From positions 39,680,001 through 39,744,000 of the forward strand of contig NC_090344.1 in NCBI RefSeq assembly GCF_035084215.1: 64,000 nucleotides of DNA, written 5' to 3'. The DNA is from Heptranchias perlo. Taxonomy: Eukaryota. This document shows, one piece after another, positions 1-64,000 of this stretch (position 1 is its first letter; the number at the start of each line of letters is the position of its first letter). Under the pieces are notes generated by a model. It saw only the letters and a list, made by a program, of their open reading frames with translations, did not search any database and was not told where the DNA came from. A program made the position numbers and the translations under genes.

Positions 1-1699
1 TATGTGAACTTTCCTGATCAGAAAATATACCCGCAAATGTCTGGGAATTTGCCATCATCACAATAGGTTTCTGTATAGGTTTGGAGCGGTGTTTCCGTTG
101 TTGAGTACCAGGAGTCGAGCATACCTCTAGGCTGTCCAATATCCATTTTTTTTAAACAATTATCACGAGGGGCAATTTTTTTTTAATTAACAGGAGCCTG
201 TCACTTCTCACTCTGCAAAACCGCATTTTCCCAAAGCCTCAGATGTGTACCGCTCCAGCTCTTCTCCCCGGCTGGCTGTGTCATTCTCTGTCACAGGATT
301 ATTATACAAAATAAATGTGCTTCGACTTCAAGAACAATGAAAGCTTAACAGGAAATATTAACAGGCCTTGCTCTCAGTACAAAGGATTAGGAACACGGCT
401 CTCATATGATCTCAGTTGCACAGGCCACAGAGTTCCTAGCATTCCTTCTGATATTGTCCCCAGATTCTCTCTTTCTTGCCAATTCCCTTTGACAAAAAGA
501 TAACTTTGTTTCCTTCCCAAATTATTTTTTTAGCATTCGTCCCCTGAGAGAAACTGAGCTAAGACATCAGGAATGTAGCTCGCTAAAACAGAAATGCCAC
601 AATATTGAATCCTTTGCATTCAGCAGACAGATGTAGAAACTGCCCATGCAATGGATTTACTGCTGATAGAATATAAATCCTGCTTTAAAGTTCCCCTTCA
701 GTCTTCAAATTGCTACCCATGTGCATAAAACCGATCCACGTAAATGAGCAATGCCATGGGAGATCTGCATTTTATGTCATACTTTCTGCTGCCTGATAAA
801 ATGTTAGCCCCATTATAAAGCAGCAAATCCACTTACCTGCCGTGAGTAATGCCACAGGATATCCACTCGTGCTTTCAATCTCATTTTTAGTTCCTATAGG
901 TAGTGATCCCAGGCACCAGGTTGGCCATTTGGATATAAACCAGAGCATGGACTCAATAACTGCACACTCCACCTCATGTCCTAATGCTTTAATGGTGCTT
1001 GATGGTGAACACAATAGGTGTAGTGGATGGGAGGAAGAGGAAATGTTTTGGTGTGGGTCATATCACCTCCTCACTCCAAATCCTGAAATTGCCCATGACG
1101 CTCTCCTCTTTCTCTCTCTTTCCCCCCCACCCCCCAAACTCTTTTTACATGGTTGCATCTCTGGGTTGGTGTCACATCGCCTCCCCCACCCCACCCTACT
1201 GAATTTTTACCACAAATGGCACCTTAAATCCTTGCAATTTGGTGCAAACTCATCAGAAAGGGAATTTTCAGAAACTGATTTCAGTTCTGTCCTTTTGAGA
1301 TAAGGGCTGACCTTCCGATTTAAAATGTTCAGGGACACCACTTTCGGATGACCAAATGAAAATGCTTTTGTATTGCCCGTCTGTTTCTCTCCTGTCCCGG
1401 GAGAGTATCCTTGGTGTGTCACACTCAGGCTTTTTACTCGTACAGTCGGGTGCTGCTTTTGCAGGATCCCCGTGTGGAAGGTAGAGAGCCAGTTGTTTTA
1501 TCAGTGGAAATGGAAGAAGTTGGGGTGTGGGGGGTGTTGTTGAATTGACTCACCCATGTTTACTTCACTCAAAAACGTTCCCTCAATCTGACAGCATTTT
1601 CATGGTCCTGTCATACTGTTGGTTCTTGGAATCTGAGGGTCCTTATGCTTTGCTGTGCAAGCAACGAAAGGAGACCACTGCATCTGCAGTCGGTTGTGC

Positions 1700-1875
1700 A
1701 CCTAAGTCGTTGAGTATATTCAAGGCTGAGATGGATAGATTTTTGAACTCTAGGGGAATCAAGGGATATGGGGATCGGGCGGGAAAGTGGAGTTGAGGTT
1801 GAAGATCAGACATGATCTGATTGAATGGCGGAGCAGGCTTGAGGGGCCCCTGCTCCTACTTATTATGTTCTTATG
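1700..1875 (+). mobile_element. CR1 LINE 3' end
   Basis: ORF2 C-terminus SLSIFKAEMDRFLNSRGIKGYGDRAGKWS*, then the CR1 3'UTR and a ttatgttcttatg tail. Confidence 0.85.
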
Positions 1876-4261
1876 CAATATAGAAACACCTTAAGCCAAG
1901 TCCAATTTTTACACATGGAATTCTAGGATTTTTTGCCAATGTTTTGGGCTTTGCATTCCACAATTCTGTACATTTTTCTGTGAAAATGGAAAACCAATGG
2001 CCTTGACAATAAATGGCGCACAATTTTATCTAACAATTTATATAATTGTCAGTGGAACATGGAACTCCAGACAGTTGTAGTTTTGCTAGTTTAAAACTGC
2101 AAGCTGAATAATCTATGGACCTTTTCACTGGAAACTGCAGCAAGAGTTAAATGTAACAAACCTGATCACACGGCTCCTGGGAAACCTAAAGACGCACAAG
2201 CCAATAAGGGAGGCGTTGTTTGAGTTCCTGATGAGGTTCTGTCAATAAACAAGTGATGCAACAATCAGGATTCAGACCGAGCTGACTGATCAGAGCAGAT
2301 TAAGTGAAACTGCAGCATGAAAGTCTATAGAAAAAGCAGATCTCTCCTGTGACCGGGTCAGGCTATTGGTTTACTACTTCACAGTTAATAACTCTGGGCT
2401 TTCCTTTTTGGAGTGTAATTCTTCCGAGATTGGAAAGGCCATGCCTGCTGCTGCCCGTGCAAAAGTGGGCTTTGTTGTGTATTTGGGGTCGTTTGGCCAT
2501 TTACTGACAATACTACATAACAGCTGAAGTAAGGGAGCCTGGAACAAATTAAAACAGTAACATGGTCGTCAAAGCAGGGCGAGGCTATGTCATTTGTTTG
2601 CCATATATGATTGCCTGTTAGTTGACTCCCTCCCCCACACTTTCCAGTTCAATAAAAAAATGATGATCAAAATAGAAGATGCTTCATCAGTCAACACATT
2701 TCCCTAGGGATAATAGATACCCGGGAATTAGTTACAGGCAGGATTTTAATCCAAGGGTTCCGATGAGCTCAGAAAAGAATCATGCACTTTGCAAAGATCT
2801 AGTTATACTGCCACTTTTGCATTGCAGCAAAGTAACAGCATGATTCCGGAGCCTGGTCCCGATCTAATTCTGGAGCAGAGCTCTGTGTGTCTTTCTGGAG
2901 GCAGCTGTCTCCCTATCGCTTTGGCTTGACACCACATGGAGCAACTCCAGTGCAGTTTCAGAAAGTTCAGAAAGGTCTTTTGGATTTCTTGGACAATTTA
3001 TCAAGTTACACAGAACTTATTTAAATGTTTTGAGGGCGAGGGCACTCCTCCCTGCACCCTCAACACATATACAATTAATTGGAGTGAGCTCTGCTTGTGT
3101 GAGCAAGGCTCCCAAAGTCTCAATCATATCCAGACAATGTAAACAAGAGGAAATCAGCTCCGCTGAAACAATTGATACTGAAGATTGGTAATACAGTATA
3201 ACTCCACTCTAAATGCCATCTGATCTCCTTTTACTACATTAAAGGCACTATATAAATGCAAGTTGTTGTTGAACTCTTCAAATATACCGCAGTCTTAACA
3301 CAATTCCAGCTATTTGTGTTTTTCAATACCAATGGATCTCCTGTGGAATTGCTCACAGTGAATGAGATGATGCCCTGTCTTATCAGGACCAGAGCGTCAT
3401 GCTATGCAATGCAATGCACAGCATGTTATTCTGTTGCTGAGGTAGAACTCTGTTTAGCCTGGCCTGTCCCTTTCAGGTCACCAGGTCTAATTCCAATAAG
3501 CCTGTTCTGAACTTGAATATAGGGGAATTACTCTTAGGCCCATCCTGAGGTCAAGTAATGACGAATAACCAGCTTTCTTTCTCCTTTTGTATATTTTGTT
3601 TTAAAAAGACTGATTTTTTTGGTGTTTCGTACAAAGTATGACATTTTAGGTGTGACAAACTGAAGCCTTTTATATAGGATAGACTGCAAAAATTATCTCC
3701 TGTGCCACCTCTTTAATCTTGAACATCTCAAAGCTCCTTTTAAAGGGGAATTAGTCTGTTGCTTGAGAAAGAGGAATATTAAAGTGGTGGGAAGCAAGCA
3801 GGGATGTGAGATTAGATTGGCTCATGTGGAGAAAATCCAGTTGGCCTGTTACTGCACTGTAACATTCCACGATTCTATTTTACAGAATTGTGCTCCCAGC
3901 ATGGTACTTCACCCTCTGGGTGTATTAGGAATGCAAGAAGGGCGATCAGCAGGCCCCATGAAAGGAGCCCAAATACATGAAATCTACCCTATCTAGATAT
4001 TCCGTATCAATTTAAAGTGTGCCGGTTCATTATTTGCCAAGTGCCAGTGTGCTCGGCCTAGCCATTAAATGCCAGAGTGTATGCTGAGGGTCGATGCGTA
4101 TTGCCGAGCCTGAGTGCGTTTTGCTGAGGTTCGGGGCGTTTTGCCGAGGGTCGGAGTGAGCAATGCCTCTTCACCTGATCTGCTTTTTCTCTCCTGTTAA
4201 CAGTTATGTGAGGTCATGAACAATTGTGATCGTTACTGATAATTTATTAAGAATAAAATAT

Positions 4262-4430
4262 CGAGCAGCCGAGTCATACAGACCAGGAAGGATTTGGGTT
4301 TGATCCCTGGTCTGTGTTGAGTTAGCTGATTTCAATTAAGTTGGTGGCGTGGGAACTACAATTTCCCCACTGTTCATGTGCCAAGAAGGGGCAAATTGGC
4401 TTGGGTTCTGATCGCTGTCCACTGGAAGTA
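4262..4430 (+). mobile_element. SINE-like interspersed repeat fragment (family B)
   Basis: gagtcatacagaccaggaag...tgatccctggtctgtgttgagttagctgat. Related copies lie at about 37590-37890 (-), 38210-38560, 44110-44400, 52330-52635 (-) and 57260-57490. Confidence 0.6.
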
Positions 4431-6320
4431 AAGGACAATTTATAAATTCTCATACTGTATCAAAACAAAATTAGGTCTTTGAAAAGAAAAACAGGTGAAT
4501 AGTACAAAGTATTCCTACAGGGGGTTCTCGTCACCAAGATCTTCTGGCTGTTCACTGTACAGTGGGGTTGTAGTCAGGATGGACGGGAAAACATGGGAAT
4601 CGTGAGAGAAGGAAGAACTCCAAAGCTGCTGTTGCAACATTTTTTGACGCATCAAATTTCTTGTTCAATTTACTGGAATGGGAATAAATACAGAAAAAAG
4701 CAAAGATGAGCAAAGGAACAACATCTTCAAAACATTCCGAGTGAAACTCAATATACAAGGAGTCTTGCCAGCGTGATTAAAGCAGCCACCCTAGTGACAG
4801 TGTTCCACTTTACCTAAGCTCCCCAGGCTTTGCTGACTCAGTCAAAAATCACAGTTGAAGGACCGAGGTTGCCAAGATGACCTTAGTCTGGTCTGAGATT
4901 AACTAGGATGAGAAACAAGAGTCATAAAGGCCTTTTCTGTTCCCTCCACTGTGTGAATGCTGAACACATCAGATTGCCTGTAATCACATGAAAGAGGGTT
5001 TGGCTGTTTTTGAAAGCAACAAGGTCAACAAAGGTATTTTCTTGTTCTTTGAATCGGCAGGCAGTTAAACATGGATCTTAAGTTGCTGATGCTTAATGCA
5101 AGAGATTAGCTAAGGCTGGAAAAATATGTGCTAAAAACCCAGAGAGTGAGCATTTTCACATTGAATCTGTTTGAAGGCAAAAACAAATTTAACAATTTGT
5201 TTGTGGCGGAAGTTAATTTTTAAAATCTGCTCTGCCTGTATGATTAAAAGTCTTGCATCTAGAGTGCGTGTAAAATAAAATCTGTCACACTTTTCTGATT
5301 GGCTCAAACAACCATGTGATTAGCTCAGATGCAAGCAGGTAGGAAAAGCAACTAGCGCCAATCTTGTTTCTCACTGACTTTACTATATACCCCAACCAAT
5401 AACGCCTGTAACATACTAAACACATACAAATTAGAAGAAAAATAACAATAGAATTACCCATTGCATCTTAACACACACTCACCAACTTGTACCCCTAAAG
5501 GCAGCCTTGACTTTGGTTTCTGCTCCATTTCCAGAGTTCCTATTCTTCTCCTCGCCCATCCTTACCATGCTGTACATCTTCCTGTCTTCCACACACTTCT
5601 GTGGTTGAATATCTGAGGCAATCTGCAGCGAGGCATTATGGAATAAGTCTCGAGTGAGTGATATTCACTGATGGCTTGGTGTTCAATACATTGCAGCAAT
5701 TAAACCCGCTGCACTCCCTCTCATGTGCACCAAGCACTAGAATGCAGCCATTTGGTATCATGGCACTGTTCCTGTGTTTGCTTCAGATCCCAGATCCCAG
5801 ATCAGGCTCTGGACCTGCATGGTGTAACAAATTGGATAGCCCTGGAACCTGATCTTCAGTTGCTTCCAAGCCCTTATTCACAGAGATCCACATTACCCAC
5901 TCCACACCCTAGATAAGCTCTCATTTAAACGGATACAACAGAGTCCCCAATTGATAGGAACCATCTGAATACAATTAACACTTATTGATGTAAATCATAC
6001 GGATACAATTAACACATGGCTGCTGTTGGCCAGAATGAATCCAATATTTTTTGTTGTTTTTTTAAATGGATATGCAGATGTTTATTGTTGAAAGATGGAG
6101 CAGGAAGAATTAAACAGGAGCTGAGAACCACTGTTGAAAATAACAAAACAAAAATTAGTTGCGAACAAATTAAGAAGTGATAGGACGAAAATTGTTTTTT
6201 TAATTTATTAACAGGGTGTGGGCAAAACGAGGAAGTCTGCATTTATTGTTTGTTCCTAATTGCCCTGATAGCATTAAGAGTTAATCACATACTGGAGTCA
6301 CATGTAGGCCAGACCAGGTA

Positions 6321-6342
6321 ACACACACACACACACACACAC
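6321..6342. repeat. (AC)n microsatellite
   Basis: acacacacacacacacacacac, directly after a truncated SINE fragment (about 6195-6320). Confidence 0.95.
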
Positions 6343-7911
6343 GTATCATTTCTCATTCTAATTTGACTTTGAAAAATCAACTAAGTTGAATTTTGAAATC
6401 AACACAGCTTTCAATTATTATCTGATTATCACGTGTGTTTAGAAAGTTAGAAAATGTAAACTTTCTAATTAGATACACACTGAGATACACATCTGGGAAT
6501 CTAACACAAAACATCAAATTTAATGCTTGCAGCAATCGCTTTGAAAGTTACAAACCAGCACTGACAAACCTGGGACCTCCACATCCCCAGCTGGCCCATT
6601 GGTTTATACCCAAGGCATATCACCCTGTTGACTATTATATGATGGTGATGGTAGCATTGCAATAGTTGAACAATGCTTGCAGAGCTTCTCCAGTGCTCAG
6701 TGATTTACTACTCAGACATTGTCGGTCCCTTTATACAAAGAAGAATTGCCCAGAAATGCTAGCCCACAACTATAATATACCCTACAGCAATGCAGGCCAA
6801 CTAAAAGAAGTAGGAGCTCCTTGAGCCAACAGAAATGTTTTTTTAACAGGGGACATATGGTCATATAAGGGTTATCAGCAGTTCAAGGGTAGGAGCTTTT
6901 TCATGCACTATGTAATATGATTCCATTACACTGTCCTTGGCCCTTAAACTGAACCTTGAACTGGCCTGGACCAGAAATCACAGTGCTTGTCTTGAAATTA
7001 TAGTCCTCTTTTAAAGCACAAGTCCAAACTGATTGGTATCTCTGCGTACTTTAGGCTGAGGTGTAAGTGAGCCTGCCATTAGCCAGATTATCATTAGTAA
7101 ACGAGTAATAACTAACTGAAGAGATATATACCGGAAATCTGCAATAAAAACAGAAAATGCTAGAAATACATAACAGATAAATCAACATCTGAAAGAGGAA
7201 TTGGTTAGTATTTTGGGTAGGACCCTTCACCAGAAATGACACCATTAATGTGACGTAGCAGTGCTTGATGAAGAGACGCAACCAAACTGTGAACCTATTT
7301 TTCTCATTCAGATGCTGTCCAGCTTGTTGGGCGCTTGCAACACCTTTTCACGTTTTGTTACAGTAATAGCTTATTCCATTCATGGCATAACTGTGACCGT
7401 ATTCCAGAAGGGCACATGATATAGGCATGCACATATACACAAATGTAGAAAATGTCTGAAGCTGTCTCAAGGAAGATTTGAGTTAAGGAAAACAAGCTTC
7501 AGTGTGGGTGACAAAAGATTTAGCAACACAGTCTTGCATGAAATGTGTTCTCTCTGTGTTTACTATAGATTTTTTCCTTATTGGATTGACTTTAAAATAA
7601 ATCTTTAACACCTCTGTTAGGATAGCAAGCTAAGGAAATTCTCATTTTCTCCCAAGCCATCAATCACCACTTCTAAACTGTCCCTCCTGGCTTGGTGTTT
7701 CTATTCCGCAAAGTGCCTTGGACGTTTATAGAAATGTAAGTTGTTGAATGCATTAAGGGTTTGTATGCTGATCTTTGCACAGCATAATTGCTGCACACTT
7801 CTTACAAGTGATGTCCAAATGTGAAAATGCTCCTTTCATAATCTTTAGGGTGAACCTTTTTTGGTAAAAATATTTGGGGAAAGAATAACTTGGTTAGACT
7901 ATCAGCATCAG

Positions 7912-8145
7912 ACACACTCCTGGTGTCCTGGCCGAAATTTATGACTCAACGAACATTACAAAACAGATTATCTGGTAATTTATCTCATTGCTGTTTGTGG
8001 GACTTAACTGCGTGCAAATTGGCTCAGCATTTGCCTACATTACAACAGTGACCATATTTTAAAAGTAATTTATTGCCTGTGAGACACTTTGTGATGTCCT
8101 GAGGACATGGAAAGCTGCTATCTAAATGCAATTTCTTTCTTTCTT
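7912..8145 (+). mobile_element. Deu-domain-type SINE 3' half with L2-like tail (family A)
   Basis: tcctggtgtcctggcc...acagattatctggtaatttatctcattgctgtttgtggga...gtgcaaattggct...gatgtcctgagg...gctatctaaatgcaa. Resembles SacSINE1/AmnSINE-type sequence (from memory). Confidence 0.7.
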
Positions 8146-9587
8146 TGAAGGGTTTACCAAACATTTTGATGGGATCTTACTCATGTAATGACTGGAGAAA
8201 GTCATACACTCCCAAAGAGGGTTGACAAGTCTTGTTTCTTTTCTGTTCATACTGCTTCTGTCTCCTGTTTGTTCTCCTACTGCAAAGCCATCTGAAGCAC
8301 ATCCTTCATTAACATTTCTAGTTAGTGACTCAATGCCCAGTGGTGCAGGATATTGCATGAATGCTGAAGCAACACAAGCCAACTCCCAGCTGTCTTATAA
8401 ATTGTTTGTCAGTTTTGTATTCTCAGTATTACAGGGATGTGGTTATATTAAAGAGGCATTGACTTTTTGGGGGAAAAGAAGTCTGTCAAGCCTTTTATTT
8501 TGGGAGGGAGGAGATCCTTCTGTTCATTGTAATGATAGTAGGTGCCCATGAAGTGACAGTGTCCTTTGATGCTAATTAATTCATCTTGTTTGATGTCTGT
8601 AAACAAATGAGAAAGGGGTTGAAATGATGCTGTGTGATATTGGTATCAGGCATCGTGCTTCAAAATTCCTTTGTTCATTATGTACCAGACACAGGAATTT
8701 CAGACAAATGCGTTAATTACTTCACCGCTAATATCACACGGTGTGACGTCAACCCCTGAAAATTTGCAGGACACTTTTTTCCAGGAATGTAGTTTCCCTT
8801 TAAGTGATTGTTGAAAAACATTGGGTAATTGCTGCTTGCTCACATATTGCATATCCTCCGAGGTCATGGTGTAATCTAATTTGGTTCCAATGAAATACAT
8901 TCCACATTGCTGCACATGGGAAAAGCTGCTCCACCTATTTGTGTTTCAGAAGCAAATTGTTTTGCTAGCCCAGTCAATTGTGGGTCATGGGACTATTTTT
9001 CACATTCCCATATCACCTTGGTTTAAACAAATGTTATGATAGAGCCAGTTCTTCTGGAGTTCATAGTTTGATGCGGTAAGGACCATGCTTTTGCAGGAAT
9101 TTGAAATGCGTTGACCTTGCAATTTTGCTTTCCATTTGTTGCACGTCACAAAATATTTTCCAGTTAAGCAAAATGTTTAGAAAATTCAGATAGAAACAGA
9201 AAATGCTGGAAATGCACATCAGATTGACCCGAAGGAGAAAGGATGATTAACATATCGGGTGTAAATCCTTCCATCACTCCCAAAAAGTTACCCGGTCTTT
9301 GCTCTTTCAGATGCAGACCGACCTGTGTATTTCCAGCAATTCCTGCTTTTATTTCAGTCATCCAGTTATTGCAACATTTCTTTTAATTTCTATAAAGCAC
9401 AACGAGGGATGGATTCTCTGGTCACTCTGTGCAAGGACATTGCAACTGCATCTGTAAAGATCCCTTCTGGTCGGTATCTCCAGTGAAATTGTAAATGTGC
9501 ATTTTGTGAACACATTTGTCATGTCCCTACATATAGCAACCGGAGCAATTTGCCTCCTATTACTGGAATGAGTTGGGTAACTGGTAC

Positions 9588-10110
9588 TCAACAACAACAA
9601 CTTGCATTTATATTGCGCCTTTAACATAGTAAAATGTCCCAAGGCACTCCACAGGAGCGTTATCAAACAAAATTTGACACCGAGCCAGCTAAGAAGTTAT
9701 TAGGACAGGTGACGAAAAGCTTGGTCAAAGAGGTAGGTTTTAAGAAGCGTCTTAAAGAAGGTTTAGGGAGGGAATTCCAGAGCTTAGGGCCTAGGCAGAT
9801 GAAGGCACGGCCATCAATGGTTAAACGATTAAAATCGGGGCTGTGCAAGAGACCAGAATTGGAGGAGCGCAGAGATCTCGGAGGGTTGTAGGGCTGGAGG
9901 AGGTTACAGAGATAGGGAGGGGCGAGGCCACGAAGGGATTTGAAAACAAGGATGAGTATTTTAAAATCGAGGTGTTGCTGGACCGGGAGCCAGTGTAGGT
10001 CAGCGAGCACAGGGGTGATGGGTGAACGGGACTTGCTGCGAGTTAGGATACGGGCAGCAGAGTTTTGGATGAGCTCAAGCTTGTGGAGGGTGGAAGATGG
10101 GAGACCGGCA
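9588..10110 (-). mobile_element. L2 LINE 3' end
   Basis: ORF 9663..10010 reads LADLHWLPVQQHLDFKILILVFKSLRGLAPPYLCNLLQPY...LWNSLP, typical of the L2 ORF2 C-terminus. Tail gcgcaatataaatgcaagttgttgttg. Confidence 0.88.
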
Positions 10111-11025
10111 ACACACTGATTGAGTTGGAATGAAGTTAAAGTGTAATTGAAAGATCGACTCTTGATAGCAGTTTAATTGCCAGAGAGGATTTTGTTTATT
10201 TGGGATATTCAAGAGCAAGAACGTAAATTAGAAGTTAAATGTATCATTTTTAATTAATTACTTTACAGTAATTCTGATCCAATAAAACATTTATGGTTTT
10301 AAAAGTAATTTCTAACTCTCTATGGCCTTGAAAGTACACTGTGCATATAAAATTTTAACACACTCATACAAAATTATTTCAGCCACTATTTTTAAGGAGG
10401 CATTTACCCACTTATTTTAAACATGTTAATGCCTCTGTTAAAATAGATGAAGGGGTTTTATACGAATGTGTTTAGCCTCCTTAAACTAATATTTGAACAG
10501 TCTAATTTGAAGGCTTAAGTATTGAATTTATCTTTGTTTTTAAAATATACAATTGCTCTAATGCTGGATGTCTGCTTTCCGTAACTCGAGTGTTGTATCT
10601 GAAGAATATGCAGTTTTCTTCGTGACTGGTGAAGCCACAAAATGGTTCAGTCCAGTTTCCCAACCAATTGAAGGAAAGCAGAGCTACATAATCAGAAAAA
10701 ACACAGGGGGAACAGATGACTACACAGGACCGGAAAAGACCATCCCAGGCCATCAAAGCTAGAAAATATCACAGACCTCTCTTTGCCCCTCAGCAGCATT
10801 TCTAAATCCACAGGATTTGGGGGATAAAGTTATATTACATTCTGTACTTACCCCCTGGAACTTTATTGTTGTTGTTCTTGAGATGTGGGAAGCACTGACA
10901 AGGCAGTATTTATTGCCCATCCCTAGTTGCCGTGAGGATATTAAGAGTCAAACACGTAGTGTGGGACTGGAGTCACATGTTGGCCAAATCGGGTAGGGGT
11001 GATAGATGCCTCCGTGAAGGACGTT

Positions 11026-13052
11026 AAAGGAATGGTGGGGCCGATTAGGAACAAAGAAGGAAATCTACTTGTGGAGGCACAGGACACGACTGAGGTACTG
11101 AATGAGTACTTTGCATCTGTCTTCACAAAAGAAGATGATGAAGTTAATGTCACAGTAGATGAGGGGGGGAGTAGAGATATTGGATAGGATAAAAACAGAT
11201 AGAAAGGAGGTGCTAAATAGGTTGGCATCACTCAAAGTTAACAAGTCACCCGATCCACTTGGGATGCATCCTAGGTTGCTGAGGGAAGCAAGGGTAGAAA
11301 TAGCAAAAGCTCTGACCACAATCTTTCAATCCTCCTTGGATATGGGAGTGGTGCCAGAGGACTGGAGAACTGCAAATGTAACACCTATATTCAAAAAACG
11401 GGAGAGGGATAAACCTGGTAACTACAGGCCAGTCAGTCTCATGTCAGTGGGGTAAAACTTCTGAAGGTCATTGTCAAGGACAAAATTAATTCTCACTTGC
11501 AGAAGCATAGGTTAATAAGGGACAGCCAGCACCAATTTGTGAAAGGCAAATCATATCTGACTAACCTGATTGAGTTCTTTGATGAAGTACCAGAGAGGGT
11601 TGATGAAGGTAGTGCAGTAGCTGTTGTATATGTGGACTTTCAAAAGGCATTTGATAAAGAACCAAATAACAAACTTATTCCGAAAATGGGATTAAAGGAA
11701 CGGTGGTAACTTGGGTACGTAATTGGCAAGGGATAGGAAGCAAAGAACAGATGTTTTTCTGACTGGAGAGAAGTATGCAGTGGGGTCTCCCAGCGATCGG
11801 TATTAGGACCATTGTTTTTCTTGTTATATATAAATGACCTGAACTTGGGTATATGGAGTACAATTTTGAAGTTTGCGGATGATACAAAACTTGACAACAT
11901 AGTAAATAGTGAGGAGGATAGTCGGAGACTTCAGGAGGATATAGACAGACTGGTGAAATGGACTGGTGAAATGGCAGATGCAATTTAATGCGGGTAAGTG
12001 TGAAGTGATGCAATTTGGGATGAACAACATGGAGAGGCAGTTTAATCTAAATGGTACTATTTTGAGGGGATGCAAGAGCAATGGGACCTGGGGGTGCATA
12101 TTCACAAATCTTTGAAGGTGGCAGGGCAAGTTGATAAGGCGGTTAAGAAAGGGGGCATAGTCTAAGGATAAGGGGGTCAGCCATTTAAGACTGAGATGAG
12201 GAGGAATTTCTTCACACAGAGGGCTGTGGATACTAAGTCGTTGAATATGCTCAAGGCTGAGATAGTTAGATTTTCGGGGAATCAAGGGCTATGGGATCAG
12301 GCAGGAAAGTGGAGTTAAGGTCAAAGATCAGCCGTGATCTTATTGAATGGTGGAGCAGGCTCCAGGGGCCATATAGCCCACTCCTGCTCCTATTTCTTAT
12401 GTTCTTATGAAAGCGTATGGGATACTTGGCTTTGTAAATAGGGGCATTGAATACAAAAACAGGGAAGTCATGCTAAACCTTTACAAATCACTGGTTAGAC
12501 CTCAGGGGGAGTATTGTGTACAATTCTGGGCACCACTCTTCAAGAACGATGTCAAGGCCTTGGAGAGGGTATAGAGGAGGTTTACCAGGACGATACCAGG
12601 GATGAGGGTCTTCAGTTATGTGGTGAGATTGGAGAAGCTGGGATTGTTGTCCTTAGAGCAGAGAAGGTTAAGGGACGACCTAATAGAGGAATTGAAAATA
12701 ATGAGGGGTTCAAATAGAGCAAATAGGAAGAAACTGTTTCCTCTGGCAAGTGGGTCGGTAACCAGAGGTCATAGATTTAAAATAATTGGCAAGAGAACTA
12801 GAGGGGAAATTAGGAGAATTTTTTTTACACAGTGGGTTGTTAAGATCTGGAACGCACCACCTGAAAGGGTGGTGGAATCAGATTCCATAGGAACTTTCAA
12901 AGAGCAATTGGACATGTACTTGAAGAGGACCAACTTGCAGGGTTATGGGGAAAAAGCTGGGGTGTGGGACGAAATTGGACAGTTCTTTCAAAGAACCAGT
13001 ACAGGCATGATGGGGGGAATGGCCTCCTTCTGTGCTGTAAGATTCTATGATT
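11026..13052 (+). mobile_element. 5'-truncated, decayed CR1 LINE (RT region to 3'UTR)
   Basis: Frameshifted ORF2 pieces: LNEYFASVFTKED, KSPDPLGMHPRLLRE, VPEDWRTANVTPIFKK, YRPVSL, VDFQKAFDK, KFADDTKL (11869-11892), KLGLLSLEQRRLRDDL, WNAPP. Ends with an attctatgattc tail. Confidence 0.93.
12152..12408 (+). mobile_element. Second CR1 3' fragment nested inside the 11.0-13.05 kb CR1
   Basis: Interrupts ggttaagaaag|cgtatggg of the host, has its own cttatgttcttat tail, and is flanked by GAAAG at 12147-12151 and 12409-12413. Confidence 0.8.
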
Positions 13053-14327
13053 CCAATGAACTAGATGGGCTTTTGTGATGATCCAGCAGCTTTCATGCCA
13101 GCCCACAAATTACTGGATTTATTGAATTTATTTCCACAACTTGCCATAGTGGGATTTGAACTCATGACCTGTAGGTAGCTCATCCAGCACTATAACCATT
13201 AGGCTACCATACCCTGTTAATACATTATGGAATGGACTTTGTAATACAGTACAATTTACGAGATGTTATATCAATTCAGCGCATCATCTTTATTTCCTTT
13301 TTGCATACTTTACACCAACATTATTGCACTCAATGAACACACCACATAAAAATGAGCCAGCATAGTTGTACATATTTTTACAGTGGTTGAACATGGCTCA
13401 GGATCAGGGTAGCCATGGTGGGTGGATTATTGTGCTGTCAGTGTATTCTCCAATAGTACCATGTTAAGAAAATTTAGTATTGCACCAAAAAATAACCCAG
13501 AATACCATATTTCTCTTTGAAGAATGAACTGCCCATTACCATACCTCGACTGTTAATTATTATATGCTTGACTGTTTTCCTGTTTGGATTTCCAATGATT
13601 CTCTTCATATTTTTTAAAAAAGAGGTGAGACAAGAAAAACAAACATACATGATAAGAAACCACAGACTATGTTTTCCTATGAAAATTATTTTTTAATGTG
13701 CATTCTTTATAAGACAAAATCTCAGTGAATTCAAAGTGACTCAGTGTTGAGGTTTTACTGACATCCGTTGGCTCCTGGGAGTTTGATGTTGTCCTAACCC
13801 CTCCAACAATTTCCTCTCTTGAAACACTGCACCGTTTGTCTGTTATTTCATGTCTACTTATTTCATTCTGCTGCAATTATCATAAAAGTGATTGGCTACA
13901 GGCTTTTATTATTCACATACAAACACAATGTACAACGCCATGAATCACCTTCAAACACATCATTACATCAGTTCTCACTGAGGCTGTGAGAATTTCTCTG
14001 ATTGCTGTGTCACGACATGGTGCATGCGTTTTTAAAAGTTTCTTCCCTTCAATGCTCTTGGAGAAATTGTAAACATGTCCCGATGTCCCCTTAGATATCA
14101 CGAGAAATAACGAACAGAGGAAATTTCACAAATACATTCACAGTATCGTCACAGAGACCAGAGGAACTCTTATCCCGAGGTCACTGAGAAACATAACGTG
14201 CACTTTTTTGGCTTTACTCTCTTCCCAAAGGATGTGTAACACAGAGCAGTGTACAACTGTGGACTGTACTCTTATGAATATGGTTAATTTTTTTGGAAAA
14301 AATTATTCTCCTTCTTTCAAGATTGTA

Positions 14328-14443
14328 TGATGTGGAGATGCCGGTGATGGACTGGCATTGACAAATGTAAAGAATCTTACAACACCAGGTTATAGTCCAA
14401 CAATTTTATTTGAAAATCACAAGCTTTTGATTTTCAAATAAAA
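14328..14443. mobile_element. Short Penelope-like terminal-repeat insertion with partial palindrome
   Basis: Closely similar to 49204-49300 and 42555-42612. Flanked by the 12-bp direct repeat TTCAAGATTGTA (14316-14327, 14444-14455). Confidence 0.8.
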
Positions 14444-14611
14444 TTCAAGATTGTAACCAGCCAAGTTCCTCACTTGATCTCCTCTTTCCTTCGCTAGTTG
14501 AAGAGTTTTCAGTGGTTTCCAACACTTGGTCCGAAAAAGAACCGACAAAGTAATCAAAGTGAATCATAATGCATCATTGGTTCATATGTTCCCTGTAACA
14601 TTGGCAAATGC

Positions 14612-15035
14612 CAAAAGAAAATAATTGCACATATATAGTACTTCAACACATCTCTCAGAAACATTCGAAAGCATGTCATATACAATGAATTACTTTGAAA
14701 CGAGTGACTTTTGTTATGTAGGCAAACACAGCAGTTGCTTTGCACACATTACGATTCCTCAAACATAAATGTGGTAAATGACCAGTTAATCTGTTTTGGT
14801 TGTGCAGGTTAAGACAGGAATGTTGGCCAGAACAGTGGGGAATCTTCCTGCTCTTCTTCAAATGTTGCTCTGGGATCTTTAACGACTGGAACAGGCAGAT
14901 GGGGCTGGTTTTAACATCTGGGCCAAAGGATGGCACCTTTAACAAGCCTGGACTGTATGCTCAAGCCCTGGAGTAGGATTAAACCCAGAATCTTCTGATT
15001 CAGCAGAATTAACAGTTGTAACCAAAGCTAATGAT
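14612..15035 (-). mobile_element. Deu-type SINE (family A), degenerate
   Basis: Reverse-complement similarity to 7912-8145 and 53461-53872 (gaatgttggccag, gggatctttaac, ggcacct). Confidence 0.6.
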
Positions 15036-17302
15036 TGAAAGTCAAACAGAAATCTAGTTCTCACAGTGGCTTACATATGACCATGCAAAAAGAAGGGTGA
15101 GAAACGACCATGAGACCGTCCACTCAACAGTGCAACCTGGCACATTGTTTACCTACCCCTAACCACGCTATCTCTTGGGAGAGGCAAAACACCTGCGGTC
15201 AATTCACCAAATTGCTCTCTGACTCCTTAAGGCAATCAAATAAAGTTTTAGTGATTGCCCTTGTCTGTGACTCATCACAATCGCCAATTCCAGTCTGCAG
15301 GTCAGAAGCAATGGCCATTAAATGACTGGCTGTATTTCTTTTTTCAAGATTGTTTTGCAGCTGTACTACAACTTAAAGCCAATCAAATTTTAACTATTGT
15401 TTGGTGACGGAAATGTGGAGATTGGAAAATATGTGTCCGATGCACCCAGCATTAAATGACTGGCTCACTTTCTCATTTAAAAAAAAAATGACTGTTTTAC
15501 ATTTGTAGCCCAAGTGTTTTGGCTTAAGTGGGTAGCATTTTCTCTCCTCTCTGTGTTTCTGTGCGAAATGTCATACCCAGCCAAGTAGGTGGGCAAATTG
15601 CTGGTCTCCGCCAACAATGCCAGTCTCAAATTGGTTGCCCAATGGTTGCCTGGGTAACTGGGTAATTTTCTTACCAATAATGTGGAAAATTTAATGTGCG
15701 CCTGATGCGTTTATGGACTTATCTCCCCATTTTTCATGATGTTGCATGCTACGCTGAGCTAGTACACTGCCCCAGCAGTTGGTCCTCTACAGCAAAATAA
15801 TCGGGAATTTTGTCTGCAACTTTTTTTCTTTTGCAGGAAAGCAGCGCAAAGCATGACTTGGCAAAGGAAAGTAGCCACCTTCACAGAGAAAGAAAGGTCT
15901 CTCCGATACCTTTTAAGGTGAGTTAACAGAACCATTCTCATTGCAGATGCCTTTAAAGAAAGAAAAGGAAAGGCTTGCATTTATACAGCGCCTTTCACAG
16001 CCTCGGGACGTCCCAAAGCACTTTACAGCCAATGAAGTAGTTTTGAAGTGTAGTTACTATTATACTGCAGTATAGTTTTGGGCGAGCAGCACTAAACTGG
16101 CGTCCCTATGACACTGTTCCCCTATTCACCTTTCCTCCCAGTGCCATTCTCTACCATGCACTGTGGAGAAGCAGAACTAATGAATCCAGCGGCAGCCCAT
16201 AAGACCCATGCTAAAGGATTTATATTTGCACCATTGACATCCGCTGCAGTTTTTAACATAAAAGCACCTTTAAATATCATTCCAGTCTCAGTTTTTTCCG
16301 TCCTGCCTTTACCCTTCCCCCCCAATAATAACATTTTCTTGTGAACATTTGCAAAGTTGAATAAACCTTTTATTAAAGTGATATTTCCCTCTTTATTTTT
16401 ACAAATTTTTATTTGAAGAACATTTCCCATTCAGTTTCTGTCCACCTATTACTGCAGTGCAGCAAACCCCTTTTCAGCATCTGTTTTTGTTTCATGTAAA
16501 ATTCATAAAACCTATTTGTCCAGTCCCATGGTCTGACATAAGACGGGCAAATTAGACAACTTGCACAATGGACAGGCCCCCCCAAAAAATTGAATGTCGG
16601 TCCGTGCGGAATAAATCGAGGGCCTTTAGTGTTACAAAGCATCAAAGTCTTCCAACGTCAATTCAATTTTGCCTTTCAAAAAAGTTTATCAAAAGAGGGA
16701 AATGATCTTATCAAACTTGGAACTATGTTAAGGAAAGGTTTAGACTATCTACGAGGCTGATCTCAGGGGAGGAGGGAAGGGATTTACTGCACATCTTCTT
16801 AAAGAGGGTTTCACTGTATTTCTGGCTAAAACCGGCTTTCATATGAGCCCTAATTCTCATTTGGTAAACTATTTAAAATGCTATTTCTTAATGCCTTCTA
16901 GTACAGATGCTCACAGCCCAGAGTGGAGCTGAAACCTATCATTCTGGAATCAATTACACTGAACAGGGTCAGATGGGTATTGCTTACCCTTAGGCTACGA
17001 GTTCAATTCATAATGGATTAATTTTCAATATTAAATTATATGATCAAAAGATAAAAGAGACTTAAATAATGAGTCGGCTTCCATTTTGATATCTTTTTTC
17101 CAACAAGGTCAGTTTACTTTGGTTAATAATAATTAAATTGAGCGATTTGGCTATGCTGGCGATTGAAGCCAAATGTAAGACCATATAAGATGAGAGGTGA
17201 AATTAAGTGCCACAGTCCCGGCACTGAAGCCCTCTTTTTTTTTTTGCCTGTTGCTATTGTGATTTGTTTCCTGTTCAAAACAAAAACGCCAACATGATGA
17301 AA

Positions 17303-17730
17303 GAAAGACTTACATATATTATATAGCATGTCACATCCTTCAGAAATGTCTTAAAGCCCCTCACGTGCAATAAATTACTGTGACTGTTATGCAGGCAAAT
17401 GCAGCCGTTACTTTGTACACAACAAGATCCCACAAACGGCCATGATGTGAATGACTAGCTGATGTTATTTTTAGATGATGGTCGGCCAGGACAGCAGGAG
17501 AAATCCCTGCCCTTATTTGAGAAGTTCCATGGGATCTTTAATGTCAACCTGAACCACAGGCTTACATCTTAACATCTTATTCTCAGGACAGCACCCAAGG
17601 CAATGCAGCACTCCCTCAGTGCTGCACTGCAGTATTATCCTCTGTTATGTACTTCAGTCTTGGAGTGGGGCTTGAGCCTACAATCTGCTGACTCAGAGGC
17701 GAGAGTCCACCAACTGAGCCAAGCTGACAT
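17303..17730 (-). mobile_element. Deu-type SINE (family A)
   Basis: aagatcccacaaac, catgggatctttaatgtc, gcagcactccctcagtgctgcactg, ctgactcagaggcgagagt...actgagccaagctgaca (head region). Confidence 0.7.
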
Positions 17731-18289
17731 TAATGCTATGGAGAAATTGTGTTTTAATCCATACTTTGTGGAAGATCGGATATTCATTTGTAGTGATGGT
17801 AAAATAATTTTCCTTATCAAATGCTGTGGCACCCAAGAAAGTGACTGCTTTCTACTTGGATCAGCTTTATCTCTGTGTTGTCCCTGTTGTTTGGGAAAAG
17901 AAAATGTTAAGAGGCTACTGTGGTTCTGGGTGTTGTATGGAACCACTGAGTATTCCAGTGAATTGACACATCTCAAGGTTAAGATGATATTTTTATAAAA
18001 CACCTGGGCTTCAATCCTGTGATTTATGGTGGCATCTGAACCCTTCATGTGTGGTTGACTTGTAAGGTGCTGCCGGAGAGTTACGCAGAGTCAAGGGAAA
18101 GCCAGCAGTTGCCAGGAAGGCAGGCAGAGGCCTGGGCCGGTATTGAGCAGGCTCTTGGAGCTATAATGGTGTTGGTTTTATTTATTTTTTTGATTGCTGT
18201 CCAGTGTTTTTCTCATTGCGTCTCTTTAAGTATGTTACGTGATTGGTCCAGAGCCCTGCCGATCATACTTGTTGGACCATTATTTTATT

Positions 18290-18612
18290 TTTAAATTTAT
18301 TCTCGGGATGTGGGCGTTGCTGGCAAGGCCAGTATTTGTTGCCCATCTCTAGTTGCCCTTGAGAAGGTGGTGGTGAGCCTTCTTCTTGAACCGCTGCAGT
18401 CCATGTTGGTGAAGGTACTCCCACAGTGCTCTTAGGTAGGGAGTTCCAGGACTTTGACCCAGCGACGATGAAGGTATCTGTCCAAGTCCGGATAGTGTGT
18501 GACTTGGAGGAAAACCTCAAAGTGATAGTATTCCCATGCACCTGCTGCCCTTGTCCTTCTAGGCGGTGGAGGTCACGAGTTTAGGAGATGATGTCGAAGA
18601 AGCCTTGGCGAG
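18290..18612 (-). mobile_element. Non-LTR retrotransposon 3' end (CR1/L2-group family ending ...cccacatcccgagaataaa)
   Basis: Minus peptide FIVAGSKSWNSLPKSTVG. Same family as 23522-23805 and 52635-53072. Confidence 0.8.
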
Positions 18613-19614
18613 TTTGTGGTTCCCTGGACCAATCCTGGCAGACTTGACGATAATCATGTGTTTCGCACGGACCGATGGGAATATTTAATAACGCGCATAG
18701 GTAGACAAGGTAGCTCCTCTGATATCCAACTTGGATATTGGAGAGTGGAAACATCTCACATGCTTACACTGCAAAGTGCTTGAATGGAAAACAGAAGATG
18801 GTTAAACGGCAGAAGTGGTATTAGCGTGAGTCAATGGAGGCATAATTTGTCGATGTTCTGTGAGGACTGAATGGGGTTTGGTGGTGAAACACTCATGATT
18901 GATTAGCCTGCCGAAACTCATCGTCTCGGCTCACGCAAACAGAACGCCCATTCGGGTGAGGTATAGGTGCCCATTGAGCTGTACCACAGAAAGTGACAGC
19001 ACGTTAAGAAGATGAGAGAAGAAAGTTGGAGGGAAAAAGATTAAAGTGCAAATGCAATGTCTTTTTTTTTCTGTCAAAATTACAATCCACAAATGAGCTT
19101 TTAAAAAATGTAGCTGATCCCTGGATCATGTATTTTCAGATTTATTGAGGTGGATTACCCTTTGCGGCCTGGCTCACAGTGTCCTGTTTCTTTCACGTCT
19201 TGTTGCATTGTCACCAATGCCAGAAAGAGAGAGGCTGCATTTTCCTAAAAAGCCCTGTCCTTTGATGAAACCACGACCCTTTGGTTTTTTGATGAAATCG
19301 GGCGCTGAGAGGTGCCGAAGTGGAGAGTAATTAGAGAAGTGTTGTAGCTTACTGATCCCTTGCTTAAAATTCTCTTACTATAGCATTTCAGACAGGGTAC
19401 AAAGATTAATTATGGTTTATCTTGACTGTGCAATGTGAGATGGTTGTTAATGGGCTGGAAGGAGAATTTCATTCCAACTAGTAGGAATTGTTGTACAAAA
19501 TCTTTTAAGGGCCTTTTCTGTTTTCTTACCTTTTTTTGGATCTCTTCGTCCAAGCAATTTGCTCTGAGTTTCTGCAAAGCTATTCTGAAATTATGTTCGA
19601 GTTGTGAGAGAGAG

Positions 19615-19820
19615 TAGTGTGGGAGCTTTTCAGGGAAAGTTGAGGGAATAGCGTGGGGAGGAATGTGGGAGTTGTTCAGGGAGATTTGAGGGAATGGATT
19701 GGATTGGGAATGTGGGAGGTGTGAGGGAACGGGCTGGATAGGGAGTCTGGGGAGCTGTTGAGGGAGGTGTGAGCGACTAGGCTGGATAGGGAGCATGGGG
19801 AGCTGGCCAAGGAGATGGCA
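19615..19820. repeat. Degenerate G-rich tandem repeat
   Basis: Recurrent gggagctgttgagggaggtgtgag...ggctggatagggag motifs. Confidence 0.55.
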
Positions 19821-19939
19821 TGAACCGACAATCCATTGCTCCGTTGCACAGATATTGGTGCTACAATATGCTGCACGGTTACACATACATTACCTGCACC
19901 ACTAAATCACCAGAGCACTACTTAAAATTAAACTGTGAT

Positions 19940-20145
19940 GGTAGGACAATGGGATACAAGTTCAAACTGGTGAAAGAAATTTAGGACAGATATCAGGAAG
20001 TTCTCAGACAAAGAGTGATCAGCAGGTGGAATGGCCTTCCGGGCAGGGTAGTGGAGGCAAAAACCTTGTACTCCTTTAAGAAACAGTTGGATGATGTGAT
20101 TTGGGTTTTTTCTTTGGATGGGCTGAATGGCCTCTCTCTCATGTG
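19940..20145 (+). mobile_element. Old CR1 3' fragment
   Basis: aggacaatgggatacaagttcaaactgg...tggaatggccttccgg...ggatgggctgaatggcct. Confidence 0.65.
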
Positions 20146-21160
20146 ATCCTGTGATATATTCTTGTTTCCAAAAATATACATAAGCTTTAAAAGCCAGGAA
20201 AAATACCCTCCTGGAGAATGCGCAACATTCATATTGCTGTATTTATTGGTTGCACGTGGGAATTGTTTGTCAATTTTCTGTCGTGCCACCTGTCCAATTT
20301 GAGTAAATTAGAAATGAAAGAACTCTGACTCCTCCAGAGATGGGATGGGCATGGGGAGTGTATGTGTAAAACTCCTTGCAAAGTGTTTCTCAATGTAAGT
20401 CATCGAGTCTTTATCATTCACGACTACAGTCTGGGACACAGGCACACTGCAATCTTTTCCATTATCTGACCTAGGTTTCAGGCAACCTCCTGCGAGGCTC
20501 TTTCAAAGACATCGAGCAGCAAGAATTTTAGCTCAGCTGGTGGTGTCAGGATAATGTAAATATTGTGTCTGCTATGGGAGGGTCAGACCTACTGTTAAAA
20601 GCTAAGCAGTGACTTCATCATCTAAGATAAGGCTGAGTGACCTGGAAGGTCCCCAACATTTTATTGAATTGATTCAATAAGGAGATGCTGTCATCATGAA
20701 ACGATGCTTAACAAACCTTCTACCCTCTGTTCACCCATCATGTACATCGTACCATCAGATGAAAATGATGCAGCGATGTATTTACACGGGAATTACGATA
20801 TCACGTTTTTTGATTTGCTACAAGCTAGGACATTGAAGTTATGCTGTGTGATTCTTCGTGGCCGAATAGGTAACAGATCCATATGAAGTCCTCTTTCTGT
20901 TATTTTAACAGAGACGTTAATCTGTTTATTTTAAACTGGCTATCACCTCCATCAAAGTGGAGGACAAAAGGAATTTCATATGAGCAGGTTCAGAGTTTGA
21001 TGGCTAATATTCACATAGCTCTATTTTAAGGCCCTGCTGCTTAACACACATGGGATGTATGAAATTTCACCAACAATATGGGTTTTTAATCATTAACAGT
21101 TGCAATGCAGTACATTCCTGCACACGTGGATGATTCACTTAGTTGCATAGACGCAACCAC

Positions 21161-22873
21161 ATAAGAACATAAGAAATAGGAGCATGAGTAGGCCATACTG
21201 CCCCTCGAGCCTGCTCCACCATTCAATCAGATCATGGCCGATTTTGGACCTCAACTCCACTTTCCCGCCCGATCCCCATATCCCCTAGAGTCCAAAAATC
21301 TATCCATCTCAGCCTTGAATATACCCAATGACTGAGCATCCACTGCCCTCTAGGGTAGAGAATTCCAAAGATTCACAATCCTCTGCGTGAAGAAATTCCT
21401 CCTCATCTCAGTCTTGAATGGCCGACCCCTTATCCTGCGGCTAAGCCCCCGAGTTCTAGACTCTCTAGCCAGGGGAAACAATCTCTCAGCATCTACCCTG
21501 TCAAGCCCCCTCATAATCTTATACGTTTCAATGAGATCACCTCTTATTCTTCTAAACTCCAGAGAGAATAGGCCCATTCTACTCAACCTCTCTTCATAGG
21601 ACAACCCTCTCATCCCAGGAATTAATCTCGTGAACCTTTGTTGTACTGCCTCCAAGGCAAGTATATCCTTTCTTAGATAAGGAGACCAAAATTGTACGCA
21701 GTACTCCAGGTGAGGTCTCACTAAAACCCTGTACAACTGTAGTAAGACTTCCCTACTGTTGTTCTGCAACCCCCTTGCAATAAAGGCCAACGTGCCATTT
21801 GCTTTCCTAATTGCCTGCTGTACCTGCATACTAACTTTTTGTGTTTCTTGTACGAGGACACCCAAGTCTCTCTGAACACCAACATTTAACAGTTTCTCAC
21901 CATTTAAAAAATATTCTGCTTTTCTATTCTTCCTTCCAAAGTGGACAACCTCACATTTCCCCACATTATACTCCATCTCCCACCTTCATGCCCACTCACT
22001 TAATCTGTCTATATCCCTTTGCAGACTCTTTGTGTCCTCCTCACAACTTACTTTACCCAGCTTTGTATTGTCAGCAAACTTGGATACATTACACTCGGTC
22101 CCTTATTCTAAGTCATTAATATAGATTGTAAATAGCTGAGGCCCAAGCACCAATCCTTGCGGCACCCCACTAGTTACAGCCTGCCAACCTGAGAATGACT
22201 CATTTATCCCTACTCTCTGTTTTCTGTCCTTTAACCAATCCTCTATTCATGCTAATATATTACACCCAACCCCATGAGCCCTTACCTAGTGTAACAACCT
22301 TTTATGTGGCACCTTATCGAATGCCTTTTGAAAATCCAAATATACTACATCCACTGGTTCCCCTTTATCTACCCTGCTTGTTACACCCTCAAAAAACTCG
22401 AATAAATTTGTCAAACACGATTTCCCTTTCATAAAACCATGTTGACTCTGCCTAATCATATTATGATTTTCTAAGTGCCCTGTTACCACGTCCTTAATAA
22501 TGGATTCCAGCATTTTCCAAACGACCGATGTCACACTAACTGGCCTGTCGTTCCCTGTTTTCTCTCTCCCTCTCTTCTTGAATAGCGGGGTAACATTTGC
22601 TACCTTCCAGTCCTCTTGGACCATTCTAGAATCTAGAGAATTTTCGAAGATCATAACCAATGCATCCACTGTCTCTGCAGCCGCCTCTTTTAGAACCCTC
22701 GGATGTAGGCCATCCGGTCCAGGGGATTTGTCAGCTTTTAGTCCCATTAGTTTGTCCAGTACTTTTTCTCTAGTGATATTAATTGTTTTAAGTTCCTCAC
22801 TCTCATTTACCCCTTGGTTCCCCACTATTTTTGGTATGCTTTTTGTGTCTTCTACTGTGAAGACAGATGCAAA
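21161..22873 (-). mobile_element. 5'-truncated CR1 LINE (RT domain, few disruptions)
   Basis: ORF 22286..23152 (FASVFTVED, KSPGPDGLHPRVLKE, YLDFQKAFDKVPH) and ORF 21350..21976 (RPHLEYCVQFWSPY, WNSLP). The tail reads ataagaacataaga on the + strand. Confidence 0.95.
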
Positions 22874-23203
22874 ACCGCTGGGGAAGAAATTTCCTGACCC
22901 TCTTCCCGAATTTTTTTGGACATAAGTGATGTTCCCCCTACAGAGCCCAGAAATGTCCCTGATGTCCCCAGCTACCTCTTTACACGTGGTTGCACCTTTG
23001 GTTAGTTGGTGTGTCTGCTTGCAGTTTGGTTGAAAGCGTTTGAAGTTTCTCACAAAGAGCAAAATGACTTCTAAGTGTTGCCAGCGTTTTAAGATATCAC
23101 TGTGCAGGTTTGATTTCCGATTAAGTTGGTGTAGTTTGGGACACCAGGACACTGTCCATTCTTGTTTGGAAAACTGATTTCTCTGGCGACGGATACTAAA
23201 ATT

Positions 23204-23404
23204 TCAAATTCTTTGTTTCAACTTCAGGGAGCTGTCCGGACACAGCAGTTGCTTTAGAAACCCATTGTCTGGGTCGATGCCCTGATGGTCCTTCACTGTC
23301 CTTATGGCTTCCACTAATGTCATGTTGCTGTTGGATCATCAGGTGGCCCAGAACCATGGTCGCTGACCTGCTTATTCCAACTGCGCAGTGCACCAGGAGT
23401 TTTG
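23204..23404 (-). pseudogene. DUSP26: DUSP26-like last coding exon with PTP loop, frameshifted
   Basis: Acceptor ccttccgttcacag|CA AAA CTC CTG GTG CAC TGC GCA GTT GGA ATA AGC AGG TCA gives KLLVHCAVGISRS (HCX5R). One extra base lies near 23324-23335. The shifted frame gives NMTLVEAIRTVKDHQGIDPDNGFLKQLLCPDSSLKLKQRI*, with TGA at 23206-23204. Confidence 0.92.
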
Positions 23405-23521
23405 CTGTGAACGGAAGGTGTTAACTGGTGTTAGTCTGTACAAAACATTGTAATGACACAGCTTGCAGAGTGTTACAATGCACTGAGGGGATGAGTTGGG
23501 CCACCTGGACCTCATGATGTA

Positions 23522-23805
23522 TTTTTTTTTATTTGTTCATGGGATGTGGGCGTCGCTGGCGAGGCCAGCATTTATTGCCCATCCCTAATTGTCCTTCAGA
23601 AGGTGGTGGTGAGCCGCCTTCTTGAACCGCTGCAGACCGTGTGGTGATGGTTCTCCCACAGTGCTGTTAGGTAGAGAGTTCCAGGATTTTGACCCAGCGA
23701 CGATGAAAGAACGGCGATATATTTCCAAGTCGGGATGGTGTGTGACTTGGAGGGGAACGTGCAGGTGGTGTTGTTCCCATGTGCCTGCTGCCCTTGTCCT
23801 TATTA
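23522..23805 (-). mobile_element. Non-LTR retrotransposon 3' end with poly(A) tail
   Basis: ORF 23585..23824 RRSFIVAGSKSWNSLPNSTVGEPSPHGLQRFKKAAHHHLLKDN*, followed by a 3'UTR and A-tail. Confidence 0.85.
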
Positions 23806-24466
23806 GCCATATCCTCTCCATCACAAAGACCGTCCTACTTCCAGCTCCGTGACATCACCCATCTCTGTCCTTGCCTCAGCCCATCTGCTGTTGAAACCCT
23901 CATTCATGCTTTTGTCACGATCAGACTCGACAATTTTAATACTCTCCTGTCAGGCCTTCCATCCTCCATCCATTCCAAAACTCTGCTCCTTGTATTCTAT
24001 CCCGCATCATGTCCTGCTCACCCATCACTGCTGTCCTTCCTGACCTACATTGGCTCCTGATCCCCATGCACCTTCATTTTAAAATTCTCATTCTTGTGTT
24101 TAAATCCCTTGATGGCCTTTCCCCTCCATATCTCTGTAACTTCCAACGGCCCTACAACTTCCGCCGGCCTTCTCCCCCCGCCACGCAGAACTTTGAGTTT
24201 TTCCGATTTTGGCCTCTTGTGCATCCCTCCCTTCCTTGGCCCCACTCTTGGCAGCTGTGACTTCAATCGTCAATGCCCCACCCTCTGGAATTCCTTCCCT
24301 AAATCCCTCCACCTGCCCTCCTTTAAGACCTTCCTTTGACCAAGCTTGTGCTCACCCCTCCCAATATCTCCTTTGGCACGACATCCGTTTTTGACTGATT
24401 AAGCCTCTGTGAAGCACCTTGGGATGTTAGTTATGTTAAAGACACAATATAAATGCAAGTTTTTGT
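23806..24466 (+). mobile_element. L2 LINE 3' region
   Basis: Peptides ETLIHAFVTIRLDNFNTLLSGLP and PDLHWLLIPMHLHFKILILVFKSLDGLSPPYL. Tail caatataaatgcaagtttttgtt. Confidence 0.85.
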
Positions 24467-25496
24467 TACACTATCTTGGAACAGACTCCAAAGTTATTCT
24501 GTGTAATACACTCAAATCCAGGTATTATTTATTAGGCTCCTTAGAGTTCTGTTATTGCTTTCTTTTCCCCAGCAAGGTATCATTGTCTATCACGGCAAAA
24601 GGTGGGCAGCTCTCCTGGTTGAATTGGGAGGTTTTATTGAATGGTGTGATTTGAACAGTAGTGACAGCCGCCTTTATTTCAGTGCACGGTCCAAGGGAAA
24701 GTCGTGTGCACGAGTGTGAAAATGCGTAAACTCTTTCCCACTCTCTCCTAAAGGTGCTGCCTCATTCTAGAATATGATGGTGAGCCTAAACGGTGAGTGC
24801 TCAGAAGCTGTTCAGTCATGAGGACATCCCAGCTGAGCCTGATCAGATTTAGGTGTATTTAAGTTTAGGCCGGTGAGACCATAGGGAGCTAGCATGACTT
24901 GGGACTGGACCCTTAATTCTCCCATAAGAAGGCAGATACACATCCACAAGACATGGAGGCAGACCACTGTTCTGAAAAAGAAACTACTTTTTTGTGGTTG
25001 CTGCCAGTTGACCAGGTAAATGGCAAATGGGTCCTAGAATCCATTGTGTGTGTTTGCAGAGGACTTTTTGTCCTTAAAGGGACAAGGATTTCAAAATCCA
25101 TACCTTTCCAAAGTAGACCAAATTCTGATTTTAAAAGAATAAACCAGGTGGACTGAGTGGTCGAGTGGGTTGCAAAATGACGCAGTCCTCTAGGACCTCG
25201 TCTAGTCTGAAGGGGTGAAAGTTCTGTCTGTCTCTTGGCTGCAATGAGTCCCAAACAGCACAGCAAAAAAAAGCTGCTCCCAGTTTGGGGCTAAATGTTG
25301 CAATTTCATTCAAAGAGGGAAATGGAAAAATTCGATACTGGTGTCATTGGGGTGGCCTTCGGAGGTTGGGTCTGAGTCACACATTAGAGTGGCAAGAGAT
25401 TTATTCCATGTCCAACTGTGCTGTAACTTCTTGATGCTGGCATTGGGTGCCTGGAATTGGAAAATATTCTAATCCCCAGCTTAACTTGATAGGAAA

Positions 25497-25840
25497 GAGA
25501 AAAAAAATGCATTTATATAGTGCTTTATCACATCCTCGCGACACCTCAAAGTGGTTCATTATGAATGAAGTCCAGTCACTCTTTGCTGTGTTGGCAAACA
25601 TGAGAGTCAGTTTGTGTTCAACAAGATCACAGGGTCATTCATTTACAAGCAGCAGAATGACCAATTAACAGTATTTGGTGGTGTTGGTTGAGGGATGAAT
25701 GTTGGCCAGGACATTAGGAAAAATTCCCTGCTTTTCTTTGAACACTGCAATGGGATCTTTTACATGCTCGAGTCCTGGAGTGCAACTCAAACCCCCTGAT
25801 TCAAATCGGACAGTGCTACCAACTTAGCCAAGCTGACACT
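25497..25840 (-). mobile_element. Deu-type SINE (family A)
   Basis: gcatttatatagtgcttt (tail), ttggttgagggatgaatgttggccaggaca (core), agtgctaccaacttagccaagctgacac (head). Confidence 0.7.
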
Positions 25841-28194
25841 AAAACTAATGAGTGCAGAATTTATGAATAATCCAAATTGTTCAAATCGAATTTTCAGGTA
25901 TGTTATATACACTTATTTATAACTAATGGCACTGCCATGGTATTGTTCATGGCTAGTCTGGGGTCTGGAGTAAGGATGCGATGTTTAGCTGTTAACCTGT
26001 CCCTTGCTCAAATACTTCCTGGAGGGAAGTTGTCCAAATAGGCGACTCAGGTGATTGTAGCAGCTTGTAAGCTCCTGAGGTCAATCGGGGGAATTGTAAC
26101 TACTTGTAAATTTCAGGCTGCGGGTCAGAGGAGCCCATCATGAAATGAATGGCTTTTTTAAAAAAAAGATTGTTTTTGCATCTATGAAACCTGGGGTGTG
26201 ATGGAATTGCATGAGATGCAAGACTTTTTATATATGTGTAATAAGATAGATTTTCAGACCATTCCACTCCAGTATCTCTGTGTTGTGCGTGCCACTCCAG
26301 GCTCCTCTGCCTAATATTTGCTCTATTTCGAAAGCTGAGCTGATAGAATTGTGTTGAGTTGTATACTGAAACGTTTGTATTGAGGAACTACAGAGAGTCA
26401 CATTGCCAGCCCCAGCACTATCTGACATCCGATTATCATTTCAGATTCCTTTCTCTGAACACCATAGTTCAGTACCAGCTATAAATCAGTCTGGCTGGTG
26501 AATTGTACAGAGGGACATTGTGAAACCAAGTGCCCATTGTTGAGGAGACCTTTGTTGGTTATTAACTGTATTGAAGATAGGAGAGTTAAAGAATAATTAA
26601 AGATTCACCCAAGATTTTTCAAGGTTGTTAATGTTAACGGCAAGAGTTGCTGCCTCCCTGTCAGATGGCATTTTTACTTTGCACTCAACACGGCATTCGA
26701 TTTCAGGAGAGTGACCCTCAGGCAGAGCTCTCCCACCTTTTCTCTCGGAGTGCGGAGCTGGTCTCTGTCTGGACACTGGGCTCTGCTGTTGAGACAGAGA
26801 CCCAGAAATCGAACGCTCAGGACTGCCTGCTTGCGTTCAATTGACTTGAAGATGGCAGGATCACTGACCCATGTTTTCCTGGCTCTGCGATGCTGTCTTT
26901 TCCTGGAACCTGGGCCTGTTAACTCTACGGAGTGCTTCCGATAGAGGGAGAGCCGCACCTCTGTAATCAGCTGCACTCCTCCAGTGTATAAGCAGGCACG
27001 AGCTTCTGGGCAGAGTTGAACTGGCTAGACAGCAGTGTTAAGCAATCGTTTCCCATTTCCCTCATCTCCTCTCCTGAGGGAAAAGTTTTGCAGATTTATA
27101 GCCTTTAAAAATGTATAAATATTTAATATAACAGGGGAGTCCTCTGCATTAAAGATGTACATCCTAACTGCTCTTTCTGAACTTACTGTTGCCACCCAGC
27201 TGTAATTCAGTTTTAACCAGGGGGACAGAGGATGATCTGTGCACTGTGTATTTGCTGTTGTTAAAAATAAGGATTGTTGATGACCTTGTGAGATCAATCC
27301 TCGAGTAAGCCCTATCTTCAACAACAACTTGCATTTACATAGCGCCCTTAACCTAGTAATTTGTTGCCATTGGGAAGTTGCGAGTGCAGCTTTCTAACAC
27401 CGTTTATCAACCGGTGTCGTGATGGTACCGTTGACACAACATAAACATCAGCGCATTTCTGCACCCGAATTAAACAGTCAGTTTTACGGTGACTAAGTCA
27501 AATTCTGTTTGTATGATTGGATTCTGGGATTTTTGCTGCTTTTGAGATCACATTCCGTTATTCCGTCTATAAACCCTAAATCACCGGCTTTGAAAATGGT
27601 CCTTCTGGAGTCCTGAACCACCCCAAGCACTGACGAACCTTCTCCCCAACGCCCCCCCACCCCCGCCACCACCCACAGATTGGTTATGATATTACCACCA
27701 TGATTGCCTGAAGCCTTTCCTTTATGTTTGGAGCACCAAGTGTTAATAACAGGCTCCTCTTCAGAGTATCCTGCCCAATTAAGTGTCCTGCTTCACTTTG
27801 TCACCTTGCCTGTTGTTTGTGCGACTTGAAGGAGCAGGAGGCAGCATTGCCACCTACTGGACACGTTGACACATTACACCCGAGAAACTATCAATGGGCA
27901 GCTGCACTGATTCCAAATGCCTGACTCAAATCCTGCAAAATAAAATCCCTGTCACAAAAACTGTCAACCGCTCCCCTTTTTTTGCGTGATTCAAGAATGT
28001 TTTCACCGTGACAGTATTAAAGTAACTTTAGTCGGTGAGTACAATCTAGTGACATGTGAGTGAGTTGTACAAGGGCATCTGTTGAATGGGGTTTATATTC
28101 TCACAGTGCCATTCTCTCTAAACTGCGTGAAGCGGTAATCCATTAAAGTGAGATTCTGCTCATTTTGAATGAATAGAGCTAAGCCAGTTAAAAA

Positions 28195-28585
28195 GTAAAT
28201 TCAAGAAACGGCTCTCCACGCAAAGGGAGGATGTGAAATGCACTGCCCCAGAAGAGCAGCGATGCAGAATTAGTTGGGGTGTTTAAAAGTGGGGATAGGT
28301 GCTCTGAGGAGCAAGGATATGAGGGAAGAGTGAGATTAGAATTAAAGAGGTGAACGGTTGCCATGGATAACGCAATGGAGGAGGAGACTCAACGGGCTGA
28401 GTGGCCGACTCCTGTTCCTACATCAATTAAGAACATAAGAACTAGGAGCAGCAGTAGGCCATACGCCATGCTCCGCCATTCAATAAGATCATGGCTGATC
28501 TTCGTTCTCAACTCCACGTTCCTGTCTGATCCCCATATCCCTTGATTCCCCTAGAGTCCAAAAATCTATCCATCTCAGCCTTCCA
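28195..28585. mobile_element. Two CR1 3' fragments tail to tail (old + copy about 28195-28420; - copy about 28428-28585)
   Basis: gggctgagtggccgactcctgttcct, then taagaacataaga...ctccgccattcaataagatcatggctgatc. Confidence 0.65.
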
Positions 28586-29127
28586 TATTAAGGACATCAT
28601 TCTGCATTAGTTGGATGAAGTATCCATGTTGTTTGTCAGTCGTGACACCTGCTGCTGTACATGGCAACGTGTCAGATTATTTAAGAGGGACACAAATATT
28701 TATAACCTGTGAGTCATTACGATGAAGATCTTGGATTGCGACAGTGCTCCCGCTGATTATAGCATCTCAACTCCTTGATCAATAGATCAGTGAGAGTGAA
28801 AATAGAGCGATTTATTGTCATCTGAATCTTGAAACGTGATTGATTTTCTGCTGCAATCGCTTTCTCCTGTCAGCGGCATCTCCATCACTGCTTTCCTACT
28901 GCAGGTCCTGTGCAGGTATATTTAACTTAAAAAGGAAGGAAATTCTGCAGGGAAGTATTTTCTGTTCCAAGTATTCTGCCGATTTCTTTTGGTTTATAGA
29001 CTGCATCATCTTTGTCGCAGTTTCCACCATGAGAAAAGCACACACTTCGGTGTCCAGTATCCGCCCATTGAAATATTCCAGTCCAATATTTTATTATCTA
29101 ACCTGATTGCTTGTCTGATGATAACAT

Positions 29128-32100
29128 GGATTTATGGGCCTCCTGCTGGGGCCATGGGTTTATGGGCTGGGGCCCTGGGTTTATAGACCTCCTGCTGGGG
29201 CCCTGGGTTTATGGACCTCCTATTGGGGCCCTGGGTTTATGGGCCTCCTGTTGGGGCCATGGGTTTATGGGCTGGGGCCCTGGGTTTATAGACCTCCTGC
29301 TGGGGCCCTGGGTTTATGGGCCTCCTACTGGGGCCCTGGGTTTATGGGCCTCCTATTGGGGCCCTGGGTTTATGGGCCTCCTGTTGGGGCCCTGGGTTTA
29401 TAGGCCTCCTGCTTGGGTCCTGGGTTTATGGGCCTCCTACTGGGGCCCTGGGTTTATGGGCCTCCTACTGGGGCCCTGGGTTTATGGGCCTCCTACCCGG
29501 GGCCCTAGATTTATGGGCCTCCTGCTGGTGCTGTGGGTTTATGGGTCTCCTGCTGATGCTGTGGGTTTATGAGTCTCCTGCTGGTGCTGTGGGTTTATGA
29601 GTCCCTTGCTGGTGCTGTGGGTTTATGGGTCTTCTGCTGATGCTGTGGGTTTATGGACTGTCTGCTGATGCTGTGGGTTTATGGACTGTCTGCTGGTGCT
29701 GTGGGTTTATGGGCCTCCTGCTGGTGCTGTGGGTTTATGGGTCTCCTGCTGGTGCTGTGGGTTTATGGGTCTCCTGCTGATGCTGTGGGTTTATGGGCCT
29801 TCTGGTGCTGTGGGTTTATAGACTGCCTGCTGGTGCTGTGGGTTTATGGGCCTCCTGCTGGTGCTGTGGGTTTATAGACTGCCTGCTGGTGCTGTGGGTT
29901 TATGGGCCTCCTGCTGGTGCTGTGGGTTTATGGGCCTTCTGCTGGTGCTTTAGGTTTATGGACTGTCTGCTGGTGCTGTGGGTTTATGGGCCTCCTGCTG
30001 GTGCTGTGGGTTTATGGACTGCCTGCTGGTGCTGTGGAGTTATGGGTCTCCTGCTGGTGCTATGGGTTTATGGGCCTTCTGCTGGTGCTGTGGGTTTATG
30101 GGCCTCCTGCTGGTGCTGTGGGTCTATGGGCCTTCTGCTGGTGCTGTGGGTTTATGGGTCTCCTGCTGGTGCTGTGGGTTTATGGGCCTTCTGCTGGTGC
30201 TGTGGGTTTATGGGTCTCCTGCTAGTGCTGTGGGTTTATGGGTCTCCTGCTGGTGCTATGGGTTCATGGGTCTCCTGCTGGTGCTGTGGGTTTATGGACT
30301 GCCTGCTGGTGCTGTGGCTTTATGGGTCTCCTGCTGGTGCTGTGGGTTTATGGACCTTCTGCTGGTGCTATGGGTTTATGGACTGTCTGCTGGTGCTGTG
30401 GGTTTATGGGTCTCCTGCTGGTGCTGTGGGTTTATGGGTCTTCTGCTGGTGCTGTGGGTTTATGGACTGCCTGCCGGTGCTGTGGGATTATGGACTGCCT
30501 GCTGGTACTGTGGGTTTATGGGTCTCCTGCTGGTGCTGTGGGTTTATGGGTCTCCTGCTGGTGCTGTGGGTTTATGGGCCTCCTGCTGGTGCTGTGGGTT
30601 TATGGGCCTCCACCTGGTGCTATGGGTTTATGGGTCTCCTGCTGTTGCTGTGGATTTATGGGTCTCCTGCTGGTGCTGTGGGTTTATGGGTCTCCTGCTG
30701 CGCTGTGGGTTTATGGACTGCCTGCTGTGCTGTGGGTTTATGGACTGCCTGCTGGTGCTGTGGGATTATGGACTGCCTGCTGGTACTGTGGGTTTATGGG
30801 TCTCCTGCTGGTGCTGTGGGTTTATGGGTCTCCTGCTGGTGCTGTGGGTTTATGGGCCTCCTGCTGGTGCTGTGGGTTTATGGGCCTCCTGCTGGTGCTG
30901 TGGGTTTATGGGCCTCCTGCTGGTGCTGTGGGTTTATGGGCCTCCTCCTGGTGCTGTGGGTTTATGGACTGCCTGCTGGTGCTGTGGGTTTATGGGTCTC
31001 CTGCTGATGCTGTGGGTTTATGGGTCTCCTGCTGGTGCTGTGGGTTAATGGGCCTCCTCCTGGTGCTGTGGGTTTATGGGTCTCCTGCTGGTGCTGTGGG
31101 TTTATGGGCCTCCTGCTGGTGCTGTGGGTTTATAGACTGCCTGCTGGTGCTGTGGGTTTATGGGTCTCCTGCTGATGCTGTGGGTTTACGGGTCTCCTGC
31201 TGGTGCTGTGGGTTTATGGACTGCCTGCTGGTGCTGTGGGATTGTGGACTGCCTGCTGGTACTGTGGGTTTATGGGTCTCCTGCTGGTGCTGTGGGTTTA
31301 TGGGCCTTCTGCTGGTGCTGTGGGTTTATGGGCCTCCTGCTGGTGCTGTGGGTTTATGGGCCTCCTCCTGGTGCTGTGGGTTTATGGGTCTCCTGCTGGT
31401 GCTGTGGATTTATGGGTCTCCTGCTGGTGCTGTGGGTTTATGGGTCTCCTGCTGGTGCTGTGGCTTTATGGGCCTCCTGCTGGTGCTGTGGCTTTATGGG
31501 CCTTCTGCTGGTGCTGTGGGTTTATGGGTCTCCTGCTGGTGCTGTGGCTTTATGGGTCTCCTGCTGGTGCTGTGGGTTTATGGGTCTCCTGCTGGTGCTG
31601 TGGGTTTATGGGTCTCCTGCTGGTGCTGTGGATTTATGGGTCTCCTGCTGGTGCTGTGGGTTTATGGGCCTCCTGCTGGTGCTGTGGGTTTATGGACTGC
31701 CTGCTGGTACTGTGGGTTTATGGGTCTCCTGCTGGTGCTGTGGATTTATGGGTCTCCTGCTGGTGCTGTGGGTTTATGGGTCTCCTGCTGCGCTGTGGGT
31801 TTATGGACTGCCTGCTGTGCTGTGGGTTTATGGACTGCCTACTGGTGCTGTGGGTTTATGGGTCTCCTGCTGGTGCTGTGGGTTTATGGGTCTCCTGCTG
31901 GTGCTGTGGGTTAATGGGCCTTCTGCTGGTGCTGTGGCTTTATGGGCCTTCTGCTGGTGCTGTGGGTTTATGGGCCTCCTGCTGGTGCTGTGGGTTTATG
32001 GGCCTCCTGCTGGTGCTGTGGCTTTATGGGCCTTCTGCTGGTGCTGTGGGTTTATGGGTCTCCTGCTGGTGCTGTGGCTTTATGGGTCTCCTGCTGGTGC

Positions 32101-34580
32101 TGTGGGTTTATGGGTCTCCTGCTGGTGCTGTGGGTTTATGGGTCTCCTGCTGGTGCTGTGGATTTATGGGTCTCCTGCTGGTGCTGTGGGTTTATGGGCC
32201 TCCTGCTGGTGCTGTGGGTTTATGGACTGCCTGCTGGTACTGTGGGTTTATGGGTCTCCTGCTGTTGCTGTGGATTTATGGGTCTCCTGCTGGTGCTGTG
32301 GGTTTATGGGTCTCCTGCTGCGCTGTGGGTTTATGGACTGCCTGCTGTGCTGTGGGTTTATGGACTGCCTACTGGTGCTGTGGGATTATGGACTGCCTGC
32401 TGGTACTGTGGGTTTATGGGTCTCCTGCTGGTGCTGTGGGTTTATGGGTCTCCTGGTGCTGTGGGTTTATGGGCCTCCTGCTGGTGCTGTGGGTTTATGG
32501 GCCTCCTGCTGGTGCTGTGGGTTTATGGGCCTCCTGCTGGTGCTGTGGGTTTATGGGCCTCCTCCTGGTGCTGTGGGTTTATGGACTGCCTGCTGGTGCT
32601 GTGGGTTTATGGGTCTCCTGCTGATGCTGTGGGTTTATGGGTCTCCTGCTGGTGCTGTGGGTTAATGGGCCTCCTCCTGGTGCTGTGGGTTTATGGGTCT
32701 CCTGCTGGTGCTGTGGGTTTATGGGCCTCCTGCTGGTGCTGTGGGTTTATAGACTGCCTGCTGGTGCTGTGGGTTTATGGGTCTCCTGCTGATGCTGTGG
32801 GTTTACGGGTCTCCTGCTGGTGCTGTGGGTTTATGGACTGCCTGCTGGTGCTGTGGGATTGTGGACTGCCTGCTGGTACTGTGGGTTTATGGGTCTCCTG
32901 CTGGTGCTGTGGGTTTATGGGCCTTCTGCTGGTGCTGTGGGTTTATGGGCCTCCTGCTGGTGCTGTGGGTTTATGGGCCTCCTCCTGGTGCTGTGGGTTT
33001 ATGGGTCTCCTGCTGGTGCTGTGGATTTATGGGTCTCCTGCTGGTGCTGTGGGTTTATGGGTCTCCTGCTGGTGCTGTGGCTTTATGGGCCTCCTGCTGG
33101 TGCTGTGGCTTTATGGGCCTTCTGCTGGTGCTGTGGGTTTATGGGTCTCCTGCTGGTGCTGTGGCTTTATGGGTCTCCTGCTGGTGCTGTGGGTTTATGG
33201 GTCTCCTGCTGGTGCTGTGGGTTTATGGGTCTCCTGCTGGTGCTGTGGATTTATGGGTCTCCTGCTGGTGCTGTGGGTTTATGGGCCTCCTGCTGGTGCT
33301 GTGGGTTTATGGACTGCCTGCTGGTACTGTGGGTTTATGGGTCTCCTGCTGGTGCTGTGGATTTATGGGTCTCCTGCTGGTGCTGTGGGTTTATGGGTCT
33401 CCTGCTGCGCTGTGGGTTTATGGACTGCCTGCTGTGCTGTGGGTTTATGGACTGCCTACTGGTGCTGTGGGTTTATGGGTCTCCTGCTGGTGCTGTGGGT
33501 TTATGGGTCTCCTGCTGGTGCTGTGGGTTTATGGGTCTCCTGCTGGTGCTGTGGGTTAATGGGCCTTCTGCTGGTGCTGTGGCTTTATGGGCCTTCTGCT
33601 GGTGCTGTGGGTTTATGGGCCTCCTGCTGGTGCTGTGGGTTTATGGGCCTCCTGCTGGTGCTGTGGCTTTATGGGCCTCCTGCTGGTGCTGTGGCTTTAT
33701 GGGCCTTCTGCTGGTGCTGTGGGTTTATGGGTCTCCTGCTGGTGCTGTGGCTTTATGGGTCTCCTGCTGGTGCTGTGGGTTTATGGGTCTCCTGCTGGTG
33801 CTGTGGGTTTATGGGTCTCCTGCTGGTGCTGTGGATTTATGGGTCTCCTGCTGGTGCTGTGGGTTTATGGGCCTCCTGCTGGTGCTGTGGGTTTATGGAC
33901 TGCCTGCTGGTACTGTGGGTTTATGGGTCTCCTGCTGGTGCTGTGGATTTATGGGTCTCCTGCTGGTGCTGTGGGTTTATGGGTCTCCTGCTGCGCTGTG
34001 GGTTTATGGACTGCCTGCTGTGCTGTGGGTTTATGGACTGCCTACTGGTGCTGTGGGTTTATGGGTCTCCTGCTGGTGCTGTGGGTTTATGGGTCTCCTG
34101 CTGGTGCTGTGGGTTAATGGGCCTTCTGCTGGTGCTGTGGGTTTATGGGCCTTCTGCTGGTGCTGTTGGTTTATGGGCCTCCTGCTGGTGCTGTGGGTTT
34201 ATGGGCCTCCTGCTGGTGCTGTGGCTTTATGGGCCTTCTGCTGGTGCTGTGGGTTTATGGGTCTCCTGCTGGTGCTGTGGCTTTATGGGTCTCCTGCTGG
34301 TGCTGTGGGTTTATGGGTCTCCTGCTGGTGCTGTGGGTTTATGGGTCTCCTGCTGGTGCTGTGGATTTATGGGTCTCCTGCTGGTTCTGTGGGTTTATGG
34401 GCCTTCTGCTGGTGCTGTGGGTTTATGGGCCTCCTGCTGGTGCTGTGGGTTTATGGGCCTCCTGCTGGTGCTGTGGATTTATGGGTCTCCTGCTGGTGCT
34501 GTGGGTTTATGGGCCTTCTGCTTGTGCTGTGGGTTTATGGGCCTCCTGCTGGTGCTTTGGTTTATGGGCCTCCTGCTGGT
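29128..34580. repeat. 28-bp minisatellite/satellite array (about 5.4 kb, roughly 190-195 units)
   Basis: Consensus CTGGTGCTGTGGGTTTATGGG(T/C)CTCCTG. Three units (84 bp) give the 28-aa period MGLLLVLWVYGSPAGAVGLWVSCWCCGF seen in all three + frames. Confidence 0.98.
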
Positions 34581-34639
34581 TTAACAGATTTGCTTGTTGT
34601 CTATTTAAAAAACTACCTGTTTTTTTCTCCCTTTACTTC

Positions 34640-34800
34640 CATGAACTTTGCGTTCCTCCAACTTTGGCTTCTTGTCCATCCCCCACTTCCTTCGCTCCAC
34701 CGTTGGCGGCCGTGCCTTCAGCTGCCTAGTCCCTAAGCTCTGGAATTCCTTCCCTAAACCTCTCCGCCTTTTCACCTCTCTCTCCTCCTTAATGCGCCCC
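34640..34800 (+). mobile_element. L2 3' fragment
   Basis: cgttcctccaactttggc...ttggcggccgtgccttcagctgcctagtccctaagctctggaattccttccctaaacctctccgc. Confidence 0.7.
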
Positions 34801-34957
34801 TTTGACCGTGTAATACTCAAGTGAGGCCCAAAGCCGAAATTGGTTCAGGCCTCCCGACTGTGACCTGGAGCGGCCACCGTTAGCGCATCGCAGTCTTCAA
34901 GCCCGTTTTGGGCCTAAGTTGAAAGTTCCATCCCCCACCCCCCTCAATCATTTTTCA

Positions 34958-35375
34958 GTCTGGGGTTGTTTTCTTTGGAACAGAAGAGGCTGAGGGGAGA
35001 TTTCGTTGAGGTGTATAAAATTATGAGGGGCCTAGATAGAGTGGATGGGAAGGACCCATTTCCCTTAGCAGAGAGGTCAATAAGCAGGGGGTATAGATTT
35101 AAAGTAATTGGTAGAAGGATTAGAGGGGAGCTGAGGAGAATTTTTTTTCACCCAGAGGGTGCTGGAGGTCTGGAGCCTACTGCCGGAAACGGTGATAGAG
35201 ACAGAAACCCTCATTGCATTTAAAAAGTACTTGGATGTGCACTTGAAGTGCTGTAACCTATAAGGCAACAGACCAAGAGCTGTAAAGTGGGATTAGGCTG
35301 GATAATTCTTTTTTTGGCCGGTACAGAAATGATGGGCCGAATGGCCTCCTTCTGTGCTGCAGATCTCTATGATTT
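34958..35375 (+). mobile_element. CR1 3' fragment
   Basis: FSLEQKRLRGDFVEVYKIMRGLDRVD, followed by the 3'UTR gatgggccgaatggcctccttctgtgctg. Confidence 0.88.
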
Positions 35376-35704
35376 TCTGATTCTATGGTACCTGCTGAGA
35401 GCTGGCAGATCTGACTTAAAAGGGCCAAAACTGCAAGGTTCTTTCTCCCCCGCCGGAGCAGTATACTGTCCGCTGAGCCTCGCCGTCCAGCCAGGGAACA
35501 TGAAAGCACTGAGCATGTGCGTAAATCCCATTTTAAAACTTGAATGATGTTTGGTGGAAATGAAATAGAGCTCACTTAGAAATCGTGCTGCAGCTGTGTG
35601 AATCGGAAGTGATGTGACGCTCGCTTCTGGCTGTGGTCTAAAAGTCGGCATCTAAGTTCCATTTGGGTGCCTTGGCACCAGAGTTTTGTATTGGCGCAAT
35701 GCCC

Positions 35705-36040
35705 AATTTTTGGGTGACGCTGGCAAGGCCACATTTGCTGCCCATCCCTAGTTGCCACCTGAGAAGGTGGTGACAGCTTTTCTCCTTGAAGCAATTGTTT
35801 TCACATTGTACATCTAAGTGTGGGACTAGTCACACCAGATTAGGGGTGGCAGGTTCCCTTCTCAGAAGGACACTGGTCAACCAGTTGGGTTTTTATGACA
35901 AATTGGCAGCTTTCATGGTCATTTTCCCTGGTGCCAGCCACAAACTGCCAAGCTTGTTGAATTCCAATTTCGCAACTTGCCACTGTGCGATTGGAACTTA
36001 TAACCTCAGGCTTGCTGGTCCTGGACCATAACCACTGGAC
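35705..36040 (-). mobile_element. tRNA-head SINE (family C), degenerate
   Basis: Reverse complement of the 44505-44907 element. Similar copies at about 36770-37000, 56852-57247 and 10870-11025 plus 13053-13215. Confidence 0.65.
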
Positions 36041-36115
36041 TAAATGGTGCGCCTTGACCCAGAATGTGCAGTATAACATTCCTGCAAAAAAGCAGGCCCC
36101 CTTATTAGGCCATAC

Positions 36116-36330
36116 CTCCAGTGTCTCTGAGCGCCTGGTGAATAAAGTCGGCCGCAGGGTTAAAGTGGACGTTCTTGTCAACCGCGGGTGAATCGTGCAC
36201 TTCGACCCCATAGTCGGCAATATCCATCCCTCGGTAATACTCCACTCCTCCCCTCCACTTGCTGCGCGAAGCCTTCACTACGTAGGTAATCCCTAACCTC
36301 ACCAGCTCACTTTTGTCAGAGGCTATATCC
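36116..36330 (-). pseudogene. DUSP26: DUSP26-like middle exon (215 bp, frame open, both splice sites canonical)
   Basis: tgtgtttcag|G GAT ATA GCC ... ACT GGA G|gtatgg. The peptide matches DUSP26 DMANNRRELRRLGITHVLNASHSRWRG...[32 protein letters not shown] and includes the general-acid Asp (HDSP). It lies within ORF 36105..36350. Confidence 0.92.
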
Positions 36331-37184
36331 CTGAAACACAGATAATGCACATTTTAATTATAATTCCCCAAAATGGAACTTGAAGTTGAATTAACAGCTC
36401 AGAGGAGCAGTGCTGAAATATCGCACATTGATGGCTCCACCGGAGAGCAAGTTCAGCCCACGCACAGTGCTGCTTTCTAATTAATTTCTACAGCATTAAT
36501 TTATGTTAGAAGCGTGCTGTTTCATTTGTAGTTTCTTCTAACTGGTGCACTCCAGACGTTCTAAGGTGACTGTACAGCCTTTATCTTTCAGTTCACCTCA
36601 TTAATCGCCTCTGAAGTGCAATAAGGGAGGCCTCAGAACAGCCTGTGGATAATCAAACCTGGATTGGGGCTTCAGTCAGTCTTCCCTTCACACCGTTCAT
36701 TGTGTGAAGGTTTTGGTTTTCCAAATGAGGTGTCCAATTGTCAGCTCACTAATTTTCTTTTTATTTGTTCTTGGGATGTGTGCAAAACTGCTTACCAAAG
36801 CAGCATTGCTTACCCATCCCTGGTTTCCCTAAGGGCACTTAAGAGTCAGCCAGTTGTGTTTTTACAACAAGCTTTCGTGGTCATTTTTTTTCCTGTTGCA
36901 AATTTCCAGGTTCATTGAATTTAATTTCACAATTTGCCATGGTGGAGTTTGAACTTGTGACCTGTGCGTTGCTGGTCCAGTGCCATAACCCCTACACTAG
37001 CTTTGGTCTTGGTAATCTGTTTTGCAGATGACTTAACAGTAAGAGGGATTTGCTCAGGGATTGCTACTGCAGTGTGTTAGAGCCACGTTGCGCGTCGTCA
37101 TTGGAGGGTAGAACGCAGCTCGGTGCCTGAGATGTCTCATTCCCCAAGTGCTTCATCTTAACCATGTCATCATCAGGCAGTGAT

Positions 37185-37445
37185 GAACATAAGGAAATGA
37201 CGGGCAGGAAAAGACCAGCTGGTCCATCAAGCCTGCCCCACATTCATGATGGCTGGAACATCATGATTAGACATTTCCTACCTCCTCACCCCTGCCCCCT
37301 GCCTCCCCCCCCCACCCCCCAGCCCCAGCCCCAGCCATGTAATCCCCTGGGAGAGGCAAAAAAAACCTAGAAAAACCCAGGGCCAATAAGGGAAAAGGTA
37401 CACTGGAAAATTCATCTCCGACCCCCTCAAGCGACCGAAACCGGT
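37185..37445 (-). mobile_element. CR1-type 3'UTR fragment of a distinct subfamily
   Basis: gaacataaggaaat...caggaaaagaccagctggtccatcaagcctgcccca...ggaaaattcatctccgacccc. Confidence 0.5.
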
Positions 37446-38744
37446 TCGGTGCATCATGTTATCTGTAAAACCACATATATATGTCCAAATGGTACCACAA
37501 AAAGCTAATGGGGAGGTCCTTCTTTGCCCGGTTTTCATGAAGCTGCCGAATTGTTGCTGGAGTACAGTTCTATGGGCAGTGACTGCCCTCGGCAAGCTCA
37601 GCCAAGTTGTGAGTCTAGACAGTGAGTATTGGCAGGCTGTTATACCTTGGGAAAACACCATGCTCAAGCCTGATCCTGACTCCACACATGTACTTTCCAG
37701 TAGTAGGAGCCCTGGCTGATTGTCCCTTAAACCTAAGCCAGGTGTGCTGAGGCCAATTGTAGTGGCCCCGACTCGTGCCTTGGCTGAGATCAGTTAGCTC
37801 ATCACAAGCCAGGGAGCGAACCTGGGCCCTTCCTCATCTGTATCCCTCAGTAACATTGAGGGTAGAGCATTTACTCATTGACCCATTTCAGCACAAATTA
37901 AATAGTAGTTGTATTTTTTACTCGTAAATATTCTGAAACAATGAGACTCCTGCTTTTAGGATGACTCGGTGGTTTCATATAATTCGGATTGCTTGCCAAA
38001 CTGCCCCAGTGAAATGTATACCAGCGCAGGAAAGAGTGTGCACAGTGTTGCGTGAAATACATCAATACAGCATGCTAACCATTTGTGGACTGTGAAGTCA
38101 GTTTCTTTTGTCTTGACAGAATGCTTGTACAGTAACTCCCCAATTTAAAATTGTGAAAGACAGCTTCCCCCCCCACAGCTCAATTGTGCTAAACACACTA
38201 TCCAGTGAGAAACTGAGCTGCACAGCACATGAAGACCCCACTTTGTAATGAGTTATCTGGTCTCCTCTGGGACGGTGGCTGGGTTGCTACAATTGACCTC
38301 AGCAATAGGCTTAGGAAGGAGGGGAAAAAATAATCAGGCAGGGTTCCCGATCCTGATCGCTGCCCATCGACTTCTGCTGCAAAGGGTGTGTGTAGGCGTC
38401 AGCAGAGGATAGGAATGGACTTGGCTGCAGTGCCTGCCCCTGTCCAAACAGCCGGTGGAGACACAGTCAAGGCTCACCGATGAAAGATACTGGAGGACAG
38501 CCAGCAGCACTGCAGCTGTACTCCAGTGCCTCCACAGAAGTGGAGAAGAAAATTGAAGGAAGGCAGAACTGGTCTAAAGAATCATAGAAATCAAAAATTC
38601 CAGCCTTCAACAATTTTCTCTCCTCCCATCCTGCAGGCATTGATTCCATGCTGGGATATGGTCCATGGACAATCCTGCTCCCCATCCGTGATCGTACTGT
38701 AATGTAAAAGGGGGCATCAGTTTCCTAATTCTTTGTCCAGTCGT

Positions 38745-39312
38745 AGAAACATAGAAACGTAGAAACATGGAAAATAGGAGCAAGAGTAGGCCATTTGGGC
38801 CTGCTCCGCCATTCAAAATGATCATGGCTGATCGTCTAACTCAGTACCCTGTTCCCGCTTTTTCCCCATATCCCTTGATCCCTTTTGCATGAAGAAATAT
38901 ATCAATCTCCTTCTTGAATACATCTAATGGCTTGGCCTCCACTGCCTTCTGTGGTAGACAATTCCACAGGTTCACCATCCTCTGAGTGAAGAAATTTCTC
39001 CTCATCTCGGTTCTAAATGGCATACCCCGTATCCTGAGACTGTGACCCCTGGTTCTGGACTCCCCAGCCATCGGGAATATCCTCCCTGCATCTAGTCTGT
39101 CTAGTCCTGTTAGAATTTTATATGTTTCGATGAGATCACCTCTCATTCTTCTAAACTCTAGTGAATATCGGCCTAGTCGACCCAATCTCTCCTCATACGT
39201 CAGTCCTGCCATCCCAGGAATCAGTCTGGTAAACCTTCGTTGCACTCCCTCCATGGCAAGGACATCCTTCCTCAGATAAGGAGACCAAAACTGAACACAA
39301 TACTCCAGATGT
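38745..39312 (-). mobile_element. CR1 3' fragment with an uninterrupted ORF2 C-terminus
   Basis: ORF 38841..39347 HLEYCVQFWSPYLRKD...GIKGYGEKAGTGY*. The tail reads tagaaacatagaaac on the + strand. Confidence 0.93.
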
Positions 39313-39394
39313 GAAAGCCACGTCCAAATGTTTAGATGAAATGTCAAATGTAAGTTGCCTTTGATGGAGGCTATGACGAAATAAGAACAAAGGA

Positions 39395-39785
39395 AGAAAG
39401 TTAAGAGGAGATCTTACTGAGGTGTTCAAAATTATGAAGGGTTTTGATGAGGTATATTGGAAAAAAACTCTTCCCATTGGTCAGTGAGTCTGTCACTAAA
39501 GAACATAAATTTAAGATCCTCACCAAAAGGATGAAGGGAGAGGTCAGGAGAATTTTTTTTTTACACAGAGGGTTGTCAGGACATGAATGACCTACCAGAA
39601 ACAGTGGTGCAAGCAGAATCCATAACAGCTTTTAAATAGGAAGTGGATAAATATTTGAAAAAGAAAAATTTAAAAGGGAATGGGGAAAGGGCAGGGGAAC
39701 GGGACTAAGTGGTGAGCTCTTCCAGAAAGCCAGCATGGCCGTGATGGGCCGAATGGCTTCCTTCCGTGCTGCAAAATTCTATGAG
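39395..39785 (+). mobile_element. Older CR1 3' fragment
   Basis: aagttaagaggagatcttactgaggtgttcaaaattatgaaggg...gatgggccgaatggcttccttccgtgctg. Confidence 0.8.
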
Positions 39786-40610
39786 TCTGGGATGATAATG
39801 CAACCTCTCTATAGCAGGCCTACGACAGAGCAGCTCTCCCTCAGTACTGCACTGAAGTGCCAACCTGCATCATGTGCTCAAGTCCCTCATGTGAGGCTCG
39901 AACCCACAATCTTCTGACTCAGACGTGGGAGTGCTACCCACTGAGCCAAGGCTGATACCTGATAGCTCAGAAACTGCCATGAATTTAAGCCATGGCATAT
40001 ATAAGGGGCTACAAACGTTGAAGACACAGTTTATTTTCTTGGGGTGGGGGCAGGCGGTTGGGGAGAGGCAGTCTAGCAATTAATTTGGTGCATTTTACAT
40101 CATTTTCCGGCAAGCATGGAGAGTAATTTGTTCTTTAATCTATTGCTTAATTTTTATTGAAAACTACCCCCTGCCATTTAGGAATAAATTATTTTTTGAT
40201 TATATTTTAAGGCTACTTTCTCCCAGTTGCAGCCGATAATTTATTGCTGACAAAAAAAAAGTTTAATTAATTTTGTGTTTTTTGTAAAAAGTGCCTCATA
40301 GCAAATAAAGGATTTGAACCCAGTTGATTAATGATGGGATCATTTCAGTCAGGGCTGTCGGCAACAAATTTAGAATTATGCACACTCCTTCCAAATGTTG
40401 CATTCTGGTTAATTTTAAATAGTCTTTCGACTTCATAATTGATTATTACAAGAACATTTGTGACATTTAGGATTTCAACAAACCCAACAATCATTTCTCC
40501 AAAAGCAACACCAACCCACACTCTTTCACATTCACAGAGGCACTGTCCTCCTCCATCTCCCACCCAATTCACAGACTCTCTTCTTGTCACCTCAAGTCAC
40601 AATGCCACTC

Positions 40611-42272
40611 TCATAGAATCGTTACAGCACAGAAGGAGGCCATTCGGCCCATCGAGCCCGTGCCAGCTTTCTGCAAGAGCAATCCAGCTTGTCCCACTCC
40701 CCCGCCCTTTTCCCTTAGCCCTGCAAATTTTTTGCCTTCAAGTGCTTATACACTTCCCTTTTGAAAGCCGTGATTGAATCTGCCTCCGCCAGTCTTTCAG
40801 GCAGTGCATTCCAGACCATAACCACTCGCTGCGTGAAAAAGTTTTTCCTCATGTCACCTTTGGTTCTTTTGCCAGTCACCTTAAATCTGTGTTGTCTGGT
40901 TCTTGACCCTTCCGCCAATGGGAACAGTTTCTCTCTATCTACTCTGTCTATACCCCACATGATTTTGAGCACATCCATCAAATCTCCTCTCAACCTTCTC
41001 TGCCCTAAAGAGAACAACCCCAGATTCTCCAGTCTATCCATGTAACTGAAGTCCCTCATCCCTGGAACCATTCTAGTAAATCTTTTCTGCACCCTCTTTA
41101 ATTGGACACAATACTCCAGTTGTGGCTGAACCAGTGTTTTAGAAAGGTTCATCATAACTTCCTTGCTTTTGTACTCTTTGCCTCTATTTATAAAGCCCAG
41201 GATCCTGTATGCTTTTTTAACCACTTTCTCAACCTGCCCTGCCACCTTCAAAGACCTGTGCACATATACCCCCAGATCTCTCTTTTCCTGCACCCTCTTT
41301 AGAATTGTACCCTTCAGTTTATATTGCCTCTCCTCGTTCTTCCTACTAAAAATTATCACCTCGCACGTCTCTGCGTTAAATTTTATCTGCCATGTGTCTG
41401 CCCATTCCACCAGCCTGTTTATGTCCTCTTGAAGTCTATCACTATCCTCCTCACTGTTTACTAGACTTCCAAGTTTTGTGTCATCTGCAAATTTTGAAAT
41501 TGTGCCCTGTCCACCCAAGTCCAAGTCATTAATATATACCAAGAAAAGCAGTGGTCCTGGTACCGATCCCTTGGGAACACCACTGTATACCTTCTTCCAG
41601 TCCGATAAACAACCCTTCACCGCTACTCTCTATTTCCTGTCACTTTGCCAATTTCGTATCCATGCTGCCACTACCCCTTTTATTCCATTGGCTACAACTT
41701 TGCTGACAAGCCTATTATGTAGCACTTTATCAAACGCCTTTTGGAAGTCCATATTCACAACATCAACCGCATTGCCCTCATCAACCCTCTCTGTTACCTC
41801 ATCAAAAAACTAGATCAAGTTAGTTGAACATGATTTGCCTTTAATAAATCTGTGCTGGCTTTCCTTAATTATTCCACACTTGTCCAAGTGACTGTTAATT
41901 TTGTCCCGGATTAACGATTCTAAAAGCTTCCCCACCACCGAGGTTAAACTGACTGGCCTATAGTTGCTGGACTTTTTTGAACAAGGGTGTAACATTTGTA
42001 ATTCTCCAGTCCTCTGGCACCACCCCCATATCTAAGGAGGATTGGAAGATTATGGCCAGCACCTCTGCAATTTCCATCCTTACTTCCCTCAGCAACCAAG
42101 GATGCATCCCATCTGGACCTGGTGACTTGTCTACTTGAAGTACAGCCAGCCTTTCTAGTACCTCCTCTTCATCAATTTTTAGCCCATCCAGTATCTCAAC
42201 TACCTCCTCTTTTACTGTGACTTTGGCAGTATCTTTTTCCTTGGTAAAGACAGATGCAAAGTACTCATTTGG
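40611..42272 (-). mobile_element. 5'-truncated CR1 LINE (RT domain)
   Basis: ORFs 41958..42401 (NEYFASVFTKE, KSPGPDGMHP), 41810..41995 (NYRPVSLTSVVGK) and 40715..41620 (GVPKGSVPGPLLFLVYINDL, KFADDTKL, WNALP). Confidence 0.95.
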
Positions 42273-42554
42273 TACCCCAGCCGTACCAGTACCTTTTCCT
42301 TTAACTTCCTCCCCAAGTTCACAAAGACCATCTTCCCCCTCCAATATCCACCGCCGCACCACCCCCCCCACCCAGTTTATAGTTGCACTGTACCCCCTCA
42401 CACAGGGGCACTGTCTCCCTCTCCACCCTGGATCACAGAGGTTACATAAAATTAATAGAAATTACAACAACGAAATGGGCCATTATTTTGGGAAGTGCAC
42501 CTTCCCAGAGGGCGGGAAATTTGATTCCAGTGTCTTCTGGCTATTCCACATACG

Positions 42555-42961
42555 TAAACAATCTTACAACACCAGGTTATAGTCCAACAATTTTATTTGA
42601 AAATCACAAGCTTTCGGAGGCTTCCTCCTTCGTCAGGTGAATGTCAGGAAATCCTTGAACGTTTCGCATTTATAGTCAGAGAACAATACCTGGTGATTAC
42701 AGATAATCTTTCCAACTGCCCGTTGTCAAGGCAATCAAAGTGTTCAGACAGAGAGGTGTTACCTACAGGACCACCGAATATACAAACGGCCAGAACACAA
42801 AACAGAGAGAGAGAGGGAGAAACATCCAAAAGGAAGAGAAAGACAGACCTGTTGAATTAAAGACAGATAACTTTTATTCGCTGGTGGGGTTACGTGTAGC
42901 GTGACATGAACCCAAGATCCCGGTTGAGGCCGTCCTCATGGGTGCGGAACTTGGCTATCAA
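42555..42961 (-). mobile_element. Penelope-like element 3' end (ORF C-terminus plus terminal repeat with hammerhead core)
   Basis: The minus strand begins TTG ATA GCC AAG TTC CGC ACC CAT GAG GAC GGC CTC AAC CGG GAT CTT GGG TTC (LIAKFRTHEDGLNRDLGFMSRYT*), like the end of a Penelope GIY-YIG domain. 13-bp TSD TATTCCACATACG at 42542-42554 and 42962-42974. Confidence 0.85.
42600..42640 (-). ncRNA. Minimal hammerhead ribozyme motif (Penelope-associated)
   Basis: Minus strand CACCTGACGA-A-GGAGG-AAG-CCTCC-GAAA-GCTT: a CUGANGA box, a 5-bp stem II and a GAAA box. Confidence 0.65.
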
Positions 42962-43335
42962 TATTCCACATACGATCACTGGTATTCACAGATGGGGAGA
43001 AAGAGGCTGGGAGAAAGAGAGAGGGGGTTGGGGGACTGGAGATCTAAGAGAGGGGAATGTGTCTCTGGGAGTCTAAAAGGGCAATGCGAATCTGAGCGGG
43101 GAACAGGAGCCTGAGAGAGGTGAGCAGGACTCTGGGAGCCTATGAATGATGACCAGCACTGGAAATTCCAGATTAAAAGGAAAGAAAGACTAAGGAACGT
43201 CGATGAGTGAAAATACCATCCACGAAATGACCTTCCTACTTTCAACCCCCAAAACCGTGATCTTAATTTCCTATACACTATAAAGTGTAATTCTGTTGGC
43301 TGGTTGTGGAATTCATGACTTGAGCCAGTCTTTTC

Positions 43336-43340
<5 letters not shown>

Positions 43341-43366
<26 letters not shown>

Positions 43367-43413
43367 GGCCCCCACGCTCACACACCCCTCCCCCCAACAC
43401 ACACACACACACA
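43341..43413. repeat. Interrupted (AC)n microsatellite
   Basis: Two (ac)n runs separated by a short C-rich spacer. Confidence 0.9.
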
Positions 43414-44504
43414 TCCCTGACATTGAAGAATTACAATGCAAGTCAAGTGGAAATTGTGCCTCTTTCCTGCAATTAATATTTAATCCCTGGTTTGAGTGGC
43501 AGTTTGTAAAGTGCATGTTTTAAGACCATGTCAGGTGATATTATTGCTGACAGAATCTGTTGTTGAGCTATATGCGCCCATTACACTATTAGTCTAGGTA
43601 CTTGGTCTGCTAAATCTTAAGTGCTTTTATACTAAGTAATGAATTTGGTAAACTTCACATCTCATTCGAGTTAACACCATCTTGCAAATGTTACCCTTTA
43701 GTTACTGAAATAGAATGCATGAATTTCTAATCTTTTCTAAAAATTAAATCCTGTTGCTTTTCACTTGGGATTATAAATGGATTTCCTCGGAATCTGCCAG
43801 CTGTTGGTGAATGTGCTTATCCCTGGCTTGTGCCACCTAGTCTCAAGTCACGGTGTGCTGGGAGAATTTCCCATGGCGAGGACAGGCTGAGTGAGCTAGC
43901 TTGGGTTGAATTTCACCTTCGGTTGCTGGAACTCTTGCTCAAGGCTACATTATTTGATAGGTAAAAATGATTGAATTGAACAAAGTGCTGGTAATGGGTT
44001 TCAAGCATCATTAAAAATAGTAATTTTCAAATTCCTGTTCGAAAGAGTATTTATTTTTATTAAAAGTTCTGAGTTGTGTTTGGAACGTAAGCACTTAAAA
44101 CATTGATTTGCTGTCCAGTGTATTTGGTGGACGTGGGTGAGGAAAGGATCAGGTTTGACTTTGATGCTCCTCTATGGACAAATAACCTACTGATGCTCGC
44201 TGTCGAGGCCCACATAGATGAGAGATATTGGACAGCTGCCTCGGGCTATCGAACTGCTTCCCAGCAACATTTAGAAAGAAAGAAAGAGAAAAGCTTGCAT
44301 TTATGTAGCACCTTTCACGACCTCAGGACATCCCAAAGCACCTTGCAGCCAATGAAGTGCAATTCGGGCCATCAGGAGAGGAGGGGAGAAAATGGGGAAT
44401 TGAAACAAAATGTTGCAGCATGGAGTGTAAGGGTTTGTGTTTGAAGAACAGTTAATCAAGACCTGACTTTCTGTGCATAATGCATAACAGTCTCAAACTG
44501 CATC

Positions 44505-44907
44505 GGGTACGGTAGTGTAGTAGTTATGTTACTGGACTAATAATTCAGAGAACGTGAGTTCAAATCCTACCATGGTAGTTTGAGAATTTGAAGCCGGTTT
44601 GAAAAAAATCTGTGAATAAAAAAACTAGTTTTAGTAAATAAAAACGACCATGAAGCTGTTGGATTGTCAGAAAAACCCAACTGGTTCACTCATGTCCTTT
44701 AGGGAAGGAAACCTGCCGTCCTTACCCGGTCTGGCCTATATGTGACTCCAGTCCCACACCAACGTGGTTGACTCTTGACTGCCCTCTGAAGTGGTCTAGC
44801 AAGCCACTCAGTTGTATCAAGAAGAAAGCCCACCATCCTCTTCGGGCATCTAGGGATGGACAATAAATGCCAGTGACGCCCACATCCCGAGAATGAATTT
44901 AAAAAAA
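44505..44907 (+). mobile_element. Near full-length tRNA-derived SINE (family C)
   Basis: Head ggtagtgtagtagtt (A-box-like) and gagttcaaatcc (B-box-like). The 3' end cccaccatcctcttcgggcatctagggatggacaataaatgccagtgacgcccacatcccgagaatgaatttaaaaaaa matches the LINE tails at 18290, 23522 and 52635. Confidence 0.8.
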
Positions 44908-45506
44908 TGTGTTTCATCCTATGAATGGTTGTTCTCCACTGCAATAAAAACAGCCAAATACAGGCCCACCGCAGTAGGCAGGCCAAGTGGTAGACAATAA
45001 AGGGACACTGAATGCTGGTTAAACTAACAGCGTCTCAAAAGGAATCTCAGAAGTTGCTGTTTGATCTTGCAACTCGTGGCCGTACTGCATCACAAATTGA
45101 ACAATATTCAGCTGATACAAAAAGAAGAAATTGCTGGAAATACACAGCAGATCCTCCAATATCAGAAAAGGCAGGTTAATGTTCTGGGTCAGAACCATTG
45201 AGTCAGGACTGTGCCAATGTGAATTGGAGGGAGAGGAACGAAGGGTGCCAACTTGAACTGGGGGCAGAGGGAGAAGAGTATCTGCTTCAATGGTGGATTG
45301 GAGGTGGAGTGCCTCTGTGAAGTGGGATGGGGAGAGTATCTCTTCATTAAGACCACAGTCAGAGTACTGTGTCAGAACAACACTCGAACCTCAACCTCTT
45401 TCAGGTGCTGATTAACCTGAAGGTACAATTTCCACAGGGGCTGTCCTGCACGAATGGCCATTTACGCTGTTTCTCCAGGGTTTCTGCCGTTCTTCTGCCG
45501 AAGTTA

Positions 45507-46073
45507 CCTGGTTAGACCGTACCTGGAGTACTGTGAGCAGTTCTGGGCACCGCACCTTCGGAAGGACATATTGGCCTTGGAGGGAGTGCAGCGTAGGTTG
45601 ACTAGAATGATACCCGTACTTCAAGGATTAAGTTACGAGGAGAGATTACACAAATTGGGGTTGTATTCTCTGGAGTTTAGAAGGTTGAGGGGTGATCTGA
45701 TCGAAGTTTATAAGATATTAAGGGGAATGGATAGGGTGGATAGAGAGAAAATATTTCCGCTGGTTGGGGATTCTAGGAGTAGAGGGCACAGTCTAAAAAT
45801 TAGAGCCAGACCTTTCAGGAGTGAGATTAGAAAACATTTCTACACACAAAGGGTGGTAGAAGTTTGGAACTCTCTTCCGCAAACGGCAATTGATACTAGC
45901 TCAATTGCTAAATTTAAATGTGAGATAGATAGCTTTTTGGCAACCAAAGGTATTAAGGGATATGGGCCAAAGGCAGGTATATGGAGCTAGATCACAGATC
46001 AGCCATGATCTTATCAAATGGCGGAGCAGGCACGAGGGGCTGAATGGCCTACTCCTGTTCCTATGTTCCTATG
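45507..46073 (+). mobile_element. CR1 3' fragment with an uninterrupted ORF2 C-terminus
   Basis: LVRPYLEYCEQFWAPHLRKD...WNSLPQ...GIKGYGPKAGIWS*. Tail cctatgttcctatgt. Confidence 0.93.
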
Positions 46074-46946
46074 TTACGGCGGGAGATTGGGAGAACCCCC
46101 ATGGAAATTCCAGGTGCTGGTGTATGTCTCCTGACTTGATGGTGTTTCTTCTTAGCTCTTGTTAGTTTCGAAATTAAGTACCTTGGAATTTGTAGGGAGG
46201 CTTTGTTTTAAGTCCGTTTCCCCCACCTGGTGACGGACAGGCCTCGCCATTTAGTTAATGCATAATGATCTTAATTGAATTCATTCCGTAAGTTGTGTTC
46301 ATGAATATCTAGTTTCCTCTCAAAATTGCCCTCATTGATGACTCAGCTTCTGACCCTTTTCTCTTTCTCCCGGTCCTCCAGATCTCTGTCCTCTCCCCCA
46401 TTCTGCCCCTTCTTTATGCCAATGACCTCCTCTACTCATCATCCAACCCTATCTATTAAAAGTGGGGAAAATAGTGAGCAGCGCCTACCCGAACTTCTGA
46501 TAGATGCTGCTCCTTGCTCCTTGCAACACAAACTTGTAAAATTACCCCTCTAATCTGCCACTCTGACTCATACTTTCCCAGGATTTCAAAACTGCGGAAC
46601 TCATTAGCCCTCTAGTCTTTCCCTCCTCCGACAATCTTCTGCCTCGTGCCACCTCATCTCTACTTATTGATCACGCCTTCCATGGTTTTTGGAAATGGGT
46701 TGTTAAAATTCAACTAAAAAGACAAGACATTCCTACAGCTTGTTGATGAAGGTCTGTTTTTCATTACATTGGGAGAATAACAGACAAACAGGCAGGGACA
46801 GCTCAGCAGGAGACCCTTCAGGCTCTTACTAAATATAAACTCTGGTGGCATCCAGCACTAATCTCTTTTCCACTCTCTTCCCAAGACTGGTGTCAAGTTG
46901 AAAATGAACTGCACAAACCCACATTAAATACCCAATGGGTACTTAG

Positions 46947-47132
46947 TGATCTCCCAGGTACAGCCGTACAGGCTAAACTTCGTCTGCGTGATTGCAGGCT
47001 GTTTTACCAGTGAAAAGTAAACTTTCCAACTCGTGCACACTGAGTACAAGCGACGTTTCTTTGAATTCCATGTGACTTCTGGATTTGGACTACCTACCGC
47101 CATATGCCATTTCTTCAGCTGATCACATGAAC
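46947..47132 (-). pseudogene. DUSP26: DUSP26-like first coding exon (disabled)
   Basis: Acceptor ttttgacag| precedes 47132 and ATG is at 47110-47108. The frame reads MAYGGR*SKSRSHMEFKETSLVLSVHELESLLFTGKTACNHADEV*PVRLYLGD. TAG occurs at 47092-47090 and at 46975-46973 (the W of HADEVWP). The exon ends CA|CTAAGT where GTAAGT is expected. Confidence 0.88.
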
Positions 47133-47529
47133 CTGTCAAAAATAGTGCAGTGACTACACTCTTTCCTTGCATGTGAACTTTTGAACCTTTGAACTTTTAA
47201 GGACTGCATAAAGCTATTTTGTAGGAATTTGTTTTTAACTGGGACTACAGTATTTGGCTTTATTCAGAAAATAAATGTCATTGGTTTCATACATTTCTTC
47301 ACATTTAATACGAAACACCAAGAAATAGAAATGTTATTTTAAAAGTTAAGAACATTCAGTGTTCAGTAATACTGAAACAGAAATGTTATATTAATGTATA
47401 AAAACTTGCACTGTATGTATTAGCTTAAACGTATGTGGTTATATCATGCTACATATGAATTATCAATGAACTACAACCGTCATAATACAATAACTAAAAC
47501 AGATTTACAGAATGAAAAACTTTTACTTC

Positions 47530-47975
47530 TGCAGCACCCTTAAAGCAGCATAAGGCCCCAAGGCACTTTACAAAAGGGGAAGGGGGAATAATGGACACAG
47601 AGCAGGAGATGGGAATGGAGTTAGAGGAAGTGACTGAAGGAGTGATGAAGGGGTAGGCTTTAAGAAGGCTGTTGAAGGTGGGGAGGGAAGAGGCAAGGTG
47701 GAGGGTGAATTAAGTGGCTGCTAGAGTGCAGGGCCACGATAACTGAAGACTGGAGCAGGAAAAGGGCTCATCAAATCGAGTCTAAAGGGCGGAGGCTGCT
47801 AGCTGGGAAGCAGGGCTGGAGGAGGTTGCAGAGGTAAGGTGGGGAGAGGGAATGAATAGGAAACTGGTGGAAAAAGTTTGAAATTAATGAGCAGTGGGGC
47901 ACGGAGAGTCAGTGGAAGTCAGGAAGGGCAGGGGTGATTGGTGAACGGGATTTAGTACGAATAAGAAGTGGGTGG
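47530..47975 (-). mobile_element. Old L2 3' fragment
   Basis: Similar to 9600-10100 (cccaaggcactttaca, gggctggaggaggttgcagag, ggggtgattggtgaacggga). Confidence 0.65.
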
Positions 47976-48039
47976 CAAAGTGTGCAACCCATATTTAAAT
48001 CATCTAAGAGGGAGCACGTTTGTAATTTTGTTTGTCGAA

Positions 48040-48440
48040 TGTCTGTGCTGGCTCTTTGAAAGAGCTATCCAATTAGTCCCACTCCCCTTTCTCTTTCCTG
48101 ATAGCCCTGCAAATTTTTCCACTTCAAGTATCTATCCAAATCCCTTTTGCAAGTATTTATCCAAATCCCTTTTGAAAGTATTTATTGAATCTGCTTCCAC
48201 CGCTCTTTCAGAGGCAGTGCATTCCAGATCATAACAATTCACTGCATAAAAATTATTTTCCTCAAGTCGCCTCTGGCTCTTTTGCCAATCACCTGAAATC
48301 TGTGTCCTCTGGTTACCAGCCCTTCTGCCACTGGAAACAGTATCTCCTTATTTACTCTATCAAAACCTTTCATGATTTTGAACACCTCTATCAAATCTCC
48401 CCTTAACCTTCTCTGCTCTAAGGAGAACAACCCCAAATTC
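48040..48440 (-). mobile_element. CR1 3' fragment
   Basis: LGLFSLEQRRLRGDLIEVFKIMKGFDRVNKEILFPVAEGLVTRGHRF. Confidence 0.88.
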
Positions 48441-49203
48441 TTACCATGTATAAGATAAAGGCATGCAGGCTTCAGACTGTTTATAGGCCTTGCTCTCTTG
48501 CATAAGTGTTGATATTCATTAAAGAATTGGAATATACATGTGATTAACAGCATGCTGACAATTAGATAGACTGCTTAGCTGCAATTGTTACAGATACCAA
48601 CTCAAAGCAAGCAGTTACAGTACCTCTAATTATTTTGCTCAGCTCTAGCTAGGGGCTTCAGTGTGTTACAAGGAAGCTTGCTTTTAGCTGACTTGCCAAA
48701 AAATTACTTGAGTACTATTTTAAGCATTTAAATGGCTGGAGCCAGGCTTATTTATGCTCTACATAGCCTACAGATTTTACCTCATTAACTTCTGCGGGAA
48801 GGAATTAGCTTTGTGGAAGAAAGCATTTGAGTCCCACACGTTATAAGATGATTTGTAAAATGAACGCTTTGTAATCAATTCTATGTCGATGGTCAGTTTT
48901 TTAAGAGACCCTGAAAAGGGTTTGAAAAGGAATGACTATTCGATTGGAAATGCTCCCGGAGATAAGTCAGACATAATTGTATAATCTGAAATATTCTGTA
49001 TTTCAGCTAAAAAAAAGACTACCCCTCCCCCCCCCACTTCCCCCCTCTCCCCCCACTTCCCCCCTCCCCCCCTACTTCCCCCCTCCCTCAGCTTTCTCTC
49101 CTTTGCCTCCCTCTTTTTCTTACAGCAGAGCCTCAGCCAGCAGTTCAGTTCCACGGATGTCCACAAGACTCCAAAGCATCAACCCATTCATTTATTAACC
49201 TAG

Positions 49204-49431
49204 ATGTGGAGATGCCGGTGATGGACTGGGGTTGACAATTGTAAACAATTTTACAACACCAAGTTATAGTCCAGCAATTTTATTTTAAATTCACAAGCTT
49301 TCGGAGGCTTCCCCCTTCGTCAGGTGAACGATCATTTCACATCGTTCACCTGACGAAGGGGGAAGCCTCCGAAAGCTTGTGAATTTAAAATAAAATTGCT
49401 GGACTATAACTTGGTGTTGTAAAATTGTTTA
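49204..49431. mobile_element. Palindromic Penelope-like terminal-repeat insertion
   Basis: Perfect inverted repeat 49240-49332 / 49341-49433 (93-bp arms, 8-nt spacer). 15-bp TSD CATTTATTAACCTAG at 49189-49203 and 49432-49446. Same family as 42555-42640. Confidence 0.9.
49347..49382 (+). ncRNA. Minimal hammerhead ribozyme motif (mirror copy on - strand at about 49291-49326)
   Basis: CTGACGA (49350-49356), A, GGGGG-AAG-CCTCC stem II with one G-U pair, GAAA (49371-49374), GCTT. Confidence 0.62.
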
Positions 49432-49490
49432 CATTTATTAACCTAGGTAGTGATTGATGGCTGGCAATTCCATATGGGTTCGAATGCTGT

Positions 49491-49910
49491 AGAATAACGG
49501 ATACCTGTAAGTGAGTTACAGGCTGGAATCTAATTGAGGGGTTTAGATGGTTTATATATAGAATAACGGATACCCGTAAGTGAGTTACAGGCTGGAATCC
49601 AATTGGGGGGTTCAGATGATTTATATATAGAATAATGGATAACTGGGCGTGAGTTACAGGCTGGAATCCAATTGAGGGGTTTAGATGGTTTATATATAGA
49701 ATAATGGATAACTGGGAGTGAGTTCCAGGCTGGAAGCCAATTGAGGGGTTTGGATGGTTTATATATACAATAATGGATACTTGGGAGTGAGTTACAGGCT
49801 GGAATCTAACCAAGGGGTTCGGATGGTTTATATATAGAATAATGGATATCTGGGAGTGAGTTACAGGCTGGAATCTAATCGAGGGGTTCAGATGGTTTAT
49901 ATATAGAATA
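49491..49910. repeat. 69-bp minisatellite, about 6 copies
   Basis: Unit approximately AGAATAACGGATACCTGGGAGTGAGTTACAGGCTGGAATCTAATTGAGGGGTTTAGATGGTTTATATAT. It produces the 23-aa repeat in ORF 49385..49957. Confidence 0.93.
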
Positions 49911-50311
49911 ATGTGGACAAAGTGTATGAATGGGACCCGGTGATACATGACAGGCACTGCATTGTCACCAAATCACTGATAATAGCAGTGAATATGAGAA
50001 TTCACAGTTTTGTAAAATATGAAATTGCATAAACTTACCGCATAAATTTACATGCAGTGATATTTTTTAATATGTGACAGGAAAAGCCAATTTTGAAAGG
50101 TGCAAGGGGCAGTCTGATACCGTCACTGTCATTCCTTCCATAATACCTTTTGCAGGTTGAGTTGAATATTAATCAGAGAGCATTTGATGGCACGATCTGG
50201 AGGCTGAGAGCATTATATGAGTGAATTTTAATATTGATGGAACAATTACAGGATGTTAAACTGAAGGAATTTGAATATATTAGAGGATTAAGTACTGTAC
50301 ATTTTAAAGAA

Positions 50312-50635
50312 AAGAATCTTGCATTTATGTAACACTTTATTATGGCTCTCAGAAATGTTTCAGAGTGACTTACACAATGAATTACTTTTGGAGTGCAGTG
50401 ATTTTTATTATGCAGCTAAATTTGGCAGCTATTTTGTGCACAGCAAAACCCCATAAACAGCAATGAAGTGGCTGGTCAATTGATCTCTTTTTGTGATGGT
50501 ATTGGTTGAATTGGTGATGTTTTCCAGAACACTGGGAGTGCTCCCTGTTCTTTGTATCGTGCCGGGGGATTTTTAACATCCACCTGAATCTGGAGCAGGC
50601 AGACTTAGTTTAATATCTCACCTGAAGGGCAACAC
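50312..50635 (-). mobile_element. Deu-type SINE (family A), degenerate
   Basis: cttgcatttatgtaacact tail; tgtgcacagcaaaacccataaacagcaatga core. Confidence 0.65.
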
Positions 50636-51061
50636 GTGCCATTTTAAACAGAGAATCTTGCAACTTTTACATTATGATATCACATAGTGCTTTAAAGTAT
50701 AATTTTTCATTCTTCAGCTTAATACATCCAATGTTTCTTAATACTACAGACAACTATGCTTGGAACAACATCCCATTCCTGCACTTCAACTTAGATTGGG
50801 CATTGAACGAGTAAGTCAATATTATACCACACTCCTTCTGTGTTAGGTAGAGCAAACTGAAATAGTAGGAATCTGCAATAGAGAAGCAACAAAGCCATTC
50901 TTTTAATAATGTGTTGCGCAGTTTAATTTCCTCTGGTAGAGCGTTTCTTAACATTCTCTCATAAAATTTATTTCTGTCCTAAAAGAGTCAGAGACTGCGT
51001 TAAAACAGCACACAATTCCACTTGCATAGATCAAGCAGTGTGTGCTCCCAGAGGAAATTAG

Positions 51062-51232
51062 ATCCTCTCATTAATAGTATAGAAACCTACCTGTTTGGCT
51101 ATGCTTTTGGTCACCTGCCCTAATATCTCCTTATGTGGCTTGGTGTCAAATTTTGTTTGATAATCGCTCCTGTGAAGTGCCTTGGGATGTTTTACTACAT
51201 TAAAGGCGCGATATAAATGCAAGTTATTGTGA
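51062..51232 (+). mobile_element. L2 3'UTR/tail
   Basis: gcttttggtcacctgccctaata...tgtgaagtgccttgggatgttttactacattaaaggcgcgatataaatgcaagtt. Confidence 0.75.
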
Positions 51233-51849
51233 TGTCTACAGAGCAACTTACACAGATCTGTGAGTTCCATTTTCAACCTTTGTGATACTAGCACACTTTT
51301 GTTCTGGTGTGACAGTGGAACTAAGCACATTTCAGCTTTTTAATGAATGGATGTCAGGACAGATAAAAAGTGTACATGTACAGAATAGATGGAAGTGATT
51401 GATCTTGATCCATCTTGCCTCTGCAATCATCTGCAGCTCTCTGTTCCACCGCACACCCTCTGCTTTTCTGACTTTGGATTACTGCTGGTCACAGTGTGTG
51501 ACCCTCCCCTCACTTGTTGATGGCAGAACCTTCAGCCACCAGAGCCCTACCCTCTGGACCCCTCACACTATACCCCAGCCCTCTCTTCCCTCTTTCATAA
51601 ATGTCCTCAAATCCTTCTGCTTTACTTGCTTCTGTAGTCATCTTCTGGAACTTCTCTCCCACTTCCTGCTCAGCATCTCCAATCTCTTGGAAAGCACTTT
51701 GGGATGTTTGTTACTTGAGAGATGCTGCATAAGTGTAAGGGACTTAGGTGGTATTTTGAACGGCAGGATTGCAGCTGAAGAGTTCCCTGTTATTGCAAAC
51801 AGGAGAAGAGATTATTTTGGTTGGAATCACTCACACCCACCCATTCATT

Positions 51850-51968
51850 GGGGTAGATCTTGACTTTAGGTAGACTTCAATGGAAATGAAAATGGGAAGA
51901 GATGTGAGATGGCCTGCTGACTCTCTATCACCCGTTTTACTCTATAGCACAAAGTCAAGATCTACCCC
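51850..51968. mobile_element. 119-bp MITE (PIF/Harbinger-like)
   Basis: Perfect 18-bp TIRs GGGGTAGATCTTGACTTT / AAAGTCAAGATCTACCCC, flanked by ATT at 51847-51849 and 51969-51971. Confidence 0.8.
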
Positions 51969-52634
51969 ATTATATTTAAGAAACTTGTGTTACTTACAAC
52001 ATTGCTGAAGGGTTGTGCAAGACTGCATTTAACTTGGAAAGTGGATTAATTGAAAATAACAGTGCAGTAGGAATTATATGCATAATATTGCTGTGCATAT
52101 TCTGAAGTTTTAAATAAGTGAGACAAGTTGAAGGAATCTGGATACTGTGACTTCAGGGATGAAAGTGGTCTGATGAGAGGGAAGTCACGTTGATCATGAT
52201 TAATGCAAAAAGTTTTTTCTCACCATATTGTAATGCAAGATATCTTGAAAGCTAAAAGTATTTCCAAGCCCTCATTTTTATTTCTAGTGTTCTTCACTTT
52301 CCTCTCTTCCTTAAACCGGTTACAGCTCCATGGGTACCGGTGGCCCTTTGGTATCACGCCCAAGTGTCCACTCTTCATCGATGAGCTAGGGTAATGAAGG
52401 TGACACAACCATGAGCGTGTCAGAGCCGAGCCCAATCCTGCTCTCACTCACCATCCACTCTTTCTAGCATGGGTCACTGGGGTGCCATCAGCAGCAGGAA
52501 CTCTGACTGATTTTTAGTCTAACAGCACTGCACCCTGCCTGTGATCAGCGAACGCAGCAGTGATGAAACCTGCAGTCTTTCCCATCTGTATGGCTCAGCA
52601 CCATACTGAATAGTGCAGTTACTAACTGAGCAAT

Positions 52635-53072
52635 CTTTTTTTTCTCATTCTCAGAATGTGGGCCTCGCTGGCAGGGCCAGCATTTATTGCCCATTCCTAG
52701 TTGCCCCTTGAGAAGGTTGTGCTGGGCGTTCTTCTTGAACCACTGCAGTCCGTGTGGTGAAGGTGCTCGCACAGTACCATTAGTTAGGGAGTCCCAGGAT
52801 TTTGACCCAGCGACAACGAAGGAACGGCCAATATATTTCCAAGTCGGGATGGTGTGTGACTTGGAGGGGAACGTGCAGGTGGTGTTGTTCCCATGTGCCT
52901 GCTGCCCTTGTCCTTCTCGGTAGTGGAGGTCGCGGGTTTGGGAGGTGCTGCCGAAGAAGACTTGGTGAGTTGCTGCAGTGCATCCTGTAGATAGTGCACA
53001 CTGAAGTCACGGTGCGCTGGTGGTGGAGGGAGTGAATGTTTAAGCTGTTGGATGGTGGGCCGATCAAACAGC
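52635..53072 (-). mobile_element. Non-LTR retrotransposon 3' end (same family as 18290 and 23522)
   Basis: ORF 52780..53082 LNIHSLHHQRTVTSVCTIYRMHCSNSPSLLRQHLPNPRP, with the shared 3'UTR. Confidence 0.82.
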
Positions 53073-53460
53073 TGAATTTCACTCATATTAGTATTTGATT
53101 GTTTCAAATAGAAATTGAAAATGTTAATTGCTTTGCAGGGTTGGATGCTGGTTAATATTCTTCACATCAGACCCTCCTGTCAGATGCGAATTATGTTCAC
53201 ATCAAAAATTTTTACATATCTCTCCTTGTAATTCTATTAGTGAGCATTAAATGTAGGTCAGGGTTATGTCCTTTTATCGAGTCGTTGGTAATATCGTTTG
53301 GTTATATTACCTTGTTTATTGCTAATAACATTACAAGCCTGGCGTTTCAGTTCATCGAAACCCAGTAAGAAATCTTGACAAATAAAATCACTGCTAACAT
53401 CTCAGCCTTCCGATGAGATGTTTAACTGAGGCCTCGTCTGCCTATTCCGATGGTTTAGAT

Positions 53461-53872
53461 AAAGAAAAAAGACATGCATTTCTATCGCGCTTTTCACGAT
53501 CTCAGGATGTCCCAAAGTGCTTCACAGTCAATGAAGTACTGTCATTGTTGTAATGTAGGAAACAGGGCAGCCAATATTGCGCACAGCAAGGTCCCACAAA
53601 CAGCAATGTGATAATGACTGGTAATCTGTTGTAGTGATGTTAGTTGAGGGATAAATATTGGCCAGGACACTGGTGGGAACTCCCCTGCTCTTCTATTGAA
53701 ATAGTGCCATGGGATCTTCCTACATCCACATGAGAGGGCAGACAGGGCCTCGGTTTAATATTTCACCTGAAAGGTAGCACCTCCGACCGTGCAGCACTCC
53801 CTAGATTACGTGCTCAAGTCTCTGAAGTGGGACCTGAACCGAGAGTGCTACCACTGAGCCACAGCAGATACT
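53461..53872 (-). mobile_element. Well-preserved Deu-type SINE (family A) nested in an older, oppositely oriented copy (about 53400-54075)
   Basis: gcacagcaaggtcccacaaacagcaatgtgataatgac, gagggataaatattggccaggacac, atagtgccatgggatctt, gcacctccgaccgtgcagcactccc. Confidence 0.78.
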
Positions 53873-54688
53873 GTGGACATTAAAGGTGCTGTGACACTAT
53901 TCAAAGGACAACAGGAAGTTCACCCAGTGTCCCGGACAACATTCCTCCTTCACCAACACTGCCAAAAACTGATTGACTGGTTATTCATCCTGCTAAAAGG
54001 GTTGTTGTGTTTTTCTACATAATAACGGTCACTGCACTTCAAAGTAACTAATAGTATGAGAAATACTTAAATGGTTTATTTTCCTTTCCTTCCTTCTTTC
54101 CTTCCTTTTTCCCCTCTACCATCTTACCTTTTTTTTCCTTTCCATGGGCCCAACATTCCTGATTTTGCTTATTTAATCAAAAGCTAGATGTGAGTAAAAA
54201 ATGGTGCAATGTGTATATAAAGTGCTGGTGGATTCTACACCCATGTTTAACATTGCTCTGAGCAGCTCTACACTTCCTAAAAAGGCAGGTGGGGATCATT
54301 GCACGTGTCACACATTAGGCTAGTCAAACTGCATTGCCAGTATAATTTGAAGCACAATTTAAACAGTACTCTGCAGTTTGTGTCTTTAGACCATGGCTAT
54401 GTAGTGATAAATGTAGCATGGCTCAGATTTACGGTTACTCACTAATTACAACATAAAGTACATCAGAGATCAAGTGGGATGCCCACATATTTCTTCTGTA
54501 TCCATTTAACGTTCTGTCAGAGCAATGCATATGGGCTAAAACTAATAGATTTATTTGCAAGTTGAGTAATTCAAAGAAGCAATGAGATACCGAGCAGACA
54601 ATACGAAAACACAATGAAAGTAGAATCAATTCAGAAGGGTTTGAAATATTTTTTTTTAGAATTTTTTTTGAACTTGAACGTGGTGAAA

Positions 54689-54886
54689 GGGGAGACTTTC
54701 CTGGGTTGACGCCCAGGCACAGTGGATTGTCTGTGCACAGTAAAGGAACCCACTTGATTTTCCTCTTTTAATTCAAATAGAAAGAAATTTGGGGAGGTTC
54801 CTTTACAGGCATGTTCTTCGGACCGCCCGATTTTCTGATATTGAGTGCACTCAGCTGATCCAGTGCAGACTCAGGAAAATCTCTCC
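54689..54886. mobile_element. Degenerate palindromic MITE
   Basis: Ends GGGGAGACTTTCCTGGGT / ACTCAGGAAAATCTCTCC are imperfect inverted repeats. An inner pair reads gtaaaggaacc / ggttcctttac. Confidence 0.6.
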
Positions 54887-55574
54887 TGAAAAGTTTGCTT
54901 TGATCACGTGGTTTGTGTGGCTGGAACTACTGTATGTCTTCGAGGACTCATGCAGATGAAAGCAATGGTGTTTTCACAAGTGTCAACTTGTATAATTCTT
55001 ATGCTGTATAACCTGAATGCTTTAACTTTTATCTGAAAGCTGCGTGCAGTAATTTTTTTTTAGTACTGATGCAGTCACCCTTATTCATGAAGAATAAAAA
55101 CATCATCTCCATTTTTTTTTAAAAAAAGCAAAATCCATTATGTGTGAGAATTGCTTTCCTAGTTATTGATTTAATTTGAGATTGAGCTTGTCTCTACAGA
55201 AAATCAAACATCATGGGATCCCATTTGCGTTTACACTGGAATTCTTTCTACATGTCGGACTTTGTGGATAAATTGGGATTTTGTCTCTCTTTAGTGAGAC
55301 ATTATCCACAGCAATATTTTGCTCCATGTTTGAATCTCTCCAAGGCGGCTTCTGTTCTGGTGGTGGTGGCGATCGGGGGGATCAAGGTCATAAGCTGGAG
55401 GGGTCGAGTTTATGATCGTTGAGGGTGGTGGTGGGGTGGCGACCAGCGTGCGATGGCCAAATGCGGCCTGCATGGTTTGAATGTGGTCTCGGGAGGAGCT
55501 TCCTGCCTCCTATATTGGAGGCTGAGGTGCCTGTTTAGCGCCCGGAAAATGGGCTCGTGCTATCAACTTCTCGA

Positions 55575-56345
55575 CCATTGTTTTTGGCCGCCACCACAAA
55601 TTCCGTAACCTCAACCTCGATTCTGCCACCTTCCCCAGCAATTGTCTCGTGCTGAACCGGACTATTCGCAGTTTTGGTGTCCGACTCGACCCTGAGTTGA
55701 GCTTCTAAACTTATATCCTCTTTATCACAAAGACTTATTACTTCCACTTCCAAACATCGCACACCTCTGCCTCAGCCCATCTGCCACTGAAACCCTCAAC
55801 TGTGCCTTTGTCACCACCAGACTTGACTATTCCAATGCTCTCCTGGTTGGCCTCCCATTCTCCGTTCTCTGTAATCTTCAGCTCAACTGGCTGTATCTTA
55901 TCCCACACCAGGTCGCGCTCACCCATCATCCCTGTCCGTTCTGATCTACCTCGGCTCCCGGTCCCCCAACACTTCCAATTTAAAATTCTCATCCTCGCTC
56001 CTCCCTGTGTCTGTAATCTACTTCAGCCCTAAAACCCCCGGCCTGTACTCTCCATTTGTCTGACTCTGGCCCCTTGTGCATTCCCCCCCACCCCCCTCAC
56101 CCCACGATTAGAAACCGTGCCTTCAGCCGTCTAAGCCCCATGCTCTGCAATTCCCTGAACCTGCTCATCCCCCTTTCTTAAGATCCTTCTTAGCACCTAC
56201 CTCTTTGACAAAGCTTTTAGCCACCCCTTCTAATAGGCCCTTCTTTGGCTTGCCATCAATTATGGTCTAATTACCTGCTGTAAAGTGCCTTGCGATGTTT
56301 TTCCAAGTGAAAGGTTCCATATAATGCAAGTTGTTGTTGCTGTTA
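55575..56345 (+). mobile_element. Decayed L2 3' region
   Basis: gaaaccctcaactgtgcctttgtcaccaccagacttgactattccaatgc; PQHFQFKILIL; tail atataatgcaagttgttgttg. Confidence 0.8.
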
Positions 56346-56851
56346 TTGTTCTTGTTGCAATTGGAGCTGAGGCTCCTCGCAGCAGTTTGAGTCTAGTTGT
56401 CCAGTACTGTAAAATGGAAATACATTAATTCAGGACATTTATAATGGCTTCCTTTCAAGTCCACCAATTATCTTTGACAACTATAAAATTTGTAATTAAT
56501 CTTTTGCAAGACCTTTTATCCTTCTCAAAGAGACAAATGCTGTCTCCTGATAGTCCAGGTAATGTACTCATTAGCCCTCAGCTTATTGAAGCCCATTCAG
56601 ATTCAAATAGAAGTTTTAAAAGGTTTAAGTCGGATATTTGATTGTCAATGTGTAACTGGCATGTCCTTAGCACTTATCACAAGGGCTGCTGAATTCATTA
56701 AGTTCTCTGTAAATGAGTGCTCAAACCTTCTAATGAAGCAAATATTTTATGGCATGACTGATATGAATCATTCCATATAAAAACCAGAACAATATTTCAA
56801 TTCCCAGTCTGTTGTGTTAACTGATTGGTGTTCAGGATGATAGAGTTGGCC

Positions 56852-57247
56852 TTTTTTTAAATGATTAATTCTCGGGATATGGCATCGCTGGCAAGGCTGG
56901 CATTTATTGCCCATCCCTAGTTGCCTTTAGGAAGGTAATGATACAACTGAGTGACTTGCTAGGCTACTTTAGAGGGCAGTTAAGAACTGGGGTCACATAT
57001 ATGCCAGACCGGGTAAGGATGGCAGGTTTGCTTCCTTAAAGGACATTAGTGAGCCAGTTGGGTTTTCATGACAATCCAACAGCTTCATGGTTACTTTTGC
57101 TGATACCAGCTTTTCATTTGCTGTTTTTTCTTCAAACTGAATTCAAATGATCAAACTGCCATGGTGGGATTTGAACTCATGTCCTCTAGATTATTAGTGC
57201 AGGTCCTCTGGATTATTAGCCCAGTAACATAACCACTGCTCTACTGT
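56852..57247 (-). mobile_element. tRNA-head SINE (family C)
   Basis: Reverse complement of 44505-44907, including the head (gggatttgaactc, ccagtaacataaccact) and the tail. Confidence 0.78.
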
Positions 57248-57574
57248 ACAGGCTTCAGCTCCTAATTGCTATTCACGGACCCATGCTGGAAAGTGCATGT
57301 GTGGGAACATTTTGTGAGAACAGGATTGTGGTTCAACTGTGATTTGCCCCTGATTGAATGGCCTGATGCCACTAACAGTTGAGGCTTAAAAGCTGGTCAT
57401 TTGGATGAAGTACTTACTACAAGGGGCCAGTACCTGGAACCATACCCCAAAGCATACAACACCTTTAGGAGAAGAAGAAATTGATGGGAGAGAGAAACTG
57501 GGTAATAGACATAAAGAAATGTTGTTCATTAACTCCACATTTAGCTCAATTTCTTATTAGCTTTTATATAGGGT

Positions 57575-58130
57575 ATCAGCTTGGCTTGTTTGGCTCAGAA
57601 GGTTAAGGGTTCAAACTCCATTCGAGGACTTGGGTAGAAAATCTCGAATGATACTCCAGTACAATACTGAGGCATCGTCAGACGTGCTATCCTTTGAATA
57701 AGATCTTAGACTGGTGGTTTGGATGGAGGTTAAAGATCCCATGGCATTCTTTGATGAGGAACAGGGAGTTCTCCTGATATTTTAGCCAACAGGCCTCCCT
57801 CAACTGACATCGCCAAAAACATTGTGGGCGATGTCGTCCTTTAAGGTGAGATGAGGCCCCATCTACCTGTTCTGCTGGCTTCGATCCCATGGCACTATTT
57901 AAAGAAGAATAGAAACATCACTGATGTCTTGGCCAACATTCCCCCCTCAACTAACACTGCTAAAAATAAATTAACAAACCATTCATCTCATTGCTGATGG
58001 TGGGATTTTGCTGTGTGTAAAATGGTTTTTGTCTTTACAACAGTCACACATTTCAAAGTGATTCATTACTTTAAGATGCTTCTGAGAGATGTAATTAGGT
58101 GCTATATAAATGCAGGTCTTTCTTTTCTTT
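57575..58130 (+). mobile_element. Deu-type SINE (family A) with duplicated central segment
   Basis: The segment gatcccatggca...(g)gccaaca...cctcaact occurs twice (about 57735-57810 and 57883-57960). Tail gtgctatataaatgcaggtctttc. Confidence 0.65.
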
Positions 58131-58233
58131 CTTATGAAACTTAAAAACCTGAAGATATATTTCTTGTTGTAAACATTTATCCTGAAAACAATGGCTATTT
58201 TGTATATTTTTGTGGCTTAATTTTGAATTCATG

Positions 58234-58395
58234 TTCATAGAATCATAGAAGGAGCACAGAAGGAGGCCATTCGGCTCATCGTGCCTGTGCTGGCTCTTTG
58301 AAAGAGCTGTCCAGTATAGTCCCACACCCCAGCTTTTTCCCCATAACCCTGCAAATTAGTCCTCTTCAAGTACATGTCCAATTGCCTTTTGAAAC
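58234..58395 (-). mobile_element. CR1 3' end
   Basis: catagaatcataga tail on +. FKRQLDMYLKRTNLQGYGEKAGVWD, near-identical to 12895-13050. Confidence 0.88.
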
Positions 58396-61108
58396 ATGGA
58401 TGTCCAGTCCCTCGACACCTCCAACCCCCACCACAATGGCCTGTGGATCCTCCGCTTCTTCCTTGAACGGAGGCCCAACCAGTCCCCATCCACCACCACC
58501 CTCCTCCGCCTGGCTAAACTTGTTCTTACATTGAACAACTTCTCCTTTGACTCCACTCACTTCCTCCAAATAAAAGGTGTCGCTATGGGAACCCATATGG
58601 GTCCCAGCTATGCCTGCCTTTTTGTGGGATACGCGGAACATTCCTTGTTCCATTCGTACTCAGGTCCCCTCCCTCATCTCTTTTTCCATCATATTGATGA
58701 CTATATTGGTGCCGTATCCTGCTCTCACCCCGAACTGGAAAATGTCATCAACTTTGCTTCCAATTTCCACCCTTCCCTTGCCTTCAGGTGGTCCATCTCC
58801 GATTCCTCCCTTCCCTTCCTCGAGTTCTCTATCTCCATTTCTGGGGATAGGCTGTGAACCAATATCTATTATAAGCCTACCGAACTCCCACAGCTACCTT
58901 GATTACACTTCCTCCCACCCCGCTTCCTCAAAGGACTCTATTCCCTTCTCCCAGTTTCTCCGTCTCCATCGCATCTGTTCTGACGTTACCATCTTCTGCT
59001 CCAATGCTTCCGATGTCTTCCTTTTTCCTCAACCAATGATTCCCCTCCACTGTAGTTGACAGCGCTCTTGACTGTGTCAGTCCTATTTCCCGCATTTCTG
59101 CCCTAGCCCCTTCCCGTCCCTCCCAGGATGATAGGGTCCCTCTTGTCCTCACCTTCCACCCCACCAGCCTCCAGATTCAACATATCATCTCCACCATTTC
59201 CGCCACCTCCGGCGCGAACCCACCACCAAACACATCTTCCCCTCCTCTCCCCTTTCAGCATTCCGAAGGGACCGTTCCCTCCCTGACACCCTAGTCCACT
59301 TTTCCATCAACCCCAATACCCACTCTCCTCCCCACGGCACCTTCCCGTGCGAGTGCAGAAGATGCAACACCTGCCCCTTCACTGCATCCCCTCCCACCGT
59401 CCAGGGCCCCAAACACTCCTTCTAGGTGAAACAGCGATTTACTTGTACTTCTTTCAATTTAGTATACTGTATCCGCTGCTCACAATGCGGTCTCCTCTAC
59501 ACTGGGGAGACCAAATGCAGTCTGGGTGATCGCTTTGCTGAACACTTCCGCTCTGTCCGCAAGTGTGACCCTGACCTGCCGGTCGCTTGCCATTTTAGAT
59601 CTCCTTCCCATTCCTGCTCTGACCTCTCTGTCCTCAGCCTCTTACACTGTTCCAATGAAGCTCAACATAAGCTCGAGGAACAGCACCTCATCTTTCATTT
59701 AGGCACTTTACAACCTTCTGGACTCAACATTGATTTCATTAACTTCAGATCATAACCACTGCTCCCATTTTTTCGGTCTGCTAGTGCTGGTAATGGTTCT
59801 GCTGCTGCCATTTACAGCTACTCCTGATCAATCTTTTGTTTCTTAACCTGCCCCATTACCACCTTCCTTGCCTTGCACCATCATCCCTTTTGTCATTTAA
59901 TCACCCCTGCCCTCTACCTTATCACAGATCTTCCCGTTTGATCTTTCCTCCCCACCCCTCCCTCCCCCCCCCCCTTTCCCTGGCTCTGTAATTGCTCAAA
60001 AACTTTAACTCTTTTAACATCTTCCAGTTCTGACAAAAGGTCTTCGACCTGAAACATTGGGGGTGATTTTAGGAGGCAAATGCGGACGCGTTTGGGGTAG
60101 GGGGGCTCCGAAAATCGGGCAAATCCCTTTCGGGTTCAGAAGTCGGCTTCAACCCGCCGGCTTCTGAGTTTCCCAGGGAACCACCTGTGTGCGCGCGGGT
60201 GACCCGCTAATGGAAGTCCCGCCGGCAATTAAAGCCAGCGGGATGATTGTAATAGAGCCAAATGTACCTCACTGAGGTATTTAAGGCACATTACCTGTGA
60301 CAGATGAAGGGATTAGAAAGATTTTTAACTTACCTGGGCTGCTTGCCCGCCGGATCACGGAAAAAGAAACTAAATAAATTAAATAAAAAAACATGCAATG
60401 AAGTGAAAACACTAAATGCACCTACCTTTGAAACCTGCTCCGATGTCCGATGTCTCCCACTCCGATGTCCCCCTCTTCACCCTCCTGGACACAATGTCCC
60501 CTGATCTCACCCTCCCGATCTTCCCCTGTTCTCCCCCTCTTCACTCTCCCGATGTCCCCCCCAATGTCCCCCCGATCTTACCCTCCCGAACTTCCTCTCT
60601 CCCCCCCCCGATCTTCCCTTCTCCCCCCCAGATCTTCCCCTACCCCCCCAGATCTTCCCCTCCCCCCCGATCTTCCCCCTCCCCCCCCCCCCGGTCTTCC
60701 AGTCCAGCGCCGAATCTTCCATTCTCCCCCCCCCACCCGTCTTCAGTCCAGCGCCGGATGATGTCTGGTTCTCTCTCTTTCTCGCCCCCCCACCCCCCCA
60801 CCCCCCGGCGTTGCAGCTCCTGACGGCAGCCAGCCTGTCAATCAGGTCAGCTGCCGGGCGCGAAGAGGACGTTAACTATTATAAATCAAAGTGCGATCAC
60901 ATCGGAAACGGTAAGTTTGATTCATGCGGGTTTGCCACTCGCCCAATCGCCCCCCCCGCGCCCACTGCTGCCATCCCACCTCCCTGCGAATATCGGCGCC
61001 ATTAACTCTGTTTCTTTCTCCACAGATGCTGCCTGACTTGCTGAGCTTCTCCAGCATTTTCTGTTTTTATTTCAGATTTCCAGCATCTGCAGGACTTTGC
61101 TTTTGCCT
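58396..61108 (+). mobile_element. Decayed Penelope-like element (RT, GIY-YIG endonuclease and 3' terminal region), interrupted by a MITE at 60059-61000
   Basis: RT motifs LVLTLNNFSFDSTHFLQIKGVAMGTHMGPSYACLFVG, HIDD (YIDD-like), LPFLE and SIPFSQFLRLHRICS. Endonuclease FTCTSFNLVYCIRCSQCGLLYTGETKCSLGDRFAEH...LGTLQPSGLNIDF. Stops and frameshifts are present. Confidence 0.92.
60059..61000. mobile_element. GC-rich non-autonomous DNA transposon (Harbinger-like), 942 bp
   Basis: Splits gacctgaaac-att-aactctg of the Penelope tail. ATT is duplicated at 60056-60058 and 61001-61003. Termini are imperfectly inverted (GGGGGTGATTTT vs reverse complement GGCGCCGATATT). Internal cccgatcttccc repeats. Confidence 0.65.
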
Positions 61109-62142
61109 TTTGAAAGTTCTTTCAAGTTCTTTCTTAATATTGCCTCAGAAAGATAATATAGCATTGTATGATGGTGATTGAAACTGTCTCAAGGGTTAAG
61201 CCTAGCAATGATAATTTGTTCTCATGTTGACCATTGTAATCGGCTGTGATGATGTGTCTGAATTTCTACTGAAGTGTATAATCAAAGACATGCTTTGGTA
61301 TGCAAATAGCTGCTTGCAAAAGAAGATTGATCTTGGGTAAGTGATTGTGACATTCAGGCATTATAATTTGAAAATGCCACATTTGTCACTTGTCTTCATC
61401 TGAAATGTTTCCACGTGGTTCAGATGGAAGAAAGCTGAAAATTTCATTTTTGAATAACCGAGAGGAAAAATGCAATTTTTTTTCAACTAACTTCTTTGTA
61501 ACTCAACGAAGCGTGCTTTGAATTGAGATTGTTTTGGTTCAATATTTGACGTGTTGACTCTTGGCCACATAGTTATGACTCGGCTGCAAATGTCATTGTT
61601 TGTGACCTGTGTCTCGTTAAAAAAAGAAAATGACCATCAAATTTCAACATTGAGAGTTGGTGTGCATTTGTGATTGGTGTTTTGAAAATCTACAACAGGA
61701 GGACTAACTACAAACAGAGGAACATAGGAAGCTAGGAACTACAACTGAAAATAGATTACAAGCAAGACTTTGAAGGTGAATCAATCACCACATCACAGTG
61801 ATAGTGATTAACAGACAAGATAATCATTGCCAGTTCACAACAGGAGGCAATGTTCAAGAGACTCCTCCCCCTAACGACCTGCTATTTTGAGAATTGCAAC
61901 AGTTAATGAAGACCCAAGATTCAAACCTCCTGAGCCAATTGTTTTTCATATGCCTTTTCGTTTAAGGGGCAGTGTCATCATCTGAAGCGTTTGTCAATTT
62001 GTTGTTGGTGGGGCAGGGAGAGGACGTTTTCTTCCAATATCCCCAAGTGTTGATGACTGTTGTTATTTTCAATTCTTGTCACCATCTTTGAGTTATGATC
62101 GGAGGTGTATTGCTCAATACTAGGAAATGGTACTGGCTGAAC

Positions 62143-62365
62143 TTAAGAACTTAAGAAATAGGAACAGGAGTAGGCCATATGGCCCCTCGAGCCTGCTCCG
62201 CCATTCAATAAGATCATGGCTGATCTACCTCAACTCCACTTTCCTGCCCTATCCCCAAGTCCCTTGATTCCCTTAGTGTCCAAAAATCTATCGATCTCAA
62301 TCTTGAACATACTCAACAACTGAGTATCCACAGCCCTCTGGGGTAGAGAATTCCAAAGATTCCAA
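62143..62365 (-). mobile_element. CR1 3' end
   Basis: NLWNSLPQRAVDTQLLSMFKIEIDRFLDTKGIKGLGDRAGKWS*. The tail reads ttaagaacttaaga on +. Confidence 0.88.
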
Positions 62366-64000
62366 AGAATTGAAGAATAAATAAGTGGATAGCATTGATT
62401 GATCACTGGAATAGTAAAATTGTAAACTTTTGCTTTGAGAGCTCCCATGCTGTACGACATCTCCTTTTAAGAGTTTTTTTTAAAGGAGTAAGTAGTGTGA
62501 AAATATTGATGGCATAATTGCATTCTGATAACAGGTATTTTGGGACAGTGAAAGTTTAGGCCATTTACATTCAGGAGTGCTGTGGCTGACAGGGCAAGAA
62601 ACATGAATTTGTAGTAAACCATCAGGTAAAAGTGCCTTAAATTTCCCAATTTGTGGTGTGGTTCTCCATGGTTGGGCATGTTTACTGCAGTGCCACTCCC
62701 CATAGTTCATGCTATTAGAGTGGCCCAGCAGAGAAGGAGACCAATCAATGGTTCCACGCCGGCAAAAAATTGGTATTTACAACAAAATTAATTTAATTTA
62801 AAAACACTTGCCTCATACTCCTGCTGCACAAAAATCTGATGCACCTGGTTTGTCTCCATCTCTTATTCCTTGTGTTATAGAGTAAGACTGATCTCCGTGA
62901 CCTCTGGTTGTGATTCATTTCTAGGTGCTTGGCCCTTTGGATCATGTATGATTTTATAATCTTTCACAGGGGGATTTATCACCAGCATTAAGTTCAGTGT
63001 TGCAAGAAAGTGTTAGAATCATGTAAATCAAAGTACTTAACAACCGTAAGTGAGCCACCTGACCTTTAATGACTTACTGACTCTTGGCTGGCAGTAACTG
63101 AAGCAAAATGACATGCAAAATCCCACTGAGGCAAAGTCCAATTTCGTGGAGCATGAGCTGAAGAATTTATTGAAAGAAAAGACGCAATTATGAGCTTGTT
63201 GCTTCTCTATCCAATGCCAGGCAAGCGATTATCATTTTAAAATAAAACAAAAATTAATATTGTATGGTATTGCTGCAAGGTGGGCTTGTGCTGTGAAACT
63301 TTCAGTTTCTTCTGATAATTGTGTCATGCTTCTATCTGGAACTTTTCTTGCTGAATAAGTGCATACAGAAGATTGCTTAACTTGTACCAGGAGATTCACT
63401 AAAAGAGTTGAATGGAGGACAGTTTCTGTTTTATTACATTTTACTGGCCTTTGAATTATACAACAAAATATAACTTAAGTACTGGAACAAGTCTTAAAAT
63501 TGTACTTGCATTTAATTCCTGACAATTTACTAACAATGAATCCAAATAGTTCTCCATTTAAAAATGCAATGATTTACGGAGAGATAAAACAGATTTGTGA
63601 CTAAACCCTTCTCTTCAAGAGGAGATATATTGAATCCGACTTCAAGTATGGCTCAAATGGCACATGTTCAATGCCTTAAACCATCTGTAAGCTTATATTA
63701 GTCAGTTCTGTCCCTTAATATTTGGTTTAATCTCTACTTTTTCCACTAGAGTGCTAATGCTTAAAGCCTGTGATTAATTCACAGAGCAAACGCAGCTAAG
63801 CAGCAAGAAATGGCAAAAGTAGGTTGAAAGACAAAATAAGCAGTAATGCACCTGCCAAAATATTGCAGATGAGACCGCTCCATTGCCTGGAATTAACAAT
63901 CGAAACAGAAAATTATGGAAATGCGCAGCAGGTCAGTCAATATCTGAGAGGGAAAGATGGTTCAGCGTTCGAGGGGGGACCTGCCCTCAGATAGTTTCAG

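Follow-up and report, generated by a model that had tools for sequence, protein, structure and literature searches.

We asked if the three minus-strand exons spread across a 64,000-nucleotide window of the Heptranchias perlo genome (contig NC_090344.1, positions 39,680,001 to 39,744,000) are what is left of a DUSP26 gene and, if so, whether this shark lost its only copy or a duplicate. The exons occupy positions 47132-46947, 36330-36116, and 23404-23204 of the window. An earlier note, made from the letters alone, had assigned them four null lesions, all of which we found: two TAG stops, a donor changed from GT to CT, and a +1 frameshift. Judged from its sequence, the locus is very probably a unitary pseudogene of this shark, i.e. 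a broken, intron-containing DUSP26 that was the sole ancestral locus, is now dead and drifting, and has no intact counterpart that we could find elsewhere in the assembly.

Structure of the locus and its lesions

The coding lengths of the three exons (164, 215, and 201 nt) add up to 580, which is 3n+1, and their joint read-through translation is 63% identical to coelacanth DUSP26. The first coding exon (46947..47132) consists of a 22-nt leader and 164 coding nt that include the motif GKTACNHADEV; its acceptor, ...TTTTTGACAG, has its last base at 47133, which makes 47132 the exon boundary, and the start codon is the ATG at 47110-47108. Used as a query, this exon gave 92 matches, nearly all named DUSP26. 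The second coding exon (36116..36330) is open, with intact AG and GT and the catalytic Asp (HDSP). In the third (23204..23404), the AG and the HCX5R active site are intact, with Cys and Arg kept; the AYLM motif has decayed to GHLM, and the stop, TGA at 23206-23204, lies in the shifted frame. Four of the five splice sites are canonical. The catalytic triad, given as Asp, Cys, and Arg with HCX5R in the accessible text of PMC7828806, is D101, C133, and R139 in the read-through translation. The earlier note quoted DUSP26-type motifs in their intact forms; the remnant reads HDSPAVD and HADEV*P.

Both introns are retained, as had been proposed, and the locus is therefore not a retrocopy. Intron 1 (36331..46946, 10.6 kb) contains retroelement-like fragments, is in phase 2, and is placed after the GDQ codon, while in intron 2 (23405..36115, 12.7 kb) a 28-bp repeat forms an array of 5.5 kb (29127-34580). 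Exon read-through ORFs place the introns of intact DUSP26 at the same positions: 12 stored proteins end at GDQ and 16 begin at R|DIA, which is the remnant's intron 1 site, and the end of exon 2 is the end point of an ostrich read-through model and of DUSP26 exon ORFs.

All of the lesions lie on the minus strand. The first TAG (47090..47092) is at codon 7, and the second (46973..46975) is at codon 46, in place of the conserved Trp of DEVWP. After this second stop, alignments place an extra in-frame residue, at approximately 46964..46969, compared with all intact DUSP26 proteins. The donor of intron 1 (46945..46946) reads CTAAGT rather than GTAAGT, and unspliced read-through past it meets a TAA after two codons. 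The frameshift is a single added base within 23325..23334, the exact base being ambiguous, and it puts the last ~40 residues out of frame. With two TAG stops, a CT donor, and a +1 frameshift, an open reading frame with canonical splice sites is absent from the locus. No protein is predicted from it, because of the stop at codon 7, the lack of normal splicing between exons 1 and 2, and the displacement of the last helices from the frame.

Could these lesions be assembly errors, or belong to a recent null allele that is still polymorphic? All seven sequencing runs listed come from one sample (S1), possibly the assembly's own, and are represented by contigs, which can lose alleles. Independent runs nevertheless show every lesion again. 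Both stops and the lost donor are the same in DNA-run contigs X1, X2, and X3 (0 differences at the first stop), and X2 and X4 span exon 3 (23190-23546) without a single difference or gap, with partial cover by X1 (23190-23339). For this one sample, then, the claim that the lesions are real in the DNA holds. Four null lesions, together with change at 21% of near-invariant residues (see below), also exceed what base errors or a young allele would produce, and we regard such an origin as barely credible. The presumed-RNA runs X5 and X6 had no contig on exons 1 or 3, which says nothing on expression either way.

Identity of the gene

Human DUSP26 is the best PDB match of all four open pieces (E 1e-20, 1.5e-8, 1.2e-6, and 1.7e-7). 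Taken by exon, DUSP26 is best for the first coding exon at E 1.5e-8 and reaches E 1.1e-20 for the second, compared with 1.4e-12 for DUSP13; on these alignments, the similarity to DUSP26 is far beyond chance. In a phylogenetic tree of 37 rows, the remnant falls inside the DUSP26 clade with support of 100/99, on a terminal branch of 0.75 compared with 0.09 for Latimeria, and none of the six assembled shark paralogue domains (DUSP13/29/27/3-type) groups with DUSP26. The gene name proposed earlier thus survives, as the remnant is not placed with DUSP13/DUSP29, and the chondrichthyan origin of the DNA is likewise borne out; a protein examined as a control has the identical sequence in Heptranchias perlo. 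The DUSP26 (NEAP, MKP-8) of bony vertebrates, for instance Latimeria P0042 and the human protein of PDB 2E0T/5GTJ, shares with the remnant its three coding exons, intron positions, catalytic Asp/Cys/Arg, and clade, with 63% identity after decay. It is set apart by the remnant's two stops, lost donor, frameshift, and decayed AYLM and PNRGF motifs, and by the fact that the remnant does not adjoin RNF122.

Alternatively, the remnant could be a dead paralogue that stems from an older duplication, with the chimaera gene representing the other lineage. The DUSP26 of Callorhinchus milii (P0326, XP_007907419.1), which has an intact 191-aa frame but is divergent, shares 53% identity with the remnant and 61% with Latimeria; our tree does not resolve the deepest branches among DUSP26 sequences, and a further DUSP26-like lineage, a divergent one, exists in teleosts (P0229 and similar). 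Yet the remnant keeps GKTACNHADEV and a canonical-like N-terminus, even in its decayed state still shares 58-63% identity with bony-vertebrate DUSP26, and has UNC5D nearby on a contig that also bears RNF122, MAK16, and a ZNF703-type gene. We find a paralogous origin highly improbable.

The neighborhood agrees in part with that of DUSP26 elsewhere. UNC5D lies 0.9 Mb from the remnant, head to head, and presumably flanks human DUSP26 as well, on its 5' side. Two Ig exons at 0.9 Mb have UNC5D as their best match; a third UNC5 exon best matches UNC5B, probably due to the shorter solved UNC5D constructs, and there is no UNC5C chain among the matches. RNF122, which forms a fusion with DUSP26 in one gene model each of a bird, a snake, and a rabbit (P0007, P0052, P0081), is 3.6 Mb off and on the opposite strand, so the synteny is one-sided. 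The RNF122 adjacency raised by the earlier note is broken here, and synteny with UNC5D appears to hold; the interval reads AAK1-Pitx-DUSP26-UNC5D. A rearrangement between DUSP26 and RNF122 would be one conceivable cause of the gene's death.

Search for a second copy

Is there an intact DUSP26 elsewhere in this genome? Searches of the species' own genome gave 7 matches with exon 2, 35 with Latimeria DUSP26, and 29 with Callorhinchus DUSP26, and in each case this locus was the best match and the only DUSP26-type place; the one match of exon 1 was this locus. At the DNA level, exon 2 was covered here only, among 40 scored matches. Thus, neither the four protein queries nor the single DNA query revealed an intact copy elsewhere among the best candidates, which are all that these searches score, in an assembly that may contain gaps. 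That scoring, and the broken RNF122 link, which points to a rearrangement nearby, would suit a decayed duplicate, with the intact DUSP26 of the species missing from the assembly or missed by the search. However, the protein queries recovered far more distant paralogues and no second copy, and the unplaced contigs were included (matches on C299 and C352). Moreover, no DUSP26 remnant lies within 190 kb around RNF122, and no Heptranchias-named DUSP26 is among the matches listed, though Heptranchias proteins are in the collection. A decayed duplicate appears quite unlikely to us; of the two fates that had been proposed, unitary loss is supported by the genome searches and duplication is not.

Extent and age of the decay

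We defined near-invariant columns as those in which 95% or more of 89 DUSP26 proteins from bony vertebrates agree (n=86). The remnant is changed at 18 of these 86 (21%), or ~0.10 substitutions/site, compared with a median of 0 and a maximum of 6.9% in a leave-one-out control on the same columns. At that divergence ~2.2 stops are expected, and two are observed. The extent of change fits neutral decay, and by this measure purifying selection on the remnant is lost. Exon 1 is changed at 1/18 residues and exons 2-3 at 17/68, a difference that is not significant (p 0.10). One null mutation may have been fixed, with the remaining lesions gathering neutrally.

At a published shark rate, the loss would date to roughly 95-170 My, a floor value, and the death of DUSP26 likely occurred tens to hundreds of millions of years ago. 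The available portions of PMC5512871, 10.1101/443036, and PMC3964593 contained no usable shark substitution rate. The epaulette shark rate of 7e-10 per generation, from the accessible part of PMC10587355, was left out of the dating because the generation time was not found.

DUSP26 in other cartilaginous fishes

Every bony-vertebrate group sampled has DUSP26, and intact outgroup genes are found in Callorhinchus, Latimeria, lungfish, gar, and tetrapods. The Callorhinchus protein resembles the remnant in being a chondrichthyan DUSP26 on a likewise long branch (0.53), and 11/86 of its near-invariant residues are changed, which would suggest that the gene came under weaker constraint among cartilaginous fishes. 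Its changes are at other sites, however: one changed column is common to both, with a different residue, and the GKTAC motif kept in the remnant is lost. The two do not group specifically in the tree, though such a grouping is not rejected (AU p 0.28).

Other sharks and rays may also lack DUSP26. Among the best 120 of 922 matches, in a collection with 16 other elasmobranchs, none is a DUSP26 named from a shark or ray; this only suggests a wider loss, since the chimaera gene is likewise outside the best 120. Against 50%-identity representatives, exon 2 reached a best identity of 60%, with 0 of 150 nearest the remnant and 1 from Callorhinchus, a result that cannot show elasmobranch absence because control paralogues lacked shark-like copies too (best 81%). 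A word-index search with exon 2 matched 0 of 30 candidates, as the exon is decayed, and ESM Atlas matches are labelled 'Chordata' only. DUSP26 was absent from supplementary files 1-12 of Tan 2021 and had 0 matches in the PMC10208646 supplement; skate and catshark expression tables lacked it, but also lacked the control DUSP14.

Significance

GULO and UOX in primates are unitary (unprocessed) pseudogenes. The DUSP26 remnant is very probably a real member of this well-known kind, and apparently an unreported one. It resembles the aqp8 and aqp7 losses in cartilaginous fishes, as described in the available part of PMC13109646, in the death of a single locus in place, the kept introns, and the intact outgroup orthologue. 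Within the text that our literature search could reach, no DUSP26 loss was found in any lineage. In Tan et al. 2021, a single orthogroup contains DUSP26, DUSP13, and DUPD1, so family-level surveys are blind to such a loss.

According to the accessible text of PMC5507855, TrkA and FGFR1 are dephosphorylated by DUSP26, and zebrafish in which a morpholino knocks dusp26 down have small eyes, with defects of the retina and of the cranial motor neurons. A lineage living without DUSP26 would imply that animals can do without the gene or make up for its absence. In the present genome, the aligned exons of the DUSP13/DUSP29 cluster and of DUSP3 contain no stops, and these genes are putative stand-ins for DUSP26 on its substrates.

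If only the Heptranchias lineage lost DUSP26, the event is simply another gene loss of an ordinary sort. A broader scenario, possible but in our judgment doubtful, is that a single death of DUSP26 in the common stem lineage of sharks and rays, at least 280 My ago, left the slow-evolving sevengill with a readable three-exon fossil, other elasmobranchs having lost or eroded theirs. The remnant and its lesions, if common to other sharks and rays, would bear on the position of Hexanchiformes as sister to all other elasmobranchs, which is disputed (preprint 10.64898/2026.02.13.705779, available portion). Were this scenario true, the elasmobranch root would gain a rare genomic marker in the lesions that the species share, and a whole vertebrate subclass would be a natural DUSP26 knockout.

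The DUSP26 pseudogene and its lesions

As an earlier note had proposed, the window (contig C23:39,680,001-39,744,000 of the 3.25-Gb Heptranchias perlo genome) carries three minus-strand DUSP26 exons with four null lesions. Six-frame reading places exon 1 at 47132-46947 (an acceptor, a 22-nt leader and an ATG at 47110), exon 2 at 36330-36116 and exon 3 at 23404-23204; their 164+215+201 coding nucleotides make whole codons plus one base. On this strand, the sequence has a premature TAG at codon 7, another at codon 46 (at the Trp of DEVWP), a lost first donor (CT where GT is expected) and one extra base, a +1 frameshift, somewhere within 23325-23334. Besides these lesions, alignment of the read-through (the joined exons translated across stops and frameshift) reveals one additional in-frame residue. 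The remaining four splice sites are canonical, and the catalytic Asp, Cys and Arg, the DUSP26 triad according to PMC7828806, are retained. Six codons 5' of the start, an in-frame ATG is directly followed by TGA (47128-47123), which may be a remnant or chance. The second intron holds a 5.5-kb tandem array (29127-34580; 28-bp unit, ~196 copies, 90% matches), which gives rise to long, spurious Cys/Trp/Gly-rich ORFs.

Human DUSP26 is the best PDB match of all four open pseudogene pieces. In a 37-row tree that included six paralogue domains assembled from the same shark genome, the pseudogene sits inside DUSP26 (support 100/99), which bears out that name over DUSP13/29 or DUSP3. With Latimeria (coelacanth) and lungfish DUSP26 the read-through shares 63% identity; its branch length is 0.75, versus 0.09 for Latimeria. 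Paralogues on contigs C39, C11 and C33, which we take to be DUSP13/29, DUSP27 and DUSP3, fall outside the DUSP26 clade. On C39, four DUSP13/DUSP29-type catalytic domains form a tandem cluster (13.16-13.21 Mb) whose aligned exons lack stops. Proteins P0229, P0216, P0220 and similar form a second, divergent DUSP26-like lineage, likely a teleost duplicate; the only species named for it is a teleost (Coilia). Intact DUSP26 genes yield exon read-through ORFs that break at the junction found in the pseudogene (12 and 16 proteins), so its introns are ancestral and the locus is unprocessed, not a retrocopy, as had been argued.

Contigs of DNA runs X1, X2 and X3 have zero differences inside exon 1, the single variant nearby being intronic (46730); at exon 3, X2 and X4 contigs run across 23190-23546 free of differences and gaps, while those of X1 cover 23190-23339. 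Stops, donor region and frameshift are thereby reproduced, which rules out assembly error, although all 7 runs listed are from one sample, possibly the source of the assembly itself, and could reflect individual variation. A young null allele is implausible because the decay is deep.

A single detected locus and its neighbourhood

Searches of the shark's own genome returned 7 matches for exon 2, one for exon 1, 35 for Latimeria DUSP26 and 29 for Callorhinchus DUSP26. The pseudogene locus was the top match for each of these four protein queries, and no second DUSP26-like place was among the matches. A DNA search of the genome covered exon 2 at this locus only (40 of 82 candidates scored), and in local tblastn neither the 190 kb surrounding RNF122 nor the 364 kb surrounding the window yielded another remnant. 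Of the two origins the earlier note had left side by side, these searches favour unitary loss over a decayed duplicate, which would call for an intact copy elsewhere. What is shown is a null DUSP26 locus at its likely ancestral site; it is a real and most likely unitary pseudogene, apparently unreported: the paper listings searched gave no account of DUSP26 being lost in any lineage, sharks included. In Tan et al. 2021 such a loss would stay hidden, because DUSP26 is grouped there with DUSP13 and DUPD1.

The order on C23 is AAK1, Pitx, pseudogene, UNC5D, all but ~0.7 Mb of the interval that separates pseudogene and UNC5D exons having been read. Two Ig exons at 40.62 and 40.65 Mb (+) best match UNC5D, and a thrombospondin exon best matches UNC5B; a fifth UNC5-like ZU5 locus (L063/L068) lies at C41:10,709,114-10,711,231 (+), the others being on C1, C14, C39 and C23. 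C23 also carries a ZNF703-type gene, an ankyrin, RNF122 and MAK16. Gene models from a bird, a snake and a rabbit fuse DUSP26 to RNF122, yet RNF122, given in the earlier note as the same-strand neighbour of human DUSP26, lies 3.6 Mb from the pseudogene on the opposite strand, so the adjacency is broken in the shark. Homology search places RNF122 (+), then MAK16 (+), at C23:43.17-43.36 Mb; the ORFs upstream resemble ITPRIPL1, SNRNP200 and SLC20A1, and the bony-vertebrate adjacency is therefore absent there.

The 3' neighbours are AAK1 (first coding exon, L077, by homology at C23:39,541,442-39,541,714, minus strand) and an open homeobox gene of the Pitx family ~125 kb from the pseudogene (L080/L115; C23:39,575,164-39,576,845, minus strand; best PDB match PITX2/3). 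The genome has four Pitx loci (C23, C39, C1, C14) and humans three PITX genes, so the C23 gene is likely the fourth whole-genome-duplication copy, absent in humans; the paper listing searched contained no mention of pitx4 or pitx5. Speculatively, the pseudogene may lie within the upstream regulatory region of this Pitx gene.

DUSP26 in other cartilaginous fishes

In Callorhinchus milii, DUSP26 (P0326) is intact, which places the loss after the chimaera split. Its protein is unusually divergent (61% identity to Latimeria; branch length 0.53; changes at 11 of 86 near-invariant residues) for a species reported in PMC3964593 as the slowest-evolving vertebrate. This comparison of sequences suggests that constraint on DUSP26 has relaxed in chimaeras too.

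In favour of a wider loss, no named shark or ray was among the best 120 of 922 matches to Latimeria DUSP26 (cut 284 bits; 6 of 120 clusters opened), nor among the 92 matches to pseudogene exon 1. Four of those 120 rows are unnamed: one shares a cluster with a newt, one falls inside the teleosts and two resemble mammals. To check taxon coverage, we looked at two controls: two single-exon phosphatases of the shark genome were identical to Heptranchias perlo proteins in the collection, and the DUSP14 cluster included 16 other elasmobranch species among the 15 of 22 members shown. Even the damaged pseudogene reaches 256 bits, so a conserved intact relative should have passed the cut. Against a wider loss, the Callorhinchus protein, at 262 bits, escaped both searches and has no five-letter word in common with exon 1, and a divergent shark DUSP26 could lie among the other 802 matches. 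We put slightly better than even chances on most elasmobranchs lacking an intact DUSP26, and consider a single stem loss less likely than not.

Decay and age of the loss

We scored decay on the 86 columns that show at least 95% conservation across 89 DUSP26 rows of bony vertebrates, drawn from Latimeria-query matches and clusters with partial, isoform and DUSP13-like rows left out. The pseudogene is altered at 18 of the 86; in a leave-one-out control the median was 0 and the highest value 6.9%. It carries 19 changes over 196 non-synonymous sites (0.104 +/- 0.047 per site), or 0.113 per site on the 75 sites that Callorhinchus also keeps, and ~2.2 stops are expected at this distance versus 2 seen. 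Whale and zebra sharks differ by dS 0.061-0.111 over ~50 My (PMC13100897), from which we derive 0.6-1.1e-9 per year. At that rate the loss would date to 94-170 My (range 51-247). This is a floor, because 10.1101/2022.10.17.512540 words the 50-My split as "around or earlier" and a deep-water shark may evolve slower; relaxed selection before gene death would bias the estimate the opposite way. One tree dates the split of Hexanchiformes from the remaining elasmobranchs to ~278-288 Ma (10.64898/2026.02.13.705779). A loss older than that split requires 0.2-0.5e-9, so the point estimate favours loss within the hexanchiform line; an older loss is also compatible.

We infer that constraint on DUSP26 weakened in cartilaginous fishes, that one null mutation then reached fixation, and that the locus decayed neutrally thereafter. 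Candidates that might cover for the lost phosphatase are DUSP3 or DUSP13/29, which overlap with DUSP26 in sequence and in some tissues (PMC7828806).

Follow-up and report, generated by a model that had tools for sequence, protein, structure and literature searches.

What kind of sequence is the perfect palindrome at positions 49189-49446 of the window (the whole 64,000-nt stretch of Heptranchias perlo DNA analysed here), which carries a hammerhead ribozyme core on each strand, and how did it come to lie there? The reading favored here, at a probability of about 0.68, is that it is a stub of an abundant, young, endonuclease-bearing Penelope-like element (PLE), made by priming from two strands on the 5′ leader of the element's RNA. 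This reading starts from what was observed: family membership, the ORF of a parent element, a tail on one side only, the TSD and the positions of the ends.

Anatomy of the insertion

The palindrome claimed in a preliminary description of this DNA was borne out, as each of the arms (49240-49332 and 49341-49433) is, over 93 nt, the exact reverse complement of the other, with no further extension of the complementarity possible, and the two are separated by an 8-nt loop, CATTTCAC. The same description took the repeat on either side to be a 15-bp TSD. Identical 15-mers do flank the palindrome (49189-49203 and 49432-49446, the only two occurrences in the window), but their initial CA and final G are common to the ends of the element, so that the duplication itself is probably the 12-bp core (49191-49202 and 49434-49445). 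In the family, 12 bp is also the mode (36 of 67 TSDs), with a range of 9-14 bp and an A+T content of 73%.

The two halves of the insertion are not equivalent. The left arm continues into a further 37 nt of the element, the “tail” (49203-49239), which the right arm does not have. The right arm, in turn, extends into the loop: since the 101-nt right arm including the loop was found as an exact match in 6 fetched loci, the loop is read as the element's own upstream sequence, i.e., the 5′ extension of this arm. The 130-nt left arm with its tail was identical in 7 fetched loci. Counted from the ATG of the parent element (see below), the left arm (minus strand) ends at -1, whereas the right arm (plus strand) ends at about -38 and starts one base before the A at -138, the equivalent of which in the window is 49334; of the two arms here, the longer one is that without the tail. 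The parts are as follows:

49191..49202, plus strand: left TSD, 12-bp core (15 bp, 49189-49203, when 2 + 1 shared nt are counted)
49203..49239, minus strand: PLE “tail”, 37 nt, left arm only, ending at -1 relative to the parent ATG
49240..49332, minus strand: left arm, 3′ part of the pLTR, beginning 7 nt below the putative start of the RNA and ending at -38
49289..49329, minus strand: minimal type I hammerhead, C3 at 49323, predicted cut 49295/49294, mirroring the plus-strand copy
49333..49340, plus strand: loop, continuing the right arm on its 5′ side; the family's 5′ ends pile up at A49334
49341..49433, plus strand: right arm, same part of the pLTR without the tail, ending at about -38
49344..49384, plus strand: minimal type I hammerhead; stem I 49344-49349/49379-49384, core 49350-49356, extra A 49357, stem II 49358-49370, GAAA 49371-49374, predicted cut 49378/49379; a palindromic AGCU replaces helix III
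49434..49445, plus strand: right TSD, 12-bp core

Perfect palindromes can also arise as artefacts of assembly or through fold-back in a library, and the whole insert is spanned by none of the short-read contigs listed. Such an origin is scarcely credible here, however, given a TSD and a one-sided tail that are typical of the family, a loop derived from the element, and thousands of similar structures that each have an individual TSD. Contigs from three runs of one sample (X1, X3 and X4) also leave the unique left flank and continue for 20-21 nt of the element without any difference, an overlap below the 31-letter bar set for a bridge; a further run (X5, RNA by guess) matches the repeat only and not the unique flank, and the latter is covered by none of four runs from other organisms. 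The insertion in the window is real, and it is an ordinary, dead, ORF-less stub of a known kind.

Family, parent element and age

Copies of the family were counted as exact pattern matches in the animal's own 3.25-Gb genome, where reversed controls gave 0. A 35-mer over the hammerhead core had 10,125 matches and a 27-mer downstream of the core had 47,535, with 52 for a one-base variant of the latter. Head-to-head pairs of cores with no more than 30 nt between them, the genome-wide palindrome count proposed in the preliminary description, numbered 2,712, and with this figure the special standing implied for the locus was lost, as it is one among thousands of like stubs. The call of a Penelope-like insertion that is young and ORF-less and includes a partial copy in inverted orientation, on the other hand, was upheld by family membership and by the near-identical copies; the rare 27-mer variant, together with the unchanged 130-nt and 101-nt arms in other loci, indicates that the family is very young.

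At the parent locus (L046), a 902-aa open frame has its ATG directly after the tail, and the order of the parts is a truncated 606-aa copy, a pLTR, the full ORF and a second pLTR, i.e., a partial tandem; the arms in the window are 97% identical to the pLTR. The protein matches RVT_1 (E 2.8e-10) and, over its last 170 aa, GIY-YIG (E 8.1e-05), and contains ADKG, the DKG motif upstream of the RT core that is named in PMC8557442 and that was found in 8 of the 8 homologues checked. Its linker before GIY-YIG reads CHGNLCKTC (Cx4CxxC). A CX2-5CxxC linker at this place is described in PMC8557442 as a Neptune trait shared with Nematis, and the linker thus points to a Neptune/Nematis type, with Neptune as a tentative clade name. 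The closest named relatives of the ORF are Heptranchias perlo proteins (93-94%) and Scyliorhinus torazame (84%). Membership in the EN+ Penelope-like elements is seen in the RT with a C-terminal GIY-YIG, the pLTR tandem, the inverted copy, the tail and the TSD, all of which are present.

The layout of an inverted pLTR, a one-sided tail of 30-40 bp and a TSD is already published; it was reported in EN+ PLEs for Adineta Pen2a_Av (PMC3846280) and is drawn as a scheme in PMC8557442 (Fig. 2 legend), and the layout of the D. virilis Penelope is given in PMC2377424 (Fig. 1 legend). The shark family shares with EN+ PLEs the head-to-head pLTR, the tail at one end (here 37 nt), the short TSD, the 5′ truncation and the partial tandems in the parent. 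It differs from the Adineta PLEs in a TSD of ~12 bp as against the 8-10 bp described there, and from the described EN+ PLE insertions in that both halves are stubs of 101-130 nt without an ORF; compared with the published EN+ PLEs, the thousands of copies here permit statistics on the ends.

Several side observations were made on the family and its relatives. Near 14330 and 42554, the window contains two more copies. The former (14316-14455) belongs to the same family and is smaller, with a tailed arm cut inside the hammerhead, an inverted arm of ~20 nt and a 12-bp TSD, and the latter (42542-42974, minus strand) is a single, tail-less copy of a sister subfamily, ~405 bp long, that runs to the C-terminal end of the ORF and whose hammerhead core is intact, with a TSD of 13 bp. 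Decayed ORF pieces at 58393-59755, with RT- and GIY-YIG-like motifs recognized by eye, are likely to represent a second, unrelated Penelope-like family. Both ORF copies of the parent locus (L046:788-3496 and L046:3857-5677, minus strand) have W for the second Cys of the endonuclease CxxxC stretch, a position that is C in the relatives P0002 and P0004. Part of one Heptranchias protein (P0015, epn2 isoform X2) is 96% identical to the PLE ORF over 29% of the ORF, perhaps through an annotation fusion or exonisation.

The hammerhead ribozyme

The hammerhead core announced for each strand is present as CTGACGA, stem II and GAAA followed by GCTT; the plus-strand core starts at 49350 and its minus-strand counterpart at 49323. 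The features matched are the core CUGANGA, the extra nucleotide, GAAA, UH, stems I and II, and the palindromic 15.2-16.2. Two traits set the window copy apart from the minimal type I hammerheads described for metazoan PLEs (Cervera and De la Pena 2014, PMC4209133), namely a 5-bp stem II that includes one G-U pair and the spacing of the two cores, which are only 27 nt apart; hammerhead pairs on opposite strands are already in print. The motif corresponds to the minimal, dimer-type hammerhead of PLEs, whose cleavage in vitro was reported to be weak (PMC4209133).

An Rfam check for a hammerhead gave 7 matches at E<=10 with no hammerhead family among them. The best of these, mir-4716, scored 52.3 bits against a gathering score of 76, and it was rejected along with the others as a generic hairpin match below threshold. 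The ribozyme call is therefore based on motif and conservation. Across 21 chosen variants, the core was invariant except at N7, the stem cells were paired in 94.8% (27-48% in slid controls), and two-sided changes were found at 2 of the 11 stem pairs, these variants being related sequences that were picked by the descriptor and are hence weak as covariation. The conserved stems and core lend modest support to the identification as a hammerhead.

The long hairpin or cruciform that had also been proposed is possible on energy (-182 kcal/mol for the RNA and -115 for the DNA arms). The proposal that either strand would give a working hammerhead RNA fared worse in the folding model: a read-through RNA of the locus, whichever the strand, would have the sense arm behind the antisense arm, and stems I and II are predicted to pair in it with a probability of 0.0, as compared with 0.33-0.87 in a single arm. 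The hairpin of the window copy is predicted to mask the hammerhead in such an RNA, and with the cores on opposite strands there would be no dimerisation in cis. A different minimal-hammerhead-like motif with unrelated stems, which probably belongs to another PLE family, was seen at two other loci (L055:2147-2187 and L075:2179-2219, minus strand).

The conserved core and its supported stems, as well as the occurrence of palindromes in thousands, could be taken to mean that the palindrome is itself a non-autonomous element, a retrozyme spreading as a unit via self-cleaving or circular RNA, and a pLTR origin has been reported for retrozymes (10.64898/2026.07.22.740005). The non-LTR retrozymes of that report resemble the insertion in that they are ORF-less and pLTR-related and carry a type I hammerhead; they are, however, built of units in direct tandem, each with its own hammerhead, whereas an inverted pair with a site-unique centre is found here, with one core per strand, no tandem direct hammerheads and no tandem array over the insert. 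The predicted masking of the stems also speaks against this explanation, and so do the arm ends, which lay at the predicted cut (-92/-93) in 3 of 30 loci, where they follow microhomology, and did not pile up there. The centres themselves largely refute it, with 58 distinct ones in 65 insertions and that of the window palindrome in none of 316 loci. Because the centres vary by site, the palindrome must be rebuilt at each insertion and is not spread as a unit, which makes a retrozyme very improbable.

Layout across insertions

Two samples of insertions were scored for their layout. The first consisted of insertions with the rare 27-mer variant, chosen regardless of the 5′ end, for which 49 of 50 distinct insertions were fetched; 31 of the 49 were head-to-head pairs, a lower bound, as some of the long copies extend beyond the locus, and in 30 of the 31 pairs the tail was on one arm only. 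The second sample was taken from the first 50 palindromes listed, of which 49 were scored and one was classed as single, and one tailed arm was found in all 48 pairs. The samples have one insertion in common, and most of the sampled loci come from one contig (C1). In the pooled set, exactly one arm was tailed in 93 of 96 pairs. The 3′ ends clustered at two sites, about -37 and -3..+14.

The two arms of a pair nearly always carry the same variants. N7 was alike between the arms in 93 of 96 pairs, whereas 68% would be expected if they were independent, and a five-site haplotype was alike in 76 of 96 (24% expected); in 2 of the 31 pairs of the first sample, even the rare variant (52 vs 47,535 genome-wide) was on both arms. 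These shared variants favour the view that each event drew on one RNA or one source locus. The same is predicted by fold-back, in which a single cDNA (or an antisense RNA) would turn back and serve as its own template, with the tail being set on resolution of the intermediate; self-priming of an antisense RNA has been proposed for the inverted arm (PMC3846280), and the overlaps seen at the junction in 18 of 30 loci, 1-6 nt long, would fit such a process as well. A folded-back copy must, however, nest in the first strand, and yet, in a comparison of the 5′ reach in 71 short pairs, the tail-less arm was longer in 33, the tailed arm was longer in 18, and the two were equal within 1 nt in 20. Either arm may thus be the longer one, so that no single order of fold-back fits. 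The second arm, moreover, ends at a fixed site, and four of the 96 pairs (L172, L029, L233 and L100) have arms of different variants, with a common-allele swap at N7 or in stem II, or at both in the case of L029, which suggests two templates, with point mutation or gene conversion also possible. Fold-back is accordingly held to be unlikely, and priming from both strands is the reading carried forward.

5′ ends and the putative RNA start

In full copies, a TATAAAT, which we take to be a TATA box, stands at -167, and 29 nt below it, at -138, lies an A that is presumably the initiator. It is here, and not at the ribozyme cut, that the 5′ ends of the family pile up. Arms of one variant that reach the A at -138 number 3,149 genome-wide, and those that reach 10 nt further number 1,680. 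When 94 of 100 listed places of arms reaching this A were scored for the stop position, 34 stopped within 0-2 nt, 7 within 3-9 and 4 within 10-29, none stopped within 30-44, and 49 ran on. Arm ends with the partner fixed were counted in three windows of ~30 nt and numbered 122 (about -65..-95), 202 (-86..-116) and 4,446 (-116..-146), it being understood that the anchors differ, that the first two windows overlap and that a palindrome counts twice if both arms qualify. An exact 56-mer count (1,071) is confounded by upstream variants and was set aside as a truncation rate. An extra G was present in 9 of 17 arms, in which a cap-derived G is indistinguishable from sequence of the partner arm.

A cliff of one base accompanied by shorter ends is likely to reflect run-off at the 5′ end of the RNA plus trimming. 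The position -138 would then be the RNA start, as judged from the pile-up of ends together with a TATAAAT at the expected distance. Against this start stands the one mapped Penelope promoter, that of Drosophila, which is internal and TATA-less (PMC2377424), although a putative TATA plus initiator is described for an Adineta pLTR (PMC3846280).

Ribozyme-cut RNA was considered as the template, since a narrow search had given 15 of 20 junctions at -87..-95, and was opposed by a wider search. The 202 arms across -86..-116, compared with the 4,446 above, do not support a cut-RNA template, although a minor class is possible. The lack of a pile-up at the ribozyme cut agrees with the account in PMC11167929, in which uncut RNA is the main substrate and the hammerhead is dispensable.

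Proposed mechanism

In the proposed scheme, the element protein would cut both target strands ~12 bp apart, and each of the free ends would prime reverse transcription of the 5′ leader of the element RNA, presumably from the tail end (about -1) in the case of one strand and from about -38 in that of its partner. Both cDNAs would run toward the 5′ end of the RNA (about -138) and would be joined head to head, with trimming of a few bases, and fill-in of the staggered ends would yield the TSD. The hammerhead would be carried along, as it lies within the copied leader. Since the arms are usually of the same variant, the model must assume that one RNA is used twice or that the RNAs come from one source locus.

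In vitro work on a lizard PLE (PMC11167929) described the cutting and extension of both strands and two internal start sites that bound the tail, and the putative priming sites at -1 and -38 match these two. The start site is described there as alike for both strands, and with no strand difference in the start site, that account leaves the one-tail rule unexplained. A more specific version of the scheme, for which the odds appear slightly better than even, is symmetric two-ended TPRT, in which a PLE dimer would make nicks ~12 bp apart and use one fixed RNA start site per strand, with the uncut leader being copied and the cDNAs, sometimes from two RNAs, being joined. If this were true, the inverted pLTR and the one-sided tail would be explained without antisense self-priming, and the promoter of the element would be mappable from DNA alone.

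The lizard element, PAc (Poseidon of Anolis carolinensis; Frangieh et al. 2024, PMC11167929), is like the shark family in that two adjacent 3′ end sites bound the tail, the targets are A+T-rich and the ends of the insertions are not marked by the hammerhead. It differs in its described organization, as the hammerhead of PAc contains the beginning of the ORF, which in turn contains the start sites, whereas the hammerhead and both end sites precede the ATG here, and in that the shark protein has the Neptune/Nematis-type Cx4CxxC linker, unlike that Poseidon element. Among the titles listed in literature searches, none describes this shark family or a run-off model.

Neighbouring sequence

The assignment of a DUSP26-like coding exon about 2 kb from the insertion holds, at ~2.1 kb and on the minus strand. 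The gene was traced at 46940-47110 and 23207-23408 of the window (minus strand), and a regex search for a middle-exon motif found none. The near exon has an in-frame TAG after NHADEV and CT where a GT donor is expected, and the far (catalytic) exon has a +1 frameshift between DUSP26 residues 110 and 113, so that the gene looks broken in this assembly.

A perfect stem of 93 bp would be a substrate for Dicer or ADAR if it were transcribed, and from its position 2.1 kb upstream of the exon, the palindrome might be regarded as a co-opted regulatory hairpin, either a source of siRNA or miRNA or a cis element, that acts on the DUSP26-like gene. With the gene looking broken, a regulatory link is without support; the arms are, in addition, identical to other genomic copies, which makes the insertion very recent, and the mir-4716 match lies below its gathering score. 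A regulatory role is accordingly regarded as very unlikely.

Other repeats were noted in the window. A 69-bp tandem repeat of 6.1 copies (49490-49913) begins 44 bp to the right of the insertion, and a strongly strand-skewed 28-bp minisatellite of ~196 copies occupies 29127-34580. Fragments of RT-encoding LINE-like elements, presumably CR1-like, lie at 40715-42461, 45421-45990 and 48040-48450.

Significance

The locus itself is of minor importance, being a stub that looks neutral and has thousands of counterparts. The family, by contrast, bears on the origin of the inverted pLTR and the one-sided tail in PLEs, for which antisense self-priming has been proposed (PMC3846280) and for which the steps after first-strand synthesis are left unvalidated in the account of PMC11167929. 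With a very young family, tens of thousands of near-identical arms and a parent with an open frame, the model of two-strand priming with run-off is testable by counting and by the in vitro assay already published. In shark genomes, the thousands of perfect palindromes of 90-140 bp may also supply double-stranded RNA or fragile sites.
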